Assembly (NCBI GenBank): GCA_024402695.1 | Contig: JAKSTG010000015.1 | Coordinates: 4,142-68,141, forward strand | DNA from: Treponema sp. | GTDB taxonomy: Bacteria > Spirochaetota > Spirochaetia > Treponematales > Treponemataceae | Length of the DNA stretch: 64,000 nucleotides | Reading direction: 5' to 3' | In this document: in pieces, positions 1-64,000 of the stretch | How positions within the stretch are numbered: position 1 is the first letter of the stretch | How the letters are laid out: each line of letters begins with the position of its first letter | Notes under the pieces: generated by a model | Told to the model about the DNA's origin: nothing | What the model saw: the letters and a program-made list of their open reading frames with translations, nothing else | Databases searched by the model: none | Position numbers and translations under genes: made by a program

Positions 1-677
1 ATCTGACGTTCACTGGTTTCGATTGAGTGAAGGTCATTGTTTACTTTCATCTCTGCCAGGCGGTAACTAGATGAAGTTGTGGCATAGCCCTGTGCTTTGA
101 TCTTTTCAAAAGAAATCTTGTCGCTGTAAAGATTTGTTCTTGAACTTGTAATTGATTCACTTGATTTTAAAAGGGAACGGAGTTCTGAATAGAAACTTTT
201 TTCCGAGCTCTGGGCTTTGGCTTCAATCTGTCTTTTTGCTTCAAGAACTGAATGCAAGGCTTTTGTTTCTGTAAGCTGGCGTTTTTCTTTTTCTGTATTC
301 AGAATATCAATTCCTGCGCTTAAAGAAGCATTTTCAAGATTTGTTGAAGAAGAAATTGTAATGTCGGTATCGGCACTTAAAGTAAAATTGCTGGCTGAAG
401 GAAGAGCTACTTTTACAGAAGGATTTACAGAAAAAGTCCCTGTGCCGTTTACTGTTTTGAAGGTCATGTTGCCCGATGAAAGGGTAATGTCAAAGCCGTT
501 CTGGATCTGTGACTTTTCATTTGAAAGTTCTGCTTTCTGAAGACTTATGGCAGCGCTTTTAAGATCCCGGTCGTTTTCAAGCCAGCCTGTAAGGTAGTCT
601 GTCAGTGTCTTTGATTCTGCAAAAAGCAGGGGAGTTGAAATCAGTATGGCTGTTAATAATAAAATGCTTTTTTTCAT
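1..677 (-). CDS. TolC-like outer membrane efflux protein, N-terminal part (3' end runs off the window)
   Basis: Absent from the ORF track because no stop lies inside the window. A hand check of the minus frame from the ATG (675-677) down to position 3 found no in-frame stop. It starts MKKSILLLTAILISTPLLFAES (signal peptide), followed by LENDRDLKSAAISLQKAEL-type helical repeats typical of outer membrane efflux proteins. Confidence 0.6.
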   Translation of the reverse strand, partial: MKKSILLLTAILISTPLLFAESKTLTDYLTGWLENDRDLKSAAISLQKAELSNEKSQIQNGFDITLSSGNMTFKTVNGTGTFSVNPSVKVALPSASNFTLSADTDITISSSTNLENASLSAGIDILNTEKEKRQLTETKALHSVLEAKRQIEAKAQSSEKSFYSELRSLLKSSESITSSRTNLYSDKISFEKIKAQGYATTSSSYRLAEMKVNNDLHSIETSERQ

Positions 678-718
678 AACTTTTCCTTCTGCCTAAATAA
701 TATCAGTATATCCCGATT

Positions 719-762
719 GAAAAAAGTGAAGCTGCAGGCTCCAGTAGTTTTGGAACCTGCAG
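719..762 (-). terminator. hairpin plus T-run downstream of the 773..1270 gene
   Basis: GCTGCAGGCTCC (731-742) pairs with GGAACCTGCAG (752-762). On the minus strand the stem is followed by CTTCACTTTTTT. Confidence 0.4.
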
Positions 763-772
763 TTTAATTCAG

Positions 773-1270
773 CTACTTGTTTTTTACAAAAACCCTTGCA
801 ACAACTTTCCTTTCTGTTTCAGTTTTGAAAACCGAGAACAGAACCCAGTCTCCTTTTTGGATATCTGAAACTGTTTTTCCTTCTTTTGGTGTTTCTTTAG
901 AATTGTCGGCAACAAAAATCTTTGTAAAAGGACAGATGATTACAGTTGTTTCTTTTCCGTCTGCGTCTGCAATTTTCATTGTCCCGTTCTTTTCGTCAAC
1001 AGAAGAAACCTGTCCGATCAGGGCATCCTTGAAAGGACCTTTTCTGTTTCTGTCCATTCCAGGGTGCATTTCATAACCATTTTTACCTGGTTTCATGTCA
1101 GGACGTTTTTCAAAGCGCTTTTCAGATTTAGGCATTTCAGGTCCTTTTTCAAATCCAGGTCTCGACTTATGAGCTTCAGACATTCTGCTTTTGCCGCTGG
1201 CGAATACAGATCCTGTTCCAATAGTTACTGCAATTGCAGCACAAAGTAAAGTTTTTGTAAGTCTTTTCAT
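773..1270 (-). CDS. hypothetical secreted protein
   Basis: 165-aa ORF with N-terminal signal peptide MKRLTKTLLCAAIAVTIGTGSVFA. The N-terminal half is charged and K/P/E-rich. No family recognised. Confidence 0.7.
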   Translation of the reverse strand: MKRLTKTLLCAAIAVTIGTGSVFASGKSRMSEAHKSRPGFEKGPEMPKSEKRFEKRPDMKPGKNGYEMHPGMDRNRKGPFKDALIGQVSSVDEKNGTMKIADADGKETTVIICPFTKIFVADNSKETPKEGKTVSDIQKGDWVLFSVFKTETERKVVARVFVKNK

Positions 1271-1450
1271 TTTCGTTCTCCTGAAAATAGTTTTTTGAAG
1301 GTTTATGGTTTAGCCTTACGATACTAAACATACTACCGGCGAGGTAATTTAACATTAAAGGTTTCTTAATTAATTCTTAGAAAACACTAAGGAAAAAAAT
1401 CTTTTGAAGAAGTAGATTTGGTATTACAATTATTGAAGGAAAATCAGGTA

Positions 1451-1951
1451 ATGAAGAAATTATTTATCAATATTGTTTTATTTTTCTCCGCTGTTTTCTT
1501 GTTTGCGGCACCACCTTTGCCTCCAGGACCACCGCCTCCTGATCGTCCTAGGGTAAATAAAAACCACAAGAATTTTAACGGCAAGCGTTTTCCTTACGAA
1601 GATATGGAATTCAAATCGGTTATAATCAGAACCTTTGACATTTCTGATATGATTTTATTGGAGGTGCTGTTTAATAATCCTATTGATTCCAACAGTATCA
1701 CTTCGGAAAGCATTCAGATTGATTGTGAACCGGTGGACCTGAATCAGCTTAGGTTTTCAAAAACAAGACAGTCTTTTCGTTATCTTTTCCCAAAAAGTTC
1801 TTTGAAAAACGGCAACGAAAGTTTTATGTTTGAAATTAAAAATATTAAATCCGTTGGCGGAAAAGAAATAGCTTCTGTTGAACTGAAAGATTGTGCTGTT
1901 GCTTCTGAATACAGGTTTTCAGAAAGGGAGAAGACATGGAAAAAATTCTGA
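1451..1951 (+). CDS. hypothetical secreted proline-rich protein, coupled to the two-component system
   Basis: I prefer the ATG at 1451 (MKKLFINIVLFFSAVFLFAAPPLPPGPPPP) with AAGGA about 12 nt upstream, over the TTG at 1418 in the track. Its 3' end overlaps the response regulator start by 16 nt. Confidence 0.65.
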   Translation: MKKLFINIVLFFSAVFLFAAPPLPPGPPPPDRPRVNKNHKNFNGKRFPYEDMEFKSVIIRTFDISDMILLEVLFNNPIDSNSITSESIQIDCEPVDLNQLRFSKTRQSFRYLFPKSSLKNGNESFMFEIKNIKSVGGKEIASVELKDCAVASEYRFSEREKTWKKF

Positions 1952-2613
1952 TTGTAGAAGACGATAAAACAGTTCTGGATTTTGAAAAGAAGGAACTGGA
2001 ACACGAAGGATATAATGTAATTACTGCAGAAAACGGACGTCAGGCCCTGGAACTTTTTGAGTCAGAAAACCCTGATTTTGTTCTGCTTGATATAATGATT
2101 CCTGAACTGAACGGAATTGAAGTGCTCAGAAGAATCAGAAAACAGTCGGAAGTGCCTGTTATTCTGGTGACTGCAAAAGGTGAAGTTTACGACAAGGTAA
2201 ATGGACTCAGCGCAGGCGCTGATGATTATATTTCAAAGCCTTTTGCCATTGAAGAACTTCTTGCAAGAATTTCTTCTGTCCTTCGCCGTACAAGAGTGAA
2301 TGCCGCTCCTTCGCCTGTGCTAAGAAACGGGGAACTAGAATTGAATACACAGACAATCCTTCTTGCTGTAAAAGAGAACAGCTATTCTTTGTCAAAAATC
2401 GAATTCATGCTTCTTAAATTTTTCCTTGAAAACAAAGATACTGCTTTAAGCAGAAGTCAGATAATTGATGCCGTCTGGGGTAAAGATTATTTCATCGAAG
2501 AAGGCACTGTTGATGTTTATGTAAATTATCTTCGCGGAAAAATCGACCAGCCTCTTAAAGAAGAATACATAAAAACAGTCCGTGGAATCGGCTATATGAT
2601 GGTGAGTAAGTAA
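1936..2613 (+). CDS. OmpR-family response regulator
   Basis: Receiver domain (LLDIMIPELNG, KPF) followed by a winged-helix trans_reg_C end (VDVYVNYLRGKI...VRGIGY). Confidence 0.93.
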   Translation: MEKILIVEDDKTVLDFEKKELEHEGYNVITAENGRQALELFESENPDFVLLDIMIPELNGIEVLRRIRKQSEVPVILVTAKGEVYDKVNGLSAGADDYISKPFAIEELLARISSVLRRTRVNAAPSPVLRNGELELNTQTILLAVKENSYSLSKIEFMLLKFFLENKDTALSRSQIIDAVWGKDYFIEEGTVDVYVNYLRGKIDQPLKEEYIKTVRGIGYMMVSK

Positions 2614-3962
2614 TGAAAAAAACTCTGGCACTCCGTCTTTCCATTAAGTTCATGATTTTCGTTGCCGCAATCGTAATGCTTGTGGCTATGGTTTTTGTAT
2701 TTGCACTTAGACTTTCCATTCGGGAAAAGCAAAGCTCGGCTTTGAAGCGGAATGCAGAAATCCTTTGCCAGGAAATTGAAACTCAGGAAAACCCTGTTAT
2801 AGAAACTCTGGATCTTGATTACTTTGTTTCCTATACGGTCTTTGATGATGCGGGCCAGATCTATTATACAAACGATTCTCTCCTTCCGGAATTGAAACTG
2901 ACCGATGGGAAAGTTGTAAGATATTTTCAGAAGAACTTTTTCTTCGACGGTGACCTGAATCTTCTTTACTGTTCGGTAAGAACTTCATCAGAAATTGTCC
3001 CGGCACTTACAGTTCAGGTTTCCATTGATATCGCTCAGGACGCTTCAATCCAGATGATAAACACTTTGCCAAAGGTTGCAGCAATTGCAATCATCCCGAT
3101 TTTGCTGATTTCCTTCCTGCTTTCTTTCCTTATTTCAAAAAGAACTCTTAAGCCGGTTCAGGCAATGACAGACTCGGCACAGGTCATTTACGGAACAAAT
3201 CTTGAGACTCTTCTGCCGGTAAGCAAAAATCATGATGAACTGGATGTGCTGGCAGAAACTTTCAATCACCTTTTTGAAGATCTGAAAAAAGATTTTGAAA
3301 GAGAAACACGGTTCACCAGCGATGTTTCCCATGAACTTAAAACTCCTGTTGCGGGAATCCTTGGTCAGGCAAAGCTGATTCAGCGCTGGGGAAAAGACGA
3401 TAAAAAACAGCTTGAAGAATCAATCGAAATGATTATCAATGAAGCCAATTCCATGAATTCAATAATCACAAATCTTCTTCAGGCTTCCAAACTGGAAAAA
3501 GGAATCATCAAACCGAATCTTTCTGATGTGAATATGTGGGGACTTTTTTCCCGTATCAAAAATGAGTTTGCCGTAATCTCGCCTGATGCAGAAATCCTTT
3601 TTGATGATAACCTGAGCGTAAATTTAAAGACAGATATGGAACTGCTTCATCAGGTTATGACAGCCGCAGTTTCAAACAGTCTGAAGTTCGGCGCAAAGGT
3701 TGTGGAATTTTCTGCCTGTGCAGAAAATCAGAAGGGAAATGTCGAAATCAAGATTTCAGACAACGGGCCTGGCTTTGATGAAGAAAGTCTGCCTCATGTT
3801 TTTGAAAGATTTTTCAGAAGTGATAAGGCTCATACAAGATCAGCGGGCGGAGCGGGACTTGGGCTTTCAATTTCGGCAACAATCATTTCAACTCTGGGCG
3901 GTAAGATCAAAGCACAGAACTGCCAGAATCATACCGGAGCTGAAATAATCATTACTCTTTAG
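2613..3962 (+). CDS. sensor histidine kinase (2 TM, HAMP, HisKA, HATPase_c)
   Basis: H-box SHELKTPV. The G-box region is DNGPGF...GGAGLGLSI. The start codon overlaps the regulator stop. Confidence 0.92.
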   Translation: MKKTLALRLSIKFMIFVAAIVMLVAMVFVFALRLSIREKQSSALKRNAEILCQEIETQENPVIETLDLDYFVSYTVFDDAGQIYYTNDSLLPELKLTDGKVVRYFQKNFFFDGDLNLLYCSVRTSSEIVPALTVQVSIDIAQDASIQMINTLPKVAAIAIIPILLISFLLSFLISKRTLKPVQAMTDSAQVIYGTNLETLLPVSKNHDELDVLAETFNHLFEDLKKDFERETRFTSDVSHELKTPVAGILGQAKLIQRWGKDDKKQLEESIEMIINEANSMNSIITNLLQASKLEKGIIKPNLSDVNMWGLFSRIKNEFAVISPDAEILFDDNLSVNLKTDMELLHQVMTAAVSNSLKFGAKVVEFSACAENQKGNVEIKISDNGPGFDEESLPHVFERFFRSDKAHTRSAGGAGLGLSISATIISTLGGKIKAQNCQNHTGAEIIITL

Positions 3963-3980
3963 AATTTTAAAATCTCAAAA

Positions 3981-4784
3981 TTACTGCAGAAGCATTTTGT
4001 CAGAGTTCAAAGAAGTCTTCTTGATTGCTCTGAACTTTTCAACAATGTCATCCATTGTGAGCTTTTCTTTTTCTTCCTGACCGATATCCAGAATGATTTC
4101 ACCGCCGTCCATCATGAGAAGACGGGTTCCGTAATCCAGAGCATGCTGCATGTTGTGGGTAACCATCATTACAGTCAGGTTATATTCCTTTGCAAATTTG
4201 CGGGTCAGTTCCATGATGATTGCCGCATTTGTCGGGTCCAGGGCTGCTGTGTGTTCATCAAGAAGAAGCAGGTCCGGCTTACTCATGACAGCCATAAGAA
4301 GTGTTAATGCCTGACGCTGTCCGCCAGAGAACTGTTCAACGTTGTCTTTAAGACGGTTTTCAAGCCCCATGTTCAGAACCGAAAGCTGGGCTCGGAATTC
4401 TTCGCGGAGCTTGTTGTTCAGACTGATTTTCAATCCTTTGAAACCTTTCTTTGAGGCAATGACCATGTTATCTTCAAGGGTCATTTTTCCGGCTGTTCCA
4501 AGAAGAGGATTCTGGAAGATACGGCCTATGTAGGCGGCGCGTTTGTATTCTTTTTCTTTTGTGATGTTCTTTACGCCGTCTTCTGTATCAAGAAGAATCT
4601 TTCCTGAAGTAGGCGAGTAGGTTCCCGCAATGATGTTGTACAGGGTTGATTTTCCGGCTCCGTTGGAACCGATGACTGTAATGAAATCACCTTTGTTGAT
4701 TTTCAGGTTGATGTTTTTAAGAGCGTGGTTTTCGTCTGGTGTATTCTTGTTGAAGATGATGTCGATGTTTTCAAGTGTAAGCAT
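3981..4784 (-). CDS. ABC transporter ATP-binding protein (COG1101-type, uncharacterised importer)
   Basis: Walker A GSNGAGKST, signature FSGGQRQ, Walker B LLLLDEHTAALD. Confidence 0.92.
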   Translation of the reverse strand: MLTLENIDIIFNKNTPDENHALKNINLKINKGDFITVIGSNGAGKSTLYNIIAGTYSPTSGKILLDTEDGVKNITKEKEYKRAAYIGRIFQNPLLGTAGKMTLEDNMVIASKKGFKGLKISLNNKLREEFRAQLSVLNMGLENRLKDNVEQFSGGQRQALTLLMAVMSKPDLLLLDEHTAALDPTNAAIIMELTRKFAKEYNLTVMMVTHNMQHALDYGTRLLMMDGGEIILDIGQEEKEKLTMDDIVEKFRAIKKTSLNSDKMLLQ

Positions 4785-5749
4785 TATCTGGCCTCCTTTG
4801 AAGCGGCGGCTTCTTTTCGAGCCTTCTGTTTTTCACGGATTCTGTCACCAAGATTTGTGCGGGTAATAATCAGACAGATGATGATGAGGACACCAGTAAT
4901 GAGCTTCAGGTCGTTTGGAGTCATGTGGATTTTGTAGCCGTAGCTGCGGGCTAGCATCATAAGGGCACGGTAAATGATTGAGCCGATTAAAACGCGGAGA
5001 GTCTGCAGTCTGATTTTGTTTGAGTGGATGATGAATTCACCAAGCATAAGGGAAGCAAGTCCTGAGACTACAACGCCGGTTCCCATTCCTACGTCGGCGA
5101 AGCCGTTGTACATGGCGGCGAAAGCACCAGCCAGGGCCGCAAGTCCGTTACTGAAGCAGATTCCTATTCCACGGATAATGTCCGGGTTTACGCCCTGACT
5201 TACAATCAACTGGGGATTTGATCCCAAAGCGCCCATTGTGAGCCCCAGGTCTGTGTGGAAAAGCAGGTCCAAAATCAGCTTCAGAATAATGATGAAGGCA
5301 ACCATGAAAAGAACGATACCAATCTGGGAATCAAGATTTGAAATGAAGTCGGAACTTGAAGAAGAGAAGGTGTCGTAGAAGAAATTATCCAGCTTTGAAA
5401 AAAGTGTGTCGATTTTCAGAAATGATGTATTTGCCTTGTTGGACATGATGCGCAGGTTTACGGAATAAAGCATTGTCATTGTAAGAATACCTGAAAGCAG
5501 GTCCGGGATTCGGAGCTTTGTGTAAATCAGGGTTGTTACGAGCCCTGCAATAAGGCCTGCGCCAAAAGCAATAAGAAGGGCAGGGAATACTGGCATTCCG
5601 TGAGTAAGGCATGCAGCCAGTACACAGGCTCCCATCGGGAAGGAACCGTCAACGGTCATGTCACAGAAATTAAGTACGCGGAAAGTGATAAAGGTTCCAA
5701 GAACCATCATTCCGTAAATCAAACCTTCTATAATAATCGATGAAATCAT
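4784..5749 (-). CDS. ABC transporter permease (COG4120-type)
   Basis: 321-aa polytopic membrane protein. The ATGA overlap with the ATPase gene indicates translational coupling. Confidence 0.88.
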   Translation of the reverse strand: MISSIIIEGLIYGMMVLGTFITFRVLNFCDMTVDGSFPMGACVLAACLTHGMPVFPALLIAFGAGLIAGLVTTLIYTKLRIPDLLSGILTMTMLYSVNLRIMSNKANTSFLKIDTLFSKLDNFFYDTFSSSSSDFISNLDSQIGIVLFMVAFIIILKLILDLLFHTDLGLTMGALGSNPQLIVSQGVNPDIIRGIGICFSNGLAALAGAFAAMYNGFADVGMGTGVVVSGLASLMLGEFIIHSNKIRLQTLRVLIGSIIYRALMMLARSYGYKIHMTPNDLKLITGVLIIICLIITRTNLGDRIREKQKARKEAAASKEAR

Positions 5750-5770
5750 ATAAACATTTCCTTAAAACTC

Positions 5771-5865
5771 GAATGAAAATCGGGTCCCAGCGACGGCAAA
5801 AATGTGGGTACCCCCTCCCATAGGGCTCCGCTCCCCCATTTTTGCCTGCGTCCCGGTTTTCATTC
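5771..5865. repeat. long imperfect palindromic element A
   Basis: The left arm GAATGAAAATCGGGTCCCAGCGACGGCAAAAATG (5771-5804) pairs with the right arm CATTTTTGCCTGCGTCCCGGTTTTCATTC (5837-5865). It shares the CGGGTCCCAGC and CGGGACGCAG modules with element B at 17099-17211, in the opposite orientation. Confidence 0.75.
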
Positions 5866-5880
5866 TTTCATATATCAAAT

Positions 5881-5902
5881 GGTCCTTGAGATTGTCGAAG
5901 GA
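5881..5902 (+). repeat. left copy of a ~22-bp direct repeat flanking the TA cassette
   Basis: GGTCCTTGAGATTGTCGAAGGA here versus GGTCCCTGAGCTTGTCGAAGGG at 6959-6980 (19 of 22 identical, same orientation). Both copies are preceded by CAAATGG (5876 and 6938). Confidence 0.7.
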
Positions 5903-5973
5903 AGTCTTTGATTCGAAAAACTTTATAAATTATAACATACTTTTGTTTCTATATATAGTAATTATTTTGAGGT

Positions 5974-6002
5974 TTGACGGTGGTGATTTGATATGGTATA
6001 TT
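5974..6002 (+). promoter_or_regulatory. sigma70-like promoter with no downstream CDS
   Basis: TTGACG (5974-5979), 17-nt spacer, TATATT (5997-6002). Confidence 0.5.
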
Positions 6003-6008
6003 GAAAGC

Positions 6009-6094
6009 GAAGGAAATGCCCTTTCGGGGTTATCTCCACATTGTGATGATAAAGCCGTCCAACGTGTGTCAAACTTGGGGCGGCTTTACTTTTT
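6009..6094 (+). ncRNA. candidate small RNA (~86 nt) bounded by a promoter and an intrinsic terminator
   Basis: The transcript would start about 7 nt after the -10. The terminator stem is AAAGCCGTCC (6051-6060) with GGGGCGGCTTT (6077-6087), followed by ACTTTTT. There is no upstream plus-strand gene to terminate. It did not match any RNA family I could recall. Confidence 0.35.
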
Positions 6095-6112
6095 AACTCT
6101 TCTTATTTTTAT

Positions 6113-6163
6113 TTAGTCAACTTGACTAACTTTATTGACAGATTAATCTTTGCGTCCTATACT
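6113..6163 (+). promoter_or_regulatory. TA operon promoter with palindromic operator candidates
   Basis: TTGACA (6135-6140), 17-nt spacer, TATACT (6158-6163). The perfect palindrome TTAGTCAA-C-TTGACTAA (6113-6129) abuts the -35. The (G)ACTAA half-site recurs at 6161-6165 and 6180-6185. Confidence 0.6.
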
Positions 6164-6207
6164 AATTCTTGGTCAGTATGACTAAGTTTATGTAAACGAG
6201 GTGAGCT

Positions 6208-6456
6208 ATGTGCCAGATGAATGTGCTGGAAGCAAAGACAAACTTTTCAAAACTTTTGATGCTTCTGGAAAATAAAGAAGAAAATGAAGTTATTATTTGC
6301 AAAAATAATAAACCTGTTGCCAGAATGACTCTGATTCCACAAACAGATCGGGCAAAGGCTTTTGGTATTGCGGCGGGGAAATATGTTATTCCAGACGATT
6401 TTGATGATGAAGATCCTTTGATCAACGCAATGTTTTATGGCGGGGAGGATTTCTAA
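6208..6456 (+). CDS. type II antitoxin, Phd/YefM family
   Basis: The 82-aa protein contains MNVLEAKTNFSKLL...ICKNNKPVARM, typical of prevent-host-death antitoxins. The GAGGTGA RBS lies 5 nt upstream. Confidence 0.85.
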   Translation: MCQMNVLEAKTNFSKLLMLLENKEENEVIICKNNKPVARMTLIPQTDRAKAFGIAAGKYVIPDDFDDEDPLINAMFYGGEDF

Positions 6457-6457
6457 T

Positions 6458-6856
6458 ATGGATTTATTAGTAGATACACATATTGTTTTGTGGTATTTTT
6501 TTGAACCCGAAAAACTATCACCTAAATTGAAATCAATCCTTACAGACAACAATAACACAATTTATTACAGCATAGTTTCTATGTGGGAAGTGGCTATAAA
6601 ACATAAAACCGGTAAGCTTGGGCCTTCCGGCACTGAATTCATGCATTACTGTGAACAGGCAGGATTCAAAAAGCTTCCTTTTGATGACCGTCATGTGGTG
6701 GCATTGGAAACACTGGAAAAGAAACCTGAAACACCGCCTCATAATGATCCTTTTGACCAGGGGCTTCTGGCTCAGGCTAAGGCAGACTGCCTGATGCTTT
6801 TAAGTCATGACCACAAGTTTGCCTATTACGATGAACCGTATATAACTATAGTGTAA
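6458..6856 (+). CDS. vapC: PIN-domain toxin (VapC-like, COG3744 type)
   Basis: I prefer the ATG at 6458, one nt after the antitoxin stop, with a GGAGGA RBS. The protein starts MDLLVDTHIVLWY and contains SMWEVAIK and HNDPFDQGLLAQA, the acidic PIN motifs. Confidence 0.85.
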   Translation: MDLLVDTHIVLWYFFEPEKLSPKLKSILTDNNNTIYYSIVSMWEVAIKHKTGKLGPSGTEFMHYCEQAGFKKLPFDDRHVVALETLEKKPETPPHNDPFDQGLLAQAKADCLMLLSHDHKFAYYDEPYITIV

Positions 6857-6898
6857 CAGCAAGTTTCAGGAACTTTATATTGATTTGTACATTTCAAA

Positions 6899-6930
6899 GA
6901 AAAAGAGGTGTCCGCTTGGACACCTCTTTG
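6899..6930. terminator. bidirectional intrinsic terminator between convergent vapC and the SBP gene
   Basis: The stem AAAGAGGTGTCC (6901-6912) pairs with GGACACCTCTTT (6917-6928) across a GCTT loop. Both strands have T-rich tracts after the stem. Confidence 0.7.
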
Positions 6931-6937
6931 TTATTTA

Positions 6938-6995
6938 ACAAATGGCCCCTGAGCTTGCGGTCCCTGAGCTTGTCGAAGGGTCGAAGGGCCCATTT
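6938..6995. repeat. composite GC-rich palindromic module (right boundary of the TA cassette)
   Basis: Sequence CAAATGGCCCCTGAGCTTGCGGTCCCTGAGCTTGTCGAAGGGTCGAAGGGCCCATTTG. The outer arms CAAATGGCCC and GGGCCCATTTG pair. Internally, CCTGAGCTTG and TCGAAGGG are each duplicated. Confidence 0.75.
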
Positions 6996-7019
6996 GATTA
7001 GGGCTGTTTTTATTTCAGC

Positions 7020-8012
7020 TTATTTTTCTGTCAGCACACCGTTTTCAAATACCAGGTTTGCCATGTTCAGGTATTTTGCGTCAAGCTTGATTCCAAGAGC
7101 TTTGAAAACGTCCAGGTCTACCAGGAAGTCTGAGTCGCTAGGGTCTGTCATGAAGCGAACAGGCATTTCAGAAGGTTTCTTTCCGTTCAGAATCTGAACA
7201 ACCATTTCACCTGTTGCACGGCCTGCTTTGTAGTAGTTGAATCCGCTTGCAAGAGCGATTCCACCAGCTTTTGCACCAGTTACGTCTCCAGAGAAGATAG
7301 GTTTCTTTGCTTTTCCGAATACGTTTACAAGGGCAGGAAGGGCAGAGAATACTGTGTTGTCTGTTGAAAGGTAGATACCGTCAACGCGGTCAACGATTGC
7401 TTCTGCGGCAGCCTTAACTTCGTCTGATTTTGTGATGCTCTGTGTTACAAGAGCGATACCGGCCTGTTCACAGCCTTTTTTTACCAGTTCCAGAGCTGAA
7501 GCAGAGTTGTCTTCAGATGATGTGTAGATATATCCGAGAGTTTTGATTCCGCAGATTTCTTTGAAAAGGGCGATGTGCTGTTCTGTTGGAATAGCGTCTG
7601 ACATACCTGTAACGTTTCTTTCACCGTGTTCCAGAGTTGAAACAAGTCCTGCTCCGAGTGGGTCAGTTACTGTACCGAAAACGATAGGGATGTTTTTCAT
7701 TGTGTTTGCCATAGCAAGGGCAACAGGAGTTGCAATACCAACTGCTACATCAACTTTTTCTGATTTGTACTGGGCTGCAATCTGAGCGGCAGTTCCTACG
7801 TCTCCGTTGGCATTCTGAAGGTCGTATTCAGCATCGATTCCGGCATCTTTGATTGCGTCCATAACGCCCCGTTCAACATCATCAAGGGCAACGTGCTGAA
7901 CGATTTTTGCAATACCGATTTTTACTTTCTTTGCCTTTTTAGGTTTGGCAAAAGCTGTAGTTGTAAGAAGGGCAGCCATAAGGCTTAATGCGATAATTTT
8001 TTTCATATTCAT
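7020..8012 (-). CDS. ABC transporter substrate-binding protein (ABC_sub_bind / COG2984 type)
   Basis: The 330-aa protein has the signal peptide MNMKKIIALSLMAALLTTTAFA. This family normally sits in one operon with the COG4120 permease and COG1101 ATPase found at 3981-5749. Confidence 0.88.
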   Translation of the reverse strand: MNMKKIIALSLMAALLTTTAFAKPKKAKKVKIGIAKIVQHVALDDVERGVMDAIKDAGIDAEYDLQNANGDVGTAAQIAAQYKSEKVDVAVGIATPVALAMANTMKNIPIVFGTVTDPLGAGLVSTLEHGERNVTGMSDAIPTEQHIALFKEICGIKTLGYIYTSSEDNSASALELVKKGCEQAGIALVTQSITKSDEVKAAAEAIVDRVDGIYLSTDNTVFSALPALVNVFGKAKKPIFSGDVTGAKAGGIALASGFNYYKAGRATGEMVVQILNGKKPSEMPVRFMTDPSDSDFLVDLDVFKALGIKLDAKYLNMANLVFENGVLTEK

Positions 8013-8103
8013 TTCCTCTTTGTTTTATGTTTCTATTTATAGTAACACGTTACTACTGATAGTAACATTTGTCAAGGGAATTCTGAAAAGAATTTTCGGT
8101 AAG

Positions 8104-8141
8104 ACAAAAAAAAGCGGCTTGCAGAACTGCAAACCGCTTTT
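8104..8141 (-). terminator. intrinsic terminator of the 8175..9335 gene
   Basis: AGCGGCTTGCAG pairs with CTGCAAACCGCT (one mismatch). On the minus strand the stem is followed by an 8-T run. Confidence 0.7.
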
Positions 8142-8174
8142 TTGTATCTGATTATTTCTTAATCAGAATACAGT

Positions 8175-9335
8175 TTATTTTTCCATTTTTCCTTCAATAA
8201 CTTCTACGTCGTAAACTTCGTCTCCAGCTTCACGCATACGAATCATTTTTTTATGGTTGAAGAAGTATGTACCGAAGTCTGAAGAGTTTCCTGCGTTTAC
8301 TGTTCCGTGTGCAGTAACTTTGATTTCGTTTGCGAAAACTGTTTCAATGTTTGCATCAGCAAAGAGTTTTTCGATTTTCTTTGCATCTTTTGGGATTGTT
8401 GGGTCCAAATTATCTTTCTTTACTGTCTCAGCAAATCCGTAAAGGTCAGCGCGAGTTGCTTCTTTTTCACCGTTTCCGTCCAGGTCATATCTTTTTTCTG
8501 CTACGATATCAGCTGCAGATGGTCCACCGTATACCAGTTCAGTTCCGCTTGTTTTTTCATCACGTTTTGGCTGGTAAAGACCAATAATCTGTTTTCCGGC
8601 TTTTACTGGAACTTTGATTGTGTTGCCTTTTTTTACTTCAAGCTTTTTGAATACCATTGTGTCTGAAACAACGTAGCTTCCACCAACTTTGTTATTTTCT
8701 GCTGTATTACCGTCTTTGTCTGCTTTTGGATCCAGAGGCCAGATTTCTGTAATTGTGTAGTCACCGTTTGTGTAAACAGAGGTTGATACTGGTTCATCAT
8801 TTGTAATAGTAACAACACCAACTGGTGCAATTACTTCTGGGTATTTTTCAAGTTTTACTCTTGTAACACGTTCCTGGAATACTGCAAAACGTCCGCGAAC
8901 ATCATATTTTGTAAGGTCAAAAGCTTCTTTTTTTCCAGTTTCAGGATTTTTCTGACTTTTATTAGTTCCTTCCAGACGAGTGTAAAGAACTACAACTTTT
9001 GAAGCCTCATTAAAGAGTCCTTTGAAATCGAAACAAACATTTTTTTCATCATCAAGTTTAGCAACAGGCTGTTTATCAAGGACAATACCATTTTCATCTG
9101 TCCAAAGGAACCAACCGTTCTGCTTATTTTCAACATCAAATCCATCTTTTGGCATGAGGATTACACGACCTGAAATTGTATAGTCTGGATCTTTGCTAGT
9201 GAGTGAAGCTTTTGAAGTGTCATTAGCCCAAGATTTTCCATCATTTTTAAGAGCATCTTTTGCAAGCATGTCACATGATGCCAATCCCATAATCATTGCA
9301 GCAGCTGCAATAATAGTAATCAGTGTTTTCTTCAT
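8175..9335 (-). CDS. hypothetical lipoprotein
   Basis: Starts MKKTLITIIAAAAMIMGLASC, with a lipobox. No family recognised. Confidence 0.75.
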   Translation of the reverse strand: MKKTLITIIAAAAMIMGLASCDMLAKDALKNDGKSWANDTSKASLTSKDPDYTISGRVILMPKDGFDVENKQNGWFLWTDENGIVLDKQPVAKLDDEKNVCFDFKGLFNEASKVVVLYTRLEGTNKSQKNPETGKKEAFDLTKYDVRGRFAVFQERVTRVKLEKYPEVIAPVGVVTITNDEPVSTSVYTNGDYTITEIWPLDPKADKDGNTAENNKVGGSYVVSDTMVFKKLEVKKGNTIKVPVKAGKQIIGLYQPKRDEKTSGTELVYGGPSAADIVAEKRYDLDGNGEKEATRADLYGFAETVKKDNLDPTIPKDAKKIEKLFADANIETVFANEIKVTAHGTVNAGNSSDFGTYFFNHKKMIRMREAGDEVYDVEVIEGKMEK

Positions 9336-9444
9336 AAAATTTTCTCCTAATTAATTATGAAAGTAATAATATCTGTATTATATCAATTATCTCTAATATG
9401 TCTAGAGAATTGGGGATTTTTTTATAATATGAACATTTTTTATA

Positions 9445-11043
9445 TTAAAAAAGTTTTCTGCATACATTTTCTCCATCCATTGCAGAGCTTACAATGCCAC
9501 CGGCATAGCCGCTTCCTTCCCCGCAAGGGTAAAGGCCGGGAAGTTCCGGGCATTCAAGGCTTTCTTTGTCCCTGAGGATTCTGACGGGAGTACTGGTTCT
9601 GGTTTCCATGGCAATCATAAGGGCGTCGTCACAGATGTAGCCTTTCATGTTGCGGTCAAAGTTTTTGAAGCCCTGGCGCAGGCGGTCTGCAATTGACGAA
9701 GGAATCCACTGGTCCAGACGGGATGAAACAATGCCTGGTGTGTAGCTGGTTTTTGGGAATTCTTCTGACTTTCTTCTATACATAAAGTCAGTCATCATCT
9801 GGGCGGGAGCTTTCTGGCCTTCGCCTGCGTTTTTTGTAAGCTTTTCCAGGTGGTCGCGGAAGTAAAGTCCAGCAAGGGCAGGGCAGCCTTCTTTTTTTGC
9901 CCGTTCAGTAAAGGTTTGCGGAATATCTTCAGGCCTTGTTTCCACAACTATGGCCGCATTGGACCACAGACTGTTGCGGTTCTTGTTGCTCATGCCGTTT
10001 ACGACAATTTCATCAGGGCCTGTCTGGCTTGGAACAACAAAGCCACCTGGACACATGCAGAAGCTGTAAACGCCGCGGTCTTCAACCTGGGTTACAAGGC
10101 GGTATTCTGCTGCCCCAAGATTTTCGGCTTTTTCAGATTTTCCGTGGAACTGAATTGAATCGATAATCTTTCTTGGGTGCTCAACGCGTACCCCAACGGC
10201 AAAAGTTTTGGCTTCAAGAGAGGCAGGGCTTGTTTCCGCAATCATTCTGTAAATGTCGCTGGCGCTGTGGCCTGTGGCAAGAACGACGGCGTCTCCTTTG
10301 AAGGATTTTGTTTCTCTTGTGTAAAGATCAAGGGCTGTAACCCCGGTAACCTTTTTGTTTTCTATAATCAGCTCAGTAACTTTTGTGTTGAAGTGGAATT
10401 CGCCGCCCAGCTCAACAATCTTGTTTCTCATGTTCATGATGATCTGAGGCAAGGCGTCTGTCCCGATGTGAGGGTGGGCGTCTGTAAGGATTTTTGGATC
10501 GGCTCCGAAATTCACAAAGATTTTAAGAATTCTGGTGATGTTTCCGCGTTTGTTGCTGCGGGTATAAAGCTTTCCGTCTGAAAAAGTTCCGGCTCCACCT
10601 TCTCCAAAGCAGTAGTTGGAGTTTGAATCAACTGTCTGTTTTGTGGAGATTGCCGCAATGGTGCGTTTTCTTTCCGGGGCTGCTTCTCCCCGTTCAATAA
10701 TCACAGGTTTTATGCCTTTTTCCAGCAGAGTAAGGGCGCCGAAAAGGCCTGCAGGGCCGGAACCAACAATAATGGCAGTTTTATGGCCGTCTGCTTTTTT
10801 CCATTCCGGCAGTTTATCTTCATCATTTTCGGATATATCTTCTCCGATAAAAACGCTATACTTAATATGGAGTTTTAAGCCTCCGTGGCGGGCATCTACA
10901 GATTTCTTTTCCTGAACGTATTTTACGTCCTCTTTCTGAAAGTCGATGCGTTTTGCGTTCAATTCGCGGAAAATCAGTTTTCTGATGAGGTCAGAGCTTT
11001 TTTCCTGTTCCGGTTTTAATGTGATAGAAACGGTTGTTTTCAT
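9445..11043 (-). CDS. FAD-dependent oxidoreductase (COG2509-like)
   Basis: Dinucleotide-binding motif IIVGSGPAGLFGAL in a 532-aa protein with the architecture of the uncharacterised FAD-dependent dehydrogenase family. Confidence 0.8.
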   Translation of the reverse strand: MKTTVSITLKPEQEKSSDLIRKLIFRELNAKRIDFQKEDVKYVQEKKSVDARHGGLKLHIKYSVFIGEDISENDEDKLPEWKKADGHKTAIIVGSGPAGLFGALTLLEKGIKPVIIERGEAAPERKRTIAAISTKQTVDSNSNYCFGEGGAGTFSDGKLYTRSNKRGNITRILKIFVNFGADPKILTDAHPHIGTDALPQIIMNMRNKIVELGGEFHFNTKVTELIIENKKVTGVTALDLYTRETKSFKGDAVVLATGHSASDIYRMIAETSPASLEAKTFAVGVRVEHPRKIIDSIQFHGKSEKAENLGAAEYRLVTQVEDRGVYSFCMCPGGFVVPSQTGPDEIVVNGMSNKNRNSLWSNAAIVVETRPEDIPQTFTERAKKEGCPALAGLYFRDHLEKLTKNAGEGQKAPAQMMTDFMYRRKSEEFPKTSYTPGIVSSRLDQWIPSSIADRLRQGFKNFDRNMKGYICDDALMIAMETRTSTPVRILRDKESLECPELPGLYPCGEGSGYAGGIVSSAMDGENVCRKLF

Positions 11044-11192
11044 GGGGAAAGTATAGCGGATATACTGACTTAGCGGAATATTTCGGTTTTTCGTAATTTA
11101 AGAATATTTGTTTCTCTATAACAGTTTTTTAGAAATAATAACTGTATTTTTTTGAACATAAAAAGGTTTATTTTTATATTAGGATATAGATT

Positions 11193-12497
11193 ATGAAAAA
11201 ATGTTTGTTTATCTTTGCAATGCTTCTGATGGCTGGTTTTGCCTTTGCAGAAGAACTTACAGTAACTGTAGAACAGGCTGTTGAACTGGCCATGCAGAAT
11301 AATATTCAGGTAAAGCAGGCCGGAAGAACTCTTGCTTCTGCTGAACGTGCCAATAAGAATTCATGGAATTCAGTAAGTCCGAGTCTGAGTGCAAATGTTC
11401 AGATGCAGATTCCACTTATGGAAAAACAGAGAGAAATGGATGTGAATTATTCTGTTTCAATTTCTGGTTCTGCCAGCTTAAGATTACATCCTTCTTTATA
11501 TTCAAGTATAAAAGGGGCAAAACTTCAGCTGGAACAGGGACAGATTACTTATGAAGATGCCCTGCGCTCAGTTGAGCTGAATGTAAGAAAGATCTTTTAC
11601 AGCCTGATTCTTTCGGAACAGACAATTGAAACTCAGAAACGCAGTGTGGAAGCGGCAAAACGTCAGTATGAAACAAATCTTGCAAAATACAATCGTGGTC
11701 AGCTTTCGGAACTGGACCTTTTTTCAAGCCAAGTAAACTACGAATCAAAAATGCCTGCTGTTGAAAGTCAGGAAAATCAGCTGGTAAACAGCATGGAAAG
11801 TTTTAAGCAGCTCCTTGGCGTAAACCGTGATGTAAAACTGAATCTTAAGGGAAGTCTTGAAGGCTTTGAAAAATTCGACGAAGAAAAGGTTCAGATAAAT
11901 CTTTCAAATTCTTCGGCTATTAAAAAAATTGAAAAGCAGATTGAAGCCGCAGAAAATCAGCTTCTGGCAACAAGGTTTTCAGCCTGGGGCCCAAGTTTAA
12001 GTGCAAGTTATCAGGTTGGCGTTGGAAATGCTATGGGAAATACTTCTGGTGCAATGGCAACAGGAAGAAAGAATATTGAACTTTCCAGTCATGCCATCTC
12101 TCTTGGTGTTTCCATTCCACTGGACGGCTACCTTCCATGGACAACAGGTCCAATGAACATTGCTAACCAGAAAGACAGTCTTGAAACACTTAAGGAAAGT
12201 CTTGAAGCTCAGAAAAGAACAACTCAGCTTTCTATAGAAAACAGTCTTCGTACAATCCGTCAGGCCCAGAGCCAGATGAAGAGTCTTGAAGGAACTGTGG
12301 CTTTAGCACAGAAAACTTATGATCTTACACAGAATGCATATAATCAGGGATCCCGGGATCTGAACTCTCTTCGCAATGCAGAAGACAGTCTCATTTCGGC
12401 AAAAACACAGCTCCAGAGTCAGAACTATACTTTAGTAAATGCAATTCTGGAACTTGAAAATACACTGGGAGTTCCTTTCGGCACATTAAGTAAATAG
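11193..12497 (+). CDS. TolC-family outer membrane protein
   Basis: Signal peptide followed by two OEP repeats (LTVEQAVELAMQNN...). It is the first gene of an RND efflux operon. Confidence 0.9.
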   Translation: MKKCLFIFAMLLMAGFAFAEELTVTVEQAVELAMQNNIQVKQAGRTLASAERANKNSWNSVSPSLSANVQMQIPLMEKQREMDVNYSVSISGSASLRLHPSLYSSIKGAKLQLEQGQITYEDALRSVELNVRKIFYSLILSEQTIETQKRSVEAAKRQYETNLAKYNRGQLSELDLFSSQVNYESKMPAVESQENQLVNSMESFKQLLGVNRDVKLNLKGSLEGFEKFDEEKVQINLSNSSAIKKIEKQIEAAENQLLATRFSAWGPSLSASYQVGVGNAMGNTSGAMATGRKNIELSSHAISLGVSIPLDGYLPWTTGPMNIANQKDSLETLKESLEAQKRTTQLSIENSLRTIRQAQSQMKSLEGTVALAQKTYDLTQNAYNQGSRDLNSLRNAEDSLISAKTQLQSQNYTLVNAILELENTLGVPFGTLSK

Positions 12498-12521
12498 GAT
12501 ACAGAAAAGAGGAATATACAA

Positions 12522-13532
12522 ATGAAAAAAAATCTGAAGACTTTAATTATCGTTTTGGTTCTGCTCATTGTAACAGCAGGAATTGTTTTCTTTTTGATGA
12601 AAGGAAAAGATAAAAAGAAAGGCGGCTTTGGCGGAGGCTGGGGCGGGTTTGGTGGTTTTGGCGGAGGTCAGACCTATTCTGTAAAAACATACGAAGCTAC
12701 AGAATCAGTTCTTCATGATTATGTTATGACAAACGGTGAAGTTGAATGCATGAACTCAGCCCAGGTTTTCCCTTCAATCGGCGGAAAGGTTGTTGAAGTA
12801 AAGGTTTCACTTGGATCAAAAGTTTCAAAAGGTGATGTTATTGCAAAAATTGACCCTTCAACAGCAGGAAGCTACTATACACTGTCTTCTGTAACAGCTC
12901 CAATTTCTGGAAGTATTCTTCAGGCTCCAAGCAAGGTTGGAAACCAGGTTGCCGCAAGTACAATCATTACAACAATCGGAGATATTGAAAACCTTCAGTG
13001 TACTGCAAAGATTCCTGAACGTTATGTTGCTTCCCTTAAGCCTGGCCTTAAAGCAGAAGTTACACTGGAAGCTTATCCTGATGTGATTTTTACAGCTAAA
13101 GTAAAAAATGTTTCTCCTGTCCTTGATGCTGCAACCCGTACAAAATCAGTTGTTCTTGTTTTTGATACAAAAGACGAAAGAATCAATGCCGGTATGTTTG
13201 CCCGCGTAAAACTTTATACACTTGATTATGCAGGCGAACTGGTTGTTCCAGAAAAGGCTCTTGTTACAAACAATGATGATAGATACATCTTTACTGTAAA
13301 CGATGACGAAACAGTTACAAAGAATATGGTAACTGTTGGAAAATCAGTAGACGGAATGATTCAGGTTATTACAGGAATTAAAAAAGGAGACAAGGTTGTA
13401 AACGAAGGTATGCTTCAGCTCTTTGACGGCGCCAAAATCCGTGACATTACAAACGGTATGCCGGCAGAAGAAAAATCAGCCTTTGGAGAAGGAAAGCCTG
13501 GTGAAGGATTTCCGGGAGCTGGAGGCAGATAA
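12522..13532 (+). CDS. RND efflux periplasmic adaptor subunit
   Basis: N-terminal TM segment, a Gly/Phe-rich linker (GGFGGGWGGFGGFGGG), and biotinyl-lipoyl and beta-barrel adaptor motifs. Confidence 0.88.
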   Translation: MKKNLKTLIIVLVLLIVTAGIVFFLMKGKDKKKGGFGGGWGGFGGFGGGQTYSVKTYEATESVLHDYVMTNGEVECMNSAQVFPSIGGKVVEVKVSLGSKVSKGDVIAKIDPSTAGSYYTLSSVTAPISGSILQAPSKVGNQVAASTIITTIGDIENLQCTAKIPERYVASLKPGLKAEVTLEAYPDVIFTAKVKNVSPVLDAATRTKSVVLVFDTKDERINAGMFARVKLYTLDYAGELVVPEKALVTNNDDRYIFTVNDDETVTKNMVTVGKSVDGMIQVITGIKKGDKVVNEGMLQLFDGAKIRDITNGMPAEEKSAFGEGKPGEGFPGAGGR

Positions 13533-16500
13533 TGAGTCTTTCCAGAAAAAATCTTGATCATCCGGTTCTGGTGCTGATTGTTTTTGCAATCCTTTTTGCA
13601 CTTGGAATCTTTACAATCAGAAATGTTGCAGTTGCTCTTATGCCTGAAACAGATAACCCGTATCTTTCTGTTTCAACTTCGTATCCGAATGCGGGACCGG
13701 AATCTGTCGAAAAAACAGTAACTCAATTAATTGAAGGTTCCCTGGTTTCTTTAAATAATCTGAAAAAAATTACATCGACAAGTTCCGAAGGAAGCTCCAG
13801 TGTTTCTCTGGAATTCAACTATGGAACTGACCTTGATGAAGCTGTTCAGGATATCCGCGATAAGCTTGACCGTGTAAAGCGAATGCTTCCTGATAATGCC
13901 GGAACTCCTTCGATAATGCGCTTTAGTACAGATTCAATGCCAATTATGCGTATCCTGGTTCGAGGAAACCGTTCTGTAAACGACCTTGCCCAGATTGCGG
14001 AAGATACAATTACAGATGTTCTTGAACAGGCTGACGGGGTCGGTGAAGCAAGTGTAATGGGTGGGCGCACAGCTCAGGTAAATGTTGAACTTGAACAGAA
14101 CCGCATGAGTGCTTACGGATTTACTGTAAGTCAGGTAATGGGTGCTTTGGCACGCCAGAACCTGGAACTTGGTGGCGGTAAGGTTGAAGACGGAAACAAA
14201 AACTACGTTGTTCGCACAATGGGTGAGTTTTCTTCCATTGAAGATATTAATAATGTAATCATCGCAACTGTAAACGGATACCAGGTTCGTCTTCGTGACC
14301 TCGGTACTGCAACTATGGGCTATGCCGATTCAAACCGTGAAGCTTACATCAATGGTGAACCTGGTGTTTACATTTCAATTACAAAACAGAGCGGAACAAA
14401 CAGTGTTAATGTTGCCAATGAAGTTTATAAGAAAATTGATCAGGTAAAGAAAACTCTGCCTTCCGACATGACTCTGGAAATCATTTCAGATGATACCGAA
14501 CAGATTCGTGATACAATCAGCATTCTGGTTGAATCACTGGTTGAAGGACTTATTCTTGCCATTATAGTTCTGTTTGTGTTCCTTCAGAACTTCAAGAGTA
14601 CAATCATCATTGGTATTTCTATTCCACTTTCTGTTGTTATTACACTTTTTGCCATGAGTATGTTCGGAATCACTTTGAATATGATGACTCTTACAGGTCT
14701 TATTCTTGGTATAGGTATGATTGTAGACGCCTCAATCGTTATGATTGATAACATCTATGCGTACCGGCAACGAGGTGCAAAAGCAAAGATTGCCGCCATT
14801 CTTGGTTCACAGGAAATGGTTGCATCAGTTTTGTCCGGAAACCTTACTACAATCTGTGTATTCATTCCGTTCCTTTTCTACATGGCTGATCTTGGAATGA
14901 TGGGACAGATGTTCAAAGGAATTATCTTTACAATCGTAATTGCTCTGCTGTCATCTCTGGCAGTTGCGGTTTTCCTGGTTCCTGTTCTGGCCGGTAAATT
15001 CCTGCCACTTTCCAACAGACTGGAAAAGCCTGTAACAAATCCTGTTTTGAAAGTAATCTACGGATTTTTCGAGATGATTATTCAGGCTGTTACAAAGTTC
15101 TATAAAAAGATTCTTACACTGGCCATGAATAACCGTCTGGTAACAATTGTTGGCTCTGTGTGTCTTCTGATTATTTCTCTTTCCCTTATTCCAACTATGC
15201 AGATCAATATGGGTGGCGGTGGCGGAGGAGATTCTTCTATTACATTGAATCTTAACATGGCTATTGGTACGCCAATGGAAGAAACCAAGATTCAGGTTTT
15301 GAAGATGGAAGAAATCTGTAAAAACGAACTGAAAGGTTATAAGAATATTTCTACAACAATCGGTGGTGGCCGTGGAAGCGGTGGAACAAACCGCGGAAGT
15401 ATCGAAATTACAATTGATACCGATGATCCTAAAGCTATGACTGCAACTGAAATGCAGAATGTGCTTCGCCCGCACTTTGCAGAATTTGCCGGAGCAAAAT
15501 GGAACTTCCGTGCAGGCTGGGGTGGACAGATGTTCGGTAGTGACTTTAATATAGCTATCCGTTCCGATGACCTGGATGCAGCTATGAATGTGGCCGATCA
15601 GATTGCCGATGTAATAAGCGGACTTCCTGAATGTTCTGAGCCAAATATCAGCCTTGATAAGGGACTTCCACAGGTTGAAATTGTAATTGACCGTGAACGT
15701 GCCTATCAGTTTGGTGTAGATGTAAATACTGTTGCTAACGAAATCAAATATGCCATTGATGGTGTTACAGCTTCTACTTATCGTAATAATGGTAAAGATT
15801 ACAGCATTGTAATCCGCTATCAGCCTGAAGATCGCAAGTCTTTGACAAACCTGGAAAATATTTATGTCCGCGGAAACGGTGGAATGGTCAGTGTTGCAAA
15901 CTTTGCTAAAATCGAGAAAGGTCTTGGACCTGTTTCAATCAGCCGCGAAAACCGTACTCGTATTATTCGTGTTACTGCTTCGAACCGTTCTGAACTTAAT
16001 GCAAACGTTGTTGAAGAAAAGATTAAGGAAGGTATTGCAAATACTTTCATTATTCCTGAAGGTGTAACAGTTAGTTACGAAGGTTCATGGAATGATACAA
16101 TGAACAACATGAAGCTTTTTGCCGGAATCATTCTTATGGCCATCCTGATGGTATTCGGTGTTATGGCTGCAACTTATGAATCTTTCAAGGCTCCGTTTAT
16201 CAACCTCCTTACAATTCCGTTCCTCATTATTGGTGTGCTTTTCCTGTTCAAGCTGACAGGAACTCCGCTCAGTATTATTTCAATGGTCGGCGTCGTTATG
16301 CTGGTCGGAATTGTTGTTAATAATGGTATCATTCTTGTTGACTATACAAACCTGCTTCGTGCCCGTGGACTTTCAATGAAAGACGCCTGTATCGAAGCCG
16401 GAGTTTCTCGTCTTCGACCAGTTCTTATGACAACCCTTACAACAATTCTTGGTATGCTTCCAATGTGTTTTGCTACAGAAGGAATGGCAGCCTTTGTTCG

Positions 16501-16678
16501 CCCAATCGGTATGGCCGTTGTAGGTGGTCTTACATCTTCAACATTGGTTACACTTCTGGTAATTCCTGTTGTTTACAGCGTAGTTATGGGGTCAAGAAAA
16601 GATAAGGCTGGAAATACACAGCCTGTACCGGTAGAAAAGACTGAAGAAACTTCAGAAAAAGGGGATTCAGAATGTTAA
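13532..16678 (+). CDS. RND efflux transporter permease (AcrB/HAE1-like)
   Basis: The 1048-aa protein has 12 TM segments and two large periplasmic loops. The ATGA overlap with the adaptor gene indicates coupling. Confidence 0.93.
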   Translation: MSLSRKNLDHPVLVLIVFAILFALGIFTIRNVAVALMPETDNPYLSVSTSYPNAGPESVEKTVTQLIEGSLVSLNNLKKITSTSSEGSSSVSLEFNYGTDLDEAVQDIRDKLDRVKRMLPDNAGTPSIMRFSTDSMPIMRILVRGNRSVNDLAQIAEDTITDVLEQADGVGEASVMGGRTAQVNVELEQNRMSAYGFTVSQVMGALARQNLELGGGKVEDGNKNYVVRTMGEFSSIEDINNVIIATVNGYQVRLRDLGTATMGYADSNREAYINGEPGVYISITKQSGTNSVNVANEVYKKIDQVKKTLPSDMTLEIISDDTEQIRDTISILVESLVEGLILAIIVLFVFLQNFKSTIIIGISIPLSVVITLFAMSMFGITLNMMTLTGLILGIGMIVDASIVMIDNIYAYRQRGAKAKIAAILGSQEMVASVLSGNLTTICVFIPFLFYMADLGMMGQMFKGIIFTIVIALLSSLAVAVFLVPVLAGKFLPLSNRLEKPVTNPVLKVIYGFFEMIIQAVTKFYKKILTLAMNNRLVTIVGSVCLLIISLSLIPTMQINMGGGGGGDSSITLNLNMAIGTPMEETKIQVLKMEEICKNELKGYKNISTTIGGGRGSGGTNRGSIEITIDTDDPKAMTATEMQNVLRPHFAEFAGAKWNFRAGWGGQMFGSDFNIAIRSDDLDAAMNVADQIADVISGLPECSEPNISLDKGLPQVEIVIDRERAYQFGVDVNTVANEIKYAIDGVTASTYRNNGKDYSIVIRYQPEDRKSLTNLENIYVRGNGGMVSVANFAKIEKGLGPVSISRENRTRIIRVTASNRSELNANVVEEKIKEGIANTFIIPEGVTVSYEGSWNDTMNNMKLFAGIILMAILMVFGVMAATYESFKAPFINLLTIPFLIIGVLFLFKLTGTPLSIISMVGVVMLVGIVVNNGIILVDYTNLLRARGLSMKDACIEAGVSRLRPVLMTTLTTILGMLPMCFATEGMAAFVRPIGMAVVGGLTSSTLVTLLVIPVVYSVVMGSRKDKAGNTQPVPVEKTEETSEKGDSEC

Positions 16679-16959
16679 GAATTGAAATCATTGCTAACCA
16701 GTCTGTAGAAGACGATATTATTGAAAGAATTGAAACAGAACTGCCGGATCTGGAATATACAATCCTGCCTGGAGTTCACGGAAAGGGAAAATCATCCCAC
16801 AAATTAGGAAACAACATCTGGCCGGAAGAGAATTTCCTTCTGTTTACATACACAGATGAGGGCACTGCGGCAAAAATTAAAGAAATTGTAACAGCCGTAA
16901 AGACCCGTTTCCCAAGGGAAGGAATTTCGATTTTCGGAACTCCAGCCATAGATTTGTAA
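16672..16959 (+). CDS. small PII-like transporter-associated protein
   Basis: The 95-aa ORF has its ATG 7 nt inside the end of the RND gene. The pattern MLRIEIIAN...VHGKG...FTYTDE...IF resembles PII/DUF3240-type proteins found after RND pumps. The function call is tentative. Confidence 0.6.
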   Translation: MLRIEIIANQSVEDDIIERIETELPDLEYTILPGVHGKGKSSHKLGNNIWPEENFLLFTYTDEGTAAKIKEIVTAVKTRFPREGISIFGTPAIDL

Positions 16960-17098
16960 TGGCGTATTAAAAACAATGAAATAACCCACGTTTTGTAAAA
17001 AAGCGAAAATGAGACGTAACAGCAGAAACTAACGCGAGGGAACAACACGTGCCGTTAGAAAACATTAAGACTAAAGAAATGGCACCCTTGCTAGAAAA

Positions 17099-17211
17099 TT
17101 CGAAAACGGGACGCAGCGAATCGTGACAAAGCGGCATCCCGCAGTGAGCTTGCGAACGAGGACTTATGCCGCTACTGGCACGAATTCGCGTTGCTGGGAC
17201 CCGTTTTCGAA
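17099..17211. repeat. long imperfect palindromic element B
   Basis: The left arm TTCGAAAACGGGACGCAGCGAATCGTG (17099-17125) pairs with the right arm CACGAATTCGCGTTGCTGGGACCCGTTTTCGAA (17179-17211). An inner hairpin joins AGCGGCAT (17130-17137) and ATGCCGCT (17166-17173). The interior contains a TGAGCTTGCGAACGAGG module. Confidence 0.75.
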
Positions 17212-17266
17212 GATTTATATAAGTAAAAGTAAGTGCTATTTCTTTATATTTTAAACCTGAATTCCC

Positions 17267-17295
17267 TTGAATTCATTTTTGAAATTCTATAGAAT
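17267..17295 (+). promoter_or_regulatory. candidate rpsL promoter
   Basis: TTGAAT (17267-17272), 17-nt spacer, TAGAAT (17290-17295), about 65 nt upstream of rpsL. Confidence 0.5.
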
Positions 17296-17360
17296 TATCA
17301 AACTACTATATGTTTATTCTTTCCGGGGTGCTGACCGGAATAAAAATAGGAGAATAGGCG

Positions 17361-17735
17361 ATGCCTACAATTAATCAGTTAATCCGTCAGGGTCGTAAAT
17401 CTGCAGCTAACAGAACAAAAGCTCCCGCACTTGAAGCCTGTCCGCAGAAACGTGGCGTTTGTACACGTGTAATGACTCAGACACCTAAAAAACCGAACTC
17501 AGCTCTTCGTAAGATTGCTCGTGTTCGCCTTTCAAATGGTACAGAAGTAACAGCTTACATTCCTGGTATTGGACACAACCTCCAGGAACACTCAGTTGTA
17601 TTGGTTCGTGGTGGACGTGTAAAGGACCTTCCTGGTGTACGCTACCATATCATCCGTGGTGCTAAAGATGCTCTTGGTGTAGAAGATCGCAAACGTGGTC
17701 GTTCTAAGTACGGTGCTAAGAGACCTAAGGCATAA
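17361..17735 (+). CDS. rpsL: 30S ribosomal protein S12
   Basis: MPTINQLIR...KRGVCTRV...[10 protein letters not shown] is an unmistakable S12 sequence. Confidence 0.98.
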
Positions 17736-17750
17736 TAGAGGAGGATTAAG

Positions 17751-18221
17751 ATGGGAAGACACAAGAAATCAATTAATCGTCCGCTGATGCCGGATGTAAA
17801 ATACAACTCAAAAGTTGTTTCAAAGTTTGTTTGCCGTATGATGCTCGATGGTAAAAAAGAAACATGTACAAAGATCATCTACGAAGCTATGGACAAACTG
17901 AAGGCTAAAACAGAAAAAGATCCACTGGAAGTTCTGCTTAAAGCTCTGGAAAATGTAAAACCAATGGTTGAAGTTAAATCTCGCCGCGTTGGTGGTGCTA
18001 CATACCAGGTTCCAGTAGAAATCCGTGATTCACGCCGCGAAGCTCTTGCTATGCGCTGGATCATCGATGCTGCACGTAACCGTTCAGGTCACGGAATGGC
18101 CGACACTCTCGCTTCTGAACTTTTGGATGCTTACAACAACACAGGTACAGCTTACAAGAAGAGAGAAGATACACACCGTATGGCTGAAGCTAACAAAGCT
18201 TTCGCTCACTTCAGATGGTAG
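17751..18221 (+). CDS. rpsG: 30S ribosomal protein S7
   Basis: Contains the [16 protein letters not shown] and [14 protein letters not shown] motifs of S7. Confidence 0.98.
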
Positions 18222-18257
18222 TTTAAGCCTTTTGGCTGCATAAATTACTACGGTAAG

Positions 18258-18289
18258 AAACGCTCCGTTTTTTCGGGGCGTTTTTTTTT
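18258..18289 (+). terminator. intrinsic terminator after rpsG
   Basis: AAACGCTCCG pairs with CGGGGCGTTT, followed by a 9-T run. Confidence 0.75.
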
Positions 18290-18322
18290 GCTCTTTTTTT
18301 GCGGGTGAAGGCGTTGAAGGCG

Positions 18323-18411
18323 GAGGGGGCTGTCCCCTTTGACGGATATTGCAGAGGGGACAGACCCCTTTGTTTTATGACGTTACAATGCAGAGGGGAC
18401 AGACCCATTTG
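18323..18411. repeat. REP-like cluster 1 (3 copies)
   Basis: 18323-18341 is GAGGGGGCTGTCCCCTTTG (variant). 18352-18372 is CAGAGGGGACAGACCCCTTTG (F). 18391-18411 is CAGAGGGGACAGACCCATTTG (F variant). Confidence 0.9.
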
Positions 18412-18445
18412 CAACGTGTGGAAACCATAGGATTAAAGTAGTAAA

Positions 18446-21400
18446 ATGTTCTTTATGAGAAAAGTTTATTTTGTTTTATCATGGTTAATTTTGTTTTCAT
18501 CGTTATTTTGTATTTCTTCATGCAAAAAAGAAGTCGAAAATAACCAGCAGGCTGTTGAAGCTCCAGCTCCATCTACAAAATCGGAAGATCCGGAATATAT
18601 TGAAAATGCCGAATATGTGAATTCCATTGCCGGAATAGAAGGTTTGGAATTCGTTACTCTCGGAAAAGTTTCTGAAGGCGCATTTGGGCTAGATTATACT
18701 CCTCTTGTTCCTGAGCCTCAGAAAGAAGCAGGAAAAATTAATATGTCGGCAGGGACATCCAGCGGAAGCGGTGCTGGTCTTCCTGACGAATCTGTTATTC
18801 CAGGTTTAAGAAAACTGGAAGATTATAAAACTCTTTACTATAAAGAAAAGCTTGTCCTTTCAAATAAAGCAAATCCTGCGGAATCAGAAAAACTTGATCC
18901 GTCAAAAGCTCCTAAAGAACCTTTTACTGTTACAGATTGGGGCCCACAGGGAAAACTTCCTGCAGATGTAAGATGTCCTTCTTTTTATGTTCTCTTTTCA
19001 GAACCTGTAGTTCCTCTTAAGGCTTTGGACGCACCTGCTTCGGAAAATGAATTCATGAAGATTACACCTCCGTTGAAAGGTGTGTTCCGCTGGTATGGTT
19101 CAAGCCTTCTGAGTTTTGATGCAACAGAACCTGCAAATCCTCTTGAAACTTATACAATTACCCTGTCGGATAAAACAACTTCTCTTTACGGAAAGAAACT
19201 TACAGGCGATAAATCTTTTTCAACTGAAGCTGAATCTTTGAAAGTTGATGTATTCTATCCGGGAGAAAATTTTTCTCGCCAGAATCATATTTGGTTCGAC
19301 AATGATGATGTTCCTTTCGAAGCTGCAAAGGAATGTAAGGTCAGATTTAACTATGCAGTAAAAGCAAATGATATTCAGAAGCTTTCTACTGTTTCGGTTT
19401 ATGGAAAGAACAGATCCTTCTCTGTGGAACAGGTGACAGATGATTCTGTTCTGTACAAGATTGATTTCCCTTCAGAAAAAATTGATGACGGAAAAGTTGA
19501 AATTGAAATAAAGCAGCCGGGATCTGATAAATATCCTATGAGAGTGCTTTACTATACACTTCAGCCTTTCGCTGCAAAGAGCTGCAAGGAAGGAGATACT
19601 TACGGCAATAAATCAAATCCTGTATTCATCAGATTTTCTCATCAGGTGGATGAGAACTCTGTTCTTGGAAATCTGGTTCTGTCTCCTGAACTGCCAGTCA
19701 CAAAGGACAATATCAGCGTTCAGGGAATGTCTATTGAACTTTACAATCTTCCTGTTGAATTCGGAAAGAGTTATAGAATTGAACTTAAAGACGGAATAAA
19801 GGATATTTACGGACGTAAACTTTATGCAGGAAATGCATTCTCCTTTACAATTCCAGAAGCTGCAAGCACTGTGAATTTCAATAATTCCGGAATAAAAATC
19901 CTTGAAGCAAAGTTCCCTCACAAAATGGTATTTGATTACCAGAATGTTCGCGATGGTTCAACCTATACTTTGGCAAGAACAAAGACTCCTTTGAGCTACA
20001 AGAAGACTGCAATCCTGGACGGAAGTGAAATTGTGAAGGCTCTGGATACAGAGACAAGAAACCAGAGACTTCTTGAAGTTGTAGAAATGGATCCTCTTCT
20101 TGAAAATGGAAAGGGATGGGTTTCTTTTGATTCAGAAGTAAGACTCTGGAACCGTTACAGAAATACAGAATATAAAGATTACAATCATACTACTGTTCAG
20201 GTAACTGACCTTGGTGTAACTGTCCGCTATGGAATTAACAAGGTAGTAGCTTTTGTTACAAGACTGAGCGACGGAACTCCAGTGAAGGATGCAGAGGTTT
20301 ACTGGTACGAAGGATATAACAATACTTTTGATCCGGACCAGATAAAAGAATTTGCCTCAGCCCATGGAACTACAGGAGAGAATGGTCTTGCTGTTATTCC
20401 TACTGATACGAAAGTAACTTATTCAAATCCTTGTGTTCTTGTAACGACAGAAGATGATGCCGTTACTTTTTCTCCATCTGGACACAGCCCTTGGAGAAAC
20501 GGAATTTATAACACCGGTTCATACAGAAATGCGGCAACTTCGGAAGCCGTTACTTTCATGTTTAGCGACAGAGGTCTTTATAAACCGAGCGAAACAGTTT
20601 CCTTCCGCGGAATTGAAAGAAATCTTAATTTGGGAAGATATTTCCCATGGACAGGTTCTTATATAATTGAACTTAAAGAAGACAAATGGTACAGACCTAA
20701 GGTGATTTCAACACTTACTGGAAGAACTTCAAGTTCCGGCGGATTCTCGGGTAAATTTGAGATTCCTTCAGACCTGGAACCTGGAAACTATAAAATTGCC
20801 TTCAGACGCCAGGATGTAAATGCTGAGCGCAGCATCACAATCAATGTTGCTTATTTCGAAAGACTTAAGTTCCAGTCATCGATTGCTATTCCAAAAGTTC
20901 CTGTAACAGCAGGAGATACTCTTCAGGGAACTCTGAGTGCCTCTTACCTGGCTGGGGGAGCTCTTTCGGGAGCTTCATATTCTTCTTCATGGATTCGTGA
21001 ACCATGGTATTTCACATCAGATGATTCGGAACTGAAGAACTTCAGATTCGGTCCTATAGATTCAAACGGCGGAAGAAATTACATAAGTGATGATTCCGGA
21101 GTTCTTTCGGCCAATGGTGAAGCCAAGCTTTCTGTAACTGCAGAAGCGGGAGAACTTAAAGGCGTTCCTTACAGATACAGAGTTTCTGCAGAAGTTACTG
21201 ATGTTTCGAATATGAGTATTTCTGCTCAGGCTTCCGCTGTTGTTCATCCTGCTTTGTATTATCTTGGACTTGCAAAAGGTGCCGGAACAAAAGGCTGGGC
21301 AAAAGCCGGACAGAAACAGGACTTCATCTTCAAGATGGCTGATCTGGAAGGAGTTGCTGTAAAACGTGCAGAAAATCCAGACAAGCTTGTAAAAAATCTT

Positions 21401-24400
21401 ACGGGCGAAAACAATGTTCTTAAAGTAACTTTGAGCCGCGATGTATGGAACCTTGTAAAACAGAATGGTGTATACGGCGGTATTTATACCCGTTATGAAA
21501 AAACAACTGAAGTTGAAGAAACAAAGAAAGTTTATATTGCTGCCGAAGGAAAGGTTTCTGTAACTCCTTCAAAGGTCGGCTACTATACTCTTACTGTGGA
21601 AGGAAGCGATGCAAAGGGAAGACCTGTTCTTTCAGAAATCCGTTTCTTTGCTACCGGTAAAGGAAACTATCTTTGGAACCAGGAAGACGCAACTTCAATC
21701 AGACTGACTCCTGACAAAAATAAATATAATCCTGGAGAAATGGCTCATATCCTTATGGAAAGTACTCTTCCTAGCGGTGACTATCTTGTTACTGTTGAAC
21801 GCGAAGGAATCTTTACAGAAGAGATAAAACATTTTGATGACGGAATTTCAGTTCTGGATATTCCTGTTGCCAGAGGTTATGTACCTGTAGTTTATGTATC
21901 CGTTTCTTCTTACTCAGTTCGTGCCGGTGAACCTGTTCATAAATACGGCGAAGTGGACCTTGATAAACCAAAAGGTTATTACGGAGTAACAGAACTTTTT
22001 GTTGATCCTTACGTTAAGGCCTTCAGCATTGACGTTAAGTCTGCAAAGACTGCATATCGTCCTGGAGAAGAAGCCTCTGTTACACTTACTGCTACTCGTG
22101 GTGGGGAACCGCTGGCAAATGCAGAGATTACTCTTATGGCAGTTGACCGTGGTGTTCTTGATCTGATTGATTACCATGTTCCGAACCCAATCGACTTCTT
22201 CTACAACCATAACAAATTCCCGCTTCGCGTATACGGAGGCGACAGCCGTCAGTATCTTATGGACCCTGTAACTTATGAAGTTAAGAATCTTCAGGGTGGT
22301 GACGAGGGCGATGATAAGCTTCAGGAAAGAAGTGATTTCAATCCTACAGCTGTATTTATTCCAGTTTTGATGACAGATGAAAATGGACAGGTAACTGCCA
22401 ATTTCAAACTGCCAGACACTTTAACCACTTACCGTGTAACTGCCTTCGGTGTTTACGGTGATATGCTGGCACTGAGAGAAGATGAAATCGGTGTAAGAAA
22501 TCCTGTAAATGTTCAGCAGGTTCTTCCTAGAAGACTCCGTGAAAGAGATACTTCAGAAGTAGGGGTTCTTCTTACAAACCTGGACGGAGTTCCTCACGAG
22601 ATGACAGTAAGTCTTGAAATGAAGACTCCTGAAAAGAAAGACATTGTCGTTAAGAACGGAGTGGCGGGAGTTCCGGGAAAAGCCTTTGTGGATGGACCTG
22701 CTTCTCATAAAGTCACTGTTCAGCCTGGACAGAATATCACAGTTTACTTTGATGCTTCTGCAACAAAGGCAGGTATTGTAAACGCAGTATTTGAGATTAC
22801 AAGTGATATTGTAAATGAAAGACTGGTATGTCCTTTGACGATTGAAAAGCCATATCTGTACGAAACCTTTACTTCTATGGGAACTCTTACAGAAGACGAA
22901 AAATCGGGAAATGAAGGAATCATAATTCCTGAGTCTGTAGATAATATGGGGTCTCTTACAGTAACTTTGGATGCAACAAGACTTGGAACTCTTGCTGAAT
23001 CAGTAAACTATGTTTTCGGATATCCATACGGATGTCTTGAACAGCAGAGCGCAAAGGTTCTTCCTCTGATTATTTTTGAAGATTACATCGATGTCTTCGG
23101 ACTCGAAAAAGATGCTTCGATCAAGAATGTGAGAGAACTGGTTAAATCTTATCTTAAAGATTGGAGCAGATCTCAGCTGGGTAACGGAGGCTTCCCTTAC
23201 TGGCCGAGCGAAACAAGATATGATTCCTTCTTCGTTTCTTTAAGAATTGCAAACATCTGTGCTCTTGCAAAGGAAAGAGGTTATACCAATTCAGAAATCT
23301 CAATAAACGTTTCTCTTCTTTTGAATTATCTTGAAAAGTACATAAAGAAGAATGAACGTTATGTTTCTGATCTTGATAAGGCCTATTATAACTATATTCG
23401 TGCAATGTTCGAAATGCCTGTTTCAAAATCCGTTCTTGAAGGACAGCTGGCCGCAAGCAAAGATGTTTCAGTAACTGCACTTACCGGTCTGACTGCAATC
23501 AAGATTCCAAGCATGGAATCGGAACTGGCAGAAAAATGCCGCACAAATATCAGAAGCTTCATGAGGCCTGGAACCCGTGGTGTGGATATTTCGCAGAACG
23601 GTTCAGGTTACAGCTGGTGGTACAACACTGATTCTGACCGTAAGGCTCTGGCACTTCAGTTCCTTGTTCAGATGAATAAAGATGATGAAATAGTAACACG
23701 CCTTATCTGGTCTCTGCTTCAGGAACAGAAAGCTGGTTACTGGGCTAGTACTGCAACAACAGCAAGAGTTCTGGAATCAATGTATACGGTAATTAAGGTT
23801 TCAGATCTTGATAATTTGAATCAGAAAGCAACTGCAAGAATAAACGGAGCAGAACTTGCCGCCGGAACTTTTGCAGGTCCTGCAGCAAAACCTGTTACCC
23901 AGGTTATTCCGTTGAAAGATCCAAGACTTTCTGAACTGCCAAAAGATAAGCTTTGTTCAATTGATTTTGAAAAAGAAGGGAACGGAAGTCTTTATTACAC
24001 AACAAGTCTGAAGTACGCAATTCCGTATGAAAATCAGGCAATGCGAGATGAAGGGCTTTCTTTGACCATGACTGTAACTGATGTCCTGACAGGTGAAGAA
24101 ATAAAACCTGAAGGAAACTCAACTCTGATGGAACTTGAAAATGGACGGGTTTATCAGGTGAAGATTAATCTTTCTTCAACTCGTGACAGAACCTTTATTG
24201 CAGTCCGTGCTCCGGTTCCTTCAGGCGCTGAAATCCTTGATGCAACTTTCGTTACAAGTCCAGACGACAGTTATTCTGGAAGTGACTATAACGAGAATAA
24301 CCGTTATGACTGGGGCCGCTGGATGAGTAACCAGAATATTATGGATAATGAAGTTCAGTATTTCTGGGATCAGTTCAGAAAAGGAAGTACAACAGCAACC

Positions 24401-24517
24401 TTTAAGTTCCGTGCCGTTCGTCGCGGGGTATTCCCGGTTCCTCCTGTAACAGGAGAATGTATGTACGAACCTGAAGTATTTGGTCGTACCAGCGGACTTC
24501 TTTATACAATAAAATAA
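18446..24517 (+). CDS. alpha-2-macroglobulin family lipoprotein with thioester site
   Basis: The 2023-aa protein has the lipobox LFCISSC and repeated MG-type domains. The thioester motif is GYPYGCLEQQ. It is followed directly by pbpC, as in the E. coli yfhM-pbpC pair. Confidence 0.92.
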   Translation: MFFMRKVYFVLSWLILFSSLFCISSCKKEVENNQQAVEAPAPSTKSEDPEYIENAEYVNSIAGIEGLEFVTLGKVSEGAFGLDYTPLVPEPQKEAGKINMSAGTSSGSGAGLPDESVIPGLRKLEDYKTLYYKEKLVLSNKANPAESEKLDPSKAPKEPFTVTDWGPQGKLPADVRCPSFYVLFSEPVVPLKALDAPASENEFMKITPPLKGVFRWYGSSLLSFDATEPANPLETYTITLSDKTTSLYGKKLTGDKSFSTEAESLKVDVFYPGENFSRQNHIWFDNDDVPFEAAKECKVRFNYAVKANDIQKLSTVSVYGKNRSFSVEQVTDDSVLYKIDFPSEKIDDGKVEIEIKQPGSDKYPMRVLYYTLQPFAAKSCKEGDTYGNKSNPVFIRFSHQVDENSVLGNLVLSPELPVTKDNISVQGMSIELYNLPVEFGKSYRIELKDGIKDIYGRKLYAGNAFSFTIPEAASTVNFNNSGIKILEAKFPHKMVFDYQNVRDGSTYTLARTKTPLSYKKTAILDGSEIVKALDTETRNQRLLEVVEMDPLLENGKGWVSFDSEVRLWNRYRNTEYKDYNHTTVQVTDLGVTVRYGINKVVAFVTRLSDGTPVKDAEVYWYEGYNNTFDPDQIKEFASAHGTTGENGLAVIPTDTKVTYSNPCVLVTTEDDAVTFSPSGHSPWRNGIYNTGSYRNAATSEAVTFMFSDRGLYKPSETVSFRGIERNLNLGRYFPWTGSYIIELKEDKWYRPKVISTLTGRTSSSGGFSGKFEIPSDLEPGNYKIAFRRQDVNAERSITINVAYFERLKFQSSIAIPKVPVTAGDTLQGTLSASYLAGGALSGASYSSSWIREPWYFTSDDSELKNFRFGPIDSNGGRNYISDDSGVLSANGEAKLSVTAEAGELKGVPYRYRVSAEVTDVSNMSISAQASAVVHPALYYLGLAKGAGTKGWAKAGQKQDFIFKMADLEGVAVKRAENPDKLVKNLTGENNVLKVTLSRDVWNLVKQNGVYGGIYTRYEKTTEVEETKKVYIAAEGKVSVTPSKVGYYTLTVEGSDAKGRPVLSEIRFFATGKGNYLWNQEDATSIRLTPDKNKYNPGEMAHILMESTLPSGDYLVTVEREGIFTEEIKHFDDGISVLDIPVARGYVPVVYVSVSSYSVRAGEPVHKYGEVDLDKPKGYYGVTELFVDPYVKAFSIDVKSAKTAYRPGEEASVTLTATRGGEPLANAEITLMAVDRGVLDLIDYHVPNPIDFFYNHNKFPLRVYGGDSRQYLMDPVTYEVKNLQGGDEGDDKLQERSDFNPTAVFIPVLMTDENGQVTANFKLPDTLTTYRVTAFGVYGDMLALREDEIGVRNPVNVQQVLPRRLRERDTSEVGVLLTNLDGVPHEMTVSLEMKTPEKKDIVVKNGVAGVPGKAFVDGPASHKVTVQPGQNITVYFDASATKAGIVNAVFEITSDIVNERLVCPLTIEKPYLYETFTSMGTLTEDEKSGNEGIIIPESVDNMGSLTVTLDATRLGTLAESVNYVFGYPYGCLEQQSAKVLPLIIFEDYIDVFGLEKDASIKNVRELVKSYLKDWSRSQLGNGGFPYWPSETRYDSFFVSLRIANICALAKERGYTNSEISINVSLLLNYLEKYIKKNERYVSDLDKAYYNYIRAMFEMPVSKSVLEGQLAASKDVSVTALTGLTAIKIPSMESELAEKCRTNIRSFMRPGTRGVDISQNGSGYSWWYNTDSDRKALALQFLVQMNKDDEIVTRLIWSLLQEQKAGYWASTATTARVLESMYTVIKVSDLDNLNQKATARINGAELAAGTFAGPAAKPVTQVIPLKDPRLSELPKDKLCSIDFEKEGNGSLYYTTSLKYAIPYENQAMRDEGLSLTMTVTDVLTGEEIKPEGNSTLMELENGRVYQVKINLSSTRDRTFIAVRAPVPSGAEILDATFVTSPDDSYSGSDYNENNRYDWGRWMSNQNIMDNEVQYFWDQFRKGSTTATFKFRAVRRGVFPVPPVTGECMYEPEVFGRTSGLLYTIK

Positions 24518-24532
24518 ACGGGTTTTCTGAAA

Positions 24533-26641
24533 GTGAAAATTCTTACCAGAAAGTCTGCCATCAGATTTGGTGCTGCAGCAGGAATAATTCTTGCTGCAGT
24601 TCTAGCCCTGATGGCAGTAATCCGTTTCTCGCCTTATACGGCTCTACAGTCCTTCAAGTCTCACAAGATCTCTACAAGAGTTTATGATGTGAACGGAAAT
24701 CTTCTTCAGGTTCTAGCCCTGGAAGAGGGAGTTCGAAGAGAGTTCACTTCTCTGGAAGATATTCCGGAAGCCGTGGCTCAGTCTTTCATTCTTGCGGAGG
24801 ACAAGCGGTTTTTCACTCACAGGGGCGTTGATCTTTCGGCGGTTTTCCGTGCAGCGAAATCCAATGCAGAGGAAGGCCGTACTGTAAGCGGTGCATCAAC
24901 AATTACGATGCAGCTGGCAAGAATCATTTCTCCAAGAAAAAAACGTTCCCTCGGTGCAAAATGCGTGGAGGCCTGGAATGCTCTGCGCCTTGAAAGCCGA
25001 CTTTCGAAAAATGAAATCTTAGAACTATATCTGAATAATGTTCCTTTCGGATTCAATACAGAAGGGGTAACAAGTGCAGCTCGTTATTTCTTTGGTAAAG
25101 AACTGATTTATCTTACACCTGAAGAAATTGAAATCCTTTCTAAGATTCCAAGACGTCCCAAGTCCTGGGAAAGCCTGGCGGGAAATTATGAGTATCCTTA
25201 CGAGATGCCTCATTACATAAACTATCTGAAAAAGGATCCAAAGTCTGGTCTGTTTGAGAAGCCTGAAGTACAGCTTTCCTGTTCCTTTGAGATACAGAAG
25301 ATTGCAGAAGATTTTCTTGCCTCCCGCACGGGTATGTATTCAGAGAACAGACTTACAAACGGGGCAGTTCTTGCTATTGATGTAAAAACCGGAGAAGTTA
25401 TTGTATGGGCAGGAAGTGCTTCCTTTGCCGATGAAGACCATTCCGGTCAGATTGACGGAGTCCTTGTTCCGAATCAGCCGGGCTCAAGTATGAAGCCTTT
25501 CCTGTATGCTCTTGCTTTGGAACGGGGTTTTGAAATGACTTCAGTTCTGCCGGATGTTCCAATGGAGTTCGGTTTTGATGCCCTTTATGTTCCACAGAAT
25601 TTTAACAATCGATATAACGGTCCTGTAAGATTTCGCGTGGCCCTTGCTTCAAGTCTTAATATTCCTGCAGTTTATCTTCTTAATAAAGTTGGACTTGAAG
25701 ACTACAAGGAACGGCTTTATTCCCTCGGGTTTGAATCACTGAAAAATCAGGACCCGGGATTAAGTCTTGCTCTTGGAAGCGGGGAAGTAACGCTTAAGGA
25801 ACTTGTAAGAGCTTTTGCTGTTTTTCCAAGAGATGGCCTTGATTTTGAAGGGCGCAGAATTTATAAAGCGGATACTGCACGACTTGTCTGCAGTATGCTT
25901 TCAGATAAAGATGCCCGTGCATTAGGCTTTGGCTATTCAAAAGTTTTTCAGACTGACTTTGATTCAATGTTCAAAACAGGAACCGCAAACCAGTTCCAGA
26001 ATATTACCGCCCTGGGAGCAAGTTCTCGCTATGCAGTGGGAGTCTGGATGGGAAACTTTTCCGGCGAGACTGTTGTAGGAAAAACAGGAAGTTCCATTCC
26101 TGCCCAGATAGTCCACGATATTCTTGTGATGCTGGAAAATGACGGAAGACCTTCTGAAAGTTTCAGAAAGCCTGAAGTCTTTGAAAAAGTTAAAATCTGT
26201 TCACTTTCCGGAATGGCGGCAGGGGATTCCTGTGGAACAACGGTTTCGGAATATGCAGAAAAATCCTTCGTTAATCAGATGGAAAAATGTACCTGGCACC
26301 GTTCAGGAGAAGTTTTCTATCCGGAAGAATATACAGCCTGGTTTGCTTTGAAGAAAAGACAGGGAAATGTGGATTACGGTAGCGGAAGCCTTAGAATAAC
26401 TTCTCCACGGGAAGGAAGCATTTTCTTCTATGATGATTCTTTTTCGATGGGAAACAGCCAGAATCTTTCGGTTGAAGTTTTTGGCGGTAGTGAAGAAACT
26501 GCTGAACTTTATGTTGACGGAAAGAGTAAAGGGATTTCAGAAAGGCCTTTTGTTTTCAGACTGCCTCTTTCCCGCGGAGAACACCTGATTGAAGTGTTCT
26601 GCGGCGAAGAATCGGACAGTGTTTCATTTACTGTAAATTAG
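24533..26641 (+). CDS. pbpC: penicillin-binding protein 1C (bifunctional GT51 transglycosylase / transpeptidase)
   Basis: GTG start. GT51 motifs EDKRFFTHRGVD and GASTITMQLAR, transpeptidase SxxK (GSSMKPF), and a C-terminal PbpC-type domain. Confidence 0.9.
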   Translation: MKILTRKSAIRFGAAAGIILAAVLALMAVIRFSPYTALQSFKSHKISTRVYDVNGNLLQVLALEEGVRREFTSLEDIPEAVAQSFILAEDKRFFTHRGVDLSAVFRAAKSNAEEGRTVSGASTITMQLARIISPRKKRSLGAKCVEAWNALRLESRLSKNEILELYLNNVPFGFNTEGVTSAARYFFGKELIYLTPEEIEILSKIPRRPKSWESLAGNYEYPYEMPHYINYLKKDPKSGLFEKPEVQLSCSFEIQKIAEDFLASRTGMYSENRLTNGAVLAIDVKTGEVIVWAGSASFADEDHSGQIDGVLVPNQPGSSMKPFLYALALERGFEMTSVLPDVPMEFGFDALYVPQNFNNRYNGPVRFRVALASSLNIPAVYLLNKVGLEDYKERLYSLGFESLKNQDPGLSLALGSGEVTLKELVRAFAVFPRDGLDFEGRRIYKADTARLVCSMLSDKDARALGFGYSKVFQTDFDSMFKTGTANQFQNITALGASSRYAVGVWMGNFSGETVVGKTGSSIPAQIVHDILVMLENDGRPSESFRKPEVFEKVKICSLSGMAAGDSCGTTVSEYAEKSFVNQMEKCTWHRSGEVFYPEEYTAWFALKKRQGNVDYGSGSLRITSPREGSIFFYDDSFSMGNSQNLSVEVFGGSEETAELYVDGKSKGISERPFVFRLPLSRGEHLIEVFCGEESDSVSFTVN

Positions 26642-27636
26642 TTTACAAGATAGCATTCGTAGCCTGCTGAGCGGAGAGCATCTGCAGTTGTTGAATCTTT
26701 AGGATTTACAAAAACAGTGTAGTATACGTTTCCGCTAGGTTTTGTCTGTTTTTCATAATAAGCATCAAATCCTTTTTCTTTTACTTCATCTACAAGATGT
26801 TTTGCATTGTCTGCAGAACTGAAAAGTCCCAGCTGAAGTTTTCCTGAAACTTCTTCAGATTTTTCGGAGCTGTCCTGGACTGTAAGCTTCTTTGCTGTGT
26901 CTGCAGTCTTTGGAGCATCCTTTACGGTTCCTGTTTCTGGAGTTGCTTCTCCGCTTTTTGGAATGAAATACCAGAAAGGAGAAGGCAGCAGCTGTGAATC
27001 ACCTTTTACAATTGAAGCTTCGATGGAATCCGGGAAACGGCTTTTGATTTCTGTTGAATATGAAGTTTCTCCGGTAATGTACCAGAGAGTCAGAAGAACA
27101 GCAGGCTGAACAGATTTCATGGATGTCACACCTGAATAGGCCTTGAGCATGGCTACCGGTTCTTCAAGATCTTCTTTTGTTTCTGCGCGGCAAAGATTGC
27201 TCCATACAGAATAAAGTTTTATGTAACTCTGAATTTTCGGATTCTTTGAGTTGCGGACTGCGGAATTCAGGTAACTGTCTGCACGGCCGTAGTTTCCGCC
27301 GTTTAAGGCGCAGCGCACTGCATCCAGAACCAGCTGTTCATTGGAACGTTCCGGCATTTTTTCGGCATCACCTGCGGCAATTCCTGCTGCAGTTACGTAG
27401 GATTTTTCTGCCAGGTCATAAAGTCCCAGCATTTCCTGAAGGTTTCCAAGGAATGCGTAACAGGCGCGTTTTTCTTCCGGTACTGTCAGTTTTGAGGCTT
27501 CTGTCATAAGATAATCAGCACTTTCATCGGCGCTGGTTTTCTTTGTTGATTCATTTACCAGTTCCCATGCTTTCTTTTCTGCAAACAGGGAGAAAGAGGC
27601 AAGAATCATAATAAGTCCGGCTAATACTTTTTTCAT
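26638..27636 (-). CDS. TPR-like / SPOR domain protein
   Basis: Signal peptide, TPR-like helical half, and a C-terminal SPOR fold (LQLGLFSSADNAKHLVDEVKEKGFDAYY...YTVFV). Confidence 0.8.
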   Translation of the reverse strand: MKKVLAGLIMILASFSLFAEKKAWELVNESTKKTSADESADYLMTEASKLTVPEEKRACYAFLGNLQEMLGLYDLAEKSYVTAAGIAAGDAEKMPERSNEQLVLDAVRCALNGGNYGRADSYLNSAVRNSKNPKIQSYIKLYSVWSNLCRAETKEDLEEPVAMLKAYSGVTSMKSVQPAVLLTLWYITGETSYSTEIKSRFPDSIEASIVKGDSQLLPSPFWYFIPKSGEATPETGTVKDAPKTADTAKKLTVQDSSEKSEEVSGKLQLGLFSSADNAKHLVDEVKEKGFDAYYEKQTKPSGNVYYTVFVNPKDSTTADALRSAGYECYLVN

Positions 27637-27866
27637 AACGATTTAATATCCTTTTTCCTGGAGATAGGTCTGTTGATTTTAATTAGAAGGAGGCAGATCA
27701 GGGTAAAAACTATACCTGCCGCAAAGGCGGAAAGAACAAGAGTTGAAACCGGAAGGTTTTCGAATGTCTTGAAAATCCATAATGTACATTCATGTCCGAT
27801 GTTTTTTCCGATGAAAAATGCAACGAACACTATAAGAAAGATAATAACTATCAGTCCAAAAACCAT
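27633..27866 (-). CDS. LapA-domain small membrane protein
   Basis: The 77-aa protein has two TM helices (DUF1049-like). The ATGA overlap with the SPOR gene indicates coupling. Confidence 0.65.
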   Translation of the reverse strand: MVFGLIVIIFLIVFVAFFIGKNIGHECTLWIFKTFENLPVSTLVLSAFAAGIVFTLICLLLIKINRPISRKKDIKSL

Positions 27867-27947
27867 AAATCACAAACCTCGAGTTTCTTACTTATATTTA
27901 CGGAGGAAACTGACGTGAACTTTATCTCAAAAATCTCTACTTTTTTG

Positions 27948-27976
27948 TTGACATAACGTGGAGAAAATGATATTTT
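27948..27976 (+). promoter_or_regulatory. extended -10 promoter upstream of the ATP-grasp gene
   Basis: TTGACA (27948-27953), 17-nt spacer, TATTTT (27971-27976), preceded by a TGa extended -10 element. Confidence 0.55.
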
Positions 27977-28035
27977 ATACGTAAGCTTGTAAATAAGCTG
28001 ATAAACTCTCTCCGATGTCCAGCTCGACTGGACGG

Positions 28036-28079
28036 CAAGACCCCTGATTGATGTTATCTTTCGGGGGTCTTGTTTATTT
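28036..28079 (+). terminator. intrinsic terminator / attenuator inside the 5' leader of the ATP-grasp gene
   Basis: CAAGACCCC (28036-28044) pairs with GGGGTCTTG (28064-28072), followed by TTTATTT. It lies 45 nt before the ATG at 28125. Confidence 0.5.
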
Positions 28080-28124
28080 AACCTGTTATATTAAGTTTCT
28101 GGACAATCTGATACACTTTTAACT

Positions 28125-29264
28125 ATGGTAAAGCTTGTTCTGGCCGGAGCCTGCAGCATTTATGACCTTTCTGGTATGAAAAAAGCCTTTGAAAAATCAG
28201 GCTTTCAGGTCTCTTTTGTTGATGCACCTTTTATGGCAGGCATAAAGATACATGAATATCCCGAAAAAGAAGAAATCCTCTATACAGCGGAAGTCTCAGA
28301 TGACTGTGTTGCGGTTCCTTTGTCGGAATACTGGATCTCTTTCTGTAAAAAGAAGGGATGTTGCAGGATTTCAGACAGGGCTTTGGAATCATCAAGGTCA
28401 AAACGCTATTTCTATGATTTTCTAAAGAAAAACGGCTTTGATTATCCGGCAGAGTATAAAAGGGTTGAAGACGCGGAAAAAACTCTTGATGAAGGAAAAC
28501 GGGTGATTGTAAAACCGGAAGGACTTCATTCTGGGTACGGCATTGAAATCCTTGATAAATCCGGAAAAGAAAAACTCAGGGAATATGTTTCCCAGGCGGA
28601 AAACATAAAGAACAGAACTCTCCGCCTTATGGAAATCGAAAATAAAGGGGCCATGCTTACAGAGGCCGTTGAAGGAACGGAATACAGTGCAGACTGCTTC
28701 TTTATTGAAGGCCGCATTTCTGTAGTCAGAATCTGCAGGAAGAAGATAATGGTGATCAACGACAAACCATGTGCGGCCGCTTATGTTCTTCTTTCGCCGG
28801 AAAATGAAGAATATAAAAGATTTGAAAAATATCTGATGGCTTGGACTTCTGCGATTTTTGATGCATCTGACATTTCTTTTGCGCAGTATGATTTTATTGT
28901 GTCAGAAGACGGTCGTGTAGTTCCCGTAGATTTTGCTTCCCGCGTAGGCGGTGGAATCAGTGACCTGCTTATGGAAACCGGAAAGAATCCTTATGCCCTG
29001 GCGGTGGAAGGGGAGAAGTTTCAGGTGGAAGAGGGCTGGACACAGTTTCATTATCTTCCCGTTGTTTCAGGATACATTACAAATGATGATTATCCTCTTC
29101 TTGAAGGAAGAAGTCATGTGTTCAAAAAGAAAGGCGGCTATGTCATTTCGAATCCTTCCAGTGTGGGAAGCCGGGTGGCAGTAACAGTCTGCCGTTATGA
29201 AAAGGAAATTGATGAAAATCTTCTTGAAAAGCTTCTTCTGGACAGAAGGTATATCGAGTCTTAA
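28125..29264 (+). CDS. ATP-grasp domain protein
   Basis: The 379-aa protein has the central motifs VIVKPEGLHSGYGIEI and ...EGTEYSADCF..., typical of the ATP-grasp fold. The substrate is unknown. Confidence 0.75.
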   Translation: MVKLVLAGACSIYDLSGMKKAFEKSGFQVSFVDAPFMAGIKIHEYPEKEEILYTAEVSDDCVAVPLSEYWISFCKKKGCCRISDRALESSRSKRYFYDFLKKNGFDYPAEYKRVEDAEKTLDEGKRVIVKPEGLHSGYGIEILDKSGKEKLREYVSQAENIKNRTLRLMEIENKGAMLTEAVEGTEYSADCFFIEGRISVVRICRKKIMVINDKPCAAAYVLLSPENEEYKRFEKYLMAWTSAIFDASDISFAQYDFIVSEDGRVVPVDFASRVGGGISDLLMETGKNPYALAVEGEKFQVEEGWTQFHYLPVVSGYITNDDYPLLEGRSHVFKKKGGYVISNPSSVGSRVAVTVCRYEKEIDENLLEKLLLDRRYIES

Positions 29265-29315
29265 CAAAGGGGATTTTTGAATTTATAATTAATTATTTAC
29301 AACTGAAGAGAACTT

Positions 29316-32300
29316 ATGATTTTACCGAACCCAAAGCGCACAAAATATATCCTGGATTTACTCGTAAATGAAAACTACGACTATGTATGGGTCGCAAGTT
29401 TATCCACATTTACTTATGAACTCCATACAAATGAAAGTGTTACTCCTCTTGCAATGCCTGAAACCGGGAACGCTCTGGATCTTCTGGATCTGATAAAGGA
29501 CAATTTCGTTGATGATGAATATAAAAGGGATTTTTCAAAGGCTTTCAGGGTCCGAAAACTGCTTCACATTTTGAAGACAAAAAAAGGATTTGAACTGGAT
29601 TTCCCTTTTAATGTGGGACTTACATATATTAAATGTTTTTATTACGACGAAAAGAATTCGGAAGTTATTCTGTGTGCAAAACAGTATGACGAAGATCAGT
29701 CTGATGCAGAGGAGGCTTCATCTGAAGCTCTTCTGGTAATGGAACTGGATCCAAGAAAACATTTTTCGATTAAGTCTGTAAATGAAAACGTTTCGAAAGT
29801 TTTTGGGGCATCTCTTCTGAAACTTTCCGATGGTTTTAAACATGACGCTTTTACAGGATATCATCCGGAAGACAGAATTATTGCAGAACAGCTTTTTTTG
29901 CAGAACGCAAGAGACGGTAAAGAGTTCTCAGGGGAATTCCGTGTTTGTGTCCGCCAGAATGTTTATCAGCTGCTTCATCTGGATGTTACGGTTAAGAAGT
30001 TCAAGCGTTCTTATTTTTATTATGTAACAATAACAAAAGCTCTTACCGACTCAGGAATTGAAAAAACACAGGTTGTAGATATTGATGATAATCCGCGCCG
30101 AAAGGTTCATTCTTTTGATATCGACGTTCCAACTCAGACTGCTCACCTTGGCCGCGAAATGTGCAGGTACTATAACACAGAAGCTGTAGTAGTAAAGTTC
30201 CCTGAAAGTTTTCTGAAGGATGGTCTTATTCATCCGGACGATGGTGAAAAGATCGAAAATGTTATCCGTGCCATTAGAGGCGGTTCACCTTTCGAAGAAA
30301 TAGATATCCGCGTAAAAAATTTAAGCGATGACAATTATGTATGGCGCAGTATCAGTCTGAATACAATTTTCGATGAAGACGGAAATCCTGCCCGTGCTCT
30401 TGGTTACTCGGAAGACATCAGTTTTTATAAAGATCAGGAAGAACGTTTCCATGAAGTTCTTGAAATCTGCGGATTTACAACCTGGGACCTTAATCTGGAA
30501 ACAAGAAAAATTGAGAACAGTACCCGTTTGAAGAAACTCTTCGGTCTTATGGATGAAAACCTGATCAATGCTCCTGAAAGTGTTATTGCTTCCGGTGCGA
30601 TCCATAGAGATGATATTGATGAAATCAGAAACATTCATAGAAAACTTCGTGAGGGAAGTCTTTCTGCAGAATGTGAATTCCGCGGCCGTAACTTGAACGG
30701 CGGAAATTTCAACTGGTATAAACTTCGTTATACAGTTGTAAATGACAAATACGGTAACCCACAGTATGCTGTTGGTTCCGCCACAGATATCAATGAACAG
30801 AAAGTTGCCGAACTTAGTTATGAATATGAAGCCAAGACTTTGTATGAAATGCAGGGTGATACACTGGTAGAAAAGTGTTGTATCAATGCGACCCGTAACG
30901 AAATCAAATCTTTCTACACAAAAGAAACTGGTGCAATAAGCATAGCAAGACAGTCCTATACTGATGTCCTGAAAATAATGATGACCTATGCAGTCAACGA
31001 AGATACTTCGAGGCTTTTGTGGAACAGACTTAATCCTGATAATCTGCTTAAGTCTTTTTCTCAGGGGAATAAAACTTTCTCTTTTGTTCACAGACGTCAG
31101 GAAAAAAGTTCAAATCTTCAGTGGGTTTCATCAAAAGTTAATATGTATCAGGACCCGAAGACTGGTGATATTATCTGCTTTATTTATACCTATGACATTA
31201 ACCGCAAGAAGTTAAGTCAGGAAGCGCTGGAACTTATAGGAACTTCGGACTTTGACTTTGTAGGAATTATTGATGTTATTGCTGGCAGTGCAATCATTCT
31301 TCATGATAATGACATTATGTCCCGTGTTCCGAACTGGGACTGTGGTGATTATGATGCTTACTTCGAACAGTATGCTGACCGTATGCATCCTTTCCTTGAT
31401 TCGGAAGATGATTATGTGGCCCTTCATGACAAAATAAAAATTTCTTCTCTTGTAAAAGAACTTACAGTCGCTCCAAGTTATGAGATTCTTGTAAAACATC
31501 ATAAAAGTCCTAACGGAGAAACAGTTGTTTTCCGTACAACTTTCCGTTATCTGGATACGGAACAGTCTTCAATCATTTTATGTATGTCGGACATTACTTC
31601 GGCCCTGGCAGAAGAACGCGAAAGAGAAAAGGTTTTGAAGAATGCACTGGAACAGGCAAATATTGCTTCCAAGGCAAAGACAGACTTCCTTGCCCGTATG
31701 AGCCACGACATCCGAACTCCTCTGAACGGAATTATGGGTATGACACAACTTGCCATGGAAGAAACTGACGTGGACCTTATTCATGAGTACCTGGAAAAAA
31801 TCGATACTTCCAGTCACTTCCTTCTGGGACTTTTGAATGACATTCTGGACATGAGCAGAATCGAAAAAGGTGTAATCAATCTGGAAGATGATATTTACAG
31901 CCTTAGCGAGTTCAGAGCAAGCCTTGAATCAATCATTGTTCCGCTCTGTAAAAATAAGGATATTACTCTTAATGTTCAGATTGAAGGGGATTATTCCTTT
32001 ATCACTGACAAACAGAAATTCAATCAGATATTCTTCAACCTGCTTTCAAACTCTGTAAAGTTTACAGAAATTGGCGGCACTATTGATGTAATTGCTGAAA
32101 ACATTCAGGTCAACGACGGCAGGTTTAATGCTGATTTCATTGTCCGTGATTATGGATGCGGTATGTCGGAAGAATTCCAGACAAGGATGTTCGAAGCCTT
32201 CAGTCAGGAAAGAAACTCTATGGTCAGTATGTCTGCCGGAACAGGACTCGGACTTGCAATTGTAAAATCTCTTGTTGAAAAAATGGGAGGAACAATTGAT

Positions 32301-32375
32301 GTTTGGAGTTCTACAAAGGCAGAAGATCACGGTACAAAGATGACCGTTCATTTTTCTCTGCCAGTTGGAGAGTAG
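29316..32375 (+). CDS. multi-PAS sensor histidine kinase (no receiver domain)
   Basis: The 1019-aa protein has several PAS/PAC-like modules, the H-box FLARMSHDIRTPLNGI, and the HATPase_c motifs DYGCGM and GTGLGLAIV. Confidence 0.9.
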   Translation: MILPNPKRTKYILDLLVNENYDYVWVASLSTFTYELHTNESVTPLAMPETGNALDLLDLIKDNFVDDEYKRDFSKAFRVRKLLHILKTKKGFELDFPFNVGLTYIKCFYYDEKNSEVILCAKQYDEDQSDAEEASSEALLVMELDPRKHFSIKSVNENVSKVFGASLLKLSDGFKHDAFTGYHPEDRIIAEQLFLQNARDGKEFSGEFRVCVRQNVYQLLHLDVTVKKFKRSYFYYVTITKALTDSGIEKTQVVDIDDNPRRKVHSFDIDVPTQTAHLGREMCRYYNTEAVVVKFPESFLKDGLIHPDDGEKIENVIRAIRGGSPFEEIDIRVKNLSDDNYVWRSISLNTIFDEDGNPARALGYSEDISFYKDQEERFHEVLEICGFTTWDLNLETRKIENSTRLKKLFGLMDENLINAPESVIASGAIHRDDIDEIRNIHRKLREGSLSAECEFRGRNLNGGNFNWYKLRYTVVNDKYGNPQYAVGSATDINEQKVAELSYEYEAKTLYEMQGDTLVEKCCINATRNEIKSFYTKETGAISIARQSYTDVLKIMMTYAVNEDTSRLLWNRLNPDNLLKSFSQGNKTFSFVHRRQEKSSNLQWVSSKVNMYQDPKTGDIICFIYTYDINRKKLSQEALELIGTSDFDFVGIIDVIAGSAIILHDNDIMSRVPNWDCGDYDAYFEQYADRMHPFLDSEDDYVALHDKIKISSLVKELTVAPSYEILVKHHKSPNGETVVFRTTFRYLDTEQSSIILCMSDITSALAEEREREKVLKNALEQANIASKAKTDFLARMSHDIRTPLNGIMGMTQLAMEETDVDLIHEYLEKIDTSSHFLLGLLNDILDMSRIEKGVINLEDDIYSLSEFRASLESIIVPLCKNKDITLNVQIEGDYSFITDKQKFNQIFFNLLSNSVKFTEIGGTIDVIAENIQVNDGRFNADFIVRDYGCGMSEEFQTRMFEAFSQERNSMVSMSAGTGLGLAIVKSLVEKMGGTIDVWSSTKAEDHGTKMTVHFSLPVGE

Positions 32376-32379
32376 GATC

Positions 32380-33786
32380 TTATTTCAGAATAGCGTAGAT
32401 TATGCTGTCTGCAACCCGTGTGAAAATATTTGCGCGGGTTACATTTCTGTCTGCAACTAAAGGAACAGAATCCAGAACAATTCCTTCCAGCACAAAACTT
32501 ACTTTTCCGTATTCAGTTCCTCTTACAATTTCCCCTTCAAGGAAGTCTGGAAATTCTGTAACGACTTCAACATTCTGAACTGATTCTTCAACAGAGTTTC
32601 CTGAAATAAAAGGAACTGTTACTGTTCCTGGATTGAATGCAGGTATCAGATTTACACCGATTTCTTTTCCTCCTTTTGAGCGGAGGAAATAAGGTTTTAC
32701 TCGGGTCATGTCCTTAAAATCTGCAAAGGAATAAAATGCCCAGTCCATAAGGGTTGTCCCATCCTTCTTGCGCCATTCGTTTCCTTCTCTTGGATTGTTT
32801 CCCGGACCTTTCATTGTTACAGAAAGAAAACGGGTCCCATGACGGCGGGCAGTAAGGGCCAGGTTGTAACCGCTTTCATCGATGTATCCGGTTTTGAGTC
32901 CGTCGCAGCCGTCCATTACGCCAAGAAGAGGATTTGTGTTTCTCTGGGTAATGGTCATGGTGATTGTTTCAGGAAGACCTTCTGAAAAATCCTGAGCTTT
33001 AACAGAATATCCATTTGTAAGATTTTTCTGTTTTGGATATGAGAAACTCTGAAGACCGTGGAAGTTTTCGAGACTGTCCGGATGCTGGTTTATGTAGACT
33101 GTTGAGAAAGCGGCCATTTCTCTTGCAGTGGTTCTGTTCAGTTCTGAATAGCCGGAGCTTTCCACAAAATGGGTGTTTGGGAGATTGTAGGTAAGGGCCA
33201 CATTGTTCATGGCTTTGACGAAATCCGGCATGTTTCCGAATAGGGTATATGCCAGCGCGTAGGCAGCATCATTGCCGGATGCGACCGAAAGGCCTGCAAG
33301 AAGTTCGGAAATTGTGAGTTTCTGATTTCTCCCCAGGAACATGAGAGATGAATGGGGCGGCATGTTGCAGGCCCAGCTTTCTTTTGGAGGAACGATTTCC
33401 GTGTCATAAGTGATTTCGCCTCTGCTTATGGCATCATCAACCACATACATGGAAAAAAGTTTTGTCATTGATGCTGGCGGAATTATTCTGTCAGCATTTT
33501 TTTCATAAAGAATGTTTCCGTTTGAAGTATCTACAAGAATCGCACTTTCACATCCCAGTTCCAGTTCTACAGGATTTACAGGATAAGGAAGAGGCTTGAG
33601 GATTTTGTTCCGGTCCTGGTAACGGGTTTCAAGAAAAGAATTGAGTTCAGTTTCCTGAACTTCAGAAAGAACCGCTGCGGAATCACATTTTGAAATCTCA
33701 ACAGCTCTGATTGCAAGAAGTGTTCCGAAACTCAGAACAATAAGTGCAGACACAGAAATCAGTACGACTTTCAGATTACGTTTCAT
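32380..33786 (-). CDS. D-alanyl-D-alanine carboxypeptidase (serine type, PBP5-like)
   Basis: Contains SxxK (ASMTKLF), SxN (ASGNDAA) and KTG (GLKTGYI), with an N-terminal TM anchor. Confidence 0.9.
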   Translation of the reverse strand: MKRNLKVVLISVSALIVLSFGTLLAIRAVEISKCDSAAVLSEVQETELNSFLETRYQDRNKILKPLPYPVNPVELELGCESAILVDTSNGNILYEKNADRIIPPASMTKLFSMYVVDDAISRGEITYDTEIVPPKESWACNMPPHSSLMFLGRNQKLTISELLAGLSVASGNDAAYALAYTLFGNMPDFVKAMNNVALTYNLPNTHFVESSGYSELNRTTAREMAAFSTVYINQHPDSLENFHGLQSFSYPKQKNLTNGYSVKAQDFSEGLPETITMTITQRNTNPLLGVMDGCDGLKTGYIDESGYNLALTARRHGTRFLSVTMKGPGNNPREGNEWRKKDGTTLMDWAFYSFADFKDMTRVKPYFLRSKGGKEIGVNLIPAFNPGTVTVPFISGNSVEESVQNVEVVTEFPDFLEGEIVRGTEYGKVSFVLEGIVLDSVPLVADRNVTRANIFTRVADSIIYAILK

Positions 33787-33823
33787 AAAGCAAATATTTC
33801 AGGTAGAGAAAAGGATTTATGTA

Positions 33824-34909
33824 TTAACTTAAAATTGCATCTGCAAGAACGAGAGCGGTCATGGCTTCTACAACCGGTACGATGCGTGGTGCAAGACATA
33901 CGTCGTGGCGGCCTTTGATTTCAAGGTCAACGTTTTTGTAGCCTTTGTCGGTTTTCATGACAGTTTCCTGTTTCTGGTAAATGCTTGGAACCGGTTTTAC
34001 GGCAAGGCGGAAAATGATGTCGTTGCCGTTTGAAATGCCGCCAAGAATACCGCCTGCATTGTTTGATGTGAATTCAACGCCGTAACCATTGTCGCTGGAG
34101 CGCATAGGGTCATTGTTCATGCTTCCTGTCATGTCTGCTGCGTCGAAGCCGCTTCCGAATTCAATGCCTTTTATGGCACCAATTGAAAGCATGGCGTGAG
34201 CCAGCATGGCATCCAGTTTGTCGAATACAGGTTCACCTAATCCTGCAGGGACTCCAGAAACAACACATTCAATGACTGCTCCTGCGCTGTCTCCCTGACT
34301 TCTGATTTCTTCGATGCGTTCCTGCATGGCTTTTGCGGCCTCATTGTCAGGAGCGCGGAGAGGGTTCTGTTCGATTTCGTCAAAGTTGCGTTTCCGTGCA
34401 CTGATGCCTGCAGCTTTGATTGTGTATGCAGTGATTTTGATTCCAGCATTTTCTGTAATGACCTGTGCGATGGCACCGGCTGCAACACGGGCGGCAGTTT
34501 CGCGACCGGAAGAACGTCCGCCTCCGCGGAAATCGCGGAAGTCGAATTTCTGGTCGAAAGTATAGTCGGCGTGACCTGGTCTGTAAGTGTATTCCAGGTT
34601 ACCGTAATCTTTTGAATGTTGAGAAGTGTTGCGGATCATCATGGCAATTGGAGTGCCTAAAGAAAGTCCGTCCTTCACTCCGGAAAGAATTTCAACCTGG
34701 TCTGCTTCTTTGCGTTCTGTAACACATGCATTCCCTTTTTCGCCCTGGTTATGATTTCCCGGGCGACGACGGTCCAGTGCTGCCTGAATTTTTTCAATGT
34801 CGATGTTCAGTTTTGATGGGCATCCGTCAACAATGCATCCAAGGGCATTTCCGTGACTTTCGCCGAAAGTTGTTACTGTGAAATTATTTCCGAAAGTGTT
34901 TTTGCTCAT
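33824..34909 (-). CDS. aroC: chorismate synthase
   Basis: Contains FGESHG, GGGRSSGRETAARV, and a C-terminal RHDVCLAPR-type motif. Confidence 0.96.
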   Translation of the reverse strand: MSKNTFGNNFTVTTFGESHGNALGCIVDGCPSKLNIDIEKIQAALDRRRPGNHNQGEKGNACVTERKEADQVEILSGVKDGLSLGTPIAMMIRNTSQHSKDYGNLEYTYRPGHADYTFDQKFDFRDFRGGGRSSGRETAARVAAGAIAQVITENAGIKITAYTIKAAGISARKRNFDEIEQNPLRAPDNEAAKAMQERIEEIRSQGDSAGAVIECVVSGVPAGLGEPVFDKLDAMLAHAMLSIGAIKGIEFGSGFDAADMTGSMNNDPMRSSDNGYGVEFTSNNAGGILGGISNGNDIIFRLAVKPVPSIYQKQETVMKTDKGYKNVDLEIKGRHDVCLAPRIVPVVEAMTALVLADAILS

Positions 34910-34966
34910 AGAATCATTTTAATTTTTTTTAGAGAAAAATAAAAGTGTGTTCAAAAAGTAAAAAAA

Positions 34967-36031
34967 TCAGTTGTCTGAGAAAACGGTCTGATTTTTTCCG
35001 TTCCGTTTCCCCCAATAAAGTCTGTTGTCTGCTTTGTCGATGAGTTCATGTACAGGCACATCTTTTTCCGAGAAAGCAATACCGGCTGTAACTTCAATGT
35101 GAAATTGAATGTTTTTGTCCGGGTAAGAAAATGTCAGTTCCGAAATGGAATTACGGAGTATATTGATTTTAGAGATGAAGTTTTCTCTGTAGTCGCCGTA
35201 TTGATCCAGTACAAGGAATTCCTCACCGCCCCAGCGGCAAAATACGGTTTTGTCTGTTTCCAATGATTGCAGAATGCGGCCAATCTGGGCAAGAACATCA
35301 TCCCCGATTGAGTGACCGTATGTATCGTTTATGCTTTTAAAATCATCTATGTCAAATATGCAGATAGCGAAATTTTGTGAGCGGACTTTGTACGCATTGT
35401 ATACATCGTCAAAACGAACCTTTATGGCATGGCGGTTTAGAATCTGGGTAAGGTCATCCAGGTCTGCATATCTTCTGAGTTTCCTGTTGTTACTTCTGTA
35501 GTCAGCATTGAACATTCCTGCAAGAACAATTGCTATTCCGAAGATAACAATTGCATTTCCCTGTGCAATGATTTCCAGGTGCCAGGGGGCGAACTCTTTC
35601 AGTGGAGCTGCGAAGTGCTGGCGAAGAAATAAAAGGATATAAATAAAAATTGAAATGATATGAGTCAGTTTGTAATGTATGCGGGCTTTTTCTTTATCTT
35701 TTTCATAAACATAAAGAAAAGATGACGGGAAAATGATGAAACAGTAGTTTTGAAAACCGGCATTCCAGCCCAAATAAAAAGAAGCAATTGTTGCCTGTAT
35801 TAAAAGATGGACGACAAAGGCAAAAACCATTGAAAAAATAATGTCCTCATCCTTCTTTTTTACCCAGATAATATAGATTGTGGCGAAAAATAAAATGGCA
35901 ATTATACACTGACATAAAAGCGGCAAGTCAAAAGGTAAAAATAAGGCAAGACAAAGAAGCATTAAGTTTGCAGCCAAACCGATGATGATGAGGTTAATAA
36001 AAAAGAGAGATTTTGAAGATCTTTGATGCAT
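34967..36031 (-). CDS. membrane-anchored diguanylate cyclase (GGDEF)
   Basis: About 5 to 6 TM helices followed by a GGDEF domain with active-site RWGGEEF. Confidence 0.9.
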   Translation of the reverse strand: MHQRSSKSLFFINLIIIGLAANLMLLCLALFLPFDLPLLCQCIIAILFFATIYIIWVKKKDEDIIFSMVFAFVVHLLIQATIASFYLGWNAGFQNYCFIIFPSSFLYVYEKDKEKARIHYKLTHIISIFIYILLFLRQHFAAPLKEFAPWHLEIIAQGNAIVIFGIAIVLAGMFNADYRSNNRKLRRYADLDDLTQILNRHAIKVRFDDVYNAYKVRSQNFAICIFDIDDFKSINDTYGHSIGDDVLAQIGRILQSLETDKTVFCRWGGEEFLVLDQYGDYRENFISKINILRNSISELTFSYPDKNIQFHIEVTAGIAFSEKDVPVHELIDKADNRLYWGKRNGKNQTVFSDN

Positions 36032-36102
36032 AAGTATATTTTACGTCTGTTTTTTTTATATCACAAGTTTTCTATAAAAAAGATTTTCTTTATAATGCTG
36101 CT

Positions 36103-36564
36103 ATGCTTTTATCTTTAGAAATGATATTTCTTGTAGGGCTTTCCATGGCCGCAATCTGCGCCAGGATAAGGTTTCCCCGCATTATAGGAATGCTTGCAAC
36201 AGGAATAGTTCTTGGTCCTTTTGTTCTTGATTTTCTTGATCCTGCAATTCTTGGTATTTCAGCAGAACTCAGAAAAATGGCACTGGTGATTATTCTTATA
36301 AAGGCAGGCCTTTCTCTAAACGTCTCGGATCTTAAAAAAGTGGGACGGCCTGCTCTGCTCATGTCTTTTCTTCCTGCAAGTTTTGAAATCTTTGGTTTTT
36401 CTCTTTTTGGCCCACGCATTCTTGGAGTTTCGTTAACTGAAGCTCTTATAATGGGTGCCGTTCTTGCTGCAGTAACTGCTATTGTTATTACTGCACCATT
36501 GGGCGCTTTTGGCATGGATCTGACTTACCGTCATTTACTTCTGCAGGAAGTGGAAGAAAACTGA
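36103..36564 (+). pseudogene. internally deleted cation:proton antiporter remnant
   Basis: The 153 aa begin like a CPA-family Na+/H+ exchanger (GMLATGIVLGPF...LRKMALVIILIKAGL). The sequence then jumps from GAVLAAV straight into a C-terminal-type tail, TAIVITAPLGAFGMD. Intact family members are about 400 aa with 10 or more TM helices. Confidence 0.45.
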
Positions 36565-36585
36565 TTTATTCTTTATCATAAAACC

Positions 36586-37692
36586 ATGCAGGAAAATTCG
36601 GAGTTTCTTACATCCCAGATAATCACCTATATCGGCAACAAGCGTATTCTCATAAGTAATATCGAAAACGAGATTTTTAAGATCGAAAAGGAATTGAAAA
36701 AAGATCGTCTTATTTGTGCCGATTTATTTTCAGGCTCCGGTATTGTTTCCCGCATGCTTAAGAGCCATTCCTCTGTGCTTTTTGCCAACGATCTGGAGAA
36801 TTATTCCCGTGTACTTAATGACTGTTATCTGACAAATAAATCAGATTTTGATGAAAAGCTTTATGACAGTCTTCACAAAAAGATTCTTGAAGAGACAGAA
36901 AAATCTCCGGTTCATGGAATTATTACCGAAAACTATGCACCGGCTCAAACAGATAATATTCAGAAAGGGGAAAGGGCTTTCTATACTCATGAAAATGCCC
37001 TGAAAATAGATTCTTTCCGCAAGTATATAGAAGAATATGTTCCTGCCGAAATGCAGAAGTTTTTTCTTGCACCTCTCCTTACAGAGGCCTCCATTCATGT
37101 AAATACAAGCGGAGTTTTCAAAGGCTTTTATAAAAATCCGGCAACAAAAACAGGATGTTTCGGCGGAGCGGCAAAAAATGCACTTTCAAGAATCTGCGGC
37201 GAAATAGAATTAAAGAAACCTGTTCTGAGTAATTTTGATTCGAAAGTTACTTTGTTTCAAAAAGATGCGGTCGAACTGGCCGCCGAATTGAAAGGTCTTG
37301 ATGTTGCATATCTTGATCCTCCTTATAATCAGCATCCTTACGGTTCAAATTATTTCATGCTGAATCTTATTCTGGACAATAAAATACCTGAAGATATCAA
37401 GGTTTCAAAAGTCAGCGGAATTCCTTCAAACTGGAACCGCAGTGCCTTCAATAAAAAACAGGCAGCTCTGGAATCCATGGAAAAAATCATCAGTTCCCTG
37501 GATTCGAAATACACTGTCATCTCCTATAACTCGGAAGGGTTCATTTCTTTTGATGATATGGAAGCGATGCTCGGAAAATATGGAGAGGTCCGTACAGTGG
37601 GCATTCCGTACAATACTTTCCGTGGAAGTCGCAATCTTTCTGGCCGCGATATTCATGTGACAGAGTATCTTTTCATTCTGAAGAAAAAATAA
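36586..37692 (+). CDS. N6-adenine DNA methyltransferase (D12/Dam-like class), no adjacent restriction gene
   Basis: YIGNKR at the N-terminus, SAM motif ADLFSGSGIVS, and catalytic DPPY (AYLDPPYNQHPY). Confidence 0.85.
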   Translation: MQENSEFLTSQIITYIGNKRILISNIENEIFKIEKELKKDRLICADLFSGSGIVSRMLKSHSSVLFANDLENYSRVLNDCYLTNKSDFDEKLYDSLHKKILEETEKSPVHGIITENYAPAQTDNIQKGERAFYTHENALKIDSFRKYIEEYVPAEMQKFFLAPLLTEASIHVNTSGVFKGFYKNPATKTGCFGGAAKNALSRICGEIELKKPVLSNFDSKVTLFQKDAVELAAELKGLDVAYLDPPYNQHPYGSNYFMLNLILDNKIPEDIKVSKVSGIPSNWNRSAFNKKQAALESMEKIISSLDSKYTVISYNSEGFISFDDMEAMLGKYGEVRTVGIPYNTFRGSRNLSGRDIHVTEYLFILKKK

Positions 37693-37715
37693 CCGCATTC
37701 TGATAGACTGTAATT

Positions 37716-38642
37716 ATGATTATTCTTGAAACAATTATCCCGGTTTTCGTATTGATTTTTCTGGGATTCATTTTGAAACGTTCAGGTCTTTTGAAGGACG
37801 AAGGCATCGCTGTAATCAAAAAACTTTGCTGCAATGTATTTCTTCCTGTAATGGCTTTTGACTGTCTTATTCACGGAAGCTATTCTAGAGATTCTCTGCT
37901 TCTTATTGGACTTGAGCTTTTCATGCTTTTTGCCGCTTTCGGAATTGGATTTCTTTTCAAGCCCTTATTTGATGAAAAGGTTCGCGGTTATGTTCCTTAT
38001 GCCATGACTACTTATGAAGGCGGACTTTTCGGCTGGGCCCTTATTACCATTGCTGTAGGTAAAGAAAATCTTTTCTATATTGTCAGCATGGATATTTTCT
38101 CGGGAGTCTTTGTGTTTACCATCATGGCAACTGGACTGAAGATGCTTTCCGGCCAGCAGATGACAAAAAAAGAAATCATCAAATCGATCTGTCTGAATCC
38201 TGTAAACATTTCTGTTGTGCTGGGATTTTTGGGAGCAGCTTTCGGATTGGGCGATTTAATAGACAAATCTAACTTCAGCAGTGTTTATACAAAGCTCACA
38301 GATTTCTTTATTCAGCCAATGTCACCGATGATTTTGCTTTGCATCGGTTCAGGACTTGTCTTTGACTGGGCAGTTCTTAAGAAAGGATTAAAACTTGCAG
38401 GTCTCCGTTACGGACTTCAGGTTGTGCTTTGTGTTATTGTCCTTTTTGTTATTTACAAAACAATCGGTTTGAACCCGGTTCTTAAAAAATCTCTTCTGAT
38501 TTATTTCTTTGTTCCTACATCCTTCCTGCTTTCCATGTATGCAGAAGAAAAGGAATCAGTTGAGTTTACGTCGTCAGTATTGTCACTTGAAATCCTTATT
38601 TCACTGATTATTTATACTATTATTACTATTTTTGTTGCATAG
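37716..38642 (+). CDS. AEC-family (auxin efflux carrier-like) membrane transporter
   Basis: The 308-aa protein has about 10 TM helices and starts MIILETIIPVFVLIFLGF, typical of this family. The TAG stop (38640-38642) overlaps the first REP copy. Confidence 0.8.
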   Translation: MIILETIIPVFVLIFLGFILKRSGLLKDEGIAVIKKLCCNVFLPVMAFDCLIHGSYSRDSLLLIGLELFMLFAAFGIGFLFKPLFDEKVRGYVPYAMTTYEGGLFGWALITIAVGKENLFYIVSMDIFSGVFVFTIMATGLKMLSGQQMTKKEIIKSICLNPVNISVVLGFLGAAFGLGDLIDKSNFSSVYTKLTDFFIQPMSPMILLCIGSGLVFDWAVLKKGLKLAGLRYGLQVVLCVIVLFVIYKTIGLNPVLKKSLLIYFFVPTSFLLSMYAEEKESVEFTSSVLSLEILISLIIYTIITIFVA

Positions 38643-38679
38643 GGGTCTGTCCCCTCTGCACAGGGGTCTGTCCCCTATG
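38641..38679. repeat. REP-like cluster 2 (2 tandem copies, R orientation)
   Basis: 38641-38658 is AGGGGTCTGTCCCCTCTG. 38662-38679 is AGGGGTCTGTCCCCTATG. The period is 21 bp. Confidence 0.9.
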
Positions 38680-38687
38680 GAGTTAAA

Positions 38688-39461
38688 ATGAAAAACAAAC
38701 AGAGAAACGAACTTGCAGTATGCGGAATGTCTGCAGTAAAAAAACTTGAAAAGAAGCACAGCGATAGAATTCAGCGTCTTTACTTTACAGAAAAGAATGC
38801 ACCTCTTTTCGGAGGGCTTTGCAAGACTCTTGCAAAGAACAAAAGACCTTACAATATGGTGAAGGATGAGAAAGAACTGGAAAAACTGGCAGGTACAGTC
38901 CATCATCAGGGGGTTGTAGCCATGATCGATTTCCCTGAACTTACGCAGATTGATTCAGATATTATCCAGAATTGGGTTGAAAACAAGGAAGATGCTGTTT
39001 TTTTGGATCATATCGGAAATGCCAACAACTTTGGCGCCATCGTTCGTTCTGCGGTTTTCTTCGGAATCAAGAACATTATTATCCCTATGGATGAGGGACA
39101 GACCTTCATTACTACCAGTTCTTACCGAGTTGCGGAAGGGGGAATGGAATATGTGAATATTTACACTGTCGCCAATCCTGAAAAACTGCTGGCAGCTCTT
39201 AACGGAAAGATGTGCAAGATCGGGACATCACTTAAGGCTAAGAAAGATGTGAGTCAGATCAGAAAATCCGCAGGGGACAGACCCCTCCTTGTTATTTTGG
39301 GAAATGAAGAACATGGAATCAGCCGTGAAGTGGAAAAACTCTGTGACGAACTGGTGATTATTCCTTTTAGCGGTATGTCAGAAGGTTTCAAAGAACCTCT
39401 TGTAGAATCTCTCAACGTGGCTCAGGCCGCTTCGGTGATTTTCTATGAGATTATGAAATAG
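38688..39461 (+). CDS. TrmH/SpoU-family RNA 2'-O-methyltransferase
   Basis: SpoU substrate-binding N-terminus and the SpoU motifs NNFGAIVRSA, LVILGNEEHGIS and SLNVAQAASVIFYE. Confidence 0.9.
   Translation: MKNKQRNELAVCGMSAVKKLEKKHSDRIQRLYFTEKNAPLFGGLCKTLAKNKRPYNMVKDEKELEKLAGTVHHQGVVAMIDFPELTQIDSDIIQNWVENKEDAVFLDHIGNANNFGAIVRSAVFFGIKNIIIPMDEGQTFITTSSYRVAEGGMEYVNIYTVANPEKLLAALNGKMCKIGTSLKAKKDVSQIRKSAGDRPLLVILGNEEHGISREVEKLCDELVIIPFSGMSEGFKEPLVESLNVAQAASVIFYEIMK
39271..39288 (+). repeat. REP-like unit inside the TrmH-like CDS
   Basis: CAGGGGACAGACCCCTCC contains 15 consecutive nt identical to the repeat consensus (AGGGGACAGACCCCT). Here it is read as A-G-D-R-P-L. Confidence 0.7.
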
Positions 39462-39527
39462 TTTGCAAAAAAATCGACATTGCTGTAAAATGGAGATATT
39501 AGACATTTTTAACAAAAGGAGATAAAA

Positions 39528-39983
39528 ATGGGAAAGAAAAGCATGGGAACAATGAAACTTGTTGAACTTATCGGTTTCATTCTTGCAGTAGTGGGATTCT
39601 TCTGTCCAATGACAAAAGGAAAAATGTTCGGAACAAACGGCGGAAGCGGTCTGAACATGATCAAAAACCTGTTCAATAACAATGGAAATACATTCCAGGA
39701 AGTAATGGCTCTGCTTATTCTTGTATTTGCAGTTGCTGGGCTTGTTATCATTCTTGTAAAAGATGTAAAACTTTACAGCCTTGTATGTGCTATTGGTGGT
39801 GTAGTTTGTGGTGTTCTTTTCTACCTCAAATCAATCGGTGTATTTGATTCAGGAATCGCAAAGGGAGCTATCAAAGCTGTAAACAAAGTTGGTGGCGCTA
39901 TTGCAAAACCAGGAATCGGTATTTACCTTCTGTGCATTGGCTTCATCGTAGCCCTCGTTGGTGCACTTCTTAGAAAAGACTAA
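39528..39983 (+). CDS. hypothetical small membrane protein
   Basis: 151 aa with 4 predicted TM helices. A GGAGA RBS lies upstream. Confidence 0.7.
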   Translation: MGKKSMGTMKLVELIGFILAVVGFFCPMTKGKMFGTNGGSGLNMIKNLFNNNGNTFQEVMALLILVFAVAGLVIILVKDVKLYSLVCAIGGVVCGVLFYLKSIGVFDSGIAKGAIKAVNKVGGAIAKPGIGIYLLCIGFIVALVGALLRKD

Positions 39984-40002
39984 TTAAGTCATGACTAGTA
40001 TA

Positions 40003-40032
40003 AAAGCCGTCCGGAATCGGGCGGCTTTTTTG
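40003..40032 (+). terminator. intrinsic terminator
   Basis: AAAGCCGTCCG pairs with CGGGCGGCTTT, followed by TTTT. Confidence 0.7.
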
Positions 40033-40053
40033 TTTAACATTGAAGGCGGTGGA

Positions 40054-40161
40054 AGGGGGCAGATTGAAAAAGGGGACAGACCCCTTGGAAATACATTTCA
40101 ATGGGGACAGCCCCCTTGCGCTTTGATAACCGAGGGAAAAAATAGGGGTCTGTCCCCTCTG
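40054..40161. repeat. REP-like cluster 3 (3 copies plus one degenerate)
   Basis: 40067-40086 is AAAAGGGGACAGACCCCTT (F). 40101-40118 is ATGGGGACAGCCCCCTT (F variant). 40143-40161 is TAGGGGTCTGTCCCCTCTG (R). There is a degenerate AAGGGGGCAGAT at 40054. Confidence 0.9.
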
Positions 40162-40192
40162 TCATCCCTCATTTTTATGGTAAAATAGAGGT

Positions 40193-41548
40193 ATGCTTCG
40201 AAATTCCGGACATGCTGATCTTCCTCTTCATACAGGTGTGGTGCCAAAATGGCTGGCAGACCGCATGATGGTTACTGGAACACTCATAATCGAATCTATT
40301 ATCCGGAATTATGGAGTAGATGAGGCTTTGACCAGGCTCAGCGATCCGTTATGGTTTCAGAGTTTTGGTGCGGTCATGGGAATGGACTGGCACAGTTCCG
40401 GCATTACCACCAGCGTCATGTATGCGTTGAAACGGGGATTAAATCCAAGGGCTGAAGAGCTGGGACTTTACGTTTGCGGCGGAAGAGGCCGCTATTCCCG
40501 CCAGACTCCGGATGAACTTCTAGAATATGGGGAACGGACTGGGATTAATGGGGATGAGTTTGTCCGCGACTCAAACCTGGTGGCTAAAATAGACAATAAT
40601 GCGGTGCAGGACGGATTTCAGCTTTATCAGCATAATTTTATCCTTTCAAATACGGGAAACTGGGCTGTCGTTCAGCAGGGAATGAACGGGACTACACGAA
40701 CGGCCCGTCGTTATCACTGGTGTTCTTCAGATTTACGTTCATTCATAGAAGAACCTCATAAAGGCGTTGTAGGAAACAATCAGGGACTTATTCTGAATCT
40801 TACAGACAAGGGCGCTGATAAAACCCGCGGAAGCATTCTTGAACTGAGTTGCGAAGATCCGGAACGGATCCTTAAAGAAATTGGCGTCATGGCAAAGCCA
40901 GAAAATGAGATTATTCTTTTAAGTGGCGGGAAATCTGTCCCTATTAAGAAAAAATCGGCACTGGCACCGATTCCGGGACAGGGAGAACTTTTCCCTGAGC
41001 TGGCTTCTATGCCTCCAACTGAAGTTGAAAAAATCCCTGGACCGGGAGATAAAATGGTCGTTGTTCAGAACAAGGGGCGCAACATTGTCATGCCTGCCCA
41101 TCATGAGGTTCTTGCACAGGATGTGGATTTGAAGCGGCTTGGCGGAGTTCTTGCCACCGCCTATGAAACTCAGCCTAAGGATTTTGAAAGTCTTATGCTT
41201 ACTCCGGGGCTCGGTCCGCGTACTCTTCAAAGTCTGACTCTTGTAAGTGAAGTTATTTATGGAACTCCAAGCCGTTTTACGGATCCAGCCAGGTTCAGTT
41301 TTGCCCATGGTGGCAAGGACGGACATCCTTTCCCTGTGCCTCTTAAAGTTTATGATGAGTCGATTCGGGTTCTTCAGGACAGTATCGAGAAATCAAAACT
41401 CGGATATAACGAAAAATCAGACTGTTTGCGTCGACTTCACAACACTGCGATGTATGTTGAACAGAACTGTCAGCCGGAAGTTGATTTCGAAAAGGCCATT
41501 CTTTACGAAAAAGGCATGTCTGACACCTGGGACGGCAGAACCTGTTAG
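40193..41548 (+). CDS. DUF763 domain protein
   Basis: The N-terminus ADLPLHTGVVPKWL...MDWHSSGITTSV matches my recollection of the DUF763 family. The function is unknown. Confidence 0.75.
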   Translation: MLRNSGHADLPLHTGVVPKWLADRMMVTGTLIIESIIRNYGVDEALTRLSDPLWFQSFGAVMGMDWHSSGITTSVMYALKRGLNPRAEELGLYVCGGRGRYSRQTPDELLEYGERTGINGDEFVRDSNLVAKIDNNAVQDGFQLYQHNFILSNTGNWAVVQQGMNGTTRTARRYHWCSSDLRSFIEEPHKGVVGNNQGLILNLTDKGADKTRGSILELSCEDPERILKEIGVMAKPENEIILLSGGKSVPIKKKSALAPIPGQGELFPELASMPPTEVEKIPGPGDKMVVVQNKGRNIVMPAHHEVLAQDVDLKRLGGVLATAYETQPKDFESLMLTPGLGPRTLQSLTLVSEVIYGTPSRFTDPARFSFAHGGKDGHPFPVPLKVYDESIRVLQDSIEKSKLGYNEKSDCLRRLHNTAMYVEQNCQPEVDFEKAILYEKGMSDTWDGRTC

Positions 41549-41670
41549 TTTTTACACTATTTCTTCAATTTAATTGTGATTTAAACAACCTGTTTTTACT
41601 ATTCAACAGGCCGAATTTTAGGTAAAATATCTTAGTTAAAATCTTTAAATTTCTAAAAGGAGTTCTTTTT

Positions 41671-42621
41671 ATGAAAAAATCACTTCTCGTAGTGGTAGCT
41701 GCAGTGGCAATGCTGACAGGCTGCGCAAAACAGAACAACAAAAACTACATCCTGGCAACTGGTGGTACATCAGGTACTTACTATCCGTTCGGTGGTGCAA
41801 TGGCACAGATCTGGAATGAAGGAATCGAAGGAATGAACGTTACAGCACAGGCAACAGGTGCTTCTGCTGAAAACCTTCGTCTCATTTCAAACGGTGAAGC
41901 TGAATTCGCTACAGTTCAGAATGACGTTATGGATTATGCTTACAACGGATCAGACATGTTTGAAGGAAAGGCTCTCGCAAACCTGGCAACAATCGGTACT
42001 CTTTATCCTGAAGTAGTTCAGATTGCAGTATCAGCTGATTCAAAAATCAATACAATCGATGATTTCCGCGGAAAACGCATTTCTGTAGGTGATGCAGGTT
42101 CAGGAGTTGAATTCAACGCAAAACAGATTCTTGAAGGATACGGAATCTCATTCAGCGATTTCCAGAAAGCAAACCTTTCTTTCAAAGAATCAGCAGAAGG
42201 AATCCAGAACGGAACTCTTGATGGATGTTTCGTAACAGCCGGTGTTCCAAACGCCGCTCTTCAGGAACTTGCTTTCACAAAAGGTGTAAAACTGATTTCT
42301 GTTGATGCTGAACACGCAAAGAAAATCGCTGCAAAATACAGCTTCTACACTGTAGAAACAATTCCTGCAGGAACTTACAAAGGAACAGACGAAGATGTAA
42401 CTGCTCTTGCAATCAAAGCAACTCTTGCTGTAAGTGCAAAACTCGATACAGACACAGTTTACCAGATGACAAAAACACTTTTTGAAAACCTGGATAAACT
42501 TGGTGCCGCACACGCAAAGGGAAAAGAAGTAACTGCAGCTAAAGCCGTAACAGGTTGTTCAGTTCCATTCCACCCAGGTGCTGCAAAATATTTCAAAGAA
42601 ATCGGTTACGACGTAAACTAA
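41671..42621 (+). CDS. TAXI-family TRAP transporter solute-binding lipoprotein
   Basis: Lipobox LTGC and the motif GGTSGTYYPFGGAMAQ characteristic of TAXI receptors. Confidence 0.9.
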   Translation: MKKSLLVVVAAVAMLTGCAKQNNKNYILATGGTSGTYYPFGGAMAQIWNEGIEGMNVTAQATGASAENLRLISNGEAEFATVQNDVMDYAYNGSDMFEGKALANLATIGTLYPEVVQIAVSADSKINTIDDFRGKRISVGDAGSGVEFNAKQILEGYGISFSDFQKANLSFKESAEGIQNGTLDGCFVTAGVPNAALQELAFTKGVKLISVDAEHAKKIAAKYSFYTVETIPAGTYKGTDEDVTALAIKATLAVSAKLDTDTVYQMTKTLFENLDKLGAAHAKGKEVTAAKAVTGCSVPFHPGAAKYFKEIGYDVN

Positions 42622-42646
42622 GAAATATGTAATAACGGGTGATAAT

Positions 42647-42723
42647 AGGGAGGGAGCCCCCTCCCTGGTCGCAACCCGCTTTGCGGTTTGCTCCACACCC
42701 ACCCCAGCGGGGGATTCCCCCGC
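42647..42723 (+). other. three consecutive GC-rich hairpins between the SBP gene and the DUF1850 gene
   Basis: AGGGAGGG-AGCC-CCCTCCCT (42647-42666), GCAACCCGC-TTT-GCGGTTTGC (42671-42691), and GCGGGGG-ATT-CCCCCGC (42707-42723). None is followed by a T-run. Confidence 0.7.
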
Positions 42724-42736
42724 AACACCCCCTGTT

Positions 42737-43306
42737 ATGTCTGACGAAAAACCAAAACTTACAGTAAAAGCTTATGTTTGCATCTTTCTCTGGGTTTTCC
42801 TCTGCGGGGGATTATTTGTTCCATGTGTAAATATGGTTACAGTCTGTAACCGGAAAAAAACAGCACAAAAAGTTTATTCCAGAGAAGCTGCCGTTAACGG
42901 GTTCGTTATCTCATACACACATTCAGTGAACAAGGGTCGGGTTCACGATTTCTATGAAATCAAAAAAGACGGCTCATTGAATTTATATCAGACAGAATTT
43001 GTTTCCTACGGGGCGGGAATTCCTGAACCGGAAGAAACTGCCGGGGCTGTTTTCACAGTAACTGAAACCGGCTATGTCATTTCAAATTTGAACAGAAACT
43101 TGAAAGAACTGGTGATGGCTGTTGGAGTCATTGCGGATCATTCAATAAAAATAAATTGCGACGGGGCAGAGGAAGTGATGTTGAACACTTTGTTTGCTCC
43201 GCAGACCAGTCTTCGTATTGAAAATACGAAGATCAGCCTTTGGGATTATGTAAAATATCTTATAAATAGAAATCTGAAAAAAGGAGGCCCATTCCAAAAT
43301 GGATGA
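42737..43306 (+). CDS. DUF1850 domain protein (TAXI-TRAP accessory)
   Basis: Contains THSVNKGRVHDFYEI...YGAGIP, in the usual position between the TAXI receptor and the fused permease. No clear SD, so the start is uncertain. Confidence 0.8.
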   Translation: MSDEKPKLTVKAYVCIFLWVFLCGGLFVPCVNMVTVCNRKKTAQKVYSREAAVNGFVISYTHSVNKGRVHDFYEIKKDGSLNLYQTEFVSYGAGIPEPEETAGAVFTVTETGYVISNLNRNLKELVMAVGVIADHSIKINCDGAEEVMLNTLFAPQTSLRIENTKISLWDYVKYLINRNLKKGGPFQNG

Positions 43307-45329
43307 AAACAAAACTGAAGTAACAGAAGACGCTGTTGCAAAAGGTAATCCTGCACTTGAAAGCATGATGCCGACTACTAACGAAGAAGAAATGCAGAAT
43401 CTTATGAAGGAACTGGACCGTGAGCAGTCTTATCGTGAACATACCTGCTGGCGCCAGTACATAACTGTAATCATTTCAGTATGCTTCTGTGCCTTCCAGC
43501 TTTACGCAACTCTTTCGGGAAGAGTTACCGCACAGATTCTCCGTGCAAGTCATCTGGCTTTTGTTCAGTTGCTGGCATTCCTGCTTTTTCCTGCCACAAA
43601 GAAAATGGCAAAAAACACACTGCCATGGTATGACGTTCTTCTTGGAATTATCGGTGCCGCCTGTTGGCTTTATATTGTAATCAACTTCCAGCAGATTGCC
43701 CGCCGTACAGGAGCCTTCACTCTAACAGATGTAATTATAGGTGGAATCGGTATACTTGTTCTTTTCGAAAGCTGTCGCCGTATCGTAGGTATTCCTATCG
43801 CAGTCATTGCCGCAGTATTTATTCTTTATGCCTTTGTGGGGCCATACCTCCCGGGCTTCCTGAATCACCGCGGTTATTCATTGAGACGTGTTATTACCCA
43901 TCTCTTCTATAATACAGAAGGAATTATGGGGACTCCTATTGGTGCCTGTTCTACCTTTATTTTCCTTTTCCTTCTTTTCGGTGCTCTTCTGGATAAGACA
44001 GGAATCGGTCAGTTCTTTATTGATGCCTGTAACGCAATTGCGGGTGGTGCTTCGGGGGGACCTGCAAAAGTTGCAGTTCTTTCTTCGGCACTTCTGGGAA
44101 CTGTTTCAGGCTCTTCTGTTTCCAACACTGTAGGATCTGGAAGTTTCACAATCCCGATGATGAAGAAACTTGGCTATAAACCTGCCTTTGCAGGAGCTGT
44201 AGAAGCTGCTGCTTCAACAGGCGGTCAGCTTATGCCACCTATTATGGGTGCCGCAGCTTTCCTTATGGCTGAAAGCCTTGGTATGCCTTATCTTACTGTA
44301 GTAAAGGCAGCCGTCATTCCGGCTCTTCTTTATTTCACTGGTATTTTCATTACAGTTCATCTTGAGGCAAAGAAATTGGGACTTCAGGGACTCCCAAAAG
44401 ACCAGCTTCCCAAATTCTGGCCTCTGTTCCTTAAAAAAGGATACATGATGCTTCCTCTTGTCGTAATCATCGTGTTCCTGTGCAGCGGAAAAACTGCTGT
44501 ATTCGCAGCCCTTATGGGTATCGTTGCCTGTATCGTAATCGGAATGGCAACAAGTTTCGTTGATCTTGCTATGGGGCGTAAACCATCTTTCGGTCTCAAA
44601 GATATTATCGAAGTGATGTGTACTGCAGCCCGCAACACAATCAGTGTAGCTATTGCCTGTGCCATGGCAGGTATCATTATCGGTGTCGTAACACTTACTG
44701 GTATCGGTCTTAAGTTTGCTGCAGGTCTCATTTCGATTTCCCACGGAATCGCTTTCATCACTCTGCTCCTTACAATGGTTTCTTCAATCATTCTTGGTAT
44801 GGGAGCTCCTACAACTGCAAACTATCTGATCACATCAACAATCACTGCGGGTGCTATTATTGGTCTCGGTTATCAGCCTCTGGCAGCCCATATGTTTGCT
44901 TTTTACTTCGGTATCATCGCTGACATCACACCTCCGGTTGCTCTTGCCGCTATTGCAGGTGCTGCCATCGCCAAGGCTCGTCCAATTGAGACCGCACTTA
45001 ACGCAACCAAGCTTGCCATCGGTGCTTTCATTATTCCGTATATTTTTGTATTCAGTCCTCAGCTTCTGATGATTGATACAACGATTGGAAGTCTTCTTTG
45101 GATTACTCTTACAGCTCTCATCGGTATGTTTGCTATCAGTGCTGCCCTTGAAGGCTGGATTGTAGGAAAAGTTCATTGGCCTTTCAGAATCCTTTTTGCT
45201 GGGGCCGGACTCCTGTGTATTGTGCCTGAAAACAAATCGGACATTGCGGGGCTCATTCTTGTAGTTGTTCTTGTTGCTCTGAATGTGCTTTTTGCAAAGC
45301 TCGGTCGGAAGAAGGCTGTTGCTGAGTAG
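43299..45329 (+). CDS. TRAP transporter fused permease (TAXI type)
   Basis: 676-aa polytopic protein. It overlaps the DUF1850 gene by 8 nt. Confidence 0.9.
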   Translation: MDENKTEVTEDAVAKGNPALESMMPTTNEEEMQNLMKELDREQSYREHTCWRQYITVIISVCFCAFQLYATLSGRVTAQILRASHLAFVQLLAFLLFPATKKMAKNTLPWYDVLLGIIGAACWLYIVINFQQIARRTGAFTLTDVIIGGIGILVLFESCRRIVGIPIAVIAAVFILYAFVGPYLPGFLNHRGYSLRRVITHLFYNTEGIMGTPIGACSTFIFLFLLFGALLDKTGIGQFFIDACNAIAGGASGGPAKVAVLSSALLGTVSGSSVSNTVGSGSFTIPMMKKLGYKPAFAGAVEAAASTGGQLMPPIMGAAAFLMAESLGMPYLTVVKAAVIPALLYFTGIFITVHLEAKKLGLQGLPKDQLPKFWPLFLKKGYMMLPLVVIIVFLCSGKTAVFAALMGIVACIVIGMATSFVDLAMGRKPSFGLKDIIEVMCTAARNTISVAIACAMAGIIIGVVTLTGIGLKFAAGLISISHGIAFITLLLTMVSSIILGMGAPTTANYLITSTITAGAIIGLGYQPLAAHMFAFYFGIIADITPPVALAAIAGAAIAKARPIETALNATKLAIGAFIIPYIFVFSPQLLMIDTTIGSLLWITLTALIGMFAISAALEGWIVGKVHWPFRILFAGAGLLCIVPENKSDIAGLILVVVLVALNVLFAKLGRKKAVAE

Positions 45330-45365
45330 AATATAATAGCTTGATTTTAGGTTGAGTTTAGAATG

Positions 45366-45415
45366 AAGGGGTCTGTCCCCTCTGTTATAACAGTAACAGA
45401 GGGGACAGACCCCTT
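45366..45415 (+). terminator. inverted REP pair forming the intrinsic terminator of the TRAP operon
   Basis: AAGGGGTCTGTCCCCTCTGTTA, loop TAACAG, then TAACAGAGGGGACAGACCCCTT followed by a 6-T run. This gives a perfect 22-bp stem built from one R copy and one F copy. Confidence 0.8.
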
Positions 45416-45508
45416 TTTTTGATGTTTATCGGCCTTTTTCTTTTTGCTCTTCTTTTATTAAAGTTTTGTAACATTGATTTCTTAATAGATCGGTTATGAC
45501 AGTTCTTT

Positions 45509-46258
45509 TTAAGCTTTTGAGATTATTGTTCTAGGAAAACCGGTTATTCTACTGATTTGAGAGATTGAGAAGTGATGTTCTTTTAGGAGATGAAGCTGCG
45601 TTATTTGTTCATTTAAGGGAAAGGTTTTTATTATATTTAGGTTTGTTATGTTAAGTAAATTTTGAATAATTAGTTTTGCTCTGTCATCGCTATAAAATGG
45701 TTTATTTTCATATTCCATATATTCTTGCTTATCATAAGCGTTAAGAAACGTATAAATTGCATTTTTACTTCCAAATATGGAATAAAGAAAGTCTGTTTTT
45801 ATTGTTACGGGATTGTTTGCTTGTGTCAGTTCTTTGTAACTGCTCCATATATAATCCTGCATATTGCAGATTTTTGCTTTTTCTGGATTCTTGAGAATAT
45901 AACGTAATACATTTTTCAGATAAATTTCATCTTCTACAGGTTCACTTTTGAACCTTCCCTGGAAAAGATGCCCACTGCAATCATATTTATGATTAAAAAA
46001 ATATACATAGCTGTTTGCCAGTTTCTGAACAAACAGGCTGAGGTCTTTTTTGGGTGTGTTCCCGAGCAAAATATGCACATGGTTTTGCATGAGACAATAG
46101 GCGTAGATGTGAATTTCAAGCTGATTTGCATACTTACGTATCCGGTTAATGAAAAAATGCCGGTCAGCATCATCATAGAAAATCGATTGTTTGTTATTGC
46201 CCCGCATGATTATATGATAGATCTGCGATCTTGCTTCTTTTCTGGGTTTTCTAGCCAT
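45509..46258 (-). CDS. IS200/Y1 HUH transposase-like protein (RAYT-like, COG1943) with a C-terminal HTH
   Basis: HUH motif in YAYCLMQNHVHILLG, catalytic Tyr region VLRYILKNPEKAKI, and GHLFQGRFKS between them. The C-terminal SISQISRITGFPRTIISKA resembles a DnaA-C-type HTH. Confidence 0.85.
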   Translation of the reverse strand: MARKPRKEARSQIYHIIMRGNNKQSIFYDDADRHFFINRIRKYANQLEIHIYAYCLMQNHVHILLGNTPKKDLSLFVQKLANSYVYFFNHKYDCSGHLFQGRFKSEPVEDEIYLKNVLRYILKNPEKAKICNMQDYIWSSYKELTQANNPVTIKTDFLYSIFGSKNAIYTFLNAYDKQEYMEYENKPFYSDDRAKLIIQNLLNITNLNIIKTFPLNEQITQLHLLKEHHFSISQISRITGFPRTIISKA

Positions 46259-46334
46259 ATTATTCCTTGATTATAGAATTGCTCAAAATTTACAAAAAAG
46301 GAAAAAGTGTGCGGAAAAAAGAGGGGAATCATTA

Positions 46335-46350
46335 AAAAGGGGACAGACCT
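46335..46350. repeat. degenerate REP-like copy upstream of the RAYT gene
   Basis: AAAAGGGGACAGACCT, in F orientation, with the 3' half of the palindrome eroded. Confidence 0.6.
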
Positions 46351-46438
46351 ATCTTTTACATCGTTCAGATTTCCTTGACGATTTTACTACTTGGACTTAA
46401 AATATATTGAAGTTCTAAAGTGGGGTTTCATTTTTTCC

Positions 46439-46969
46439 ATGAACAGTTCGACCTTGAATAATCAGATAATCAACAGGCTTTTAACAAGCTTTAAGTCCTA
46501 CTACAATATTATTCCATTTGATGGGGAACCATATCTTGTAGCTCGCTGTGATTATTTTGAAAAATCAGAACGATTCATGGTATCCAAAAAAGCGAATCTC
46601 TGGAGTGCTAATGCAGAAGAGTTTATTTATCTTTTCTATGCACCGGAACTTACAGAACAAATCTATGATGAATGCATGAAATATGTAGCAGAAGCATGGC
46701 CAAAAGAAGCCCATATTGGACCTGACCACATGTACACATATGTTACCCCAATTTTTGTGTGCGATTCTTATGAAAAAGCTGTTGCAAAGAAAATAAAAAA
46801 GTGCAGAATCTACAAATCATTCAAATTTTCTTTTCATGGATGGATGGAATACCATACAGCCTTAGTATGCTTTAAGGCTGAGGATGAGCGAAAAAATTGG
46901 ACATTGCTCAGTAATTCCCGTGGCAACTGTGTAAAGAAAATGATTTTGAAAGTGCTGGATATAAAATAG
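46439..46969 (+). CDS. hypothetical protein
   Basis: The ORF is open from 46391 (TTG). The first ATG is at 46439. There is no good SD at either site, and no family was recognised. The gene lies between REP copies in an AT-rich stretch. Confidence 0.55.
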   Translation: MNSSTLNNQIINRLLTSFKSYYNIIPFDGEPYLVARCDYFEKSERFMVSKKANLWSANAEEFIYLFYAPELTEQIYDECMKYVAEAWPKEAHIGPDHMYTYVTPIFVCDSYEKAVAKKIKKCRIYKSFKFSFHGWMEYHTALVCFKAEDERKNWTLLSNSRGNCVKKMILKVLDIK

Positions 46970-47022
46970 GCACATGCAGTCTGCGTTGCAGACTTCAATA
47001 TACTGGGATTTCTTAATTTAGA

Positions 47023-47041
47023 TAGGGGTCTGTCCCCTCTG
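47023..47041. repeat. REP-like copy (R) just upstream of cstA
   Basis: TAGGGGTCTGTCCCCTCTG, 28 nt before the cstA ATG. Confidence 0.9.
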
Positions 47042-47068
47042 AAATAAGAATTCCTTAGGAGATTTTTT

Positions 47069-48775
47069 ATGAACACATTAGTGTTACTTATTATTTGTGT
47101 AGCCGTACTTGCTTGCGGTTACATTTTCTATGGTCGCTGGCTCTGCAAACAGTGGGGTGTAGGCGAATCAACAGAACCAACACCAGCTCACGCATTGGAA
47201 GACGGTGTTGACTACGTTCCAGCTAAAGCTCCAGTTCTGATGGGACACCACTTCTCATCAATCGCCGGAGCTGGTCCTATCACAGGTCCTATCGGTGCTG
47301 CTATGTTCGGATGGCTTCCAGCTACAATCTGGATCCTCATTGGTGGTATTTTCTTCGGTGGTGTACATGACTTTGGTGCTCTTTTCGCATCTCTCCGTCA
47401 TAAGGGACAGTCTATCGGTGAAATCATCAACGTAAATATGGGTCGTCGTGCAAAACGTCTGTTCATCATTTTCGCTTATGTTACACTTATTCTGGTTGTT
47501 GCAGCTTTCGCTTCAATCGTAGCTGGTACATTCAAATCAACATATGTTAATGGTGTTCTTGATAAGGCCGCTTCTGCAGCAAACGCTTCAGTTGCTATGG
47601 TTTCTCTCCTGTTCATCGTAGTTGCCATTATTTTCGGTTTCTTAGTATACCGTCGCAATGCTCCACTGGCTGTTTCTTCAGTTTGTGGTGTTATCGCTAT
47701 CATCCTTTGTATGGTAATCGGTATGAAATGGCATCCAATCTACCTTTCAAACACAACATGGATGATTGTAGTTGGTATTTATATCGCTATTGCTTCTGTT
47801 ACTCCTGTTTGGATTCTCCTTCAGCCACGTGACTACCTGTCTTCATTCCTTCTTTACGCTATGCTGGCAGTTGCTCTTATTGGTGTTGTTGGTGCTCATC
47901 CAAATATTGATAACGCTTCATTCCCAATGTTTGCTACAGTAAAAGGAACTCCAATGTTCCCAGTTCTGTTTACAACTATTGCTTGTGGTGCTATTTCTGG
48001 TTTCCACTCACTGGTTTCTTCAGGAACAACATCAAAACAGCTGGATAAAGAAACACATGCAAGACCAATCGCTTACGGTGGAATGCTTCTGGAATGTGTA
48101 CTTGCAGTAATCACAATCTGTGCTATTGCTTACGCTCGCCAGACAGGTCACACAAAAGGTGCTACAGACATCTTCGCTGGTGGTATTGCTGCTATGGTTG
48201 CAAAAATCCCTGGATGTGCAGGTGCTGAAAATGTTATCTACACACTCCTTATCCTTACATACTCTGCATTCTGTCTTACATCTCTTGATACAGCTACACG
48301 TCTTGCTCGCTTCATGTTCCAGGAATTCTGGCTTGAACCAGGACAGACTGTTGCTGACATCAAATCTGGATGGAAGAAAGTTGTTACAAACAAATACTTT
48401 GCTACAATCCTTACTGTAGTTCTTGGTATTGCTCTTGGTATGACAGGTTGGTCAAAAGTTTGGGGACTCTTCGGTGCTGCTAACCAGCTCCTGGCAGGTC
48501 TCGGACTTCTGGCAATTGCAACATGGCTTGGAAACATTGGAAAGAACAACAAAATGTTCATGTTCCCAATGGCTTTCATGATGGTTGTTACAATTTCTTC
48601 ACTTATTATTACAATCATCAACCAGTGCAAGCTTATCGCTAAAGGTGGTGCAGGATGGGGTCCATACGCTCAGGTTATCATCGCTGCATTCCTCGTAGTT
48701 CTGGCAGTTATCCTCGTTATTGAAGGTGTTCAGACACTTACAAAAGCTGCAAAAGCAAAAAAAGCTAATGCGTAA
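47069..48775 (+). CDS. cstA: carbon starvation protein A (peptide/pyruvate transporter family)
   Basis: The 568-aa polytopic protein contains HHFSSIAGAGPITGP and GGVHDF, motifs typical of CstA. Confidence 0.92.
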   Translation: MNTLVLLIICVAVLACGYIFYGRWLCKQWGVGESTEPTPAHALEDGVDYVPAKAPVLMGHHFSSIAGAGPITGPIGAAMFGWLPATIWILIGGIFFGGVHDFGALFASLRHKGQSIGEIINVNMGRRAKRLFIIFAYVTLILVVAAFASIVAGTFKSTYVNGVLDKAASAANASVAMVSLLFIVVAIIFGFLVYRRNAPLAVSSVCGVIAIILCMVIGMKWHPIYLSNTTWMIVVGIYIAIASVTPVWILLQPRDYLSSFLLYAMLAVALIGVVGAHPNIDNASFPMFATVKGTPMFPVLFTTIACGAISGFHSLVSSGTTSKQLDKETHARPIAYGGMLLECVLAVITICAIAYARQTGHTKGATDIFAGGIAAMVAKIPGCAGAENVIYTLLILTYSAFCLTSLDTATRLARFMFQEFWLEPGQTVADIKSGWKKVVTNKYFATILTVVLGIALGMTGWSKVWGLFGAANQLLAGLGLLAIATWLGNIGKNNKMFMFPMAFMMVVTISSLIITIINQCKLIAKGGAGWGPYAQVIIAAFLVVLAVILVIEGVQTLTKAAKAKKANA

Positions 48776-48799
48776 TTGAAATTATCGTTTAGACGATAA

Positions 48800-48850
48800 G
48801 AAGCCGCTGACAGGATTAGTCCTGTTGGCGGCTTTTTTTATTTTTTTTTG
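48800..48850 (+). terminator. intrinsic terminator of cstA
   Basis: AAGCCGCTGACAGG pairs with CCTGTTGGCGGCTT, followed by long T-runs. Confidence 0.8.
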
Positions 48851-48853
48851 AAT

Positions 48854-48947
48854 CAGAGGGGACAGCCCCCTAAGAGAAATAAAACCAGAAAACTAGGAGT
48901 CTGTCCCCTCTGACTTGCTTTCTTTATGTAGGGGTCTGTCCCCCTTT
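48854..48947. repeat. REP-like cluster 4 (3 copies)
   Basis: 48854-48872 is CAGAGGGGACAGCCCCCT (F variant). 48894-48912 is TAGGAGTCTGTCCCCTCTG (R variant). 48929-48947 is TAGGGGTCTGTCCCCCTTT (R). Confidence 0.9.
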
Positions 48948-49038
48948 TATTTATCTCCCATCACTTAACATCTGACCATATAAAAATATATCGATTTTGG
49001 TTATATTACTAAGGTCAGTATTATGACATGATAAGGCC

Positions 49039-50046
49039 ATGAAGAGAAATGTATCAGGTGTAGTGGCAGCCTTAAGTGCCGCTTTGATCGTGTTTTCTGG
49101 GTGTTCCGGAAGAGAAAAAAATGAAGTGCTTCACGTTTATTCCATTATTCATGAAGAAGAAACAGAGGCACTTTGCAATTTGTTTACAGAAAAAACAGGA
49201 ATAAAGGTTGAGTTCCTTCGCGCCACAACGGGTGAACTGGTGAACCGTGTTATTTCAGAGAAAAGTGCTCCGCAGGCTGATATTCTTCTTGGTGGGGCTT
49301 CAAATTATCACATCAATCTTGCAAAAGAAGGATGTCTGGAACCTTATGCATCGTCTCTTGCAAAAGACCTTCCAGAATATGCAAAAAGTTCAGATGATAC
49401 CTGGACCGGATTCTGCGTACTGACCCTCGGAATCGGAATCAACAAGGCCCGCTTTGAAGAAAAGTTCCCGGGTGTTGAATATCCAAAAACTTGGGAAGAT
49501 CTTGTAAATCCAGCATTTAAGGATGAAATCGTAATGACTAATCCAGTTGCATCAAGCACAGCTTATCTTTTTGTTCAGAATCAGCTTCAGCGCCTTGGAT
49601 GGGATGCAGGATGGGACTATCTTTCAGATCTTTCCCAGCTGGTAGGCCAGTTTCCTGATTCAGGTTCGGCACCTCCAAAATTGATCGGAACCGGGGAATA
49701 TGCCTTGGGAGTGGCTTATCTTCATGCTCTTTCAAAATATAATGCACAGGGATTTGACATTCAGCTGGTGGCTCCCAAAGATTCTGTAGGGGATGTTGAT
49801 TGTGTTTCAATCATGAAAAACTGCGGAAATCTTAAGGGCGCTCAGAAGTTTGTTGATTTCATTCTTTCTGCTGAAGCCGAAACTTTGATGTCATCAATTG
49901 ATTTTACAATTCCTGTAAACAGCGAAGCCAAGGCTCCAGCTGGTGCGATTCCTGTTTCAGAAATCAGCCTTATTGATTACGATGCAAAAAAAGCAAGTTC
50001 AGAAAAGGATTCTGTAATCGCAAAATGGACAGAACTGGTAAAATAG
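49039..50046 (+). CDS. ABC transporter substrate-binding lipoprotein (Fe3+/AfuA-FbpA-like class)
   Basis: Lipobox VFSGC and a periplasmic binding fold of the iron(III)/thiamine type (LHVYS...EFLRATTGEL). Confidence 0.8.
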   Translation: MKRNVSGVVAALSAALIVFSGCSGREKNEVLHVYSIIHEEETEALCNLFTEKTGIKVEFLRATTGELVNRVISEKSAPQADILLGGASNYHINLAKEGCLEPYASSLAKDLPEYAKSSDDTWTGFCVLTLGIGINKARFEEKFPGVEYPKTWEDLVNPAFKDEIVMTNPVASSTAYLFVQNQLQRLGWDAGWDYLSDLSQLVGQFPDSGSAPPKLIGTGEYALGVAYLHALSKYNAQGFDIQLVAPKDSVGDVDCVSIMKNCGNLKGAQKFVDFILSAEAETLMSSIDFTIPVNSEAKAPAGAIPVSEISLIDYDAKKASSEKDSVIAKWTELVK

Positions 50047-51692
50047 AAAAAAAGAAAACCGCGTTTTTTCCTGCTGTAACTGTACTCTGGAGCTGCGCGG
50101 TACTTTTTCTTGCAGTATTTATTCTTTTTCCTCTTGTCTGCGTCTTTGCAAAAATCAGGCTTTCAGACCTGGCAGAGATTTTTACTGCTGTCAGATTCAG
50201 AAAAACAATTCTGAATACTGTCCTTGAATGTATCTGTTCAACAACTCTTTCTGTTCTGACAGGCTATATCTATGCTTACGCCGTAACCTTCGGTCGTCTG
50301 CCTTTCAGGAAGTTTTTTTCATTTATCCCTGTGCTTCATCTGATTACACCTCCTTTCGTAGGTGGTTTGGCTTTCATTCTTCTTCTTGGAAGACAGGGCC
50401 TCATCACAAAGACAATTCTTCACCTTGATGTTTCTTTATATGGATTTCCAGGTCTGCTTATTGCCCAGACTCTTTGTTTCTTTCCCCTGGCGTATCTGAT
50501 GTGCAAGGAAAGTTTTGAGGCTCTTAACCGAAATCTTGTTGACGGGGCAGTAAGTCTTGGGGCTTCCAAACTGAAGATATTTTTCCGCGTGATTTTTCCC
50601 CTTACGTTTCCAACTCTGCTTTCGAGCTTCCTTTTTATAGCAGTTTCAGTCTTAAGTGATTTCGGAAACCCTATGATCGTAGGCGGAAGATTCAAGGTTC
50701 TGGCTGTAGAAATCTATACTCAGCTTACAGGGTGGATGAATGCAGGAACTTCTGCCGCCCTTGGACTGGTTCTTCTGATTCCATCCCTTGGTCTGTTTTT
50801 CCTCCAGAACAGGCTTTTCAAAAAACAGTCAAAGAAGACTGCCATTCTTGGGGGAAAAGGCAGTGCCGTAAAAAACGGAGGAAATTCTTCTTCTGAACCG
50901 GTTTTCAGAAATTCTGTTTTTGCAGATATTCTTCTTTTTTTGTTCGTGACCTTCATAGCTCTGGCCGTTCTTCTTCAATTTGTTTCCATTATTGCTGGAA
51001 GTTTCCAGAAACTTTGGGGAATAGATACCACCTTTACTTTTGAGCATGTCAAAAAAACATTCAGATATGGAAAAGAATTCCGGAATTCAGTTCTCTTTGC
51101 ACTTTCGGCTTCTACTTTGTCTGCGTTGATTTCTCTTTTTGTCTCTTTCTGTGTGCACAGAACAGGCTCCGGAAGACTTGTCGGGAAGAGTTTTGTTGAT
51201 TCCCTTATCCAGCTTCCTTCTGCAATTCCGGGGTCACTTTTTGGACTTGCTTTTTCCATTACCGCCAATATGCTGCATATAAAGGCGCCGCGTTTTCTTA
51301 TATGTATGGTCATCACTGTGGCTTTCATGCCTTTTTCGTACCGTATTGTAACTTCGACTTTTTCGCAGATCCGACAGACTCTCGATGAAGGGGGACAGAC
51401 CCTTGGGGCCGGATTCATGAAAATTCTTGGAAGAATACTTGTTCCTTTATCAAAAGGCGGTATCATGTCCGGCTGGACCTACAACTTCGCAAGGGGAGTA
51501 GGAACCTTAAGTTCCGTGATATTCCTTGTAAGCTTCAATACACCTTTATGCTCTGTCCGTATCCTGAATCTGGCGGAGCAGGGGGACTGGGGACGGGCAG
51601 CCGCCATGGCTGTAGAACTGACCTTAATCACTTTTGCTATTATTCTTGGAGGAAACCTGATTTTTAGGAAGAGAGGAGATTCAAATGAATGA
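50025..51692 (+). CDS. ABC transporter permease, duplicated (FbpB/AfuB-like)
   Basis: The 555-aa protein has two MetI-like halves, each with an EAA-type loop. Confidence 0.85.
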   Translation: MDRTGKIEKKKTAFFPAVTVLWSCAVLFLAVFILFPLVCVFAKIRLSDLAEIFTAVRFRKTILNTVLECICSTTLSVLTGYIYAYAVTFGRLPFRKFFSFIPVLHLITPPFVGGLAFILLLGRQGLITKTILHLDVSLYGFPGLLIAQTLCFFPLAYLMCKESFEALNRNLVDGAVSLGASKLKIFFRVIFPLTFPTLLSSFLFIAVSVLSDFGNPMIVGGRFKVLAVEIYTQLTGWMNAGTSAALGLVLLIPSLGLFFLQNRLFKKQSKKTAILGGKGSAVKNGGNSSSEPVFRNSVFADILLFLFVTFIALAVLLQFVSIIAGSFQKLWGIDTTFTFEHVKKTFRYGKEFRNSVLFALSASTLSALISLFVSFCVHRTGSGRLVGKSFVDSLIQLPSAIPGSLFGLAFSITANMLHIKAPRFLICMVITVAFMPFSYRIVTSTFSQIRQTLDEGGQTLGAGFMKILGRILVPLSKGGIMSGWTYNFARGVGTLSSVIFLVSFNTPLCSVRILNLAEQGDWGRAAAMAVELTLITFAIILGGNLIFRKRGDSNE

Positions 51693-52749
51693 AGAAATAC
51701 TGAAACTTGAAGACATATCTTTTTCTTATGGAAAAAACGCGATTTTGAAATCTTTTTCTCTGTCTGTTGAAAAAGGATCTTTCACAACTCTTCTTGGTCC
51801 GTCAGGCTGTGGAAAAACAACTCTTTTAAGGCTTGTTGCAGGGTTTCTGAAGCCTGATGAAGGACGTATTCTCATAAACGGAAGGGATGTGTCGGATGTT
51901 CCTGTAGAAGAAAGACGGATTGGCTTTGTTTTTCAGGATTATGCCTTGTTTCCTCATATGACTGTAAAGGAAAATCTGCTTTTTGGATTCAGTCATAAGG
52001 AAAAGAAGTCCCAGCTTTCCCGTGTGGAGGAGATTTCTGCCTCTCTTGAACTTTATGAGCTTCTGGAAAGATATCCACATGAGCTTTCCGGAGGTCAGCA
52101 GCAACGTGTCGCTCTTGGCCGCACTCTCATGATGAAACCTGAAATCATCCTTATGGATGAACCTTTGTCATCTCTTGATGCGAAACTACGGCTTAAGGTT
52201 CGGGAAGAGCTTCAGGAAATACAGAGAAACATCGGAATCACCACAATTTATGTTACTCATGACCAGGAAGAAGCCCTTTCGCTTTCCTCAAAAATAGCTG
52301 TAATGAATGAAGGAAAGCTCCTTCAGCATGATACTCCGGAAAACGTTTATTTCAATCCTTCTGATAAAGAGACTGCTGAGCTTACAGGACAGGCAAACTT
52401 CCTCAAAATGGGCGGAAAACTGGTTATGGTTCGCCCTGAATGGTTTTCTGTGGATACGGAACTGGAAAAAGATAGCCAGAACAAGATCAAAGGAACTGTT
52501 GTTTCATCTTCATTTCTGGGGGCTGTCGTGCGCTACAAGCTTGAATGTGCTGAAAGCCTGAAAGGTTATGTGACTGCAGATATCCGTAAAGCAAAGGGGA
52601 CAGACCCCTCGCAATCGAAATCCCTTTCAAAGGGGACAGACCCCTCTGCCGCTAAATCCAGATCAGAGGGGACAGACCCCCTTGCATCCCTTCAACCCGG
52701 CGAAAAAGTTATTTTGACAATTGATTCTTCTGTCTGCTTTGATAATTGA
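51685..52749 (+). CDS. ABC transporter ATP-binding protein (FbpC/PotA-like) with a repeat-derived insertion in the C-terminal TOBE-like domain
   Basis: Walker A GPSGCGKTT, signature LSGGQQQR, Walker B IILMDEPLSSLD. The C-terminal domain is interrupted by KGTDPSQSKSLSKGTDPSAAKSRSEGTDPLAS. Confidence 0.9.
   Translation: MNEEILKLEDISFSYGKNAILKSFSLSVEKGSFTTLLGPSGCGKTTLLRLVAGFLKPDEGRILINGRDVSDVPVEERRIGFVFQDYALFPHMTVKENLLFGFSHKEKKSQLSRVEEISASLELYELLERYPHELSGGQQQRVALGRTLMMKPEIILMDEPLSSLDAKLRLKVREELQEIQRNIGITTIYVTHDQEEALSLSSKIAVMNEGKLLQHDTPENVYFNPSDKETAELTGQANFLKMGGKLVMVRPEWFSVDTELEKDSQNKIKGTVVSSSFLGAVVRYKLECAESLKGYVTADIRKAKGTDPSQSKSLSKGTDPSAAKSRSEGTDPLASLQPGEKVILTIDSSVCFDN
52594..52683 (+). repeat. 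REP-like cluster 5: three tandem F copies in frame inside the ATPase CDS
   Basis: The GGGGACAGACCCC cores start at 52596, 52632 and 52668, exactly 36 bp apart. Each is read as G-T-D-P. Confidence 0.9.
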
Positions 52750-52774
52750 TCTGATTTTCGTTAAAATAGCACTT

Positions 52775-54085
52775 ATGAAAAAATCAATTTTTGTTGCTGC
52801 CCTTGTTTGTTTGGCAGCCGTGTTTTTTACCTCATGCAAAGACAAAGTTATGGGCTACAGTGTAGCTCTCTGGAATATTCCTGAACAGAAGATTTCTGCC
52901 GGGGAACTGGTTCCGGTTTATATTAAATCAAACATTTCTCATGTATATGTTGCAGGCCTTTCAGATGACGCAAAATTCGAAGTTCCTCTCTGGAAAATGA
53001 CAGAACCTGAAAAACAGAAGGCCGCTGCCCGTACAGCCCAGAAATATACAGAATATGCACATACATATGCCAGCGCAAAAATCGACGGACTTCCAATCCG
53101 TGCACAGACTGTAAATACTGCAAAACAGGTTTACCGTCTTAGAAAAGGTGAAGTCCTTAAAGTTCTTTACAAGGGAAAAGGACAGGCTGTTATGGCCGGA
53201 AAAAATCCTCTGGAAGGTGACTGGCTCAGAGTTCTTACAGAAGACGGCACTCAGGGCTGGTGTTTCTCTTACAATCTGGCACTTTTTGAAACTGACGCAA
53301 GTGGAAACCGTATTGGCGGTGAAGAAATCGTGGAAGAAGAAACAACTGATACTCTGATGGAAACTGTCTGCCATAATATCTGGTATCCTGATTATTACAA
53401 GACTCTTATTGATTCAAACAACATCGACATTTCCCGTCTTAATGCTTCATACCGCTTCTCGATTGATGAAGAAAACAACAAGGTTTCTCTGAACCTGAAA
53501 GATATTCACGAATCCTGGGATTACACCGGATTCACAAAGAAAGACAACAGGGAATATCAGCTCAATGGAATTCCTGTAATTGTATTCTACAAAACAGCAG
53601 ACTTCATTGTTCTTCGTTACACAGGAGAAAGCGGAAAACCACAGGATCTGAACTTCGTTGCCATCCATACAAACCTTGCAGATATTGTAACTGCAGAACG
53701 TGACCGCCGAGCAGAAGCATATAACTCTGTATTCAACCATGGATCTGTATACAAGAGCCCTAACTGGGGACAGATCTCCCTTACAGAAGACGGTTCTTTC
53801 CGTTGGGCAAACAATAAACAGCTTCTGAGTCAGGGACTTGTTCCTGCTACTGCAAAAGCCGGTGGTATTGTACAGGCTAAATATGTAGTTTCAAAGAAGC
53901 TTAAAGAAAATTATGACGGCGTTCTGACCTTCTTCTTTGACGGAATTACAGAAGAAGTGAACTTCCTTTACAAACTGGAAGATGGGGCTATGCGTCTTGA
54001 AGATGCATCAAACGCCACTTTTGACGGAAACATGGTAAAATCCCGCGGTTCCGGGGCCCTCATCCTGTATTTCACAGTCCAGTAG
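52775..54085 (+). CDS. hypothetical lipoprotein (possible SH3-like segment)
   Basis: I prefer the ATG at 52775 (MKKSIFVAALVCLAAVFFTSC lipobox) to the upstream start at 52721 in the track, which overlaps the ATPase gene. Confidence 0.75.
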   Translation: MKKSIFVAALVCLAAVFFTSCKDKVMGYSVALWNIPEQKISAGELVPVYIKSNISHVYVAGLSDDAKFEVPLWKMTEPEKQKAAARTAQKYTEYAHTYASAKIDGLPIRAQTVNTAKQVYRLRKGEVLKVLYKGKGQAVMAGKNPLEGDWLRVLTEDGTQGWCFSYNLALFETDASGNRIGGEEIVEEETTDTLMETVCHNIWYPDYYKTLIDSNNIDISRLNASYRFSIDEENNKVSLNLKDIHESWDYTGFTKKDNREYQLNGIPVIVFYKTADFIVLRYTGESGKPQDLNFVAIHTNLADIVTAERDRRAEAYNSVFNHGSVYKSPNWGQISLTEDGSFRWANNKQLLSQGLVPATAKAGGIVQAKYVVSKKLKENYDGVLTFFFDGITEEVNFLYKLEDGAMRLEDASNATFDGNMVKSRGSGALILYFTVQ

Positions 54086-54160
54086 TAGAAACCTCTGATT
54101 TTGACAAAAAGTGGTAAAACTGTCATACTCACCTAGATATTATTAATCATTGGGGGAAAT

Positions 54161-55855
54161 ATGGCACTTTACCACGAATTTCTGGTAGACGACAGAGATT
54201 TTAAAGATTATGACGATTTAAAAGCAAACTGTCGTTTCAAGACTCCTGAAAATTTCAACTTCGCATATGACATTGTTGATAAATACACTGTTACCGAGCC
54301 AAACAAACGGGCTATGGTCTGGGTTGATGACAATGGTGAAGAAATAACCTTCACCTTTGAAGATATTTCCAGAGAATCAAAACGCGCTGCCTACTTCCTT
54401 ACAACTTTGGGAATCAAAAAAGGAGATGCTGTAATGCTCATGCTCCGCCGCCGTTACGAATGGTGGATCATCATGATGGCTCTTCACCGTATCGGAGCAA
54501 TCGCAGTTCCTGCAACAACTCAGCTCCTTTCCCACGACATTGAATACCGCAACAATGCAGCTGAAATCAAAATGATTATCACAGCCGATATTCCTGAACT
54601 TCAGGCAGAAATCGAAAAGACTCTGCCAACATCACCTTCTGTAAAAATGCTTATGACAGTGGGTCAGAGCCGCGAAGGCTGGATCAACTTTCACGAAGAA
54701 GTTGCAAAGCATGCACCTGAATTTCCTCGTCCTGTCGGAGACCTGGCAACTCACAATGAAGATCCTATGCTCATGTATTTCACTTCAGGAACTTCAGGTT
54801 TCCCAAAGATGGTTCTCCACAACTTCCTTTATCCTATCGGACACATTGTAACTGCAAAATACTGGCACGGAGTTGTTGATAATGGACTTCATATTTCCAT
54901 CGCTGAAACCGGTTGGGCAAAATCAACCTGGGGAAAACTTTACGGCCAGTGGATCTGTGGTACAGCCCAGTTTGTATACGACATGAACTCTTTCCGTCCG
55001 GACAAGATGCTCAAAATGATTGCACAGTACGGGCTCACAACTTTCTGTGCTCCTCCTACAGTTTACCGTTATCTTATCCGTCAGGATCTTACAAGATATG
55101 ACCTTTCAACAGTTGTTCGTTTCAGTACAGCCGGTGAAGCCCTTAACGGTGCGGTTTACGACAAGTTCATTGAACAGACAGGAAAGAAAATCTACGAAGG
55201 TTACGGTCAGACTGAATCAACAATCATCTGCGGTAACTTTATGGAAACTCCAATTAAACCAGGTTCAATGGGAAGACCAAGTCCTCAGTATGATGTAGAA
55301 GTCGTTAATTCCAACGGAAAACCTGTTCCATACGGTGAAGTAGGGGAACTGGTAATTCACGTAGAAAAGGGACATCCTCATGGACTTCTTATCGGATATT
55401 ACAAAGACCAGACTCTCACTGCCAATGCTTTCTACGGTGATGTTTACCACACTGGCGATACAGTAACAATGGACGAAGACGGTTATGTTTGGTTTGTTGG
55501 TCGTAAAGATGACATCATCAAGTCTTCTGGTTACCGTATCAGCCCATTTGAGGTTGAATCGGTTCTTCAGAAACATCCGGCTGTTCTTGAATGTGCAGTT
55601 ACAGGTGTACCTGATGAAAAGCGCGGACAGGCCGTAAAAGCCACTGTTGTTCTTTCACAGGGATACGAAGCCAGCCATGAACTTGAAGTTGAACTTTTTG
55701 ATTATGTAAAACATGAGACAGCACTTTACAAGTGTCCTCGTATCATCGAATTCGTTGCAGAACTGCCTAAGACAATTTCCGGAAAAATCCGCCGCGTAGA
55801 AATCCGCGAAAAGGATCAGGGAAAGGATGAAGAAAACATCCAGCAGGATTTCTAA
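54161..55855 (+). CDS. AMP-forming acyl-CoA synthetase (medium-chain type)
   Basis: AMP-binding motifs YFTSGTSGFPK, GYGQTE and GDTV...DGY, plus a terminal SGKIRR. Confidence 0.9.
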   Translation: MALYHEFLVDDRDFKDYDDLKANCRFKTPENFNFAYDIVDKYTVTEPNKRAMVWVDDNGEEITFTFEDISRESKRAAYFLTTLGIKKGDAVMLMLRRRYEWWIIMMALHRIGAIAVPATTQLLSHDIEYRNNAAEIKMIITADIPELQAEIEKTLPTSPSVKMLMTVGQSREGWINFHEEVAKHAPEFPRPVGDLATHNEDPMLMYFTSGTSGFPKMVLHNFLYPIGHIVTAKYWHGVVDNGLHISIAETGWAKSTWGKLYGQWICGTAQFVYDMNSFRPDKMLKMIAQYGLTTFCAPPTVYRYLIRQDLTRYDLSTVVRFSTAGEALNGAVYDKFIEQTGKKIYEGYGQTESTIICGNFMETPIKPGSMGRPSPQYDVEVVNSNGKPVPYGEVGELVIHVEKGHPHGLLIGYYKDQTLTANAFYGDVYHTGDTVTMDEDGYVWFVGRKDDIIKSSGYRISPFEVESVLQKHPAVLECAVTGVPDEKRGQAVKATVVLSQGYEASHELEVELFDYVKHETALYKCPRIIEFVAELPKTISGKIRRVEIREKDQGKDEENIQQDF

Positions 55856-55879
55856 TTCAGATAAAATAAGGAAGAAAAA

Positions 55880-57148
55880 ATGAGACGTGTAGTAGTAACT
55901 GGTTTAGGATGTGTAAGCCCTTGTGGTAACAATGTTAAGGAAACTTGGGAAAACGTAAAAAACGGTGTAACCGGAATTGATAAGATTACTCTTTTTGATG
56001 CTTCTCAGCATTCAGTTCAGATTGCAGGAGAAGTAAAGAATTTTTCTCTTGATGATTACAACCTGGACCGTAAACTGGTTCGTAAAATGGCCCGCTCCAC
56101 AAGATTCCTTGTAGGCGCTTCTCTTGAAGCGGTTAAGGATGCCGGTTTTACTCTTCCAACTGAAGAAGACAAAGGAAACTTTGGTGGACCAAAATGCGGT
56201 ATTGTTACCGGCGTTGGAATCGGAACAAATGATGCCTGTGAAGATGCTTACAAACGTCTTCTGAATCCTGCATTCGGGGCTACAAAAGTTCCTCCAATGA
56301 CAGCTCCAATGATCATCAACAATGAAGCTGCTGCCAACGTAAGCATTCTTCTGAACATGAATGGTCCAGCCTGGACACTTTCTACAGCCTGTTCTTCAGG
56401 AACCGATGCAATCGGACTTTCCTGCGATATGATCAAATCTGGCCGTGTAGATGTTTGTCTTGCTTCAGGTGCCGATGCAAATATTACAGCCCTGAACCTG
56501 AGTGCTTACGCCGCTCTTACAGCTCTTACACCAAACTACAACGATAATCCAAAAATGGCCTGCCGTCCATTCGACCGCGACCGTTCCGGATTCATCATGG
56601 CTGAAGGGGCTGCTGTTCTTGTTCTTGAAGATTATGATCACGCTGTTGCCCGCGGTGCCAGAATCTATGCTGAAGTTGCAGGCTGTGCTTCTACTTCAGA
56701 TGCTTACCACATTACAGCTCCATGTACAGACGGACACTGGGGGGCTGAAGCCCTTAAGGTGGCAATTGAACAGGCCGGAATGAAACCTGAAGAAATTCAG
56801 TATTACAATGCCCACGGAACTTCAACACATGCAAATGACTCAAGCGAAAGCCAGCTTGTAAAGACTGTATTCGGAGATTATGCAAAAGATCTTCACATCT
56901 CTTCAACAAAAAGTGAGACAGGACATATGATTGGTGCTGCCGGTGCCATTGAAGCTTTATTCTGTGTAAAGGCTATTGAGGAAGGATTTGTGCCTCCAAC
57001 AATCAACCTGGATAATCCTGATGTTGAAGGCGGATGTGATCTGAATTACACACCAAAAGTTGGCGTAAAATGTGACGTTACAGCTGCTGCCAGTGTTTCA
57101 CTTGGTTTTGGCGGCCATAACGGTGCAGTCGTATTGAAGAAACTCTAA
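55880..57148 (+). CDS. fabF: beta-ketoacyl-ACP synthase II
   Basis: MRRVVVTGLG at the N-terminus, active-site Cys in TACSSG, His residues in NAHGTST and ETGHMIGAAG. Confidence 0.93.
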   Translation: MRRVVVTGLGCVSPCGNNVKETWENVKNGVTGIDKITLFDASQHSVQIAGEVKNFSLDDYNLDRKLVRKMARSTRFLVGASLEAVKDAGFTLPTEEDKGNFGGPKCGIVTGVGIGTNDACEDAYKRLLNPAFGATKVPPMTAPMIINNEAAANVSILLNMNGPAWTLSTACSSGTDAIGLSCDMIKSGRVDVCLASGADANITALNLSAYAALTALTPNYNDNPKMACRPFDRDRSGFIMAEGAAVLVLEDYDHAVARGARIYAEVAGCASTSDAYHITAPCTDGHWGAEALKVAIEQAGMKPEEIQYYNAHGTSTHANDSSESQLVKTVFGDYAKDLHISSTKSETGHMIGAAGAIEALFCVKAIEEGFVPPTINLDNPDVEGGCDLNYTPKVGVKCDVTAAASVSLGFGGHNGAVVLKKL

Positions 57149-57154
57149 TTTCTT

Positions 57155-57910
57155 TTATTTGCGTTCGCGAACTACAAAGTCTCTATAACCCGCCGCACGG
57201 AGTTTGTTCTGTGTGGCGTTTAATTTTTCTGCCGGTACCTGGCTTACGACAACCCGGATTATTCCTTTCTTGGTTGTCTGGAACACAATTTTCTTGAATC
57301 CTTCTTTTGAAAGTTTCTTTGCGAAAGCTGTCGCATTGTCGCGGGAACCGAAGGAAGCTACCTGAATATCCCAGACTGTTCCGGCAGGAACTGTTTTTGC
57401 TGCTGTGCTTGTTTTTGTTGAAGTCGAAGTCGAAGACTTTGCTGTTTCCTTTTTTGCTGTTGATGATGTATTTCCGGCAATTTTTGCCATGATCTTTTCT
57501 GCGCTGGCGGCAGTATCCCGGGAAAGTTTTGTGTCCGGCCCCATTTCAACTATTTCAAGTTTCACCTGGGCCAGACCTGCTTTGGTCATCTCCAGATCAA
57601 TTGCTGCCTGAGTGGAAAGGTCTATGTCTCTTCCCACAACAAAAGGTCCGCGGTCATTTACACGGACTTTTACTGATTTCCCGTTTGCAAGGTTTGTGAC
57701 TTTTAGGATTGTATCGAAGGGAAGTTCCTTGTTTGCGCAGGTATAATCATACATGTTGAAGGTTTCCCCGTTGGAAGTGGCTTTACCGTGGAAATCGGCG
57801 CCATAGAAAGAGGCTGTAGCCTTAGATTTGAAGACTTCCAGGGCAGGAAGTGTGCTGACAATAAGGAAAAATGCTATGAAAAAACAGGAAATCTTGTGGA
57901 ATTTGCTCAT
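57155..57910 (-). CDS. rlpA: RlpA-family lytic transglycosylase with C-terminal SPOR domain
   Basis: DPBB motif ASFYGADFHGKATSNGE...VRVNDRGPF, an S/T-rich linker, and a SPOR domain (WDIQVASFGSRDNA...). Confidence 0.88.
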   Translation of the reverse strand: MSKFHKISCFFIAFFLIVSTLPALEVFKSKATASFYGADFHGKATSNGETFNMYDYTCANKELPFDTILKVTNLANGKSVKVRVNDRGPFVVGRDIDLSTQAAIDLEMTKAGLAQVKLEIVEMGPDTKLSRDTAASAEKIMAKIAGNTSSTAKKETAKSSTSTSTKTSTAAKTVPAGTVWDIQVASFGSRDNATAFAKKLSKEGFKKIVFQTTKKGIIRVVVSQVPAEKLNATQNKLRAAGYRDFVVRERK

Positions 57911-57995
57911 AATTCTATTATCGGCAGTTTTTTAACGGCACTACTCGAAAAAACGTGGTTTTTGCTATATAATTTAGTTTTAAGGTATTCAGATT

Positions 57996-59972
57996 ATGAA
58001 AAAAATGAATGTTGCCGTAATGTTATTGGATTTATCCGGGGAATATATGAGGGAACTCGTAGCCGGTATAAAATCCTATTTCCAGGATAAGGAAGTGAAC
58101 ACAATCATGTGTCAGGTTAAGCTTCCAAATCTTCCTTACGGCTTTTTTGAATACCAGTATTGGGCCGGACTCAGGCTCATTGAATCAGATTCCATCGATG
58201 CGGTTATCGTCGTTTCTTCTTTTTTTGTAAGTTCCGTTCCAGTTGATGTTTTTTCTTCCTGGCTCCAGGGTATTGCCCACAAACCTGTAGTTTCAATCGG
58301 ATCAAAGCTTGATATTTCAGGATCGTCCTATCTTATAACTGAATCACTGGGAGCTTACAGGGAGCTGGTAAAACATCTTGTTGAAGTTCATGGATGCAAG
58401 AAAATTGCCTTTATGTCTGCTAACGAAACTTCTTCCCTTGAAGGTCAGGAACGACTTGAAAATTATAAAATCTGTCTTAAAGAAAACAATCTTGAATTGG
58501 ATGAAAACCTGATTTATCCGGGAAACTTCACAACTTATTCCGGTGAAATCGCCATGAGGGAATTCAATTCCAAGGAAGAGATTCCTTTTGACGCCATCAT
58601 CTGTGCAAACGACCTTATGGCAGTAGGTGTTTACAATCACTTTACCAAGATCGGAGTTTCTGTTCCGGAAGATGTCATTGTTACCGGCTTTGATGATTCC
58701 ATTCACGCCCACATGATTGAGCCAACTATGACAACTGTAAGTCAGCAGATTTTCAATCAGGGAAAAACTGCCGCAGAACTGGTTTACAGAAAACTTCAGG
58801 GCGAAAAGGTTCCTGAAGAAAATTTCCTTTCGCTTAAAAATCTTTACAGACAGTCTTGTGGTTGTATTCAGAAAGGGGATATCTCTACAAGCTATATTTC
58901 CGATGACGGAGTTCCGGTTCTTCGCGAAAGTCTTTTCAAAAGTCAGGGGCTGGTTGAATATCTTAAGAATGCAGAAGACAAGAAGAATATCTATATGCTT
59001 CTTGATGTTCTTCAGGTTTCCGAAACTCTTACTGACCTCTTCACCCGTTTTAAGCAGATCCTTTTTGCCGTTGATGTTCGCAGAATGGCAGTAGTCCTTT
59101 TTGATGAACCTATCGTGAATAACAAGGATGATGGTTTTTATCTGCCGGAAGAAGTTGAGCTGACTCTGGTACTGGACCGTGAAAATTTTGTAGAAATGAT
59201 TAATCCTGGAATCAGGTTTAATCCTAAGAAAACCATTTTGCCGGAAAGTGTTTTCAATTCTGATTACAGCGATTATGCTATGGAACCGATTTTTTTTGGC
59301 GACAAACAGTATGGTTATTCTGTAATCAAATTCGGAGACACAAACTATTATCAGGGAATCATCTACATAAAGGAATTCTCGGCTGCAATTTCGGCCAGCT
59401 ATGAATATACAAGAACTCAGGAAGAAAACCAGAGACTTTCAAAGTTGAATGAAGACTTGACAAATGACAATACTCAGCTCAGCGAAACTTCAAAAGCCGA
59501 TGAACTTACCGGTGTTTTCAACCGTCGCGGTTTTATGTTCAGCGGAAAGCAGGTTCTTTCTCTGACACAGTCGCATATCAAAAAAGGAACAGTTTTCTTC
59601 TGTGATATGGACGGACTTAAAGTAATAAATGATACTTATGGCCATAAGGCAGGGGACGAAGCAATTAAATGCATTGCCGATGCCCTCAAAAAAGTGTTCA
59701 CTCTGAATGATGTGATCGGCCGCCTTGGTGGAGATGAGTTTGCTGTTATTTCCGGGGAAGTAACAAAGAAACGGTTCCAGGAAATTTATGAAAAGGTTCA
59801 GAAAGTCTGCAATTCTTATGCAAAGGCAAGAAACCTTCCATGTGAAGTTTCCCTCAGTATGGGTGTTGTAGAGTTTACAAACTCTGATAATGACCTTGAA
59901 AAGCTTCTGGAAAAAGCTGATGAAAATCAGTACGAAATGAAGAAAATGAAAAAAGCTGCAAAAGGCTTATAA
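57996..59972 (+). CDS. periplasmic-binding-fold (LacI-type sugar-binding core) fused to a GGDEF diguanylate cyclase
   Basis: The N-terminal ~270 aa look like a Peripla_BP_3 core without an HTH (...ICANDLMAVGVY...VTGFDD). This is followed by an unassigned middle region, a coiled coil, and a GGDEF domain (RLGGDEF). There is no signal peptide or TM helix. Confidence 0.85.
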   Translation: MKKMNVAVMLLDLSGEYMRELVAGIKSYFQDKEVNTIMCQVKLPNLPYGFFEYQYWAGLRLIESDSIDAVIVVSSFFVSSVPVDVFSSWLQGIAHKPVVSIGSKLDISGSSYLITESLGAYRELVKHLVEVHGCKKIAFMSANETSSLEGQERLENYKICLKENNLELDENLIYPGNFTTYSGEIAMREFNSKEEIPFDAIICANDLMAVGVYNHFTKIGVSVPEDVIVTGFDDSIHAHMIEPTMTTVSQQIFNQGKTAAELVYRKLQGEKVPEENFLSLKNLYRQSCGCIQKGDISTSYISDDGVPVLRESLFKSQGLVEYLKNAEDKKNIYMLLDVLQVSETLTDLFTRFKQILFAVDVRRMAVVLFDEPIVNNKDDGFYLPEEVELTLVLDRENFVEMINPGIRFNPKKTILPESVFNSDYSDYAMEPIFFGDKQYGYSVIKFGDTNYYQGIIYIKEFSAAISASYEYTRTQEENQRLSKLNEDLTNDNTQLSETSKADELTGVFNRRGFMFSGKQVLSLTQSHIKKGTVFFCDMDGLKVINDTYGHKAGDEAIKCIADALKKVFTLNDVIGRLGGDEFAVISGEVTKKRFQEIYEKVQKVCNSYAKARNLPCEVSLSMGVVEFTNSDNDLEKLLEKADENQYEMKKMKKAAKGL

Positions 59973-60004
59973 GATATATTTTTGTTGTTTAAAGGAGTCG
60001 CTGT

Positions 60005-61426
60005 ATGGGTGGCGTATTTGGAGTAGCTTCTAAAGAAGATTGTTCATTGGATTTATTTTTTGGTGTGGACTATCATTCACATCTTGGTACAAAGAAAGGT
60101 GGTCTTGCCGTTCTAAAAGAGGATGGTACTTTTAACCGTTCTATTCATAACATTACCAATTCACCGTTCCGCACAAAATTCGAAAGAGATATCGAAGATA
60201 TGCACGGAAAAATGGGTGTTGGATGTATCAGTGATTACGAAGCCCAGCCACTTCTTGTACATTCTCATCTCGGAAGCTATGCAATTACAACAGTAGGTAT
60301 TGTTACAAACAAAGATGAACTGGTAAAAACAGTTCTGTCAGACGGCAATACACACTTCCTGGAAATGAGTGGTGGTGAAATCAACCAGACTGAACTTATC
60401 GTTTCCCTCATCAATATGAAGGAATCAGTTCTTGAAGGTCTTAAATTCGTTCAGAATACAATCAAAGGTTCTATCACAATTCTGCTTATGACAAAGGATG
60501 GAATCTACGCTTCCCGCGACAGACTTGGACGTACTCCTCTTCAGATCGGTCACAAAGAAGGTGCATACTGTGTTGCCTTTGAAAACTTCTCTTATGTAAA
60601 CCTTGGTTATACAGACTTCCATGAACTTGGACCAAATGAAATCGACTTCATCACAGCCGACGGAATCAAGACTCTCCAGGAACCTGGAAAAGAAATGAAG
60701 ATCTGTACCTTCCTGTGGATTTACTACGGATATCCTACAGCAAGCTACGAAGGCGTAAACGTCGAACAGATGCGCTATAACTGTGGTAAATATCTGGCCC
60801 GCCGTGACATGGCAGATTCAAACATTCATATTGATTCTGTTGCAGGTGTTCCTGACTCGGGAACTCCACACGCCATCGGTTACGCAAATGAATCTGGAAT
60901 TCCTTTCCAGAGACCATTCATCAAATATACTCCAACATGGCCACGTTCTTTCATGCCTGTAAATCAGGCTCAGAGAAACCTTGTTGCCCACATGAAACTT
61001 ATTCCTGTTCCTCAGCTGATCAAGGATAAATCCCTTCTTCTGATTGATGACTCAATTGTTCGCGGAACACAGCTTCGTGAAACAACAGACTTCCTTTACA
61101 ACGCAGGTGCAAAAGAAGTTCATATTCGTCCAGCCTGTCCACCATTGGTTTATGGCTGTAAATACCTGAACTTCAGCCGTTCAAATTCAGAACTGGACCT
61201 TATTACCCGCCGCATTATTCGCGATAAAGAAGGAGAAAATGTAAGTCAGGAAACTCTGCAGAAATACTGTGACCCAGATTCTCCTGAATACGCATGGATG
61301 CTGGAAGAAATCAGAAAACAGCTCCATTTTTCTTCACTTAAGTTCCACCGCCTTGACGATATGATTGCAAGTGTCGGCATTGAACCTTGCAAACTTTGTA
61401 CATACTGCTGGAACGGCCAAGAATAG
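60005..61426 (+). CDS. amidophosphoribosyltransferase-like protein lacking the N-terminal catalytic Cys
   Basis: The PRTase domain is intact (LLLIDDSIVRGTQ, GAKEVHIRPACPP), but the N-terminus is MGGVFG rather than the MCG of class II amidotransferases. Confidence 0.85.
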   Translation: MGGVFGVASKEDCSLDLFFGVDYHSHLGTKKGGLAVLKEDGTFNRSIHNITNSPFRTKFERDIEDMHGKMGVGCISDYEAQPLLVHSHLGSYAITTVGIVTNKDELVKTVLSDGNTHFLEMSGGEINQTELIVSLINMKESVLEGLKFVQNTIKGSITILLMTKDGIYASRDRLGRTPLQIGHKEGAYCVAFENFSYVNLGYTDFHELGPNEIDFITADGIKTLQEPGKEMKICTFLWIYYGYPTASYEGVNVEQMRYNCGKYLARRDMADSNIHIDSVAGVPDSGTPHAIGYANESGIPFQRPFIKYTPTWPRSFMPVNQAQRNLVAHMKLIPVPQLIKDKSLLLIDDSIVRGTQLRETTDFLYNAGAKEVHIRPACPPLVYGCKYLNFSRSNSELDLITRRIIRDKEGENVSQETLQKYCDPDSPEYAWMLEEIRKQLHFSSLKFHRLDDMIASVGIEPCKLCTYCWNGQE

Positions 61427-61456
61427 AAGAGATTTATAATCACATAAAATCGTGGA

Positions 61457-61487
61457 AAGGGATGCCTTTAGGGGCATCCTTTTTTTC
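61457..61487 (+). terminator. intrinsic terminator
   Basis: GGATGCC pairs with GGCATCC, followed by a 7-T run. Confidence 0.7.
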
Positions 61488-61564
61488 TAGAGAATTTAGA
61501 GTTTCTTGATATATAGTGTATCCTTCGTTAAAATAAACTGTTATATAAGAAGAGAGGTTGTTCA

Positions 61565-63886
61565 ATGAACAAGAGATTCGTAGCGGCATTTTGTGCTGTT
61601 TTTATAACATTTATTCTTTCCGCACAGGCTTCACAAACAGAAAAAACTAAGAGAGCTACAGTTATTCTGGTGTCTCAGAACCAGACTGCTTATGACAAGC
61701 TTGATGTAAACGATAAACTTTATGCCAGATCCGCTTTTCAGTCTTTTGTAGGGAACCTTACTCTTCTTGATGATATTTCAGTACGCACAGAATCAAATGA
61801 TTCAACTTTGCGCGAAATCCAGAAACAGTCACAGATTGATGCCGGAAAGGGACTTGCAGGAGAAGACTCTGCTTACGCCAGCGACATGGCATCCAAAGCC
61901 ACTCTTAGAATTGAACTTTCCCTGGTAAAATACAAGAAAGGCTACAAACTTGAGTATTCCGCATCAAATATCGAAACAATGCAGATTGTTTGTGGCGGTT
62001 CTTCAGACACTTATTTTGAAATTGATAATATTGATGTTGAAACAGATAAGCTTTCTTACAGTGCACTTAAAGCCCTTTATGGAAAGGGGTATGTGTCTTC
62101 AATTCCTTATGCAGTTGAAGTTCAGTTGACCCATTCAGAAGACACTTGGGAAAACTACACAGATTATATTAAAGAGCTTGAACAGCAGATTGAAGAAAAC
62201 AGAAAAGAACTGGAAAAAATCAACAAGGATAATCTTTCGTCTGAAGAAAAAGCTGAAGCAATCAGACAGGAACAGGCTCTTCAGCTGAAGATTCTGGCCG
62301 CTGAAAACGCAAAAAGAAAGACAGAAGAACAGCTTCGTAAATACGAAGAGGAAAAAGAAAAAGCCTTGAAACAGGAACAGGAACTTAAAGCCCTGGCAGA
62401 ACAGAAACGTAATGATTTGGCTAAAAAGTTTTCGGACAAAATCAAACAGAGCCAGGAACAGCAGGATAAACTGAACAAAGAAATCACACAGGGACTTTCT
62501 CTGGAAAAACGCATCGAAATCATCGAAACAGACCGCAAGACTCTGGATGAACTTGAAGCTCAGCTTATTGCTCAGATCGAGAAAAATGCTTCTGACCTTG
62601 AAGCTAAAAGGGATGCTGAAATCGATGAAATCGAAGCAGAACCTTGGAGACTTGCCGAAACTGATTCCAGTGGTCGTCCTACAGACAAGGCCAGAAAATA
62701 CCGTGATTCAAAAATCACAAAGGTTGAAGAAAAATATGCAAAGCTTATTTCTGATTCAAACAATGATCTGAAGGGAGCTTATGCACAGGTAATCGCCACT
62801 TACGAAAAACAGATTGCAGATGGAATTGCTGATCTGGAATCAACAGAATTTGTTTACCGTTCTTATGAGAAAGGTTCTAAGCTTGTGGTTACTGTTGGAA
62901 ATTACGACGGAATAAAATATAACTGGGCAGTAGTTCCTGTTTTCAACATGCAGGATACAGAATACATCACAAACATTCCTGATGTGTCTCTGCTTTCATG
63001 TACAGTTTCTTATAAAGATGTAACTGGTAAGAATCCTGTTGAGTATGATGGAAAGAATGAAACTGCCTACAACGATTATATGGATTCGGTTGAACTGGCA
63101 GACATCTGTTTCAGAACTTCCACACCGTTCATTTATGGAATCCTTAAACTTAAGGTTAAATACAATGAAACTTACGGGGACTACAGACTGGTTTTCAACG
63201 GCTTCACTCTGAAAAGAATGGAAGACAACCTTGTTGTAGCTGATTTCTCTTTGAGTGATTACAATGCTGCTGTTCGCGGAGTTCATGCAGAACAGAACAA
63301 AACAGAAAAGCAGAAAGAAAAGGAAAAGGCTGAAACTCAGAAACGTCAGGAAAAAGAAGCCAAACAGAAGACTCAGGAAATCCAGCGTCAGGAACAGCAT
63401 AAAGCTGCTCAGAGTATTCTTTCAAGTTTCATCAATTATTGGACACCAAATTTCAAACAGAAGAATATTGTTTCAATAGATACAAATATTGATGTTCTTT
63501 CAGGAAATGCAAATGTTGATTTGCGCGCTGTTGTCGGTGGCGGCAGTATTTTCTATTACATGATTTCCTGCGGAATAGATGATTTCCTGGGATATGAAAA
63601 TACTTCTGTTGGTCTTGGTATTGGAACCTCCCTTAATTTCGGTTGTTTCCGTCCTTATACAGAAGGTCGTGTAGGATTCGGAATCAAGGAAGAGAAAAAG
63701 AAAACCAGCAGTGATAAGGATGTTGATATTACAAATTTCCGCTGGGGTACCCGTTCCGGTGTTGACCTGGTTGCAGGAAACTATTTGCTCGGATTCTTCA
63801 TGGACTACGAAGGAAGAGTCGGAGAAAGAATTGAAGGAACACAAAATTTTGTATCCTTCGGGCTTTCATTAGGTTATTCTTTTTAG
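61565..63886 (+). CDS. secreted coiled-coil protein with a C-terminal beta-barrel-like region
   Basis: Signal peptide MNKRFVAAFCAVFITFILSAQA and two long E/K/Q-rich helical stretches. The G/Y/F-rich C-terminus ends ...GLSLGYSF, and a terminal aromatic residue is typical of outer membrane barrels. Confidence 0.75.
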   Translation: MNKRFVAAFCAVFITFILSAQASQTEKTKRATVILVSQNQTAYDKLDVNDKLYARSAFQSFVGNLTLLDDISVRTESNDSTLREIQKQSQIDAGKGLAGEDSAYASDMASKATLRIELSLVKYKKGYKLEYSASNIETMQIVCGGSSDTYFEIDNIDVETDKLSYSALKALYGKGYVSSIPYAVEVQLTHSEDTWENYTDYIKELEQQIEENRKELEKINKDNLSSEEKAEAIRQEQALQLKILAAENAKRKTEEQLRKYEEEKEKALKQEQELKALAEQKRNDLAKKFSDKIKQSQEQQDKLNKEITQGLSLEKRIEIIETDRKTLDELEAQLIAQIEKNASDLEAKRDAEIDEIEAEPWRLAETDSSGRPTDKARKYRDSKITKVEEKYAKLISDSNNDLKGAYAQVIATYEKQIADGIADLESTEFVYRSYEKGSKLVVTVGNYDGIKYNWAVVPVFNMQDTEYITNIPDVSLLSCTVSYKDVTGKNPVEYDGKNETAYNDYMDSVELADICFRTSTPFIYGILKLKVKYNETYGDYRLVFNGFTLKRMEDNLVVADFSLSDYNAAVRGVHAEQNKTEKQKEKEKAETQKRQEKEAKQKTQEIQRQEQHKAAQSILSSFINYWTPNFKQKNIVSIDTNIDVLSGNANVDLRAVVGGGSIFYYMISCGIDDFLGYENTSVGLGIGTSLNFGCFRPYTEGRVGFGIKEEKKKTSSDKDVDITNFRWGTRSGVDLVAGNYLLGFFMDYEGRVGERIEGTQNFVSFGLSLGYSF

Positions 63887-63927
63887 AATATAAATAAACA
63901 TAGGATTTTACTTGGAGGTAATATAAT

Positions 63928-64000
63928 ATGAAAAAATCACTTTTATGTTTTACAGTACTTGCCCTTTCAGCTATGCTTTTCGGATGCAAAACAACAAAGA
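63928..64000 (+). CDS. lipoprotein, 5' fragment (runs off the window)
   Basis: GGAGGT RBS at 63914-63919. Starts MKKSLLCFTVLALSAMLFGC, with a lipobox. Confidence 0.6.
   Translation, partial: MKKSLLCFTVLALSAMLFGCKTTK

Follow-up and report, generated by a model that had tools for sequence, protein, structure and literature searches.

The dispersed palindromic repeats in this stretch of DNA (64 kb, all of it analysed and here called the window) and a transposase gene lying among them very probably form a REP-RAYT system, that is, a REPtron, or TIRtron in the terms of Di Nocera et al. (2013), of an uncultured gut Treponema. The dispersed unit would be the putative cognate DNA site of an HUH/Y1 transposase encoded at 45509-46258 on the minus strand, an open reading frame that the original prediction had missed. 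Systems of this kind are known already, although none appears to have been described in spirochaetes; in the literature we found no report of a TIRtron-type system in Spirochaetota. Moreover, the transposase subgroup used here is the one that two surveys reported as repeat-free, having scored subclass 2.1 or Group 1 as not REP-associated (PMC6006769, PMC5581495).

The repeat unit and its copies

Searching both strands of the window for the core GGGGACAGACCCC with at most one mismatch yields 19 matches, all between 18325 and 52680, as compared to 0.02 ± 0.14 expected from 100 dinucleotide shuffles of the window, none of which reached two matches. Similarly, an 18-nt weight matrix (CAGA-GGGGACAGACCCC-T, cut-off at least 12 bits) finds 22 matches in the window, whereas each of 20 shuffles yields none. 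The 22 include two echoes on the opposite strand, the core being nearly palindromic, and the final census by weight matrix stands at 17 solid copies and one degenerate copy at eight loci. The original prediction of at least 19 copies at nine loci thus holds for the number of matches, whereas as a count of copies and loci it has to be lowered. Two of the 19 matches (39273 and 51391) are coding look-alikes. The exact 13-mer at 39271-39288 was rejected as an inserted REP copy, as it sits within the SpoU methyltransferase ORF, where it encodes a conserved GDRP, lacks the CAGA tag and shows no indel relative to two orthologues; the one-mismatch match at 51391, which the original prediction had not listed, was rejected as well and represents EAA-loop codons of an ABC permease. 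While these two matches lend some substance to the idea that the whole family is a chance, compositional or coding artefact, this idea has next to no standing in view of the shuffled controls and stands refuted for the remaining 17-18 copies.

Among the positions listed at the outset, copies are found at 18323-18411 (three; -,+,+), 38641-38679 (two; -,-), 40054-40161 (three; +,+,-, plus a half-site), 45366-45415 (an inverted pair), 46335-46350 (degenerate), 47023-47041 (one), 48854-48947 (three) and 52594-52683 (three, period 36). All of these positions hold the letters described, as does 39271-39288, which is nevertheless the look-alike in the SpoU gene, and the copies do occur as singles, same-orientation tandem arrays and inverted pairs. 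The tandem arrays are as common as the doublets. Likewise, no match with up to one mismatch falls in 1-18000, 19000-38000 or 53000-64000, the intervals said to be free of copies. Matches with two mismatches at 10453 and 53766 look like chance.

The consensus of the dispersed unit, 5'-CA(G/A)A-GGGG-ACAGA-CCCC-T-3', consists of a lineage-specific 5' tag followed by a G:C stem of 4-5 bp around a loop of 5 nt that never varies. The 5' CA[G/A]A is kept as sequence (C 88%, A 100%, A 88%) and conservation on the 3' side is limited to the first T, so that the stem of about 8 bp proposed to arise from the flanks exists in some copies only. With their short stem-loop palindrome and their occurrence singly, in tandem arrays or as inverted doublets the copies resemble classical REPs, but they lack the canonical GT[AG]G tag of the latter: the window and its relative L005 carry CA[G/A]A, and in other lineages the tag reads AAC, AAT or AGC with a C before it (L008) or mostly.AGA (L130). 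What the copies have in common amounts to about 18-21 nt, the spacers in doublets and arrays being unrelated. It follows that the unit is not a fragment of a larger MITE, and MITE identity (about 100-400 bp with TIRs and target-site duplications) was rejected; of the possibility raised at the outset, that the copies derive from a larger IS or MITE, there remains that the unit is also the terminal repeat of a cassette (see below).

The fold predicted for a single unit has a stem of 5-8 bp enclosing a loop of 5 nt and, at -4.7 to -5.6 kcal/mol (z = -2 to -2.9), is a weak hairpin. Since stem and loop never vary, the folded form receives no support from covariation, and their invariance would equally fit recognition as duplex DNA.

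Table 1. Positions of repeat copies, transposase gene and cassette in the window
Feature	Position	Strand	Cores	Context or basis
3-REP cluster	18323..18411		18325 -, 18356 +, 18395 +	gap between rpsG terminator and alpha-2-macroglobulin gene
Tandem REP pair	38638..38679	-	38642, 38663; period 21	gap between AEC-family transporter and SpoU genes
3-REP cluster	40068..40161		40072 +, 40103 +, 40145 -	upstream of DUF763 gene
Whole cassette, probable REPtron/TIRtron (doublet, transposase, decayed REP)	45330..46364	.		indel relative to L223
Inverted REP doublet, REPIN-like	45366..45415		45368-45380 -, 45401-45413 +	gap between convergent DctM and transposase genes
HUH/Y1 tyrosine transposase, RAYT type, 249 aa	45509..46258	-		Pfam, NCBIfam, fold match
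Decayed REP AAAAGGGGACAGACCTAT	46335..46352	+	46339 (19.5 bits)	81 nt upstream of transposase ATG
Single REP	47021..47041	-		between DUF8052 and cstA genes
3-REP cluster	48854..48947		48858 +, 48896 -, 48931 -	gap between cstA terminator and solute-binding-protein gene
Tandem 3-REP array	52592..52684	+	52596, 52632, 52668; period 36 nt = 12 codons	ABC ATPase ORF

Placement relative to genes and terminators

The REP-like extragenic placement originally described is seen as an enrichment of copies outside ORFs but does not extend to all of them, as the 52592..52684 array lies in frame inside the ABC ATPase ORF 51685-52749. Its copies encode (K/E)GTDP(S/L), and protein alignment with the L005 orthologue reveals a 27-residue insertion after which the C-terminal strand GEKVILTIDSSVCFDN is kept; the orthologue in L223 has 320 aa and no insert. 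The flank of the first copy of the 38638..38679 pair supplies the stop codon of the AEC-family transporter gene. A half-site accompanies the 40068..40161 cluster, and another, AGAGGGGAATCA, precedes the decayed REP at 46335..46352.

The doublet at 45366..45415 is a perfect inverted pair followed by T7 and located 96 nt past the transposase stop codon. Its predicted hairpin comprises 23 consecutive pairs (-27.3 kcal/mol DNA folding energy, z = -9.9) and it is the top terminator-like site in the scan for such sites. This site, together with the location of copies in intergenic regions near gene ends and with the invariant loop and stem, which suggest recognition by a protein, could be taken to mean that the motif is a host signal independent of the transposase (a terminator or mRNA-stabilising hairpin, a site for a host protein, or a DNA-uptake-type sequence) and that its proximity to the Y1 gene is coincidental. 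Uptake sequences in other bacteria are also found as inverted pairs in terminators. However, most clusters are located downstream of separate canonical terminators, such as 40002-40029 ahead of the 40068..40161 cluster and the cstA terminator 48798-48837 ahead of the 48854..48947 cluster, and copies occur in both orientations and in frame within ORFs. Moreover, in five lineages, as well as in Kiritimatiellia, it is a Y1 gene that the motif brackets, and a syntenic relative that lacks the gene has no copies, its genes at those sites managing without the motif. We consider a host signal of this kind highly improbable.

The transposase

The 249-aa protein is matched by Pfam PF01797 (Y1_Tnp) with 64 bits, and its best NCBIfam model is NF047646 (REP-associated tyrosine transposase), which aligns over profile positions 2-146 of 146 with 58.7 bits and thus stays below the curated cut-off of 80 bits; the NCBIfam IS200 model scores 29 bits versus a cut-off of 55. 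The AF2 model of the protein (pLDDT 86) has as its top Foldseek match the E. coli TnpA_REP in complex with a REP hairpin (4ER8_A, E = 8.5e-6, target-normalised TM 0.76, 13% identity in the structural alignment), which outranks the IS608 and ISDra2 transposases, so that the predicted fold is that of TnpA_REP. The sequence contains NHVH (the HuH motif, residues 59-62), GHLFQGRF, RYILKNP (YILKNP at 120-125, with Tyr120 as the catalytic residue) and WSS, and H60, H62, Y120, N124 and GHLFQGR are invariant across 47 aligned homologues. At its C-terminus the model shows a helical bundle ending in SISQISRITGFPRTIISKA, a helix-turn-helix-like tail. For this tail Pfam gives no significant match in the window protein; the homologue P0042 carries a precomputed Pfam HTH_7 match.

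The protein thus has the HuH and Y---NP signatures of the RAYT/TnpA_REP proteins (TnpAY1 class 2, PMC6006769), and at 249 aa it also displays the features of subclass 2.1 (about 238 aa, NHVH, FQ, Y[IV]xxNP, SS and a C-terminal HTH-like domain). Going by its motifs it belongs with TnpAY1 subclass 2.1 (RAYT Group 1 or TIRYT), a placement judged from the motifs against Table 1 of PMC6006769 and not from a tree. Identity as an IS200/IS605 transposase was rejected, as the protein has Y---NP and not Y---Q, is encoded by the single Y1 ORF in the 64-kb window and has no tnpB beside it; the neighbouring genes encode DctM and DUF8052.

The cassette in related genomes

Doublet, transposase gene and decayed REP together form a discrete indel, about 1.0 kb long and with inverted copies at its boundaries, which is present in the window and in L005 and absent from the syntenic sister MAG L223 (GCA_024402565.1), although both genomes are 77-79% identical to the window in nucleotide sequence. 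In L223 the DctM and DUF8052 genes adjoin, 73 nt apart and with no Y1 gene between them, and homology to the window resumes at about 46365. L223 also has no core at up to three mismatches in 42 kb, and all gaps and ORFs with REPs in the window lack them there. For instance, the AEC-family transporter/SpoU gap measures 9 nt in L223 and has no REP. The gap corresponding to 18323..18411 measures 130 and 96 nt in two syntenic relatives, likewise without a REP. Among syntenic genomes that are equally diverged, transposase gene and repeats thus either both occur or are both missing, and the comparison with L223 is a natural knockout; the co-absence rests on one RAYT-less genome, a second relative being partly sampled.

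In L005 an orthologue with 72% identity occupies the same locus, which argues that the gene has not moved recently. At orthologous sites in L005 the REP units have stayed conserved amid spacers that have diverged: the doublet has identical arms and an entirely different spacer/loop, three REPs are found at the site of the 48854..48947 cluster, the single REP of 47021..47041 is present in L005 and absent in L223, and the copy that is decayed at 46335..46352 is intact. Then again there is turnover: certain sites hold a copy in just one of the two genomes with a RAYT, and the two have different in-frame insertions. Thus, L005 has no REPs in the gap matching 40068..40161 but three on the other side of DUF763.

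The same core flanks and surrounds the homologues in L005, L129 (56% identity), L008 (49%) and L130/131 (48%), with 6 to 17 cores scattered per 20-kb locus. The distance of the flanking repeats from the CDS is 67-103 nt on the upstream side and in most cases 81-96 nt on the downstream side (221 nt in L130), and the upstream copy is in - orientation in the window and L005 and in + orientation in L008, L129 and L130. In having repeats on both sides of the transposase gene, at least two of them inverted, the cassette has the make-up of a REPtron. The L132 homologue (45% identity) is an intact gene accompanied by degenerate flanking copies only and by one core in 20 kb, which indicates that presence of the enzyme does not guarantee an abundant family.

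Could the repeats simply be solo ends of an ordinary IS, such that the cassette of about 1 kb hops as a whole, leaving the dispersed copies as footprints or abortive ends, and no REPs are amplified on their own? The cassette's being a discrete indel between inverted copies would agree with this, as would the unrelated gene neighbourhoods of the homologues in L008, L129, L130 and L132 and the place of Group 1 among the more IS-like RAYT groups according to Bertels et al. But there is one Y1 ORF in 64 kb, it resides at the same locus in the species with the 72%-identical orthologue, and copies outnumber the gene locally by at least 17 to 1. In addition, the copies form tandem arrays and doublets with unrelated spacers and share nothing beyond about 21 nt, the Y---Q of IS200-type enzymes is absent and there is no room for an adjacent tnpB. 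An ordinary IS therefore appears very unlikely, and a REP-RAYT system accounts better for the repeats.

Dispersal beyond the window

The spread of the family outside the window, a point left for checking by the original prediction, is evident from 82 metagenome stretches containing the 18-mer. Among the 80 analysed, 71 are without similarity to the window and four encode a full-length homologue of the enzyme; at least 16 of the contigs with the 18-mer come from one co-assembly. In three sets of cores, those found outside all ORFs of at least 100 aa number 12 of 19, 43 of 53 and 84 of 136, although such non-ORF sequence makes up only 6-13% (p = 1e-10 to 1e-43 for the enrichment). As expected of REPs, the copies are many, dispersed and mainly extragenic. 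This, together with the Y1 transposase flanked by copies and the absence of both from L223, upholds the REP/BIME-like reading first proposed and gives it a stronger basis than the original prediction had. From 0.18-0.6 cores per kb a copy number of several hundred per genome is extrapolated. Within about 7 kb of the transposase gene six of nine gaps are occupied versus one of 18 elsewhere (p = 0.0017, for a region chosen post hoc). This apparent concentration of copies near the gene hints at cis-preferential spread.

Proposed mechanism

By analogy with E. coli TnpA_REP and with IS608 and ISDra2, we suggest that the unit or doublet folds into a hairpin on single-stranded DNA, for instance on the lagging-strand template, and that the transposase would bind this hairpin together with the 5' tag. 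Tyr120 would then cleave the strand, giving a 5'-phosphotyrosine link, and strand transfer may copy or move units, probably as doublets. Recognition of the near-palindromic core as duplex DNA could in addition come from the C-terminal HTH tail. The predicted substrate for binding and cleavage is a strand carrying CAGAGGGGACAGACCCCT, as a hairpin or doublet. Some inserted copies may have secondary effects, the 45366..45415 doublet and its T-tract resembling a bidirectional terminator, and others are tolerated in frame in protein loops.

Relation to known systems

The closest description is that of TIRYT transposases flanked by inverted repeats with GGGGWSAS (Di Nocera et al. 2013, PMC3733652), of which Stenotrophomonas maltophilia K279a ORFs 1152 and 4509 and Koribacter versatilis ORF 1552 are examples; 20 of 26 TIRYTs fall in TnpAY1 subclass 2.1, that is, Bertels Group 1 (Quentin et al. 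2018), and GGGGWSAS is the consensus for subclass 2.1/TIRYT flanks (PMC3733652, PMC6006769). Some TIRYT-flanking repeats form families arranged "as REPs in dimers or clusters", and Spirochaetes are listed among the phyla with REP-like repeats, there tagged with CGTC (PMC3733652). The first eight core bases, GGGGACAG, begin the core in all lineages examined and fit GGGGWSAS, which tempers the novelty first claimed for the consensus. As here, TIRtrons encode proteins of about 240-250 aa with NHVH, FQ, Y--xNP, SS and a C-terminal HTH-like tail, have GGGGWSAS inverted repeats at similar distances from the gene, and are accompanied by dispersed singles, dimers and clusters. Different from TIRtrons, however, the present system has a host in Spirochaetota, a compact self-complementary core of 13 nt, in which the loop is invariant and to which a 5' CAGA tag is joined, and a very high local density (0.3-0.6 per kb), and its one core serves enzymes only 48% identical.

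With the REP/BIME elements and TnpA_REP (RayT/YafM) of E. coli the system shares the HUH/Y1 fold, an apparently single-copy gene bracketed by its own repeats, and hairpin-capable, mostly extragenic copies in the form of singles, tandem arrays and inverted pairs. The E. coli REPs differ in their GTAG tag, which is absent here, in a stem of about 10-15 bp with bulges as opposed to 4-5 bp, and in a loop that is not invariant, and their transposase has 165 aa as compared to 249 aa with the extra HTH-like tail. Pseudomonas REPIN-RAYT systems (Bertels & Rainey 2011; Groups 2 and 3) are alike in their inverted doublets forming long hairpins, in a transposase at a conserved locus that would be single-copy and vertically inherited here too, in persistence at orthologous sites and in the absence of repeats that accompanies RAYT loss. 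Yet the enzyme here is Group 1-like, tandem arrays rival doublets in number, and the core is conserved across very divergent enzymes instead of co-diverging with them. Finally, IS200/IS605 elements (IS608, ISDra2) belong to the same catalytic superfamily and in the model systems have single-stranded hairpin ends as substrate, whereas here Y---NP replaces Y---Q, tnpB is missing and the repeats far outnumber an apparently single-copy syntenic gene.

Subclass 2.1/Group 1 is the largest and least understood RAYT group, with a C-terminal HTH. Tentatively, and with the balance of our judgement slightly against it, this group may serve a pan-bacterial REP superfamily that has GGGG-WCWGW-CCCC as its recognition core. 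If so, the core would represent an unusually deeply conserved protein-DNA recognition code, and Treponema would offer natural pairs of genomes with and without the system for testing the role of Group 1 RAYTs. A motif-only scan of one genome per species found, among the matches listed, paired cores in Acidobacteriota, Planctomycetota, Actinomycetota, Firmicutes, Bacteroidales, Proteobacteria, Omnitrophota, Kiritimatiellia and Spirochaetota. In 160 of 164 adjacent pairs among these listed matches both cores belong to the same loop class, versus 42% expected if the members were independent, which argues that they are true repeat families. At three loci in Kiritimatiellia, clusters of GGGGAC[AT]GTCCCC are found ahead of the Y1 gene or on both of its sides.

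Repeat family

The repeat family is real and lies mostly outside genes. The core GGGGACAGACCCC, allowing at most one mismatch, matches 19 times on both strands of the window, always within 18325-52680, as compared to a mean of 0.02 in dinucleotide-preserving shuffles. When the copies are turned into an 18-nt weight matrix (CAGA-GGGGACAGACCCC-T), 22 sites in the window reach 12 bits or more and no site does so in any of 20 shuffles; two of these 22 sites are echoes on the opposite strand, where the near-palindromic core is read again. The original prediction of at least 19 copies at nine loci thus holds for the number of matches and not for the elements, which amount to 17 solid copies and one decayed copy at eight loci, two of the matches not being elements at all. 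Each place where it had located copies does contain what it described, and no match with up to one mismatch falls in the three stretches it had called empty. The copies are oriented about 9 to 8 with respect to the plus strand of the window, and a replication-strand bias was not seen.

The consensus of the unit is 5'-CA(G/A)A GGGG ACAGA CCCC T-3', or CA[GA]AGGGGACAGACCCCT when written as a pattern with its 5' tag. The 5' tetranucleotide is kept as sequence (C 88%, A 100%, A 88%) and on the 3' side the first T alone is conserved, so that the 8-bp extended stem originally proposed exists in some copies, as at 18352-18372, and fails as a property of the family. DNA folding is weak for a single unit (-4.7 to -5.6 kcal/mol, z = -2 to -2.9) and strong for inverted doublets (-27.3 kcal/mol, z = -9.9). 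Stem and loop are invariant among the copies and hence show zero covariation. At gathering thresholds Rfam gave no match in the window, and no tRNA genes were found in it.

The motif also reaches well beyond the window; its confinement there had been named at the outset as an outcome that would speak against a family. Public metagenome contigs contain the lineage-specific 18-mer CAGAGGGGACAGACCCCT in 82 stretches. Eighty of these were analysed: 71 are dissimilar to the window, and four carry a full-length homologue of the enzyme described below; at least 16 of the contigs come from a single co-assembly. Cores are far commoner outside than inside ORFs of at least 100 aa, in a comparison of intergenic with genic sequence such as was originally suggested: 12 of 19 cores in the window, 43 of 53 in relatives centred on the transposase gene and 84 of 136 in metagenome loci lie in the merely 6-13% of sequence outside such ORFs (p = 1e-10 to 1e-43). 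Density in the sampled loci is 0.18-0.6 cores per kb; extrapolated from these loci, which were chosen for holding a copy, a genome would contain several hundred copies.

A transposase bracketed by the repeat

The window contains a single Y1 ORF, which the original prediction had missed (see table). Its product matches Y1_Tnp of Pfam (PF01797, 64 bits), and among NCBIfam models NF047646, 'REP-associated tyrosine transposase', fits it best, aligning over the whole profile with 58.7 bits, below the curated cut-off of 80; the IS200 model scores far lower (29 bits). Aligning 47 homologues shows little or no variation at the HuH histidines (NHVH), GHLFQGR, Tyr120 in RYILKNP and W138/S140. A sequence search of the PDB gave marginal IS200-type matches alone (E = 0.026), and placing the protein required a fold search. 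The best solved relative of its AlphaFold model (pLDDT 86) is 4ER8, the E. coli REP-associated tyrosine transposase (RAYT) bound to a REP hairpin, followed by the IS608 and ISDra2 transposases. Pfam found nothing significant in the C-terminal tail alone.

With a decayed copy upstream and a perfect inverted doublet downstream, the layout of repeat, gene and repeat is that of a REPtron. The adjacent DUF8052 gene is rejected as a possible partner of the system, as it also adjoins DctM in a genome without the transposase gene.

The organism is an uncultured Treponema. The S12, S7, CstA and SpoU proteins of the window agree exactly with proteins encoded on a 70.8-kb contig of a 'Treponema sp.' MAG. 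Among the best 120 of 1443 homologues of the transposase, which span 236-291 aa (most 246-252), all named entries are Treponema. DNA was fetched around five homologues (loci L005, L129, L130/131, L008 and L132). The neighbouring proteins of the syntenic L005 are 72-95% identical to those of the window, and its 20.7 kb contain 20 core matches at up to two mismatches. In L129 and L130/131 the gene has the core upstream and its reverse complement downstream. Bracketing of an HUH/Y1 enzyme of the REP-associated type by the repeat is therefore seen in several lineages; the flanks of the core vary between them and the 13-mer is constant. The degenerate units flanking the gene of L132 are GAGAGGGACAGTCCTCTC, GAGGGCTGTCCCCCT and AGGTCTGTCCCTTT, and this locus may represent a decaying system or an enzyme with another role.

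Features of the window and of related loci
Feature	Locus	Position	Strand	Remarks
HUH/Y1 transposase gene	window	45509-46258	-	249 aa
Perfect inverted doublet	window	45366-45415		96 nt past transposase stop
Decayed REP copy	window	46335-46352		81 nt 5' of transposase ATG
Doublet, gene and decayed copy	window	45330-46364		~1.0 kb
Three REP copies	window	52596-52680 (array 52592-52684)		period 36 nt = 12 codons; TOBE-domain end of ABC ATPase
In-frame inverted doublet	L005	5348-5401		inter-domain linker of permease; absent from window
Exact 13-mer	window	39273-39285		SpoU methyltransferase ORF
One-mismatch match	window	51391		ABC permease ORF
Transposase gene	L005			72% identity to window protein; fully syntenic, same DctM/DUF8052 junction
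Transposase gene	L129			56% identity; other gene neighbourhood; 14 stem-loop motif matches, 11 exact 13-mer
Transposase gene	L130/131			48% identity; other gene neighbourhood; 17 and 14 motif matches (16 and 14 exact)
Transposase gene	L008			49% identity; same 13-mer as window; bracketed as in L129
Transposase gene, intact	L132	9590-10915 (gene and flanking units)		45% identity; degenerate flanking copies only, one core in 20 kb
Transposase and adjoining D12-class adenine methyltransferase genes	L008	10001-11994
Adenine methyltransferase gene	window	36586-37692		homologous to that of L008
Hairpin GCACATGCAGTCTGCGTTGCAGACTTC	window	46970-46996		directly 3' of DUF8052, 5' of cstA
G/C palindrome GGGGGATTCCCCC	window	42709-42721		NMT1_3/DUF1850 gap
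Similar palindrome GGGGGAAGTCTCCCCC	L223	6647-6740
Long palindrome AATCAAATGGTCCCTGAGTCCTTCGACAGGCTCAGGAACCACCTGTCGAAGGGCCCATTTGATT	L223	11708-11925 (whole gap)		CstA/SBP gap
Alpha-2-macroglobulin gene (2023 aa), then transglycosylase/transpeptidase (PBP1C-like) gene	window	18446-26641

Joint presence and absence of gene and repeats

The sister MAG GCA_024402565.1 (loci L221 and L223, 42 kb in total) shows gene-for-gene synteny with the window at 77-79% nucleotide identity, a divergence equal to that of L005. These 42 kb lack a Y1 gene, DctM and DUF8052 being spaced by 73 nt, and contain neither a core, with up to three mismatches allowed, nor any GGGG-N5-CCCC. Homology of L223 to the window resumes ~14 nt beyond the decayed upstream copy, which marks the stretch of doublet, gene and decayed copy as a discrete indel bounded by repeats. 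Every REP-bearing gap of the window is REP-free in the sister genome. The S7/alpha-2-macroglobulin gap has 224 nt with three REPs in the window and a REP-free 96 nt and 130 nt in two syntenic relatives. Gene and repeats thus occur together in two genomes and are both missing from a third of equal divergence, and these syntenic genomes with and without the system provide a natural experiment.

Where the system is present, units are kept at old sites and turned over at others. In orthologous gaps of the window and L005 they form conserved islands amid diverged spacer, and the doublet beside the transposase gene has identical arms and an unrelated loop; some sites are filled in just one of the two genomes. 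Gaps holding REPs make up six of nine at 38-53 kb of the window versus one of 18 elsewhere (hypergeometric p = 0.0017, for a region chosen post hoc), and the occupied gaps of this region lie within ~7 kb of the transposase gene. Relatives centred on that gene carry 0.64 cores per kb versus 0.18 extra cores per kb at loci seeded with the 18-mer. Such crowding may reflect spread preferentially in cis.

The identical transposase is present on four short-read Logan contigs (L001-L004, from SRR17543907, SRR17543908, SRR17543910 and SRR17543912). Their lengths are just 1.2-3.0 kb, and their ends tend to fall in or close to REP copies, which probably fragment short-read Treponema metagenome assemblies.

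Copies in coding sequence

The array at 52594-52683 is not extragenic and sits in frame within the ABC ATPase ORF (51685-52749). Each of its copies codes for (K/E)GTDP(S/L); in the L005 orthologue 27 residues are missing precisely here, and the conserved C-terminal strand follows on. L005 in turn has an in-frame doublet in its permease, and the ATPase (320 aa) and permease (542 aa) of the sister genome are free of inserts. The locus supplies examples of REPs tolerated in frame. Copies can also lengthen or distort ORF calls.

Two further matches were rejected as insertions. The one at 51391 falls on the EAA-loop codons of an ABC permease, where the amino acids are conserved and the orthologues show no indel. 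The exact 13-mer in the SpoU methyltransferase ORF has no CAGA tag and encodes a conserved GDRP, which two orthologues keep through different codons, again with no indel. These codons are REP-like in both transposase-bearing genomes (13/13 and 11/13 matches; 7/13 in the genome without the gene); the likeness is probably due to coincidence or shared ancestry.

Occurrence beyond Treponema

A scan of one genome per bacterial species for two GGGGWCWGWCCCC cores 6-36 nt apart returned at least 120 stretches from at least nine phyla. Among the matches listed, the loop class (ACAGA/TCTGT, TCAGA/TCTGA or ACAGT/ACTGT) is identical in 160 of 164 adjacent core pairs as compared to 42% expected if cores were independent, and the paired cores are therefore true repeat families and not G+C-rich noise. 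A Y1 ORF, in both cases a distant one, lies within 8 kb in two of 120 stretches among these matches. This rarity fits dispersed repeats with a single-copy gene and says nothing on association, and we therefore examined Y1 loci of Kiritimatiellia directly. In a Kiritimatiellae MAG, six or more clustered GGGGACAGTCCCC-type units precede the Y1 ORF, and two more Kiritimatiellia homologues, fetched independently, have such units before or around the gene, nine in one case.

Relation to described systems and possible mechanism

Among mobile DNA known to persist in bacterial genomes through vertical inheritance, REP-RAYT systems are the main case, studied almost entirely in Proteobacteria. The present locus adds a clean example from Spirochaetota, in gut Treponema, which are abundant and poorly studied. 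The original prediction knew of no such family in spirochaetes, and the literature searched likewise yielded nothing relevant on RAYT or REP from Treponema or its phylum, nor a paper with the exact 13-mer; the CGTC-tagged repeats for which Di Nocera et al. (PMC3733652) list Spirochaetes among other phyla are unrelated to the window repeat. The reading as a REP-like family is borne out, as the repeat shows the tested defining features of REPs apart from the GT[AG]G tag and brackets an enzyme of the REP-associated type. The protein likewise shows the features of motif and fold tested for class 2 TnpAY1/RAYT, with the exception of the NCBIfam equivalog cut-off.

Quentin et al. (PMC6006769) used motifs to define subclasses of the tyrosine transposase family. 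NHVH, 'FQ' instead of 'WE/WQ', Y[IV]xxNP, an SS motif and a C-terminal helix-turn-helix-like tail in the window protein (249 aa versus a median of 238 aa) fit subclass 2.1, an assignment by motifs and not by a reference tree. This subclass equals Group 1 of Bertels et al. and includes 20 of the 26 'TIRYT' proteins of Di Nocera et al. (PMC6006769), whose genes are bordered by inverted repeats sharing GGGGWSAS, some of these forming moderately abundant families 'organized as REPs in dimers or clusters' (PMC3733652). The window core starts with GGGGACAG, an exact fit to GGGGWSAS, and the TIRtron/TIRYT with this motif is the closest described kind. Group 1/subclass 2.1 is the largest RAYT group, and two surveys concluded that it is without REPs (PMC6006769, PMC5581495): Quentin et al. 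did not find REP-like sequences near subclass 2.1 genes in automatic and manual searches (PMC6006769), and Bertels et al. reported flanking 16-mers with ~12 occurrences only (PMC5581495). The REPtron/TIRtron kind is already known, and the locus adds to it a clear and direct link of Group 1/subclass 2.1 to a dense REP-like family and a set of genomes with and without the system.

The system would work like a REPtron. By analogy to TnpA_REP and to IS608/ISDra2, the unit or doublet would fold in single-stranded DNA, the enzyme would recognize the hairpin together with its 5' tag, and Tyr120 would cleave and rejoin, amplifying or moving units. It is equally possible that the helix-turn-helix tail recognizes the near-palindromic core as duplex DNA, since stem and loop are invariant and covariation is nil. 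As for termination, no site between the convergent DctM and transposase genes resembles a terminator more than the doublet with its T7 tract. We reject this as the primary role of the REPs because two clusters lie 3' of separate canonical terminators; terminator activity would be at most secondary.

Other palindromes and neighbouring genes

The hairpin GCACATGCAGTCTGCGTTGCAGACTTC is identical in L005 and L223 despite diverged surroundings; it lies outside the REP family and may be a terminator or some regulatory element. The palindrome GGGGGATTCCCCC is placed outside the family because the genome without the transposase gene has a similar one at the same place. The long palindrome of L223 stands where the window has three REPs and could belong to another repeat family. 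An adenine methyltransferase gene directly adjoins the transposase gene in L008 (the lineage of 49% identity), and homologues lie ~8 kb from it in the window and L005; this proximity could be due to chance or be a remnant of linkage. Finally, the bacterial alpha-2-macroglobulin and PBP1C-like genes look, by homology to Pfam families in syntenic loci, like the usual, ordinary pairing.

Follow-up and report, generated by a model that had tools for sequence, protein, structure and literature searches.

The stretch of Treponema sp. DNA analyzed here (the window, 64 kb in all, to which all positions refer) encodes a Y1/HUH protein of the TIRYT clade, and the short hairpin repeat scattered through the intergenic DNA of the region is, on comparative grounds, very probably its cognate partner. 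The pair of enzyme and repeat is real but precedented: TIRYTs were published by Di Nocera in 2013 (PMC3733652), and they correspond to subclass 2.1 of the TnpA_Y1 proteins of Quentin et al. 2018 (PMC6006769). The explanation that best covers the whole of the evidence, and that we consider likely, is a TIRYT nuclease-ligase, its gene single-copy in the window, that would act on its cognate hairpin repeats, with the gene itself fixed in place.

The nuclease and its family

The gene lies at 45509-46258 on the minus strand, as an intact open reading frame of 249 aa with an ATG start. The catalytic motifs that a first-pass annotation had read from the letters are both in place: NHVHIL occupies residues 59-64 (HVH codons at 46073-46081), and RYILKNP residues 119-125 (Y120 codon at 45899-45901). 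H60, H62 and Y120 do not vary across 27 homologues, nor across 114, and this invariance of the HUH histidines and the tyrosine argues for retained catalysis. Shortly past the catalytic Y120, a WSS motif (residues 138-140) aligns with the WSS of published TIRYTs; in the homologue alignments W138 is invariant and S140 is conserved in at least 90% of the sequences.

The C-terminal extension is about 110 residues long, and the AlphaFold model closes it with three helices (215-226, 232-239 and 243-248), placed with confidence: the pLDDT is about 90 for the block and 88.8 for the model. For the C-terminal HTH claimed earlier these helices are the candidate, as a putative HTH-like domain of residues 215-248 (45515-45616, minus strand) in which Q234 and R237 are invariant in the homologue alignments. 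Profiles are less kind to the claim: the domain of the window protein has no Pfam HTH match at E-values up to 10, and at that limit its homologues give sub-threshold, weak and inconsistent matches to HTH_7, HTH_19 and HTH_23 only. A C-terminal HTH is described for TIRYTs or subclass 2.1 in both PMC3733652 and PMC6006769; the helices agree with the latter's description, and the similarity expected of the conserved extension in this clade is to Bac_DnaA_C, HTH_23 or HTH_28.

Which kind of Y1 protein is it? The profile comparison proposed in the first-pass annotation gives a match to Pfam Y1_Tnp (PF01797) of 64.2 bits (E 1.6e-17), a score of 58.7 bits for NCBIfam REP_Tyr_transpos (NF047646), under its cutoff of 80, and for transpos_IS200 (NF033573), whose cutoff is 55, just 29.2 bits over residues 13-81 only. 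BLASTP against the nine published TIRYT proteins in Additional file 5 of PMC3733652 reports 87-114 bits (E 1e-24 to 8e-35, 30-38% identity); the RAYTs of Pseudomonas (pfs 3939) and Stenotrophomonas (sml 2816) reach at most 33 bits, and the E. coli RAYT (eco b228) is not matched. The top PDB match in Foldseek is E. coli TnpA_REP (4er8_A, E 1.7e-6), with a TM of 0.79 on target over 194 columns, and IS608 and ISDra2 rank lower (TM 0.54-0.67 on target). The fold search was needed because a sequence-profile search of the PDB missed 4ER8 and returned marginal IS200 matches only (E 0.35-0.68).

An ordinary IS200/IS605 transposase is ruled out by the NCBIfam score, the copy number in the window, the neighbours and the fold ranking. 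A classical GTAG-REP RAYT is ruled out by the curated cutoff, by BLASTP and by the repeat consensus, CAgAGGGGACAGACCCCTntg, which has no GTAG. The earlier label of a RAYT-like protein is supported insofar as this is a RAYT-type HUH/Y1 enzyme and not an IS200 transposase, and fails insofar as it suggests a classical RAYT: the protein belongs to the TIRYT clade, or TnpA_Y1 subclass 2.1, for which a C-terminal HTH extension is described.

The gene has as neighbours a DctM-type TRAP permease gene, a PF26226-family gene and the CstA gene, with no tnpB among them, as had been noted. The interval is also AT-rich as described, with a GC content of 0.29-0.37 over 45.4-46.8 kb vs. 0.41-0.47 on either side. 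The gene at 46439-46969 (plus strand) had been taken for a passenger. Its product has no Pfam, NCBIfam or PADLOC match in the local libraries; a precomputed assignment places it in PF26226, and a homologue search finds that family widespread in Treponema and Clostridia. Among the loci compared, it adjoins the nuclease only at the syntenic Treponema locus L001. Because it is unlinked to the nuclease in other genomes, we regard it as a conserved neighbour outside the element, and reject it as a cargo or accessory gene. A role of the locus in a defense system is rejected as well, as neither this product nor the nuclease has a PADLOC match.

Hairpin repeats in the window

The 13-base core of the repeat is GGGGACAGACCCC. 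Allowing up to 3 mismatches, the 17-mer AGAGGGGACAGACCCCT has 21 matches in the 64 kb, when shuffled windows have 0.14 on average and never more than 2. Fifteen of the 19 copies with at most one mismatch to the core are intergenic, the non-coding part being ~7% of the window by a crude gene call (93% coding). Of the roughly 47 spacers between genes about 9 hold repeats, the density being about one per 3 kb, and many of the units are direct repeats or singletons, not strict inverted doublets. The Treponema repeat is also given as CAGAGGGGACAGACCCCTTTG, and units of the GGGGACAGACCCC type have AGGGACAGACCT variants. An Rfam search of the whole window has no match, leaving a known RNA family without support.

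The hairpin is GGGG-ACAGA-CCCC, with ACAGA as the loop, and is often extended to cAGA...TnTG. On its own, one Treponema hairpin has little stability, with 5-8 bp and an energy of -4.7 to -5.6 kcal/mol, which counts against the reading we prefer. The first 8 bases of the core, GGGGACAG, fit exactly the GGGGWSAS common to the repeats that flank TIRYTs (PMC3733652, PMC6006769). Thus the proposal of an uncatalogued REP consensus holds only in part, because the start of the core fits a known motif. A literature search with four exact variants of the core retrieved no paper, and one that paired Treponema with REP or tyrosine transposase retrieved nothing relevant to Treponema.

Four copies surround the gene, where the first-pass annotation had placed them. 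Downstream is an inverted pair of exact matches to AGAGGGGACAGACCCCT, the outer arm at 45367-45383 (minus strand) and the inner arm at 45398-45414 (plus strand), the latter being in reverse relative to the nuclease gene, which is the canonical orientation of the downstream TIR in a TIRtron. The pair folds into a 23-bp hairpin of -27.3 kcal/mol followed by T7 (45366-45421), which resembles an intrinsic terminator, one that would serve the convergent DctM gene and, less clearly, the nuclease gene. On the upstream side, a degenerate copy with 3 mismatches (46336-46352, plus strand) lies 78 nt from the start codon; its orthologue in L001 is intact. A copy without mismatches (47024-47040, minus strand), also with an orthologue in L001, sits past the PF26226-family gene, in the spacer that precedes cstA. 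To say that the gene is bracketed by REPs is then true as to the presence of the copies, and less so as to their arrangement: the nearer of the upstream copies is degenerate and has a non-canonical orientation, and the distal one lies in the next spacer, past an unrelated conserved gene. That an upstream copy in the canonical orientation is missing, and that the proximal one is degenerate, is evidence from the window against the reading we prefer.

Elsewhere in the window, intergenic clusters are found at 18324-18408 (3 copies: -,+,+), 38641-38678 (2 direct copies, minus strand), 40069-40160 (3 copies: +,+,-) and 48855-48946 (3 copies: +,-,-). The cluster at 40069-40160 is missing at the orthologous site of L001, and that at 48855-48946 has an orthologous cluster there in the same orientation. 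REP clusters are gained and lost: between these two related genomes there is turnover, with clusters present or absent at orthologous sites and several others conserved. The boundaries of the insertions and their target site are not definable from this comparison because the flanks of the window and L001 are only 68-80% identical. One array is inside a coding gene. Three direct copies with a 36-nt period (52593-52681, plus strand) lie in frame in an ABC-ATPase gene, as an insertion that splits the TOBE domain.

Association with homologous genes across phyla

The association of motif and gene was scored at 80 related loci from many phyla, as the presence of GGGGWSAS within 300 nt of the gene. 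Of 62 loci, 24 have the motif upstream and forward (p 6e-15); of 66, 21 have it downstream and reversed (p 2e-11). Chance would give 5.4% in either flank test, and both arrangements occur together at 16 loci. This orientation-specific flanking is seen in Spirochaetota, Bacillota, Acidobacteriota and others, and at some loci the flanking copies are nearly the only ones. The Treponema core also flanks homologues at other Treponema loci (L001-L004, L006, L011, L016) and in Bacillus infantis (L029), and the variant GGGGTCAGACCCC does so in Lachnospiraceae (L035) and Paraliobacillus (L039). Density reaches 38 repeats per 20 kb at the Treponema locus L011; some homologues, such as those at L013, L015 and L028, have few such repeats nearby, or none, therefore the presence of the gene does not predict repeat expansion. 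The repeat variants follow the protein clades, an agreement that could be due to mere shared host ancestry.

Since the flank association recurs at dozens of relatives in several phyla, enzyme and repeat very probably form a cognate pair. Of the earlier description of the protein as a cognate mobilising enzyme, it is the pairing that this recurrence upholds; mobilisation we infer by analogy with better known enzymes. One may ask instead whether the repeats are host regulatory hairpins (terminators, mRNA stabilizers or protein-binding sites), spread or maintained independently, and next to the gene by coincidence. The inverted pair beside the gene does score as a terminator, repeats in ~9 of ~47 spacers make some chance adjacency expected, and the two species share several clusters at orthologous positions. 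But coincidence would hardly produce orientation-specific flanking of homologues across phyla (p about 1e-11 to 1e-15), also at loci with almost no copies other than the flanking ones, and terminator function does not predict in-frame insertions in coding genes. We find this explanation very improbable.

The variation between relatives bears on how the repeat might be recognized. The relatives in Treponema, Bacillus, Lachnospiraceae and Paraliobacillus keep the core, and their outer stems covary: 9 outer stem pairs covary around an invariant core, with a score of 0.382 vs. 0.147 for shuffled alignments, a score attained by 0 of 500 shuffles. In Bacillota the repeat is a 27-31-nt REP-like palindrome built on the same core as in Treponema. 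Outer stems that vary freely with their complementarity kept favor the reading of a structure over that of a duplex sequence.

Palindromy and covariation would also fit a dimer that recognizes double-stranded DNA through its HTH. The protein would then be a sequence-specific regulator or nucleoid organizer sitting on the palindromes, with the strand transfer of its HUH domain unused. Consistent with this are the conserved C-terminal HTH-like domain with its invariant Q234 and R237, the resemblance of the repeats to operator sites, and a gene that looks domesticated (single copy in the window, syntenic, dN/dS 0.12). Set against it are the catalytic residues, unchanged in 114 of 114 homologues, the outer stems, which change sequence and keep complementarity, and the gain and loss of repeat clusters, and we judge it quite improbable.

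Does the gene itself move? It is syntenic with Treponema sp. UBA1747, at the same chromosomal position in both species. Against the syntenic orthologue dN/dS is 0.12, with synonymous sites saturated (dS about 1.5); the gene is under purifying selection, and its catalytic residues are intact. It could nonetheless form, with its flanking inverted repeats, an autonomous and still-mobile IS (a 'TIRtron'), of which the dispersed repeats would be solo ends or MITE-like derivatives. Bracketing on both sides at 16 loci is what such an element would show, a scan of genome collections finds the nuclease family scattered over many phyla, the GC content of the locus is below that of its flanks, and between the window and L001 the nuclease is more diverged (72% aa identity) than its neighbours (88-95%). 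On the other hand, one could look for the multiple identical copies of an IS, and BLASTP finds one nuclease copy in the 64-kb window and no second. The position is shared by two species at saturated dS, the upstream end is degenerate in the window, among 72,556 plasmid records just 17 have relatives, none of them above 36% identity, and there are about 20 repeats to each gene, as units of 13-21 nt and not as gene-length deletion derivatives. A mobile IS is thus unlikely, and we retain the fixed nuclease with its dispersed repeats.

Proposed mechanism and relation to known systems

In the mechanism that we propose, the gene would encode a chromosomal Y1/HUH single-strand DNA nuclease-ligase with the short hairpin GGGG-ACAGA-CCCC as its cognate DNA. 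While the DNA is briefly single-stranded, the repeat would fold into a hairpin and be bound by the protein, which would recognize GGGGWSAS in the loop and the upper stem. The cut would be made beside the hairpin, with Y120 forming a 5'-phosphotyrosine bond and with H60 and H62 holding a metal ion. Once the strand is rejoined elsewhere, single units or small clusters of the repeat would have been copied, inserted or deleted; the nuclease gene itself would stay fixed, and inverted pairs may secondarily act as strong hairpins. Binding, cutting and rejoining are modeled on E. coli TnpA_REP and on the TnpA of IS608 and ISDra2; because our literature search found no biochemical work on any TIRYT, hairpin binding and cleavage are proposed by analogy only.

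With E. coli TnpA_REP and its REP/BIME sequences (PMC3333891, PMC3479197; PDB 4ER8), the system shares the best structural match, and a chromosomal HUH/Y1 gene, single-copy in the 64 kb, beside dispersed hairpin repeats in mixed-orientation clusters. It differs in having no detectable BLASTP similarity and no profile match to 4ER8, a score under the NCBIfam RAYT cutoff, a repeat without GTAG, and about 85 extra C-terminal residues, the putative HTH included. As in the REPIN-RAYT systems of Pseudomonas (Bertels & Rainey; PMC3116915, PMC5581495), inverted doublets fold into long hairpins, and the gene is single-copy (here within the window), syntenic, under purifying selection and rare on plasmids; unlike them, the Treponema units are often direct repeats or singletons, the 16-mers by which REPINs are detected exceed the conserved unit in length, and similarity places the protein outside RAYT Groups 2 and 3. 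With the IS200/IS605 TnpA of IS608 and ISDra2 it has in common the HUH/Y1 catalytic fold and, presumably, hairpin-guided cleavage and joining of single-stranded DNA, but the protein is about 100 aa longer, and the locus lacks tnpB, multiple copies within the 64-kb window, and same-strand LE/RE hairpins. Rickettsia palindromic elements (RPE, cited in PMC3733652) are likewise short palindromes in frame within protein-coding genes; their sequence is unrelated, and they are CGTC-tagged and have no dedicated transposase.

The closest relatives are the TIRYTs and TIRtrons themselves. The Treponema protein has their N-terminal M(A/P)RxPR...YH(V/I)xxRGN, the HUH, the GHLxQGR(F/Y)KS, the Y...NP region and the WSS, as well as a long C-terminal extension, putatively HTH-like, and the gene has the flanking inverted repeats with GGGGWSAS, which some TIRtron hosts also disperse as dimers and clusters. 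However, TIRYTs have been published from Proteobacteria, Acidobacteria and Planctomycetes, with none from Spirochaetota or Bacillota, and the published repeats are long TIRs, 'moderately abundant' at best, whereas the Treponema unit is a hairpin of 13-21 nt. Quentin et al. (PMC6006769) report no REP-like sequences adjoining subclass 2.1 genes. Tentatively, and with rather less confidence than we have in the mechanism at this locus, we suggest that TIRYTs may generally read the apex of a hairpin, where GGGG and WSAS make up the upper stem and the loop, seeding REP-like families in phyla from which no REP-RAYT system has been described, Spirochaetota and Bacillota among them, and that the TIRs of 2013 may be hairpin REPs. 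If so, the negative result of 2018 would reflect methods tuned to longer or GTAG-tagged repeats, and no other Y1 nucleases would have so conserved a code for recognizing a hairpin, with a near-universal core and free outer stems.

The chief case of a domesticated transposase that keeps a population of mini-repeats in bacterial genomes is that of the REP-RAYT systems, which to our knowledge have been characterized almost solely in Proteobacteria. The HTH-bearing TIRYT branch is the second largest Y1 subclass, and it is now tied to dense families of hairpin repeats in Treponema from the gut and the rumen as well as in several Bacillota, families that repeat searches by 16-mers or by GTAG will overlook. 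The core GGGGWCWGACCCC, common across phyla, is a concrete and short candidate substrate for TIRYT. And as the in-frame insertions indicate, these elements reshape proteins as well as intergenic DNA.

A Y1 nuclease of the TIRYT branch

The nuclease gene (45509-46258, minus strand) is intact and its product has 249 aa. As the first-pass annotation proposed, this is a Y1/HUH protein: Pfam Y1_Tnp (PF01797) matches residues 12-122 (64.2 bits, E-value 1.6e-17), NHVHIL and RYILKNP lie at residues 59-64 and 119-125, and no change is seen at H60, H62 or Y120 in either of two alignments, with 27 and 114 homologues. The AlphaFold model, built with 114 sequences, is confident (pLDDT 88.8, pTM 0.70). Its top PDB match is 4er8_A, a complex of E. 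coli TnpA_REP with a REP hairpin (E-value 1.7e-6 over 194 columns, target TM 0.79), with IS608, ISDra2 and other IS200-type TnpA structures behind it at TM 0.54-0.67. A sequence-profile search of the PDB gives only marginal IS200 matches. The C-terminal HTH claimed earlier is probable: the three final helices of the model (215-226, 232-239, 243-248) carry the conserved pattern G-x-S-x-x-Q-I-S-R-I-T-G, and Pfam gives no more than sub-threshold matches to HTH_7, HTH_19 and HTH_23, on the C-termini of homologues.

Curated models put the nuclease between families. It reaches 58.7 bits with NCBIfam REP_Tyr_transpos (cutoff 80) and 29.2 bits with transpos_IS200 (cutoff 55). Published classifications settle the placement. 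Quentin et al. 2018 define TnpA_Y1 subclass 2.1, whose long members extend at the C-terminus into an HTH-like region and have no REP-like sequences found near their genes (PMC6006769), and equate it with what Di Nocera et al. 2013 called TIRYTs (PMC6006769, PMC3733652). Terminal inverted repeats with a common GGGGWSAS lie on either side of TIRYT genes (PMC3733652), the whole unit being a TIRtron. Against TIRYT and RAYT sequences reconstructed from Additional file 5 of PMC3733652, BLASTP aligns the nuclease to nine TIRYTs with 87-114 bits and 30-38% identity, to Pseudomonas and Stenotrophomonas RAYTs with at most 33 bits, and finds no match to the E. coli RAYT.

The nuclease therefore folds like a RAYT, belongs by sequence with the TIRYTs and probably ends in an HTH tail. 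In the sequence and repeat features that were tested the locus is a TIRYT/TIRtron. The sequence and repeat features tested for IS200 TnpA are lacking, and ordinary IS200 TnpA, which the annotation had raised as the alternative, was not borne out by the profile check, with transpos_IS200 below cutoff. The sequence and repeat features tested for a classical RAYT are lacking too. The earlier "RAYT-like" label stands for the fold, nearest to E. coli TnpA_REP, but not for classical RAYT membership by curated cutoff and BLASTP.

Repeats around the gene, in the window and across phyla

The 17-mer AGAGGGGACAGACCCCT has 21 matches with at most 3 mismatches in the 64-kb window, compared with 0.14 in dinucleotide-preserving shuffles, a frequency far above chance. 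Although the window is 93% coding, 15 of the 19 copies within 1 mismatch of the 13-nt core are intergenic (both figures come from a crude gene call). Copies occur as singletons and in clusters of two or three, direct and inverted, 21-42 nt apart. The core, GGGGACAGACCCC, starts with GGGGACAG, a perfect instance of GGGGWSAS. Two single copies, possibly old in-frame insertions, lie inside coding sequence: an exact 13-mer at 39270-39286 in the SpoU methylase gene 38688-39461 (SpoU_methylase domain, near residue 195), and a copy at 51388-51404, with 1 mismatch in the core, in gene 50025-51692. A 2023-aa ORF (18446-24517, plus strand) lies directly downstream of a three-copy cluster.

Beside the nuclease gene we recover the REPs where they had been annotated: an inverted pair with perfect outer (45367-45383, minus) and inner (45398-45414, plus) arms, a degenerate copy with 3 mismatches (46336-46352), and a perfect copy at 47024-47040 (minus). 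The interval is AT-rich, as noted before (GC 0.29-0.37 vs. 0.41-0.47 around it). No TnpB was found among the gene's neighbours, a DctM-type TRAP permease and CstA, in agreement with the annotation, and the 64-kb window holds no second copy of the nuclease gene.

Scanning one genome per GTDB species, we found 80 loci encoding relatives of the nuclease, at 43-76% identity in Treponema and other Spirochaetia and at 31-50% in Bacillota, Coriobacteriia, Acidobacteriota, Thermodesulfobacteriota and others. The REP core is dense in Treponema, where L001 has 16 copies, L002 has 15 and L011 has 38 within 20 kb, and recurs densely in Bacillus infantis (L029); a variant, GGGGTCAGACCCC, is dense in a Lachnospiraceae MAG (L035) and in Paraliobacillus (L039). 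Relative to an expected rate of 5.4%, taken from these loci at distances above 1.5 kb from the gene, forward GGGGWSAS lies within 300 nt upstream of the gene in 24/62 loci (p 6e-15), and reverse GGGGWSAS within 300 nt downstream in 21/66 (p 2e-11); 16 loci have it on both sides. The arrangement around TIRYT-type genes is orientation-specific, and the association of enzyme and repeat proposed from the window alone recurs. In loci without an exact GGGGWSAS a relative of the motif often flanks the gene in inverted orientation, such as AGGGACAGACCT in L007, L008 and L010, or palindromes like AGGTGACAGGGGACGGTTCCCTGTCACCT in L017, L019, L020 and L025. REP variants track protein clades, as expected of a cognate pair, and as also expected from common descent alone.

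Two assemblies, the Spirochaetia MAG CAAGIR01 (L008, L009) and the Phycisphaerales MAG JABGPF01 (L060, L067), have a homologue on each of two contigs; some genomes therefore have more than one TIRYT gene.

Hairpin structure and covariation

The conserved Treponema unit is minimal, CAgA-GGGG-ACAGA-CCCC-TntG, and one unit alone makes a weak ssDNA fold (-4.7 to -5.6 kcal/mol). Next to the nuclease gene, the inverted pair gives a hairpin of 23 bp (-27.3 kcal/mol) with T7 after it, and scores as a plus-strand intrinsic terminator. Bacillota REPs place the common core within longer palindromes, whose outer arms differ by lineage: GAGCCA/TGGCTC (5'/3') in Bacillus infantis, ATGACA/TGTCAT in Lachnospiraceae, and TGGGAC/GTCCCA and TGGGGCG/CGCCCCA in Paraliobacillus families 1 and 2. 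REP-like palindromes of 27-31 nt on a GGGGWCWGACCCC core occur in L039 (Paraliobacillus salinarum), L029 and L035 (Lachnospiraceae UBA2860). The two Paraliobacillus sub-families have compensatory outer-arm changes (TGGGACATT/AATGTCCCA and TGGGGCGTT/AACGCCCCA), and the L035 REP is a near-perfect palindrome in which the central base alone sets the orientation.

We counted pairs in 43 units from seven sources, where related copies from the same genome overstate independence. The four core pairs do not vary, and all nine outer pairs have changes on both sides. Paired cells amount to 78.7%, compared with 62.7% in shuffles, and the covariation score is 0.382 vs. 0.147 in shuffles (0/500 reaching it; slid controls 0.08-0.21). 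Even so, perfect complementarity is kept by at least four unrelated outer-arm sequences, which favours a read-out of structure with a conserved apex; recognition of the REP by a dimer, as a duplex palindrome, would also fit.

Residence, turnover and proposed mechanism

L001, from Treponema sp. UBA1747, is collinear with the window over 39.3-55.7 kb. Neighbouring proteins are 88-95% identical, except the DUF1850 protein (72%), the product of gene 50025-51692 (70%), the nuclease (72%) and the adjacent PF26226-family protein (77%). The nuclease dN/dS is 0.12, with dS near saturation; the gene has therefore long resided at its present site under purifying selection. The REPs around it are orthologous in L001, as is the cluster of three that separates cstA from the following gene, and their orientations are kept. 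Plasmid relatives are rare (17/72,556 records, all at most 36% identical). The neighbouring ORF 46439-46969 (plus), annotated as a hypothetical passenger, is a member of a conserved family (precomputed PF26226, about 175 aa, missed by the local Pfam copy) with relatives in Treponema, Clostridium, Lachnospiraceae and Succiniclasticum; comparison with L001 shows purifying selection on it too.

Elsewhere the window and L001 carry different REPs. Within 40039-40172 the window has a three-copy cluster (about 40050-40165), preceded by a terminator-like hairpin, that corresponds to 12 nt in L001; opposite window 41537-41621 L001 has three copies and the window none. A 66-nt inverted pair (L001 reverse-complement 11474-11563) lies in frame in the L001 homologue of gene 50025-51692, opposite 50861-50884 of the window, which is without it. 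In the window, three direct copies (52593-52681) with an exact 36-nt period lie in frame in an ABC-transporter ATPase gene (51685-52749, plus), translated as KAKGTDPSQSKSLSKGTDPSAAKSRSEGTDPLAS, a 34-aa 'KGTDPS'-type repeat. Pfam TOBE_2 matches this protein over profile positions 1-40 of 76, and over 1-73 once the array is deleted; the array is therefore an insertion splitting the domain, which we liken to the Rickettsia RPEs. These gains and losses are repeat turnover and do not fix the responsible enzyme.

What we observe is an intact catalytic triad, the fold, the conserved apex motif, orientation-specific bracketing across phyla, and turnover. We infer every step of the mechanism from E. 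coli TnpA_REP (PMC3333891, PMC3479197, PMC8266576) and the IS608 and ISDra2 TnpA. The nuclease would bind the REP as a hairpin on single-stranded DNA; Y120 would cut beside it, with a metal ion coordinated by H60 and H62; and religation would duplicate, insert or lose REP units. The HTH tail might anchor duplex DNA close to the hairpin, or direct the nuclease elsewhere. By this analogy the locus may work as REP-RAYT systems do, although it falls outside the classical RAYTs in sequence and repeats.

In the literature searched, no paper contains the REP core sequences or links Treponema to REPs or RAYTs, and TIRYTs are mentioned only in PMC3733652 and PMC6006769. New are Spirochaetota and Bacillota as hosts, REPs that are hairpins and occur densely where subclass 2.1 was reported without them, a core common across phyla with covarying outer stems, and REP insertions in frame within coding genes.

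Follow-up and report, generated by a model that had tools for sequence, protein, structure and literature searches.

Repeats within bacterial genes

Enterobacteria and Pseudomonas have REP/RAYT and REPIN systems in which nearly all REPs are extragenic and the tag is GTAG. More broadly, REPs of the GTAG and CGTC super-families are hairpins with an asymmetric terminal tag, situated mostly between genes, and the GTAG type is linked to REP-flanked RAYT genes (PMC3733652). A minority of them lie wholly inside ORFs of known proteins (Di Nocera, De Gregorio and Rocco 2013, PMC3733652): more than half of these intragenic REPs come as dimers or groups and encode 20-30 aa, clusters encode 43-82 aa, and they were judged likely to be neutral inserts in linkers or loops. 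For the Spirochaetes the same study reports CGTC repeats only, without a dedicated transposase, and none is known either for RPE-4 and RPE-6, two CGTC-type families of Rickettsia palindromic elements (PMC3733652). The Rickettsia palindromic elements or RPEs (Ogata et al. 2000), as they are summarised in PMC3184786 and PMC3733652, are selfish palindromes found in frame in many unrelated genes, to which they add surface peptides while function stays intact. RPEs measure about 105-146 bp, belong to obligate intracellular alpha-proteobacteria and are usually single insertions. Another element, BRE of Bordetella, is carried by about 9 genes according to the overview in PMC3184786.

The DNA considered here is a window of 64 kb (the whole stretch analysed) from a Treponema sp., in which the ATPase gene of an ABC importer carries an in-frame array of a short palindromic element. 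When compared with the GTAG and CGTC REPs (PMC3733652), this element differs by its CARA tag, its length of 18 nt and its 5-bp stem; furthermore, in-frame tandem arrays with gene-specific periods that are multiples of 3 (3n), copy-number polymorphism between strains and a high intragenic share are prominent in Treponema. With the RPEs the ATPase has in common an in-frame insertion in a conserved protein, at a permissive site and absent from the orthologues, but the Treponema unit is 18 nt long, arrayed, linked to a Y1 gene and unrelated in sequence, so that it is RPE-like in behaviour without being a member of the RPEs. BRE and the pneumococcal BOX, RUP and SPRITE are longer, MITE-like and of other origin, and no coding tandem arrays are described for them. 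As in the REP/RAYT systems of Enterobacteria and Pseudomonas, there is a single-copy, vertically transmitted Y1/HUH gene flanked by its own REPs, singlets coexist with inverted doublets and clusters, and positions are stable between related genomes; the protein, however, is extended at its C-terminus, to a length of about 249 aa, and does not reach the NCBIfam cutoff for RAYTs. Coding minisatellites or VNTRs (e.g. MIRU-VNTR of Mycobacterium) likewise consist of frame-keeping tandem units, the number of which differs from strain to strain as a result of slippage or recombination, but there the unit is a local sequence, whereas the Treponema array would have been seeded by a REP dispersed across the genome, and its units share one core and diverge outside it. 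Finally, a CRISPR array associates 24-48-nt repeats with unique spacers and cas genes, in contrast to the 13-19-nt repeat found here as three units inside a conserved ORF; a CRISPR-like or native peptide repeat could be ruled out because the same core is dispersed intergenically on both strands.

An in-frame insertion in the ATPase gene of an ABC importer

The ATPase gene (51685..52749, + strand, 354 aa) is the final gene of an SBP-permease-ATPase operon, the two others encoding a substrate-binding protein (49039-50046, + strand), of SBP_bac_1/6/8/11 type by Pfam, and a fused permease (50025-51692, + strand), both recognised from their ORFs and from the Pfam families at syntenic loci. Its assignment to the FbpC/PotA/MalK class of importers relies on ORF, Pfam, AlphaFold and Foldseek data. 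The NBD has the Walker A, Q-loop, LSGGQ signature, Walker B and H-loop of the class; Pfam ABC_tran is found at residues 21-161 (E = 6.4e-38), and GPSGCGKT, LSGGQQQR, LMDEP and THD (Walker A, signature, Walker B and H-loop) are invariant in the alignment of orthologues. A beta-rich regulatory domain at the C-terminus is indicated by TOBE_2, by modelled strands across residues 238-346 and by Foldseek, for which the top match is FbpC (9j4r_B, TM 0.82/0.85) and the full-length matches are FbpC, PotA, CysA and MalK (TM 0.75-0.85). The TOBE_2 match (residues 247-290, 31.3 bits for a cutoff of 21) covers positions 1-40 only of the 76 of the profile, and this restriction to the first half is the pattern expected of a domain split by an insert. 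An earlier note on this DNA had taken the sequences on both sides of the units for the two halves of a TOBE/MalK-type domain, with which the half-profile match and the fold matches agree. The best NCBIfam matches are to PhnT2, PotA and FbpC-type models, all below cutoff; since every equivalog score is under its cutoff, no substrate equivalog (FbpC, PotA, PhnT) was assigned.

Exact GGGGACAGACCCC cores, all on the + strand, are found at 52596-52608, 52632-52644 and 52668-52680, i.e. with a spacing of 36 bp, and the ORF is open across the three of them, with ...RKA KGTDPSQSKSLS KGTDPSAAKSRS EGTDPLAS LQPGEKV... as translation; the starts at 52596, 52632 and 52668, the 36-bp period, the single orientation and the uninterrupted reading of the earlier note were thus all recovered. 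TRF gives a period of 36 bp and 2.5 copies for 52592-52680. The insert itself spans 52592..52681 (+ strand, about residues 303-332), as judged from its absence in orthologues, from TRF and from low pLDDT. It is composed of units 1 (52592-52627) and 2 (52628-52663), of 36 bp each, and of an 18-bp unit 3 (52664-52681) with tag and core only, all on the + strand. The total is 90 bp, or 30 aa net relative to the orthologues. The loop insertion proposed in the earlier note is therefore correct, but not its length of about 36 aa. Core 1 is read as GTDP and belongs to the unit that is absent from a 2-unit allele; core 2 is exact; core 3 has a full CAGA tag on its 5' side and is GGGGACAGCCCCC in strain L001. 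Peptides expected from trypsin cleavage of the array are GTDPSQSK, GTDPSAAK and SEGTDPLASLQPGEK.

The insert is lacking in all 22 ATPase orthologues (317-345 aa, 52-70% identity), both flanks of which align, and none of the 22 has a segment homologous to it; at the DNA level, the alignment with UBA1747, L002 and L003 shows a clean 90-bp gap. The 90-bp segment is thus a true internal insertion, located in a loop of the regulatory domain at the C-terminus. A C-terminal extension, or a gene fusion, is ruled out, as the earlier note had anticipated, because the last 20 residues of the ATPase align with the C-termini of the orthologues. In the AlphaFold model (mean pLDDT 83.5), values below 50 are confined to residues 305-332, between strands 295-301 and 341-346, which places the insert between the final two beta-strands of the domain. 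The segment probably encodes a hydrophilic loop of about 30 aa, predicted to be disordered, and the model in this way bears out the disordered-loop option of the earlier note. A CAGA at the homologous position of UBA1747 was considered as a possible target site and rejected, the alignment there being too loose. A search of metagenomes for further ATPase alleles, using conserved ABC peptide patterns, yielded among the matches listed distant ATPases only, with at most 54% identity.

The array is present in frame in five protein variants, each from separate assemblies. The sources are the NCBI MAG and the Logan assemblies of SRR17543910, SRR17543912 and SRR28408225, and SNPs mark distinct strains. 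Neither a frameshift nor a stop was seen in the array across these independent assemblies, so that the earlier note's refuting condition, a frameshift or stop marking a pseudogene tail, did not materialise. One strain, P0123/L121, lacks unit 1 exactly, through a 36-bp deletion between 19-nt direct repeats (19 nt is the length of the longest exact repeat within the array); since this strain is one unit short, copy number in the ATPase array is polymorphic, with a 3-unit and a 2-unit allele.

The CARA-tagged repeats and a linked Y1 gene

When one mismatch at most is allowed, the GGGGACAGACCCC 13-mer has 19 copies in the 64-kb window, for 0.02 expected, and none of 100 shuffles reaches 19. The complete element, 5'-CARA-GGGGACAGACCCC-T, also written CARA-GGGGACAGMCCCC, is 18 nt long. 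In an unbiased set of 25 copies, the profile of the flanks is C19 A24 R23 A20 - core - T21, so the tag is asymmetric, CARA being at the 5' side alone and T at the 3' side. As single-stranded DNA, CAGAGGGGACAGACCCCT folds into a hairpin whose G:C-rich stem has 5 bp and whose loop has 5 nt (-4.8 kcal/mol, z = -3.4); this is the palindromic stem-loop of a REP, though 18 nt is less than the classical 20-40 nt. Neither the GTAG nor the CGTC tag of the two described super-families is present, the element having CARA as its own tag. Copies in the window are dispersed on both strands and are mainly intergenic; the intergenic ones number 6 on the + strand and 8 on the - strand, UBA1747 has 12 copies in 21 kb, and density is about 1 copy per 4-5 kb. 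The motif in its 17-mer form occurs in many gut Treponema MAGs, while other taxa show single chance-level matches only. The motif is therefore a real REP-type family. Our search of the literature found no report of the motif, nor of any REP/RAYT system in Treponema. The unit is devoid of stop codons in all six frames, and its sense frames encode small hydrophilic peptides rich in Pro and Gly (EGTDP, QRGQTP, RGDRP).

Several arrangements of the element are found in the window. Motif search revealed three-REP intergenic clusters downstream of rpsG (18325..18407) and at 40072..40157, and two direct REPs on the - strand, 21 bp apart, in an intergenic gap of 45 nt (38642..38675). A third three-REP cluster separates CstA from the SBP gene (48858..48943), and in UBA1747 its cores are conserved while its spacers have diverged. 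A lone intergenic REP upstream of CstA (47025..47037, - strand) has an orthologous copy in UBA1747. The same is true of an inverted, REPIN-like pair (45368..45413), located on the 3' side of both DctM and the Y1 gene, which forms a 23-bp hairpin followed by a T-run (-27.3 kcal/mol as single-stranded DNA, z = -11). Overall, the orthologous intergenic cores are conserved between the window and UBA1747 across a nucleotide divergence of about 21%. A 12/13 match at 51391, in the permease gene, is probably no REP, as it sits in the conserved EAA-loop motif (DEGGQTLGAG).

The Y1 gene (45509..46258, - strand) encodes a RAYT-like Y1 (HUH) tyrosine transposase of 249 aa, identified from Pfam, NCBIfam, the HUH and Tyr motifs, synteny and its REP flanks. 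The product matches Pfam Y1_Tnp (E = 1.6e-17), its HUH motif is NHVHIL and its tyrosine is in RYILKNP. The best NCBIfam model is that of REP-associated tyrosine transposases (NF047646; E = 5.8e-16), with 58.7 bits for a cutoff of 80, the IS200 model giving a lower score of 29 bits; a sequence search of the PDB gave no match for this protein. The gene is single-copy and vertically inherited. On its 5' side is a degenerate core, GGGGACAGACCTA (46339..46351, + strand), whose counterpart in UBA1747 matches the core exactly. REP cores lie within 60-220 bp of the Y1 gene in 5/5 homologues (the window and four from other genomes), i.e. the gene is flanked by its own REPs. Over the syntenic 20 kb, the window and UBA1747 have the Y1 gene (72% identity between the syntenic orthologues) and 12-16 cores, whereas in L002 and L003 the Y1 slot is empty and the syntenic loci show no REP cores, even at 2 mismatches. 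REPs and Y1 gene are thus physically linked, and the Y1 protein is a candidate mobiliser or maintainer of the family. Some gains are lineage-specific, namely the ATPase insert and an inverted REP dimer that UBA1747 carries in frame in the permease gene of this operon.

The earlier note regarded an in-frame array as unusual on the ground that REPs are extragenic by definition. This goes too far: REPs and RPEs inside genes have been described before (PMC3733652, PMC3184786), and about 30% (a quarter to a third) of the 220 sampled cores are inside ORFs, against about 70% outside ORFs of at least 150 aa, a proportion that is biased because the census loci were chosen by the motif itself. In-frame REP insertion is thus already known in other bacteria, and it is common in the sampled Treponema group. 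Of the ORF-internal cores, 57 are in sense and 9 in antisense orientation, and the element occurs in all three sense frames and in many unrelated enzymes; besides the ATPase, hosts include a PfkB kinase (7 units), an RluA-type synthase, a GH16 protein, an AroE-K-A fusion and a DUF2400 protein. The length added is 30 aa in the ATPase, about 60 aa in PfkB, 22 aa in the UBA1747 permease and 16 aa in L009. The arrays of the other genes each have their own 3n period (24, 27, 30, 33, 39 or 42 bp), and between L009 and L035, which are orthologues with 90% identity, the length difference is exactly two units of 24 bp. Of the tandem spacings, 18/19 intragenic ones and 6/22 intergenic ones are divisible by 3 (Fisher p = 1.6e-5), which demonstrates selection for 3n lengths inside genes. 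Simple insertion does not account for all copies: the core within a SpoU/RlmB-like methyltransferase gene of the window (38688-39461; core at 39273..39285, + strand, read as GDRP) is an equal-length replacement, with about 8/13 bases differing from the orthologue, no indel and a net length change of 0, and for a core in a HisKA gene the Pfam profile shows no extra length.

Origin, maintenance and meaning of the insert

The reading that we favour, with a probability of roughly 0.8 for the account as a whole, is that the 90 bp are selfish REP DNA that entered the gene and was kept because it is harmless. Once this lineage and that of UBA1747 had separated, a copy of the REP would have become embedded in the ATPase gene, its landing site being the loop between the final two beta-strands of the TOBE/MalK-type domain; the Y1 protein may have mobilised the element. 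Slippage or unequal recombination between the 17-19-nt identical stretches of tag and core may then have duplicated and deleted whole 36-bp units, with the 3-unit allele of the window and the 2-unit allele of the other strain as outcome. Selection would purge lengths other than 3n, so that the survivors would be in sense orientation, 3n long and in loops. The product would be an ATPase with intact catalytic motifs and an extra loop of about 30 aa, which is most likely a tolerated disordered loop with no functional effect or a slight one; its neutrality is an assumption of the account.

The opposite view, that an insert derived from a REP was kept because it is useful, either as a regulatory loop (trans-inhibition, partner binding) or as an RNA or DNA element (pause, processing, mRNA stabiliser, site for a REP-binding protein), seems to us unlikely. 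It would fit the identity of the cores while their surroundings drift, both in the array and at orthologous intergenic sites, the retention of the array in frame in at least five assemblies, and the location of the insert, since in ATPases of the MalK, FbpC and ModC type the C-terminal domain mediates regulation. But the same element recurs in numerous enzymes that have nothing in common, and each of the three sense frames is used, which speaks against a protein-specific role, as was argued likewise for other REPs (PMC3733652). Moreover, copy number differs between near-identical strains, and the loop is predicted to be disordered. As for a role in RNA, the fold of 52580-52700 is no more stable than that of shuffles (z = -1.5), the array has no terminator-like site beyond chance and no Rfam family is matched anywhere in the window; the effect on mRNA stability envisaged in the earlier note thus finds no support.

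Neisseria DUS and Haemophilus USS are over-represented motifs recognised by the competence machinery, and one could imagine that here too the sequence itself drove the spread of the motif (conversion patches, biased uptake or recombination), rather than Y1 transposition, the ATPase array being a secondary tandem expansion. The replacement of an equal coding length without indel by some cores (SpoU, HisKA), the conservation of cores at orthologous sites with diverged flanks and a sizeable intragenic fraction, as in uptake sequences, would accord with such a drive. Nevertheless, DUS and USS accumulate by substitution without indel, and in Treponema a few copies are length-neutral but many add length (clearly so in the ATPase, PfkB, the UBA1747 permease and L009) or are arrayed; and length-adding inserts, a hairpin with an asymmetric tag, Y1 genes tightly flanked by REPs in 5/5 cases and a presence or absence of Y1 that matches that of REPs at syntenic loci are all typical of REP/RAYT systems, which makes this explanation very unlikely. 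Even less credible is the idea that the array was created by faulty assembly or belongs to the end of a pseudogene in decay. The source is indeed a MAG, and short-read MAGs can mis-assemble tandem repeats, but the same in-frame array was obtained in the NCBI MAG and in several Logan runs, from SNP-distinct strains, the C-terminal strand and every catalytic motif are conserved without damage, the 3n rule is valid across many genes, and with 19 nt the longest exact repeat falls below the k-mer lengths that assemblers commonly use.

Harmless selfish DNA remains the preferred origin, but there are hints of a constraint on the cores beyond a purely neutral account. Units 1 and 2 have identical cores but tails with no more than about 53% identity, and if the array arose by duplication, such drifted tails imply that the cores must have been held by selection or conversion. 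The RluA and GDSL copies from multiple species were dropped as proof of intragenic core conservation, because the loci had been chosen by an exact 17-mer and the argument would be circular. A bolder view, possible though doubtful at present, is that the CARA-REPs are a maintained, RAYT-linked engine which writes hairpin units into genes, sometimes by equal-length replacement, with cores kept by conversion as their flanks drift, and thereby seeds in-frame loops of variable copy number in housekeeping enzymes throughout the clade. If true, it would represent a genome-wide source of new disordered segments and of strain-level variation in protein length.

What is known of ABC transporters is unchanged by the finding. 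For annotation, it means that such arrays are real and are not to be 'corrected' as frameshifts or low-complexity artefacts; they could also serve in strain typing. The ATPase is a clean natural case of selfish repeat DNA taken up into a protein that works, and it comes from uncultured Treponema living in the gut of horses and other animals, for which REP/RAYT systems are undescribed. With insert-free orthologues, strains that are one unit apart and analogous 3n arrays in many enzymes, it offers a usable model, which could show how reading frame, orientation and loop position filter insertions, and whether intragenic cores are actively maintained.

An in-frame insertion in an ABC ATPase

The ATPase gene at 51685-52749 (+), the last of its ABC operon, contains three exact GGGGACAGACCCC cores on the + strand, starting at 52596, 52632 and 52668, and the ORF (354 aa) is open through them as KGTDPSQSKSLS-KGTDPSAAKSRS-EGTDPLAS, which confirms the cores and the reading frame described in the earlier note. 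Tandem Repeats Finder gives the array a period of 36 bp and 2.5 copies. A search of 5.8 billion proteins with the ATPase returned one near-identical cluster, followed by orthologues from Treponema that are 317-345 aa long and 52-70% identical. About 30 residues are missing at exactly the array position from all the orthologues aligned (22/22), and both flanks align, including the C-terminal ...G.KV.L.I..SVCF tail. The DNA of three loci (UBA1747, L002 and L003) has a clean gap of ~90 bp at this place. It is therefore a true internal insertion of net 30 aa (36 + 36 + 18 bp), somewhat shorter than the 36 aa or so initially proposed; the idea of an in-frame insertion in a loop of the C-terminal domain is supported.

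The protein matches ABC_tran and the first 40 of the 76 positions of the TOBE_2 profile, the latter match ending just before the repeats, and the alignment with orthologues shows that all the catalytic motifs are intact. An AlphaFold2 model, built on the orthologue alignment (mean pLDDT 83.5), superposes over its full length with FbpC, PotA, CysA and MalK-type ATPases (TM 0.75-0.85). The single segment with a pLDDT below 50, residues 305-332, lies between confident beta-strands (295-301 and 341-346), which is why we read the insert as a loop, probably disordered, that joins the last two strands of the regulatory domain. A role of the array in the mRNA is not supported: its fold is unremarkable (z = -1.5), and neither a terminator nor an Rfam match was found.

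The array is not an artefact. The 90%-identity cluster of the ATPase comprises five distinct protein sequences from separate assemblies: MCQ2597560.1, from an NCBI Treponema sp. MAG, is identical to the window protein, and the remaining four are Logan sequences, assembled from different runs. All but one of the five have 354 aa. In one locus (L001; 354 aa, DNA 99% identical to the window), an SNP changes the third core to GGGGACAGCCCCC, a variant also present elsewhere in the window. The protein P0123 (locus L121) has 342 aa and lacks exactly unit 1, through a 36-bp deletion between 19-nt direct repeats, CAAAGGGGACAGACCCCTC; it follows that the array changes by gain or loss of entire units.

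Several other features of the locus were observed. Upstream of the substrate-binding protein gene (49039), a block of ~60 nt at ~48975-49035, ATCTGACCATATAAAAATATAT...TTGG.TATATTA..., is nearly identical in UBA1747 within an otherwise diverged intergenic region; it has no Rfam match and could be a promoter or operator of the operon. The segment 46369-48777 (DUF8052, CstA) is 89.8% identical to L003 4744-7136, as against only 74-80% for the flanking genes, and may be a recombination tract. Downstream of the ATPase stop codon, only 25 nt separate it from the next gene in the window; UBA1747 has there an extra gene for a 137-aa RF-1-domain protein (L119 10958-11556), convergent with the ATPase gene and overlapping its 3′ end, next to a lineage-specific cluster of three REPs.

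The REP family and a linked Y1 transposase gene

Allowing at most one mismatch, the 64-kb window contains 19 copies of the core, whereas shuffled sequences give an expectation of 0.02. The sequence context of all copies indicates that the repeat unit extends beyond the 13 nt: a profile of 25 copies from the window and UBA1747, two sequences chosen independently of the motif, reads C(19) A(24) R(23) A(20) - GGGGACAGACCCC - T(21), i.e. with an asymmetric 5′ CARA tag. As single-stranded DNA the unit folds into a 5-bp stem closed by a loop of 5 nt (z = -3.4), and an inverted pair at 45368-45413 forms a REPIN-like hairpin of 23 bp (z = -11). Copies in the window are mostly intergenic and occur singly, in inverted pairs or in clusters of three; the intergenic copies show no orientation bias (6 on the + strand, 8 on the - strand). 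A 12/13 match in the permease gene, GGGGACAGACCCT at 51391-51403, is probably a coincidence rather than a REP, because it falls within the conserved EAA-loop motif (DEGGQTLGAG).

The ORF at 45509-46258 (-) encodes a Y1/HUH transposase of 249 aa (Pfam Y1_Tnp, E = 1.6e-17), with the HUH motif NHVHIL and the tyrosine in RYILKNP. Among NCBIfam models, the one for the REP-associated tyrosine transposase fits it best, scoring above IS200 and below the curated cutoff. The gene lies between the inverted REP pair at 45368-45413 and a degenerate REP, and cores lie within 60-220 bp of the five Y1 homologues (5/5) present in the fetched loci. Homologues of ~248 aa, labelled only ‘transposase’ by the sources, are widespread in Treponema, most being on one or a few contigs.

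Three syntenic loci (L002, L003 and L119, the latter from UBA1747) were retrieved via the ATPase orthologues. The gene order in L002 and L003 is that of the window, and the DctM-DUF8052 slot that holds Y1 in the window is empty (L002 4911-4992, L003 4739-4813); no core was found in ~20 kb of their syntenic region, even at two mismatches. Another contig of the L003 genome (L053) has two cores, and this genome is therefore REP-poor, not REP-free. UBA1747, at ~79% nucleotide identity to the window, has an intact Y1 orthologue (72% identical) in the same slot, 12 cores in 21 kb, and REP clusters at the intergenic positions of the window, the cores being nearly unchanged and the spacers diverged nearly to randomness. 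Its ATPase (P0012, 329 aa) is without the insert. The ATPase insertion is therefore younger than the UBA1747 split, and older than the divergence of the 99%-identical strains.

Intragenic copies across the clade

A search for the 17-mer CAGAGGGGACAGACCCC in 185,579 species genomes gave at least 115 loci. Among the matches listed, they come mostly from MAGs of gut Treponema and other spirochaetes, those in unrelated taxa being nearly all single and about as numerous as expected by chance. Of the 220 cores in the window and the listed spirochaete loci, 66 (30%) fall within ORFs of 150 aa or more, a share biased by the choice of loci through the motif itself; in the window alone it is 4/16. The intragenic cores are read 57 times in sense and 9 times in antisense, the sense copies occupying each of the three frames (EGTDP 28, QRGQTP 19, RGDRP 10). 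The sense frames encode hydrophilic peptides with many Gly and Pro residues, and the antisense frames give Cys, Val and Leu; the excess of sense copies would follow from selection acting on the encoded peptide. For same-orientation core pairs at most 60 bp apart, multiples of three make up 18 of the 19 spacings inside ORFs (8 of 9 arrays) versus 6 of the 22 in intergenic regions (Fisher p = 1.6e-5). This is not a by-product of the ORF definition, because the unit is stop-free in every frame. The spacing reflects selection for keeping the downstream frame, and the host genes are therefore functional.

Several other genes have in-frame tandem arrays, each with a period of its own: seven units of 27 bp splitting the domain of a PfkB kinase (L031 1491-2594, -), four of 42 bp in a gene without Pfam match (L087 692-1861, -), three of 39 bp in a GH16 glycoside hydrolase (L091 3-1418), three of 24 bp in another gene without Pfam match (L009 1583-2695), and two units each in an AroE-K-A fusion (L049, 30 bp), a DUF4015 gene (L047, 33 bp) and a DUF2400 gene (L061, 27 bp). 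The L009 gene differs by exactly two units from its 90%-identical orthologue in L035, which has one. In the same ABC operon of UBA1747, the permease gene (L119 8264-9982) contains an in-frame inverted REP dimer, DQRGLSPLVSLFKRGQTPLFQ, at 9120-9165 (~22 aa); the window, L002 and L003 lack it, and it is therefore an independent intragenic gain in the UBA1747 lineage.

Two cores were seen in genes without a change of length. One, exact, is at 39273-39285 in the gene of a conserved SpoU/RlmB-like methyltransferase (38688-39461). The L014 orthologue likewise has 257 aa, and ~8 of 13 bases are different at that spot; it looks as though coding sequence of equal length gave way to the core, a situation for which simple insertion does not account. 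The other, a similar case, lies at ~aa 248, in the HisKA domain of a histidine kinase (L016 4220-5548).

Origin and significance of the array

The data place a member of a REP family, one with physical linkage to a RAYT-like gene, in a permissive ATPase loop and show gain or loss of entire units between identical stretches of 17-19 nt. The first copy probably reached the gene by Y1-mediated transposition of single-stranded DNA, the array would then have expanded through slippage or unequal recombination, and the 30-aa loop is probably neutral or nearly so. A purely neutral picture fits poorly with several observations: in the array, unit tails are only ~53% identical and the cores are identical, intergenic cores are kept across the ~21% divergence between the window and UBA1747, and cores occur without indels in the SpoU and HisKA genes. 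These sequence patterns suggest constraint on the core or its homogenisation; a conversion or drive component may contribute.

The earlier note regarded such an array as exceptional, a view that is not supported. In-frame palindromic repeats within genes are known from Rickettsia RPEs, BRE and BOX (reviewed in PMC3184786). Intragenic REPs of the GTAG and CGTC types are known from Opitutus terrae, Rickettsia conorii, Thauera and others; dimers or groups coding for 20-30 aa make up over half of them, clusters code for 43-82 aa, and the authors consider them probably neutral and located in loops (PMC3733652). In Spirochaetes, that study reports CGTC repeats only, without a dedicated transposase (PMC3733652). 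Our literature search found no mention of the motif GGGGACAGACCCC or of a Treponema REP/RAYT system. The ATPase array represents a known kind of event, here with a new tag, in a new host group and with conspicuous tandem arrays whose spacings are multiples of three. The main value of the finding lies in the natural alleles with two and three units and in the clade-wide pattern, which together make the filtering by frame and orientation, and the possible maintenance of the core, testable.
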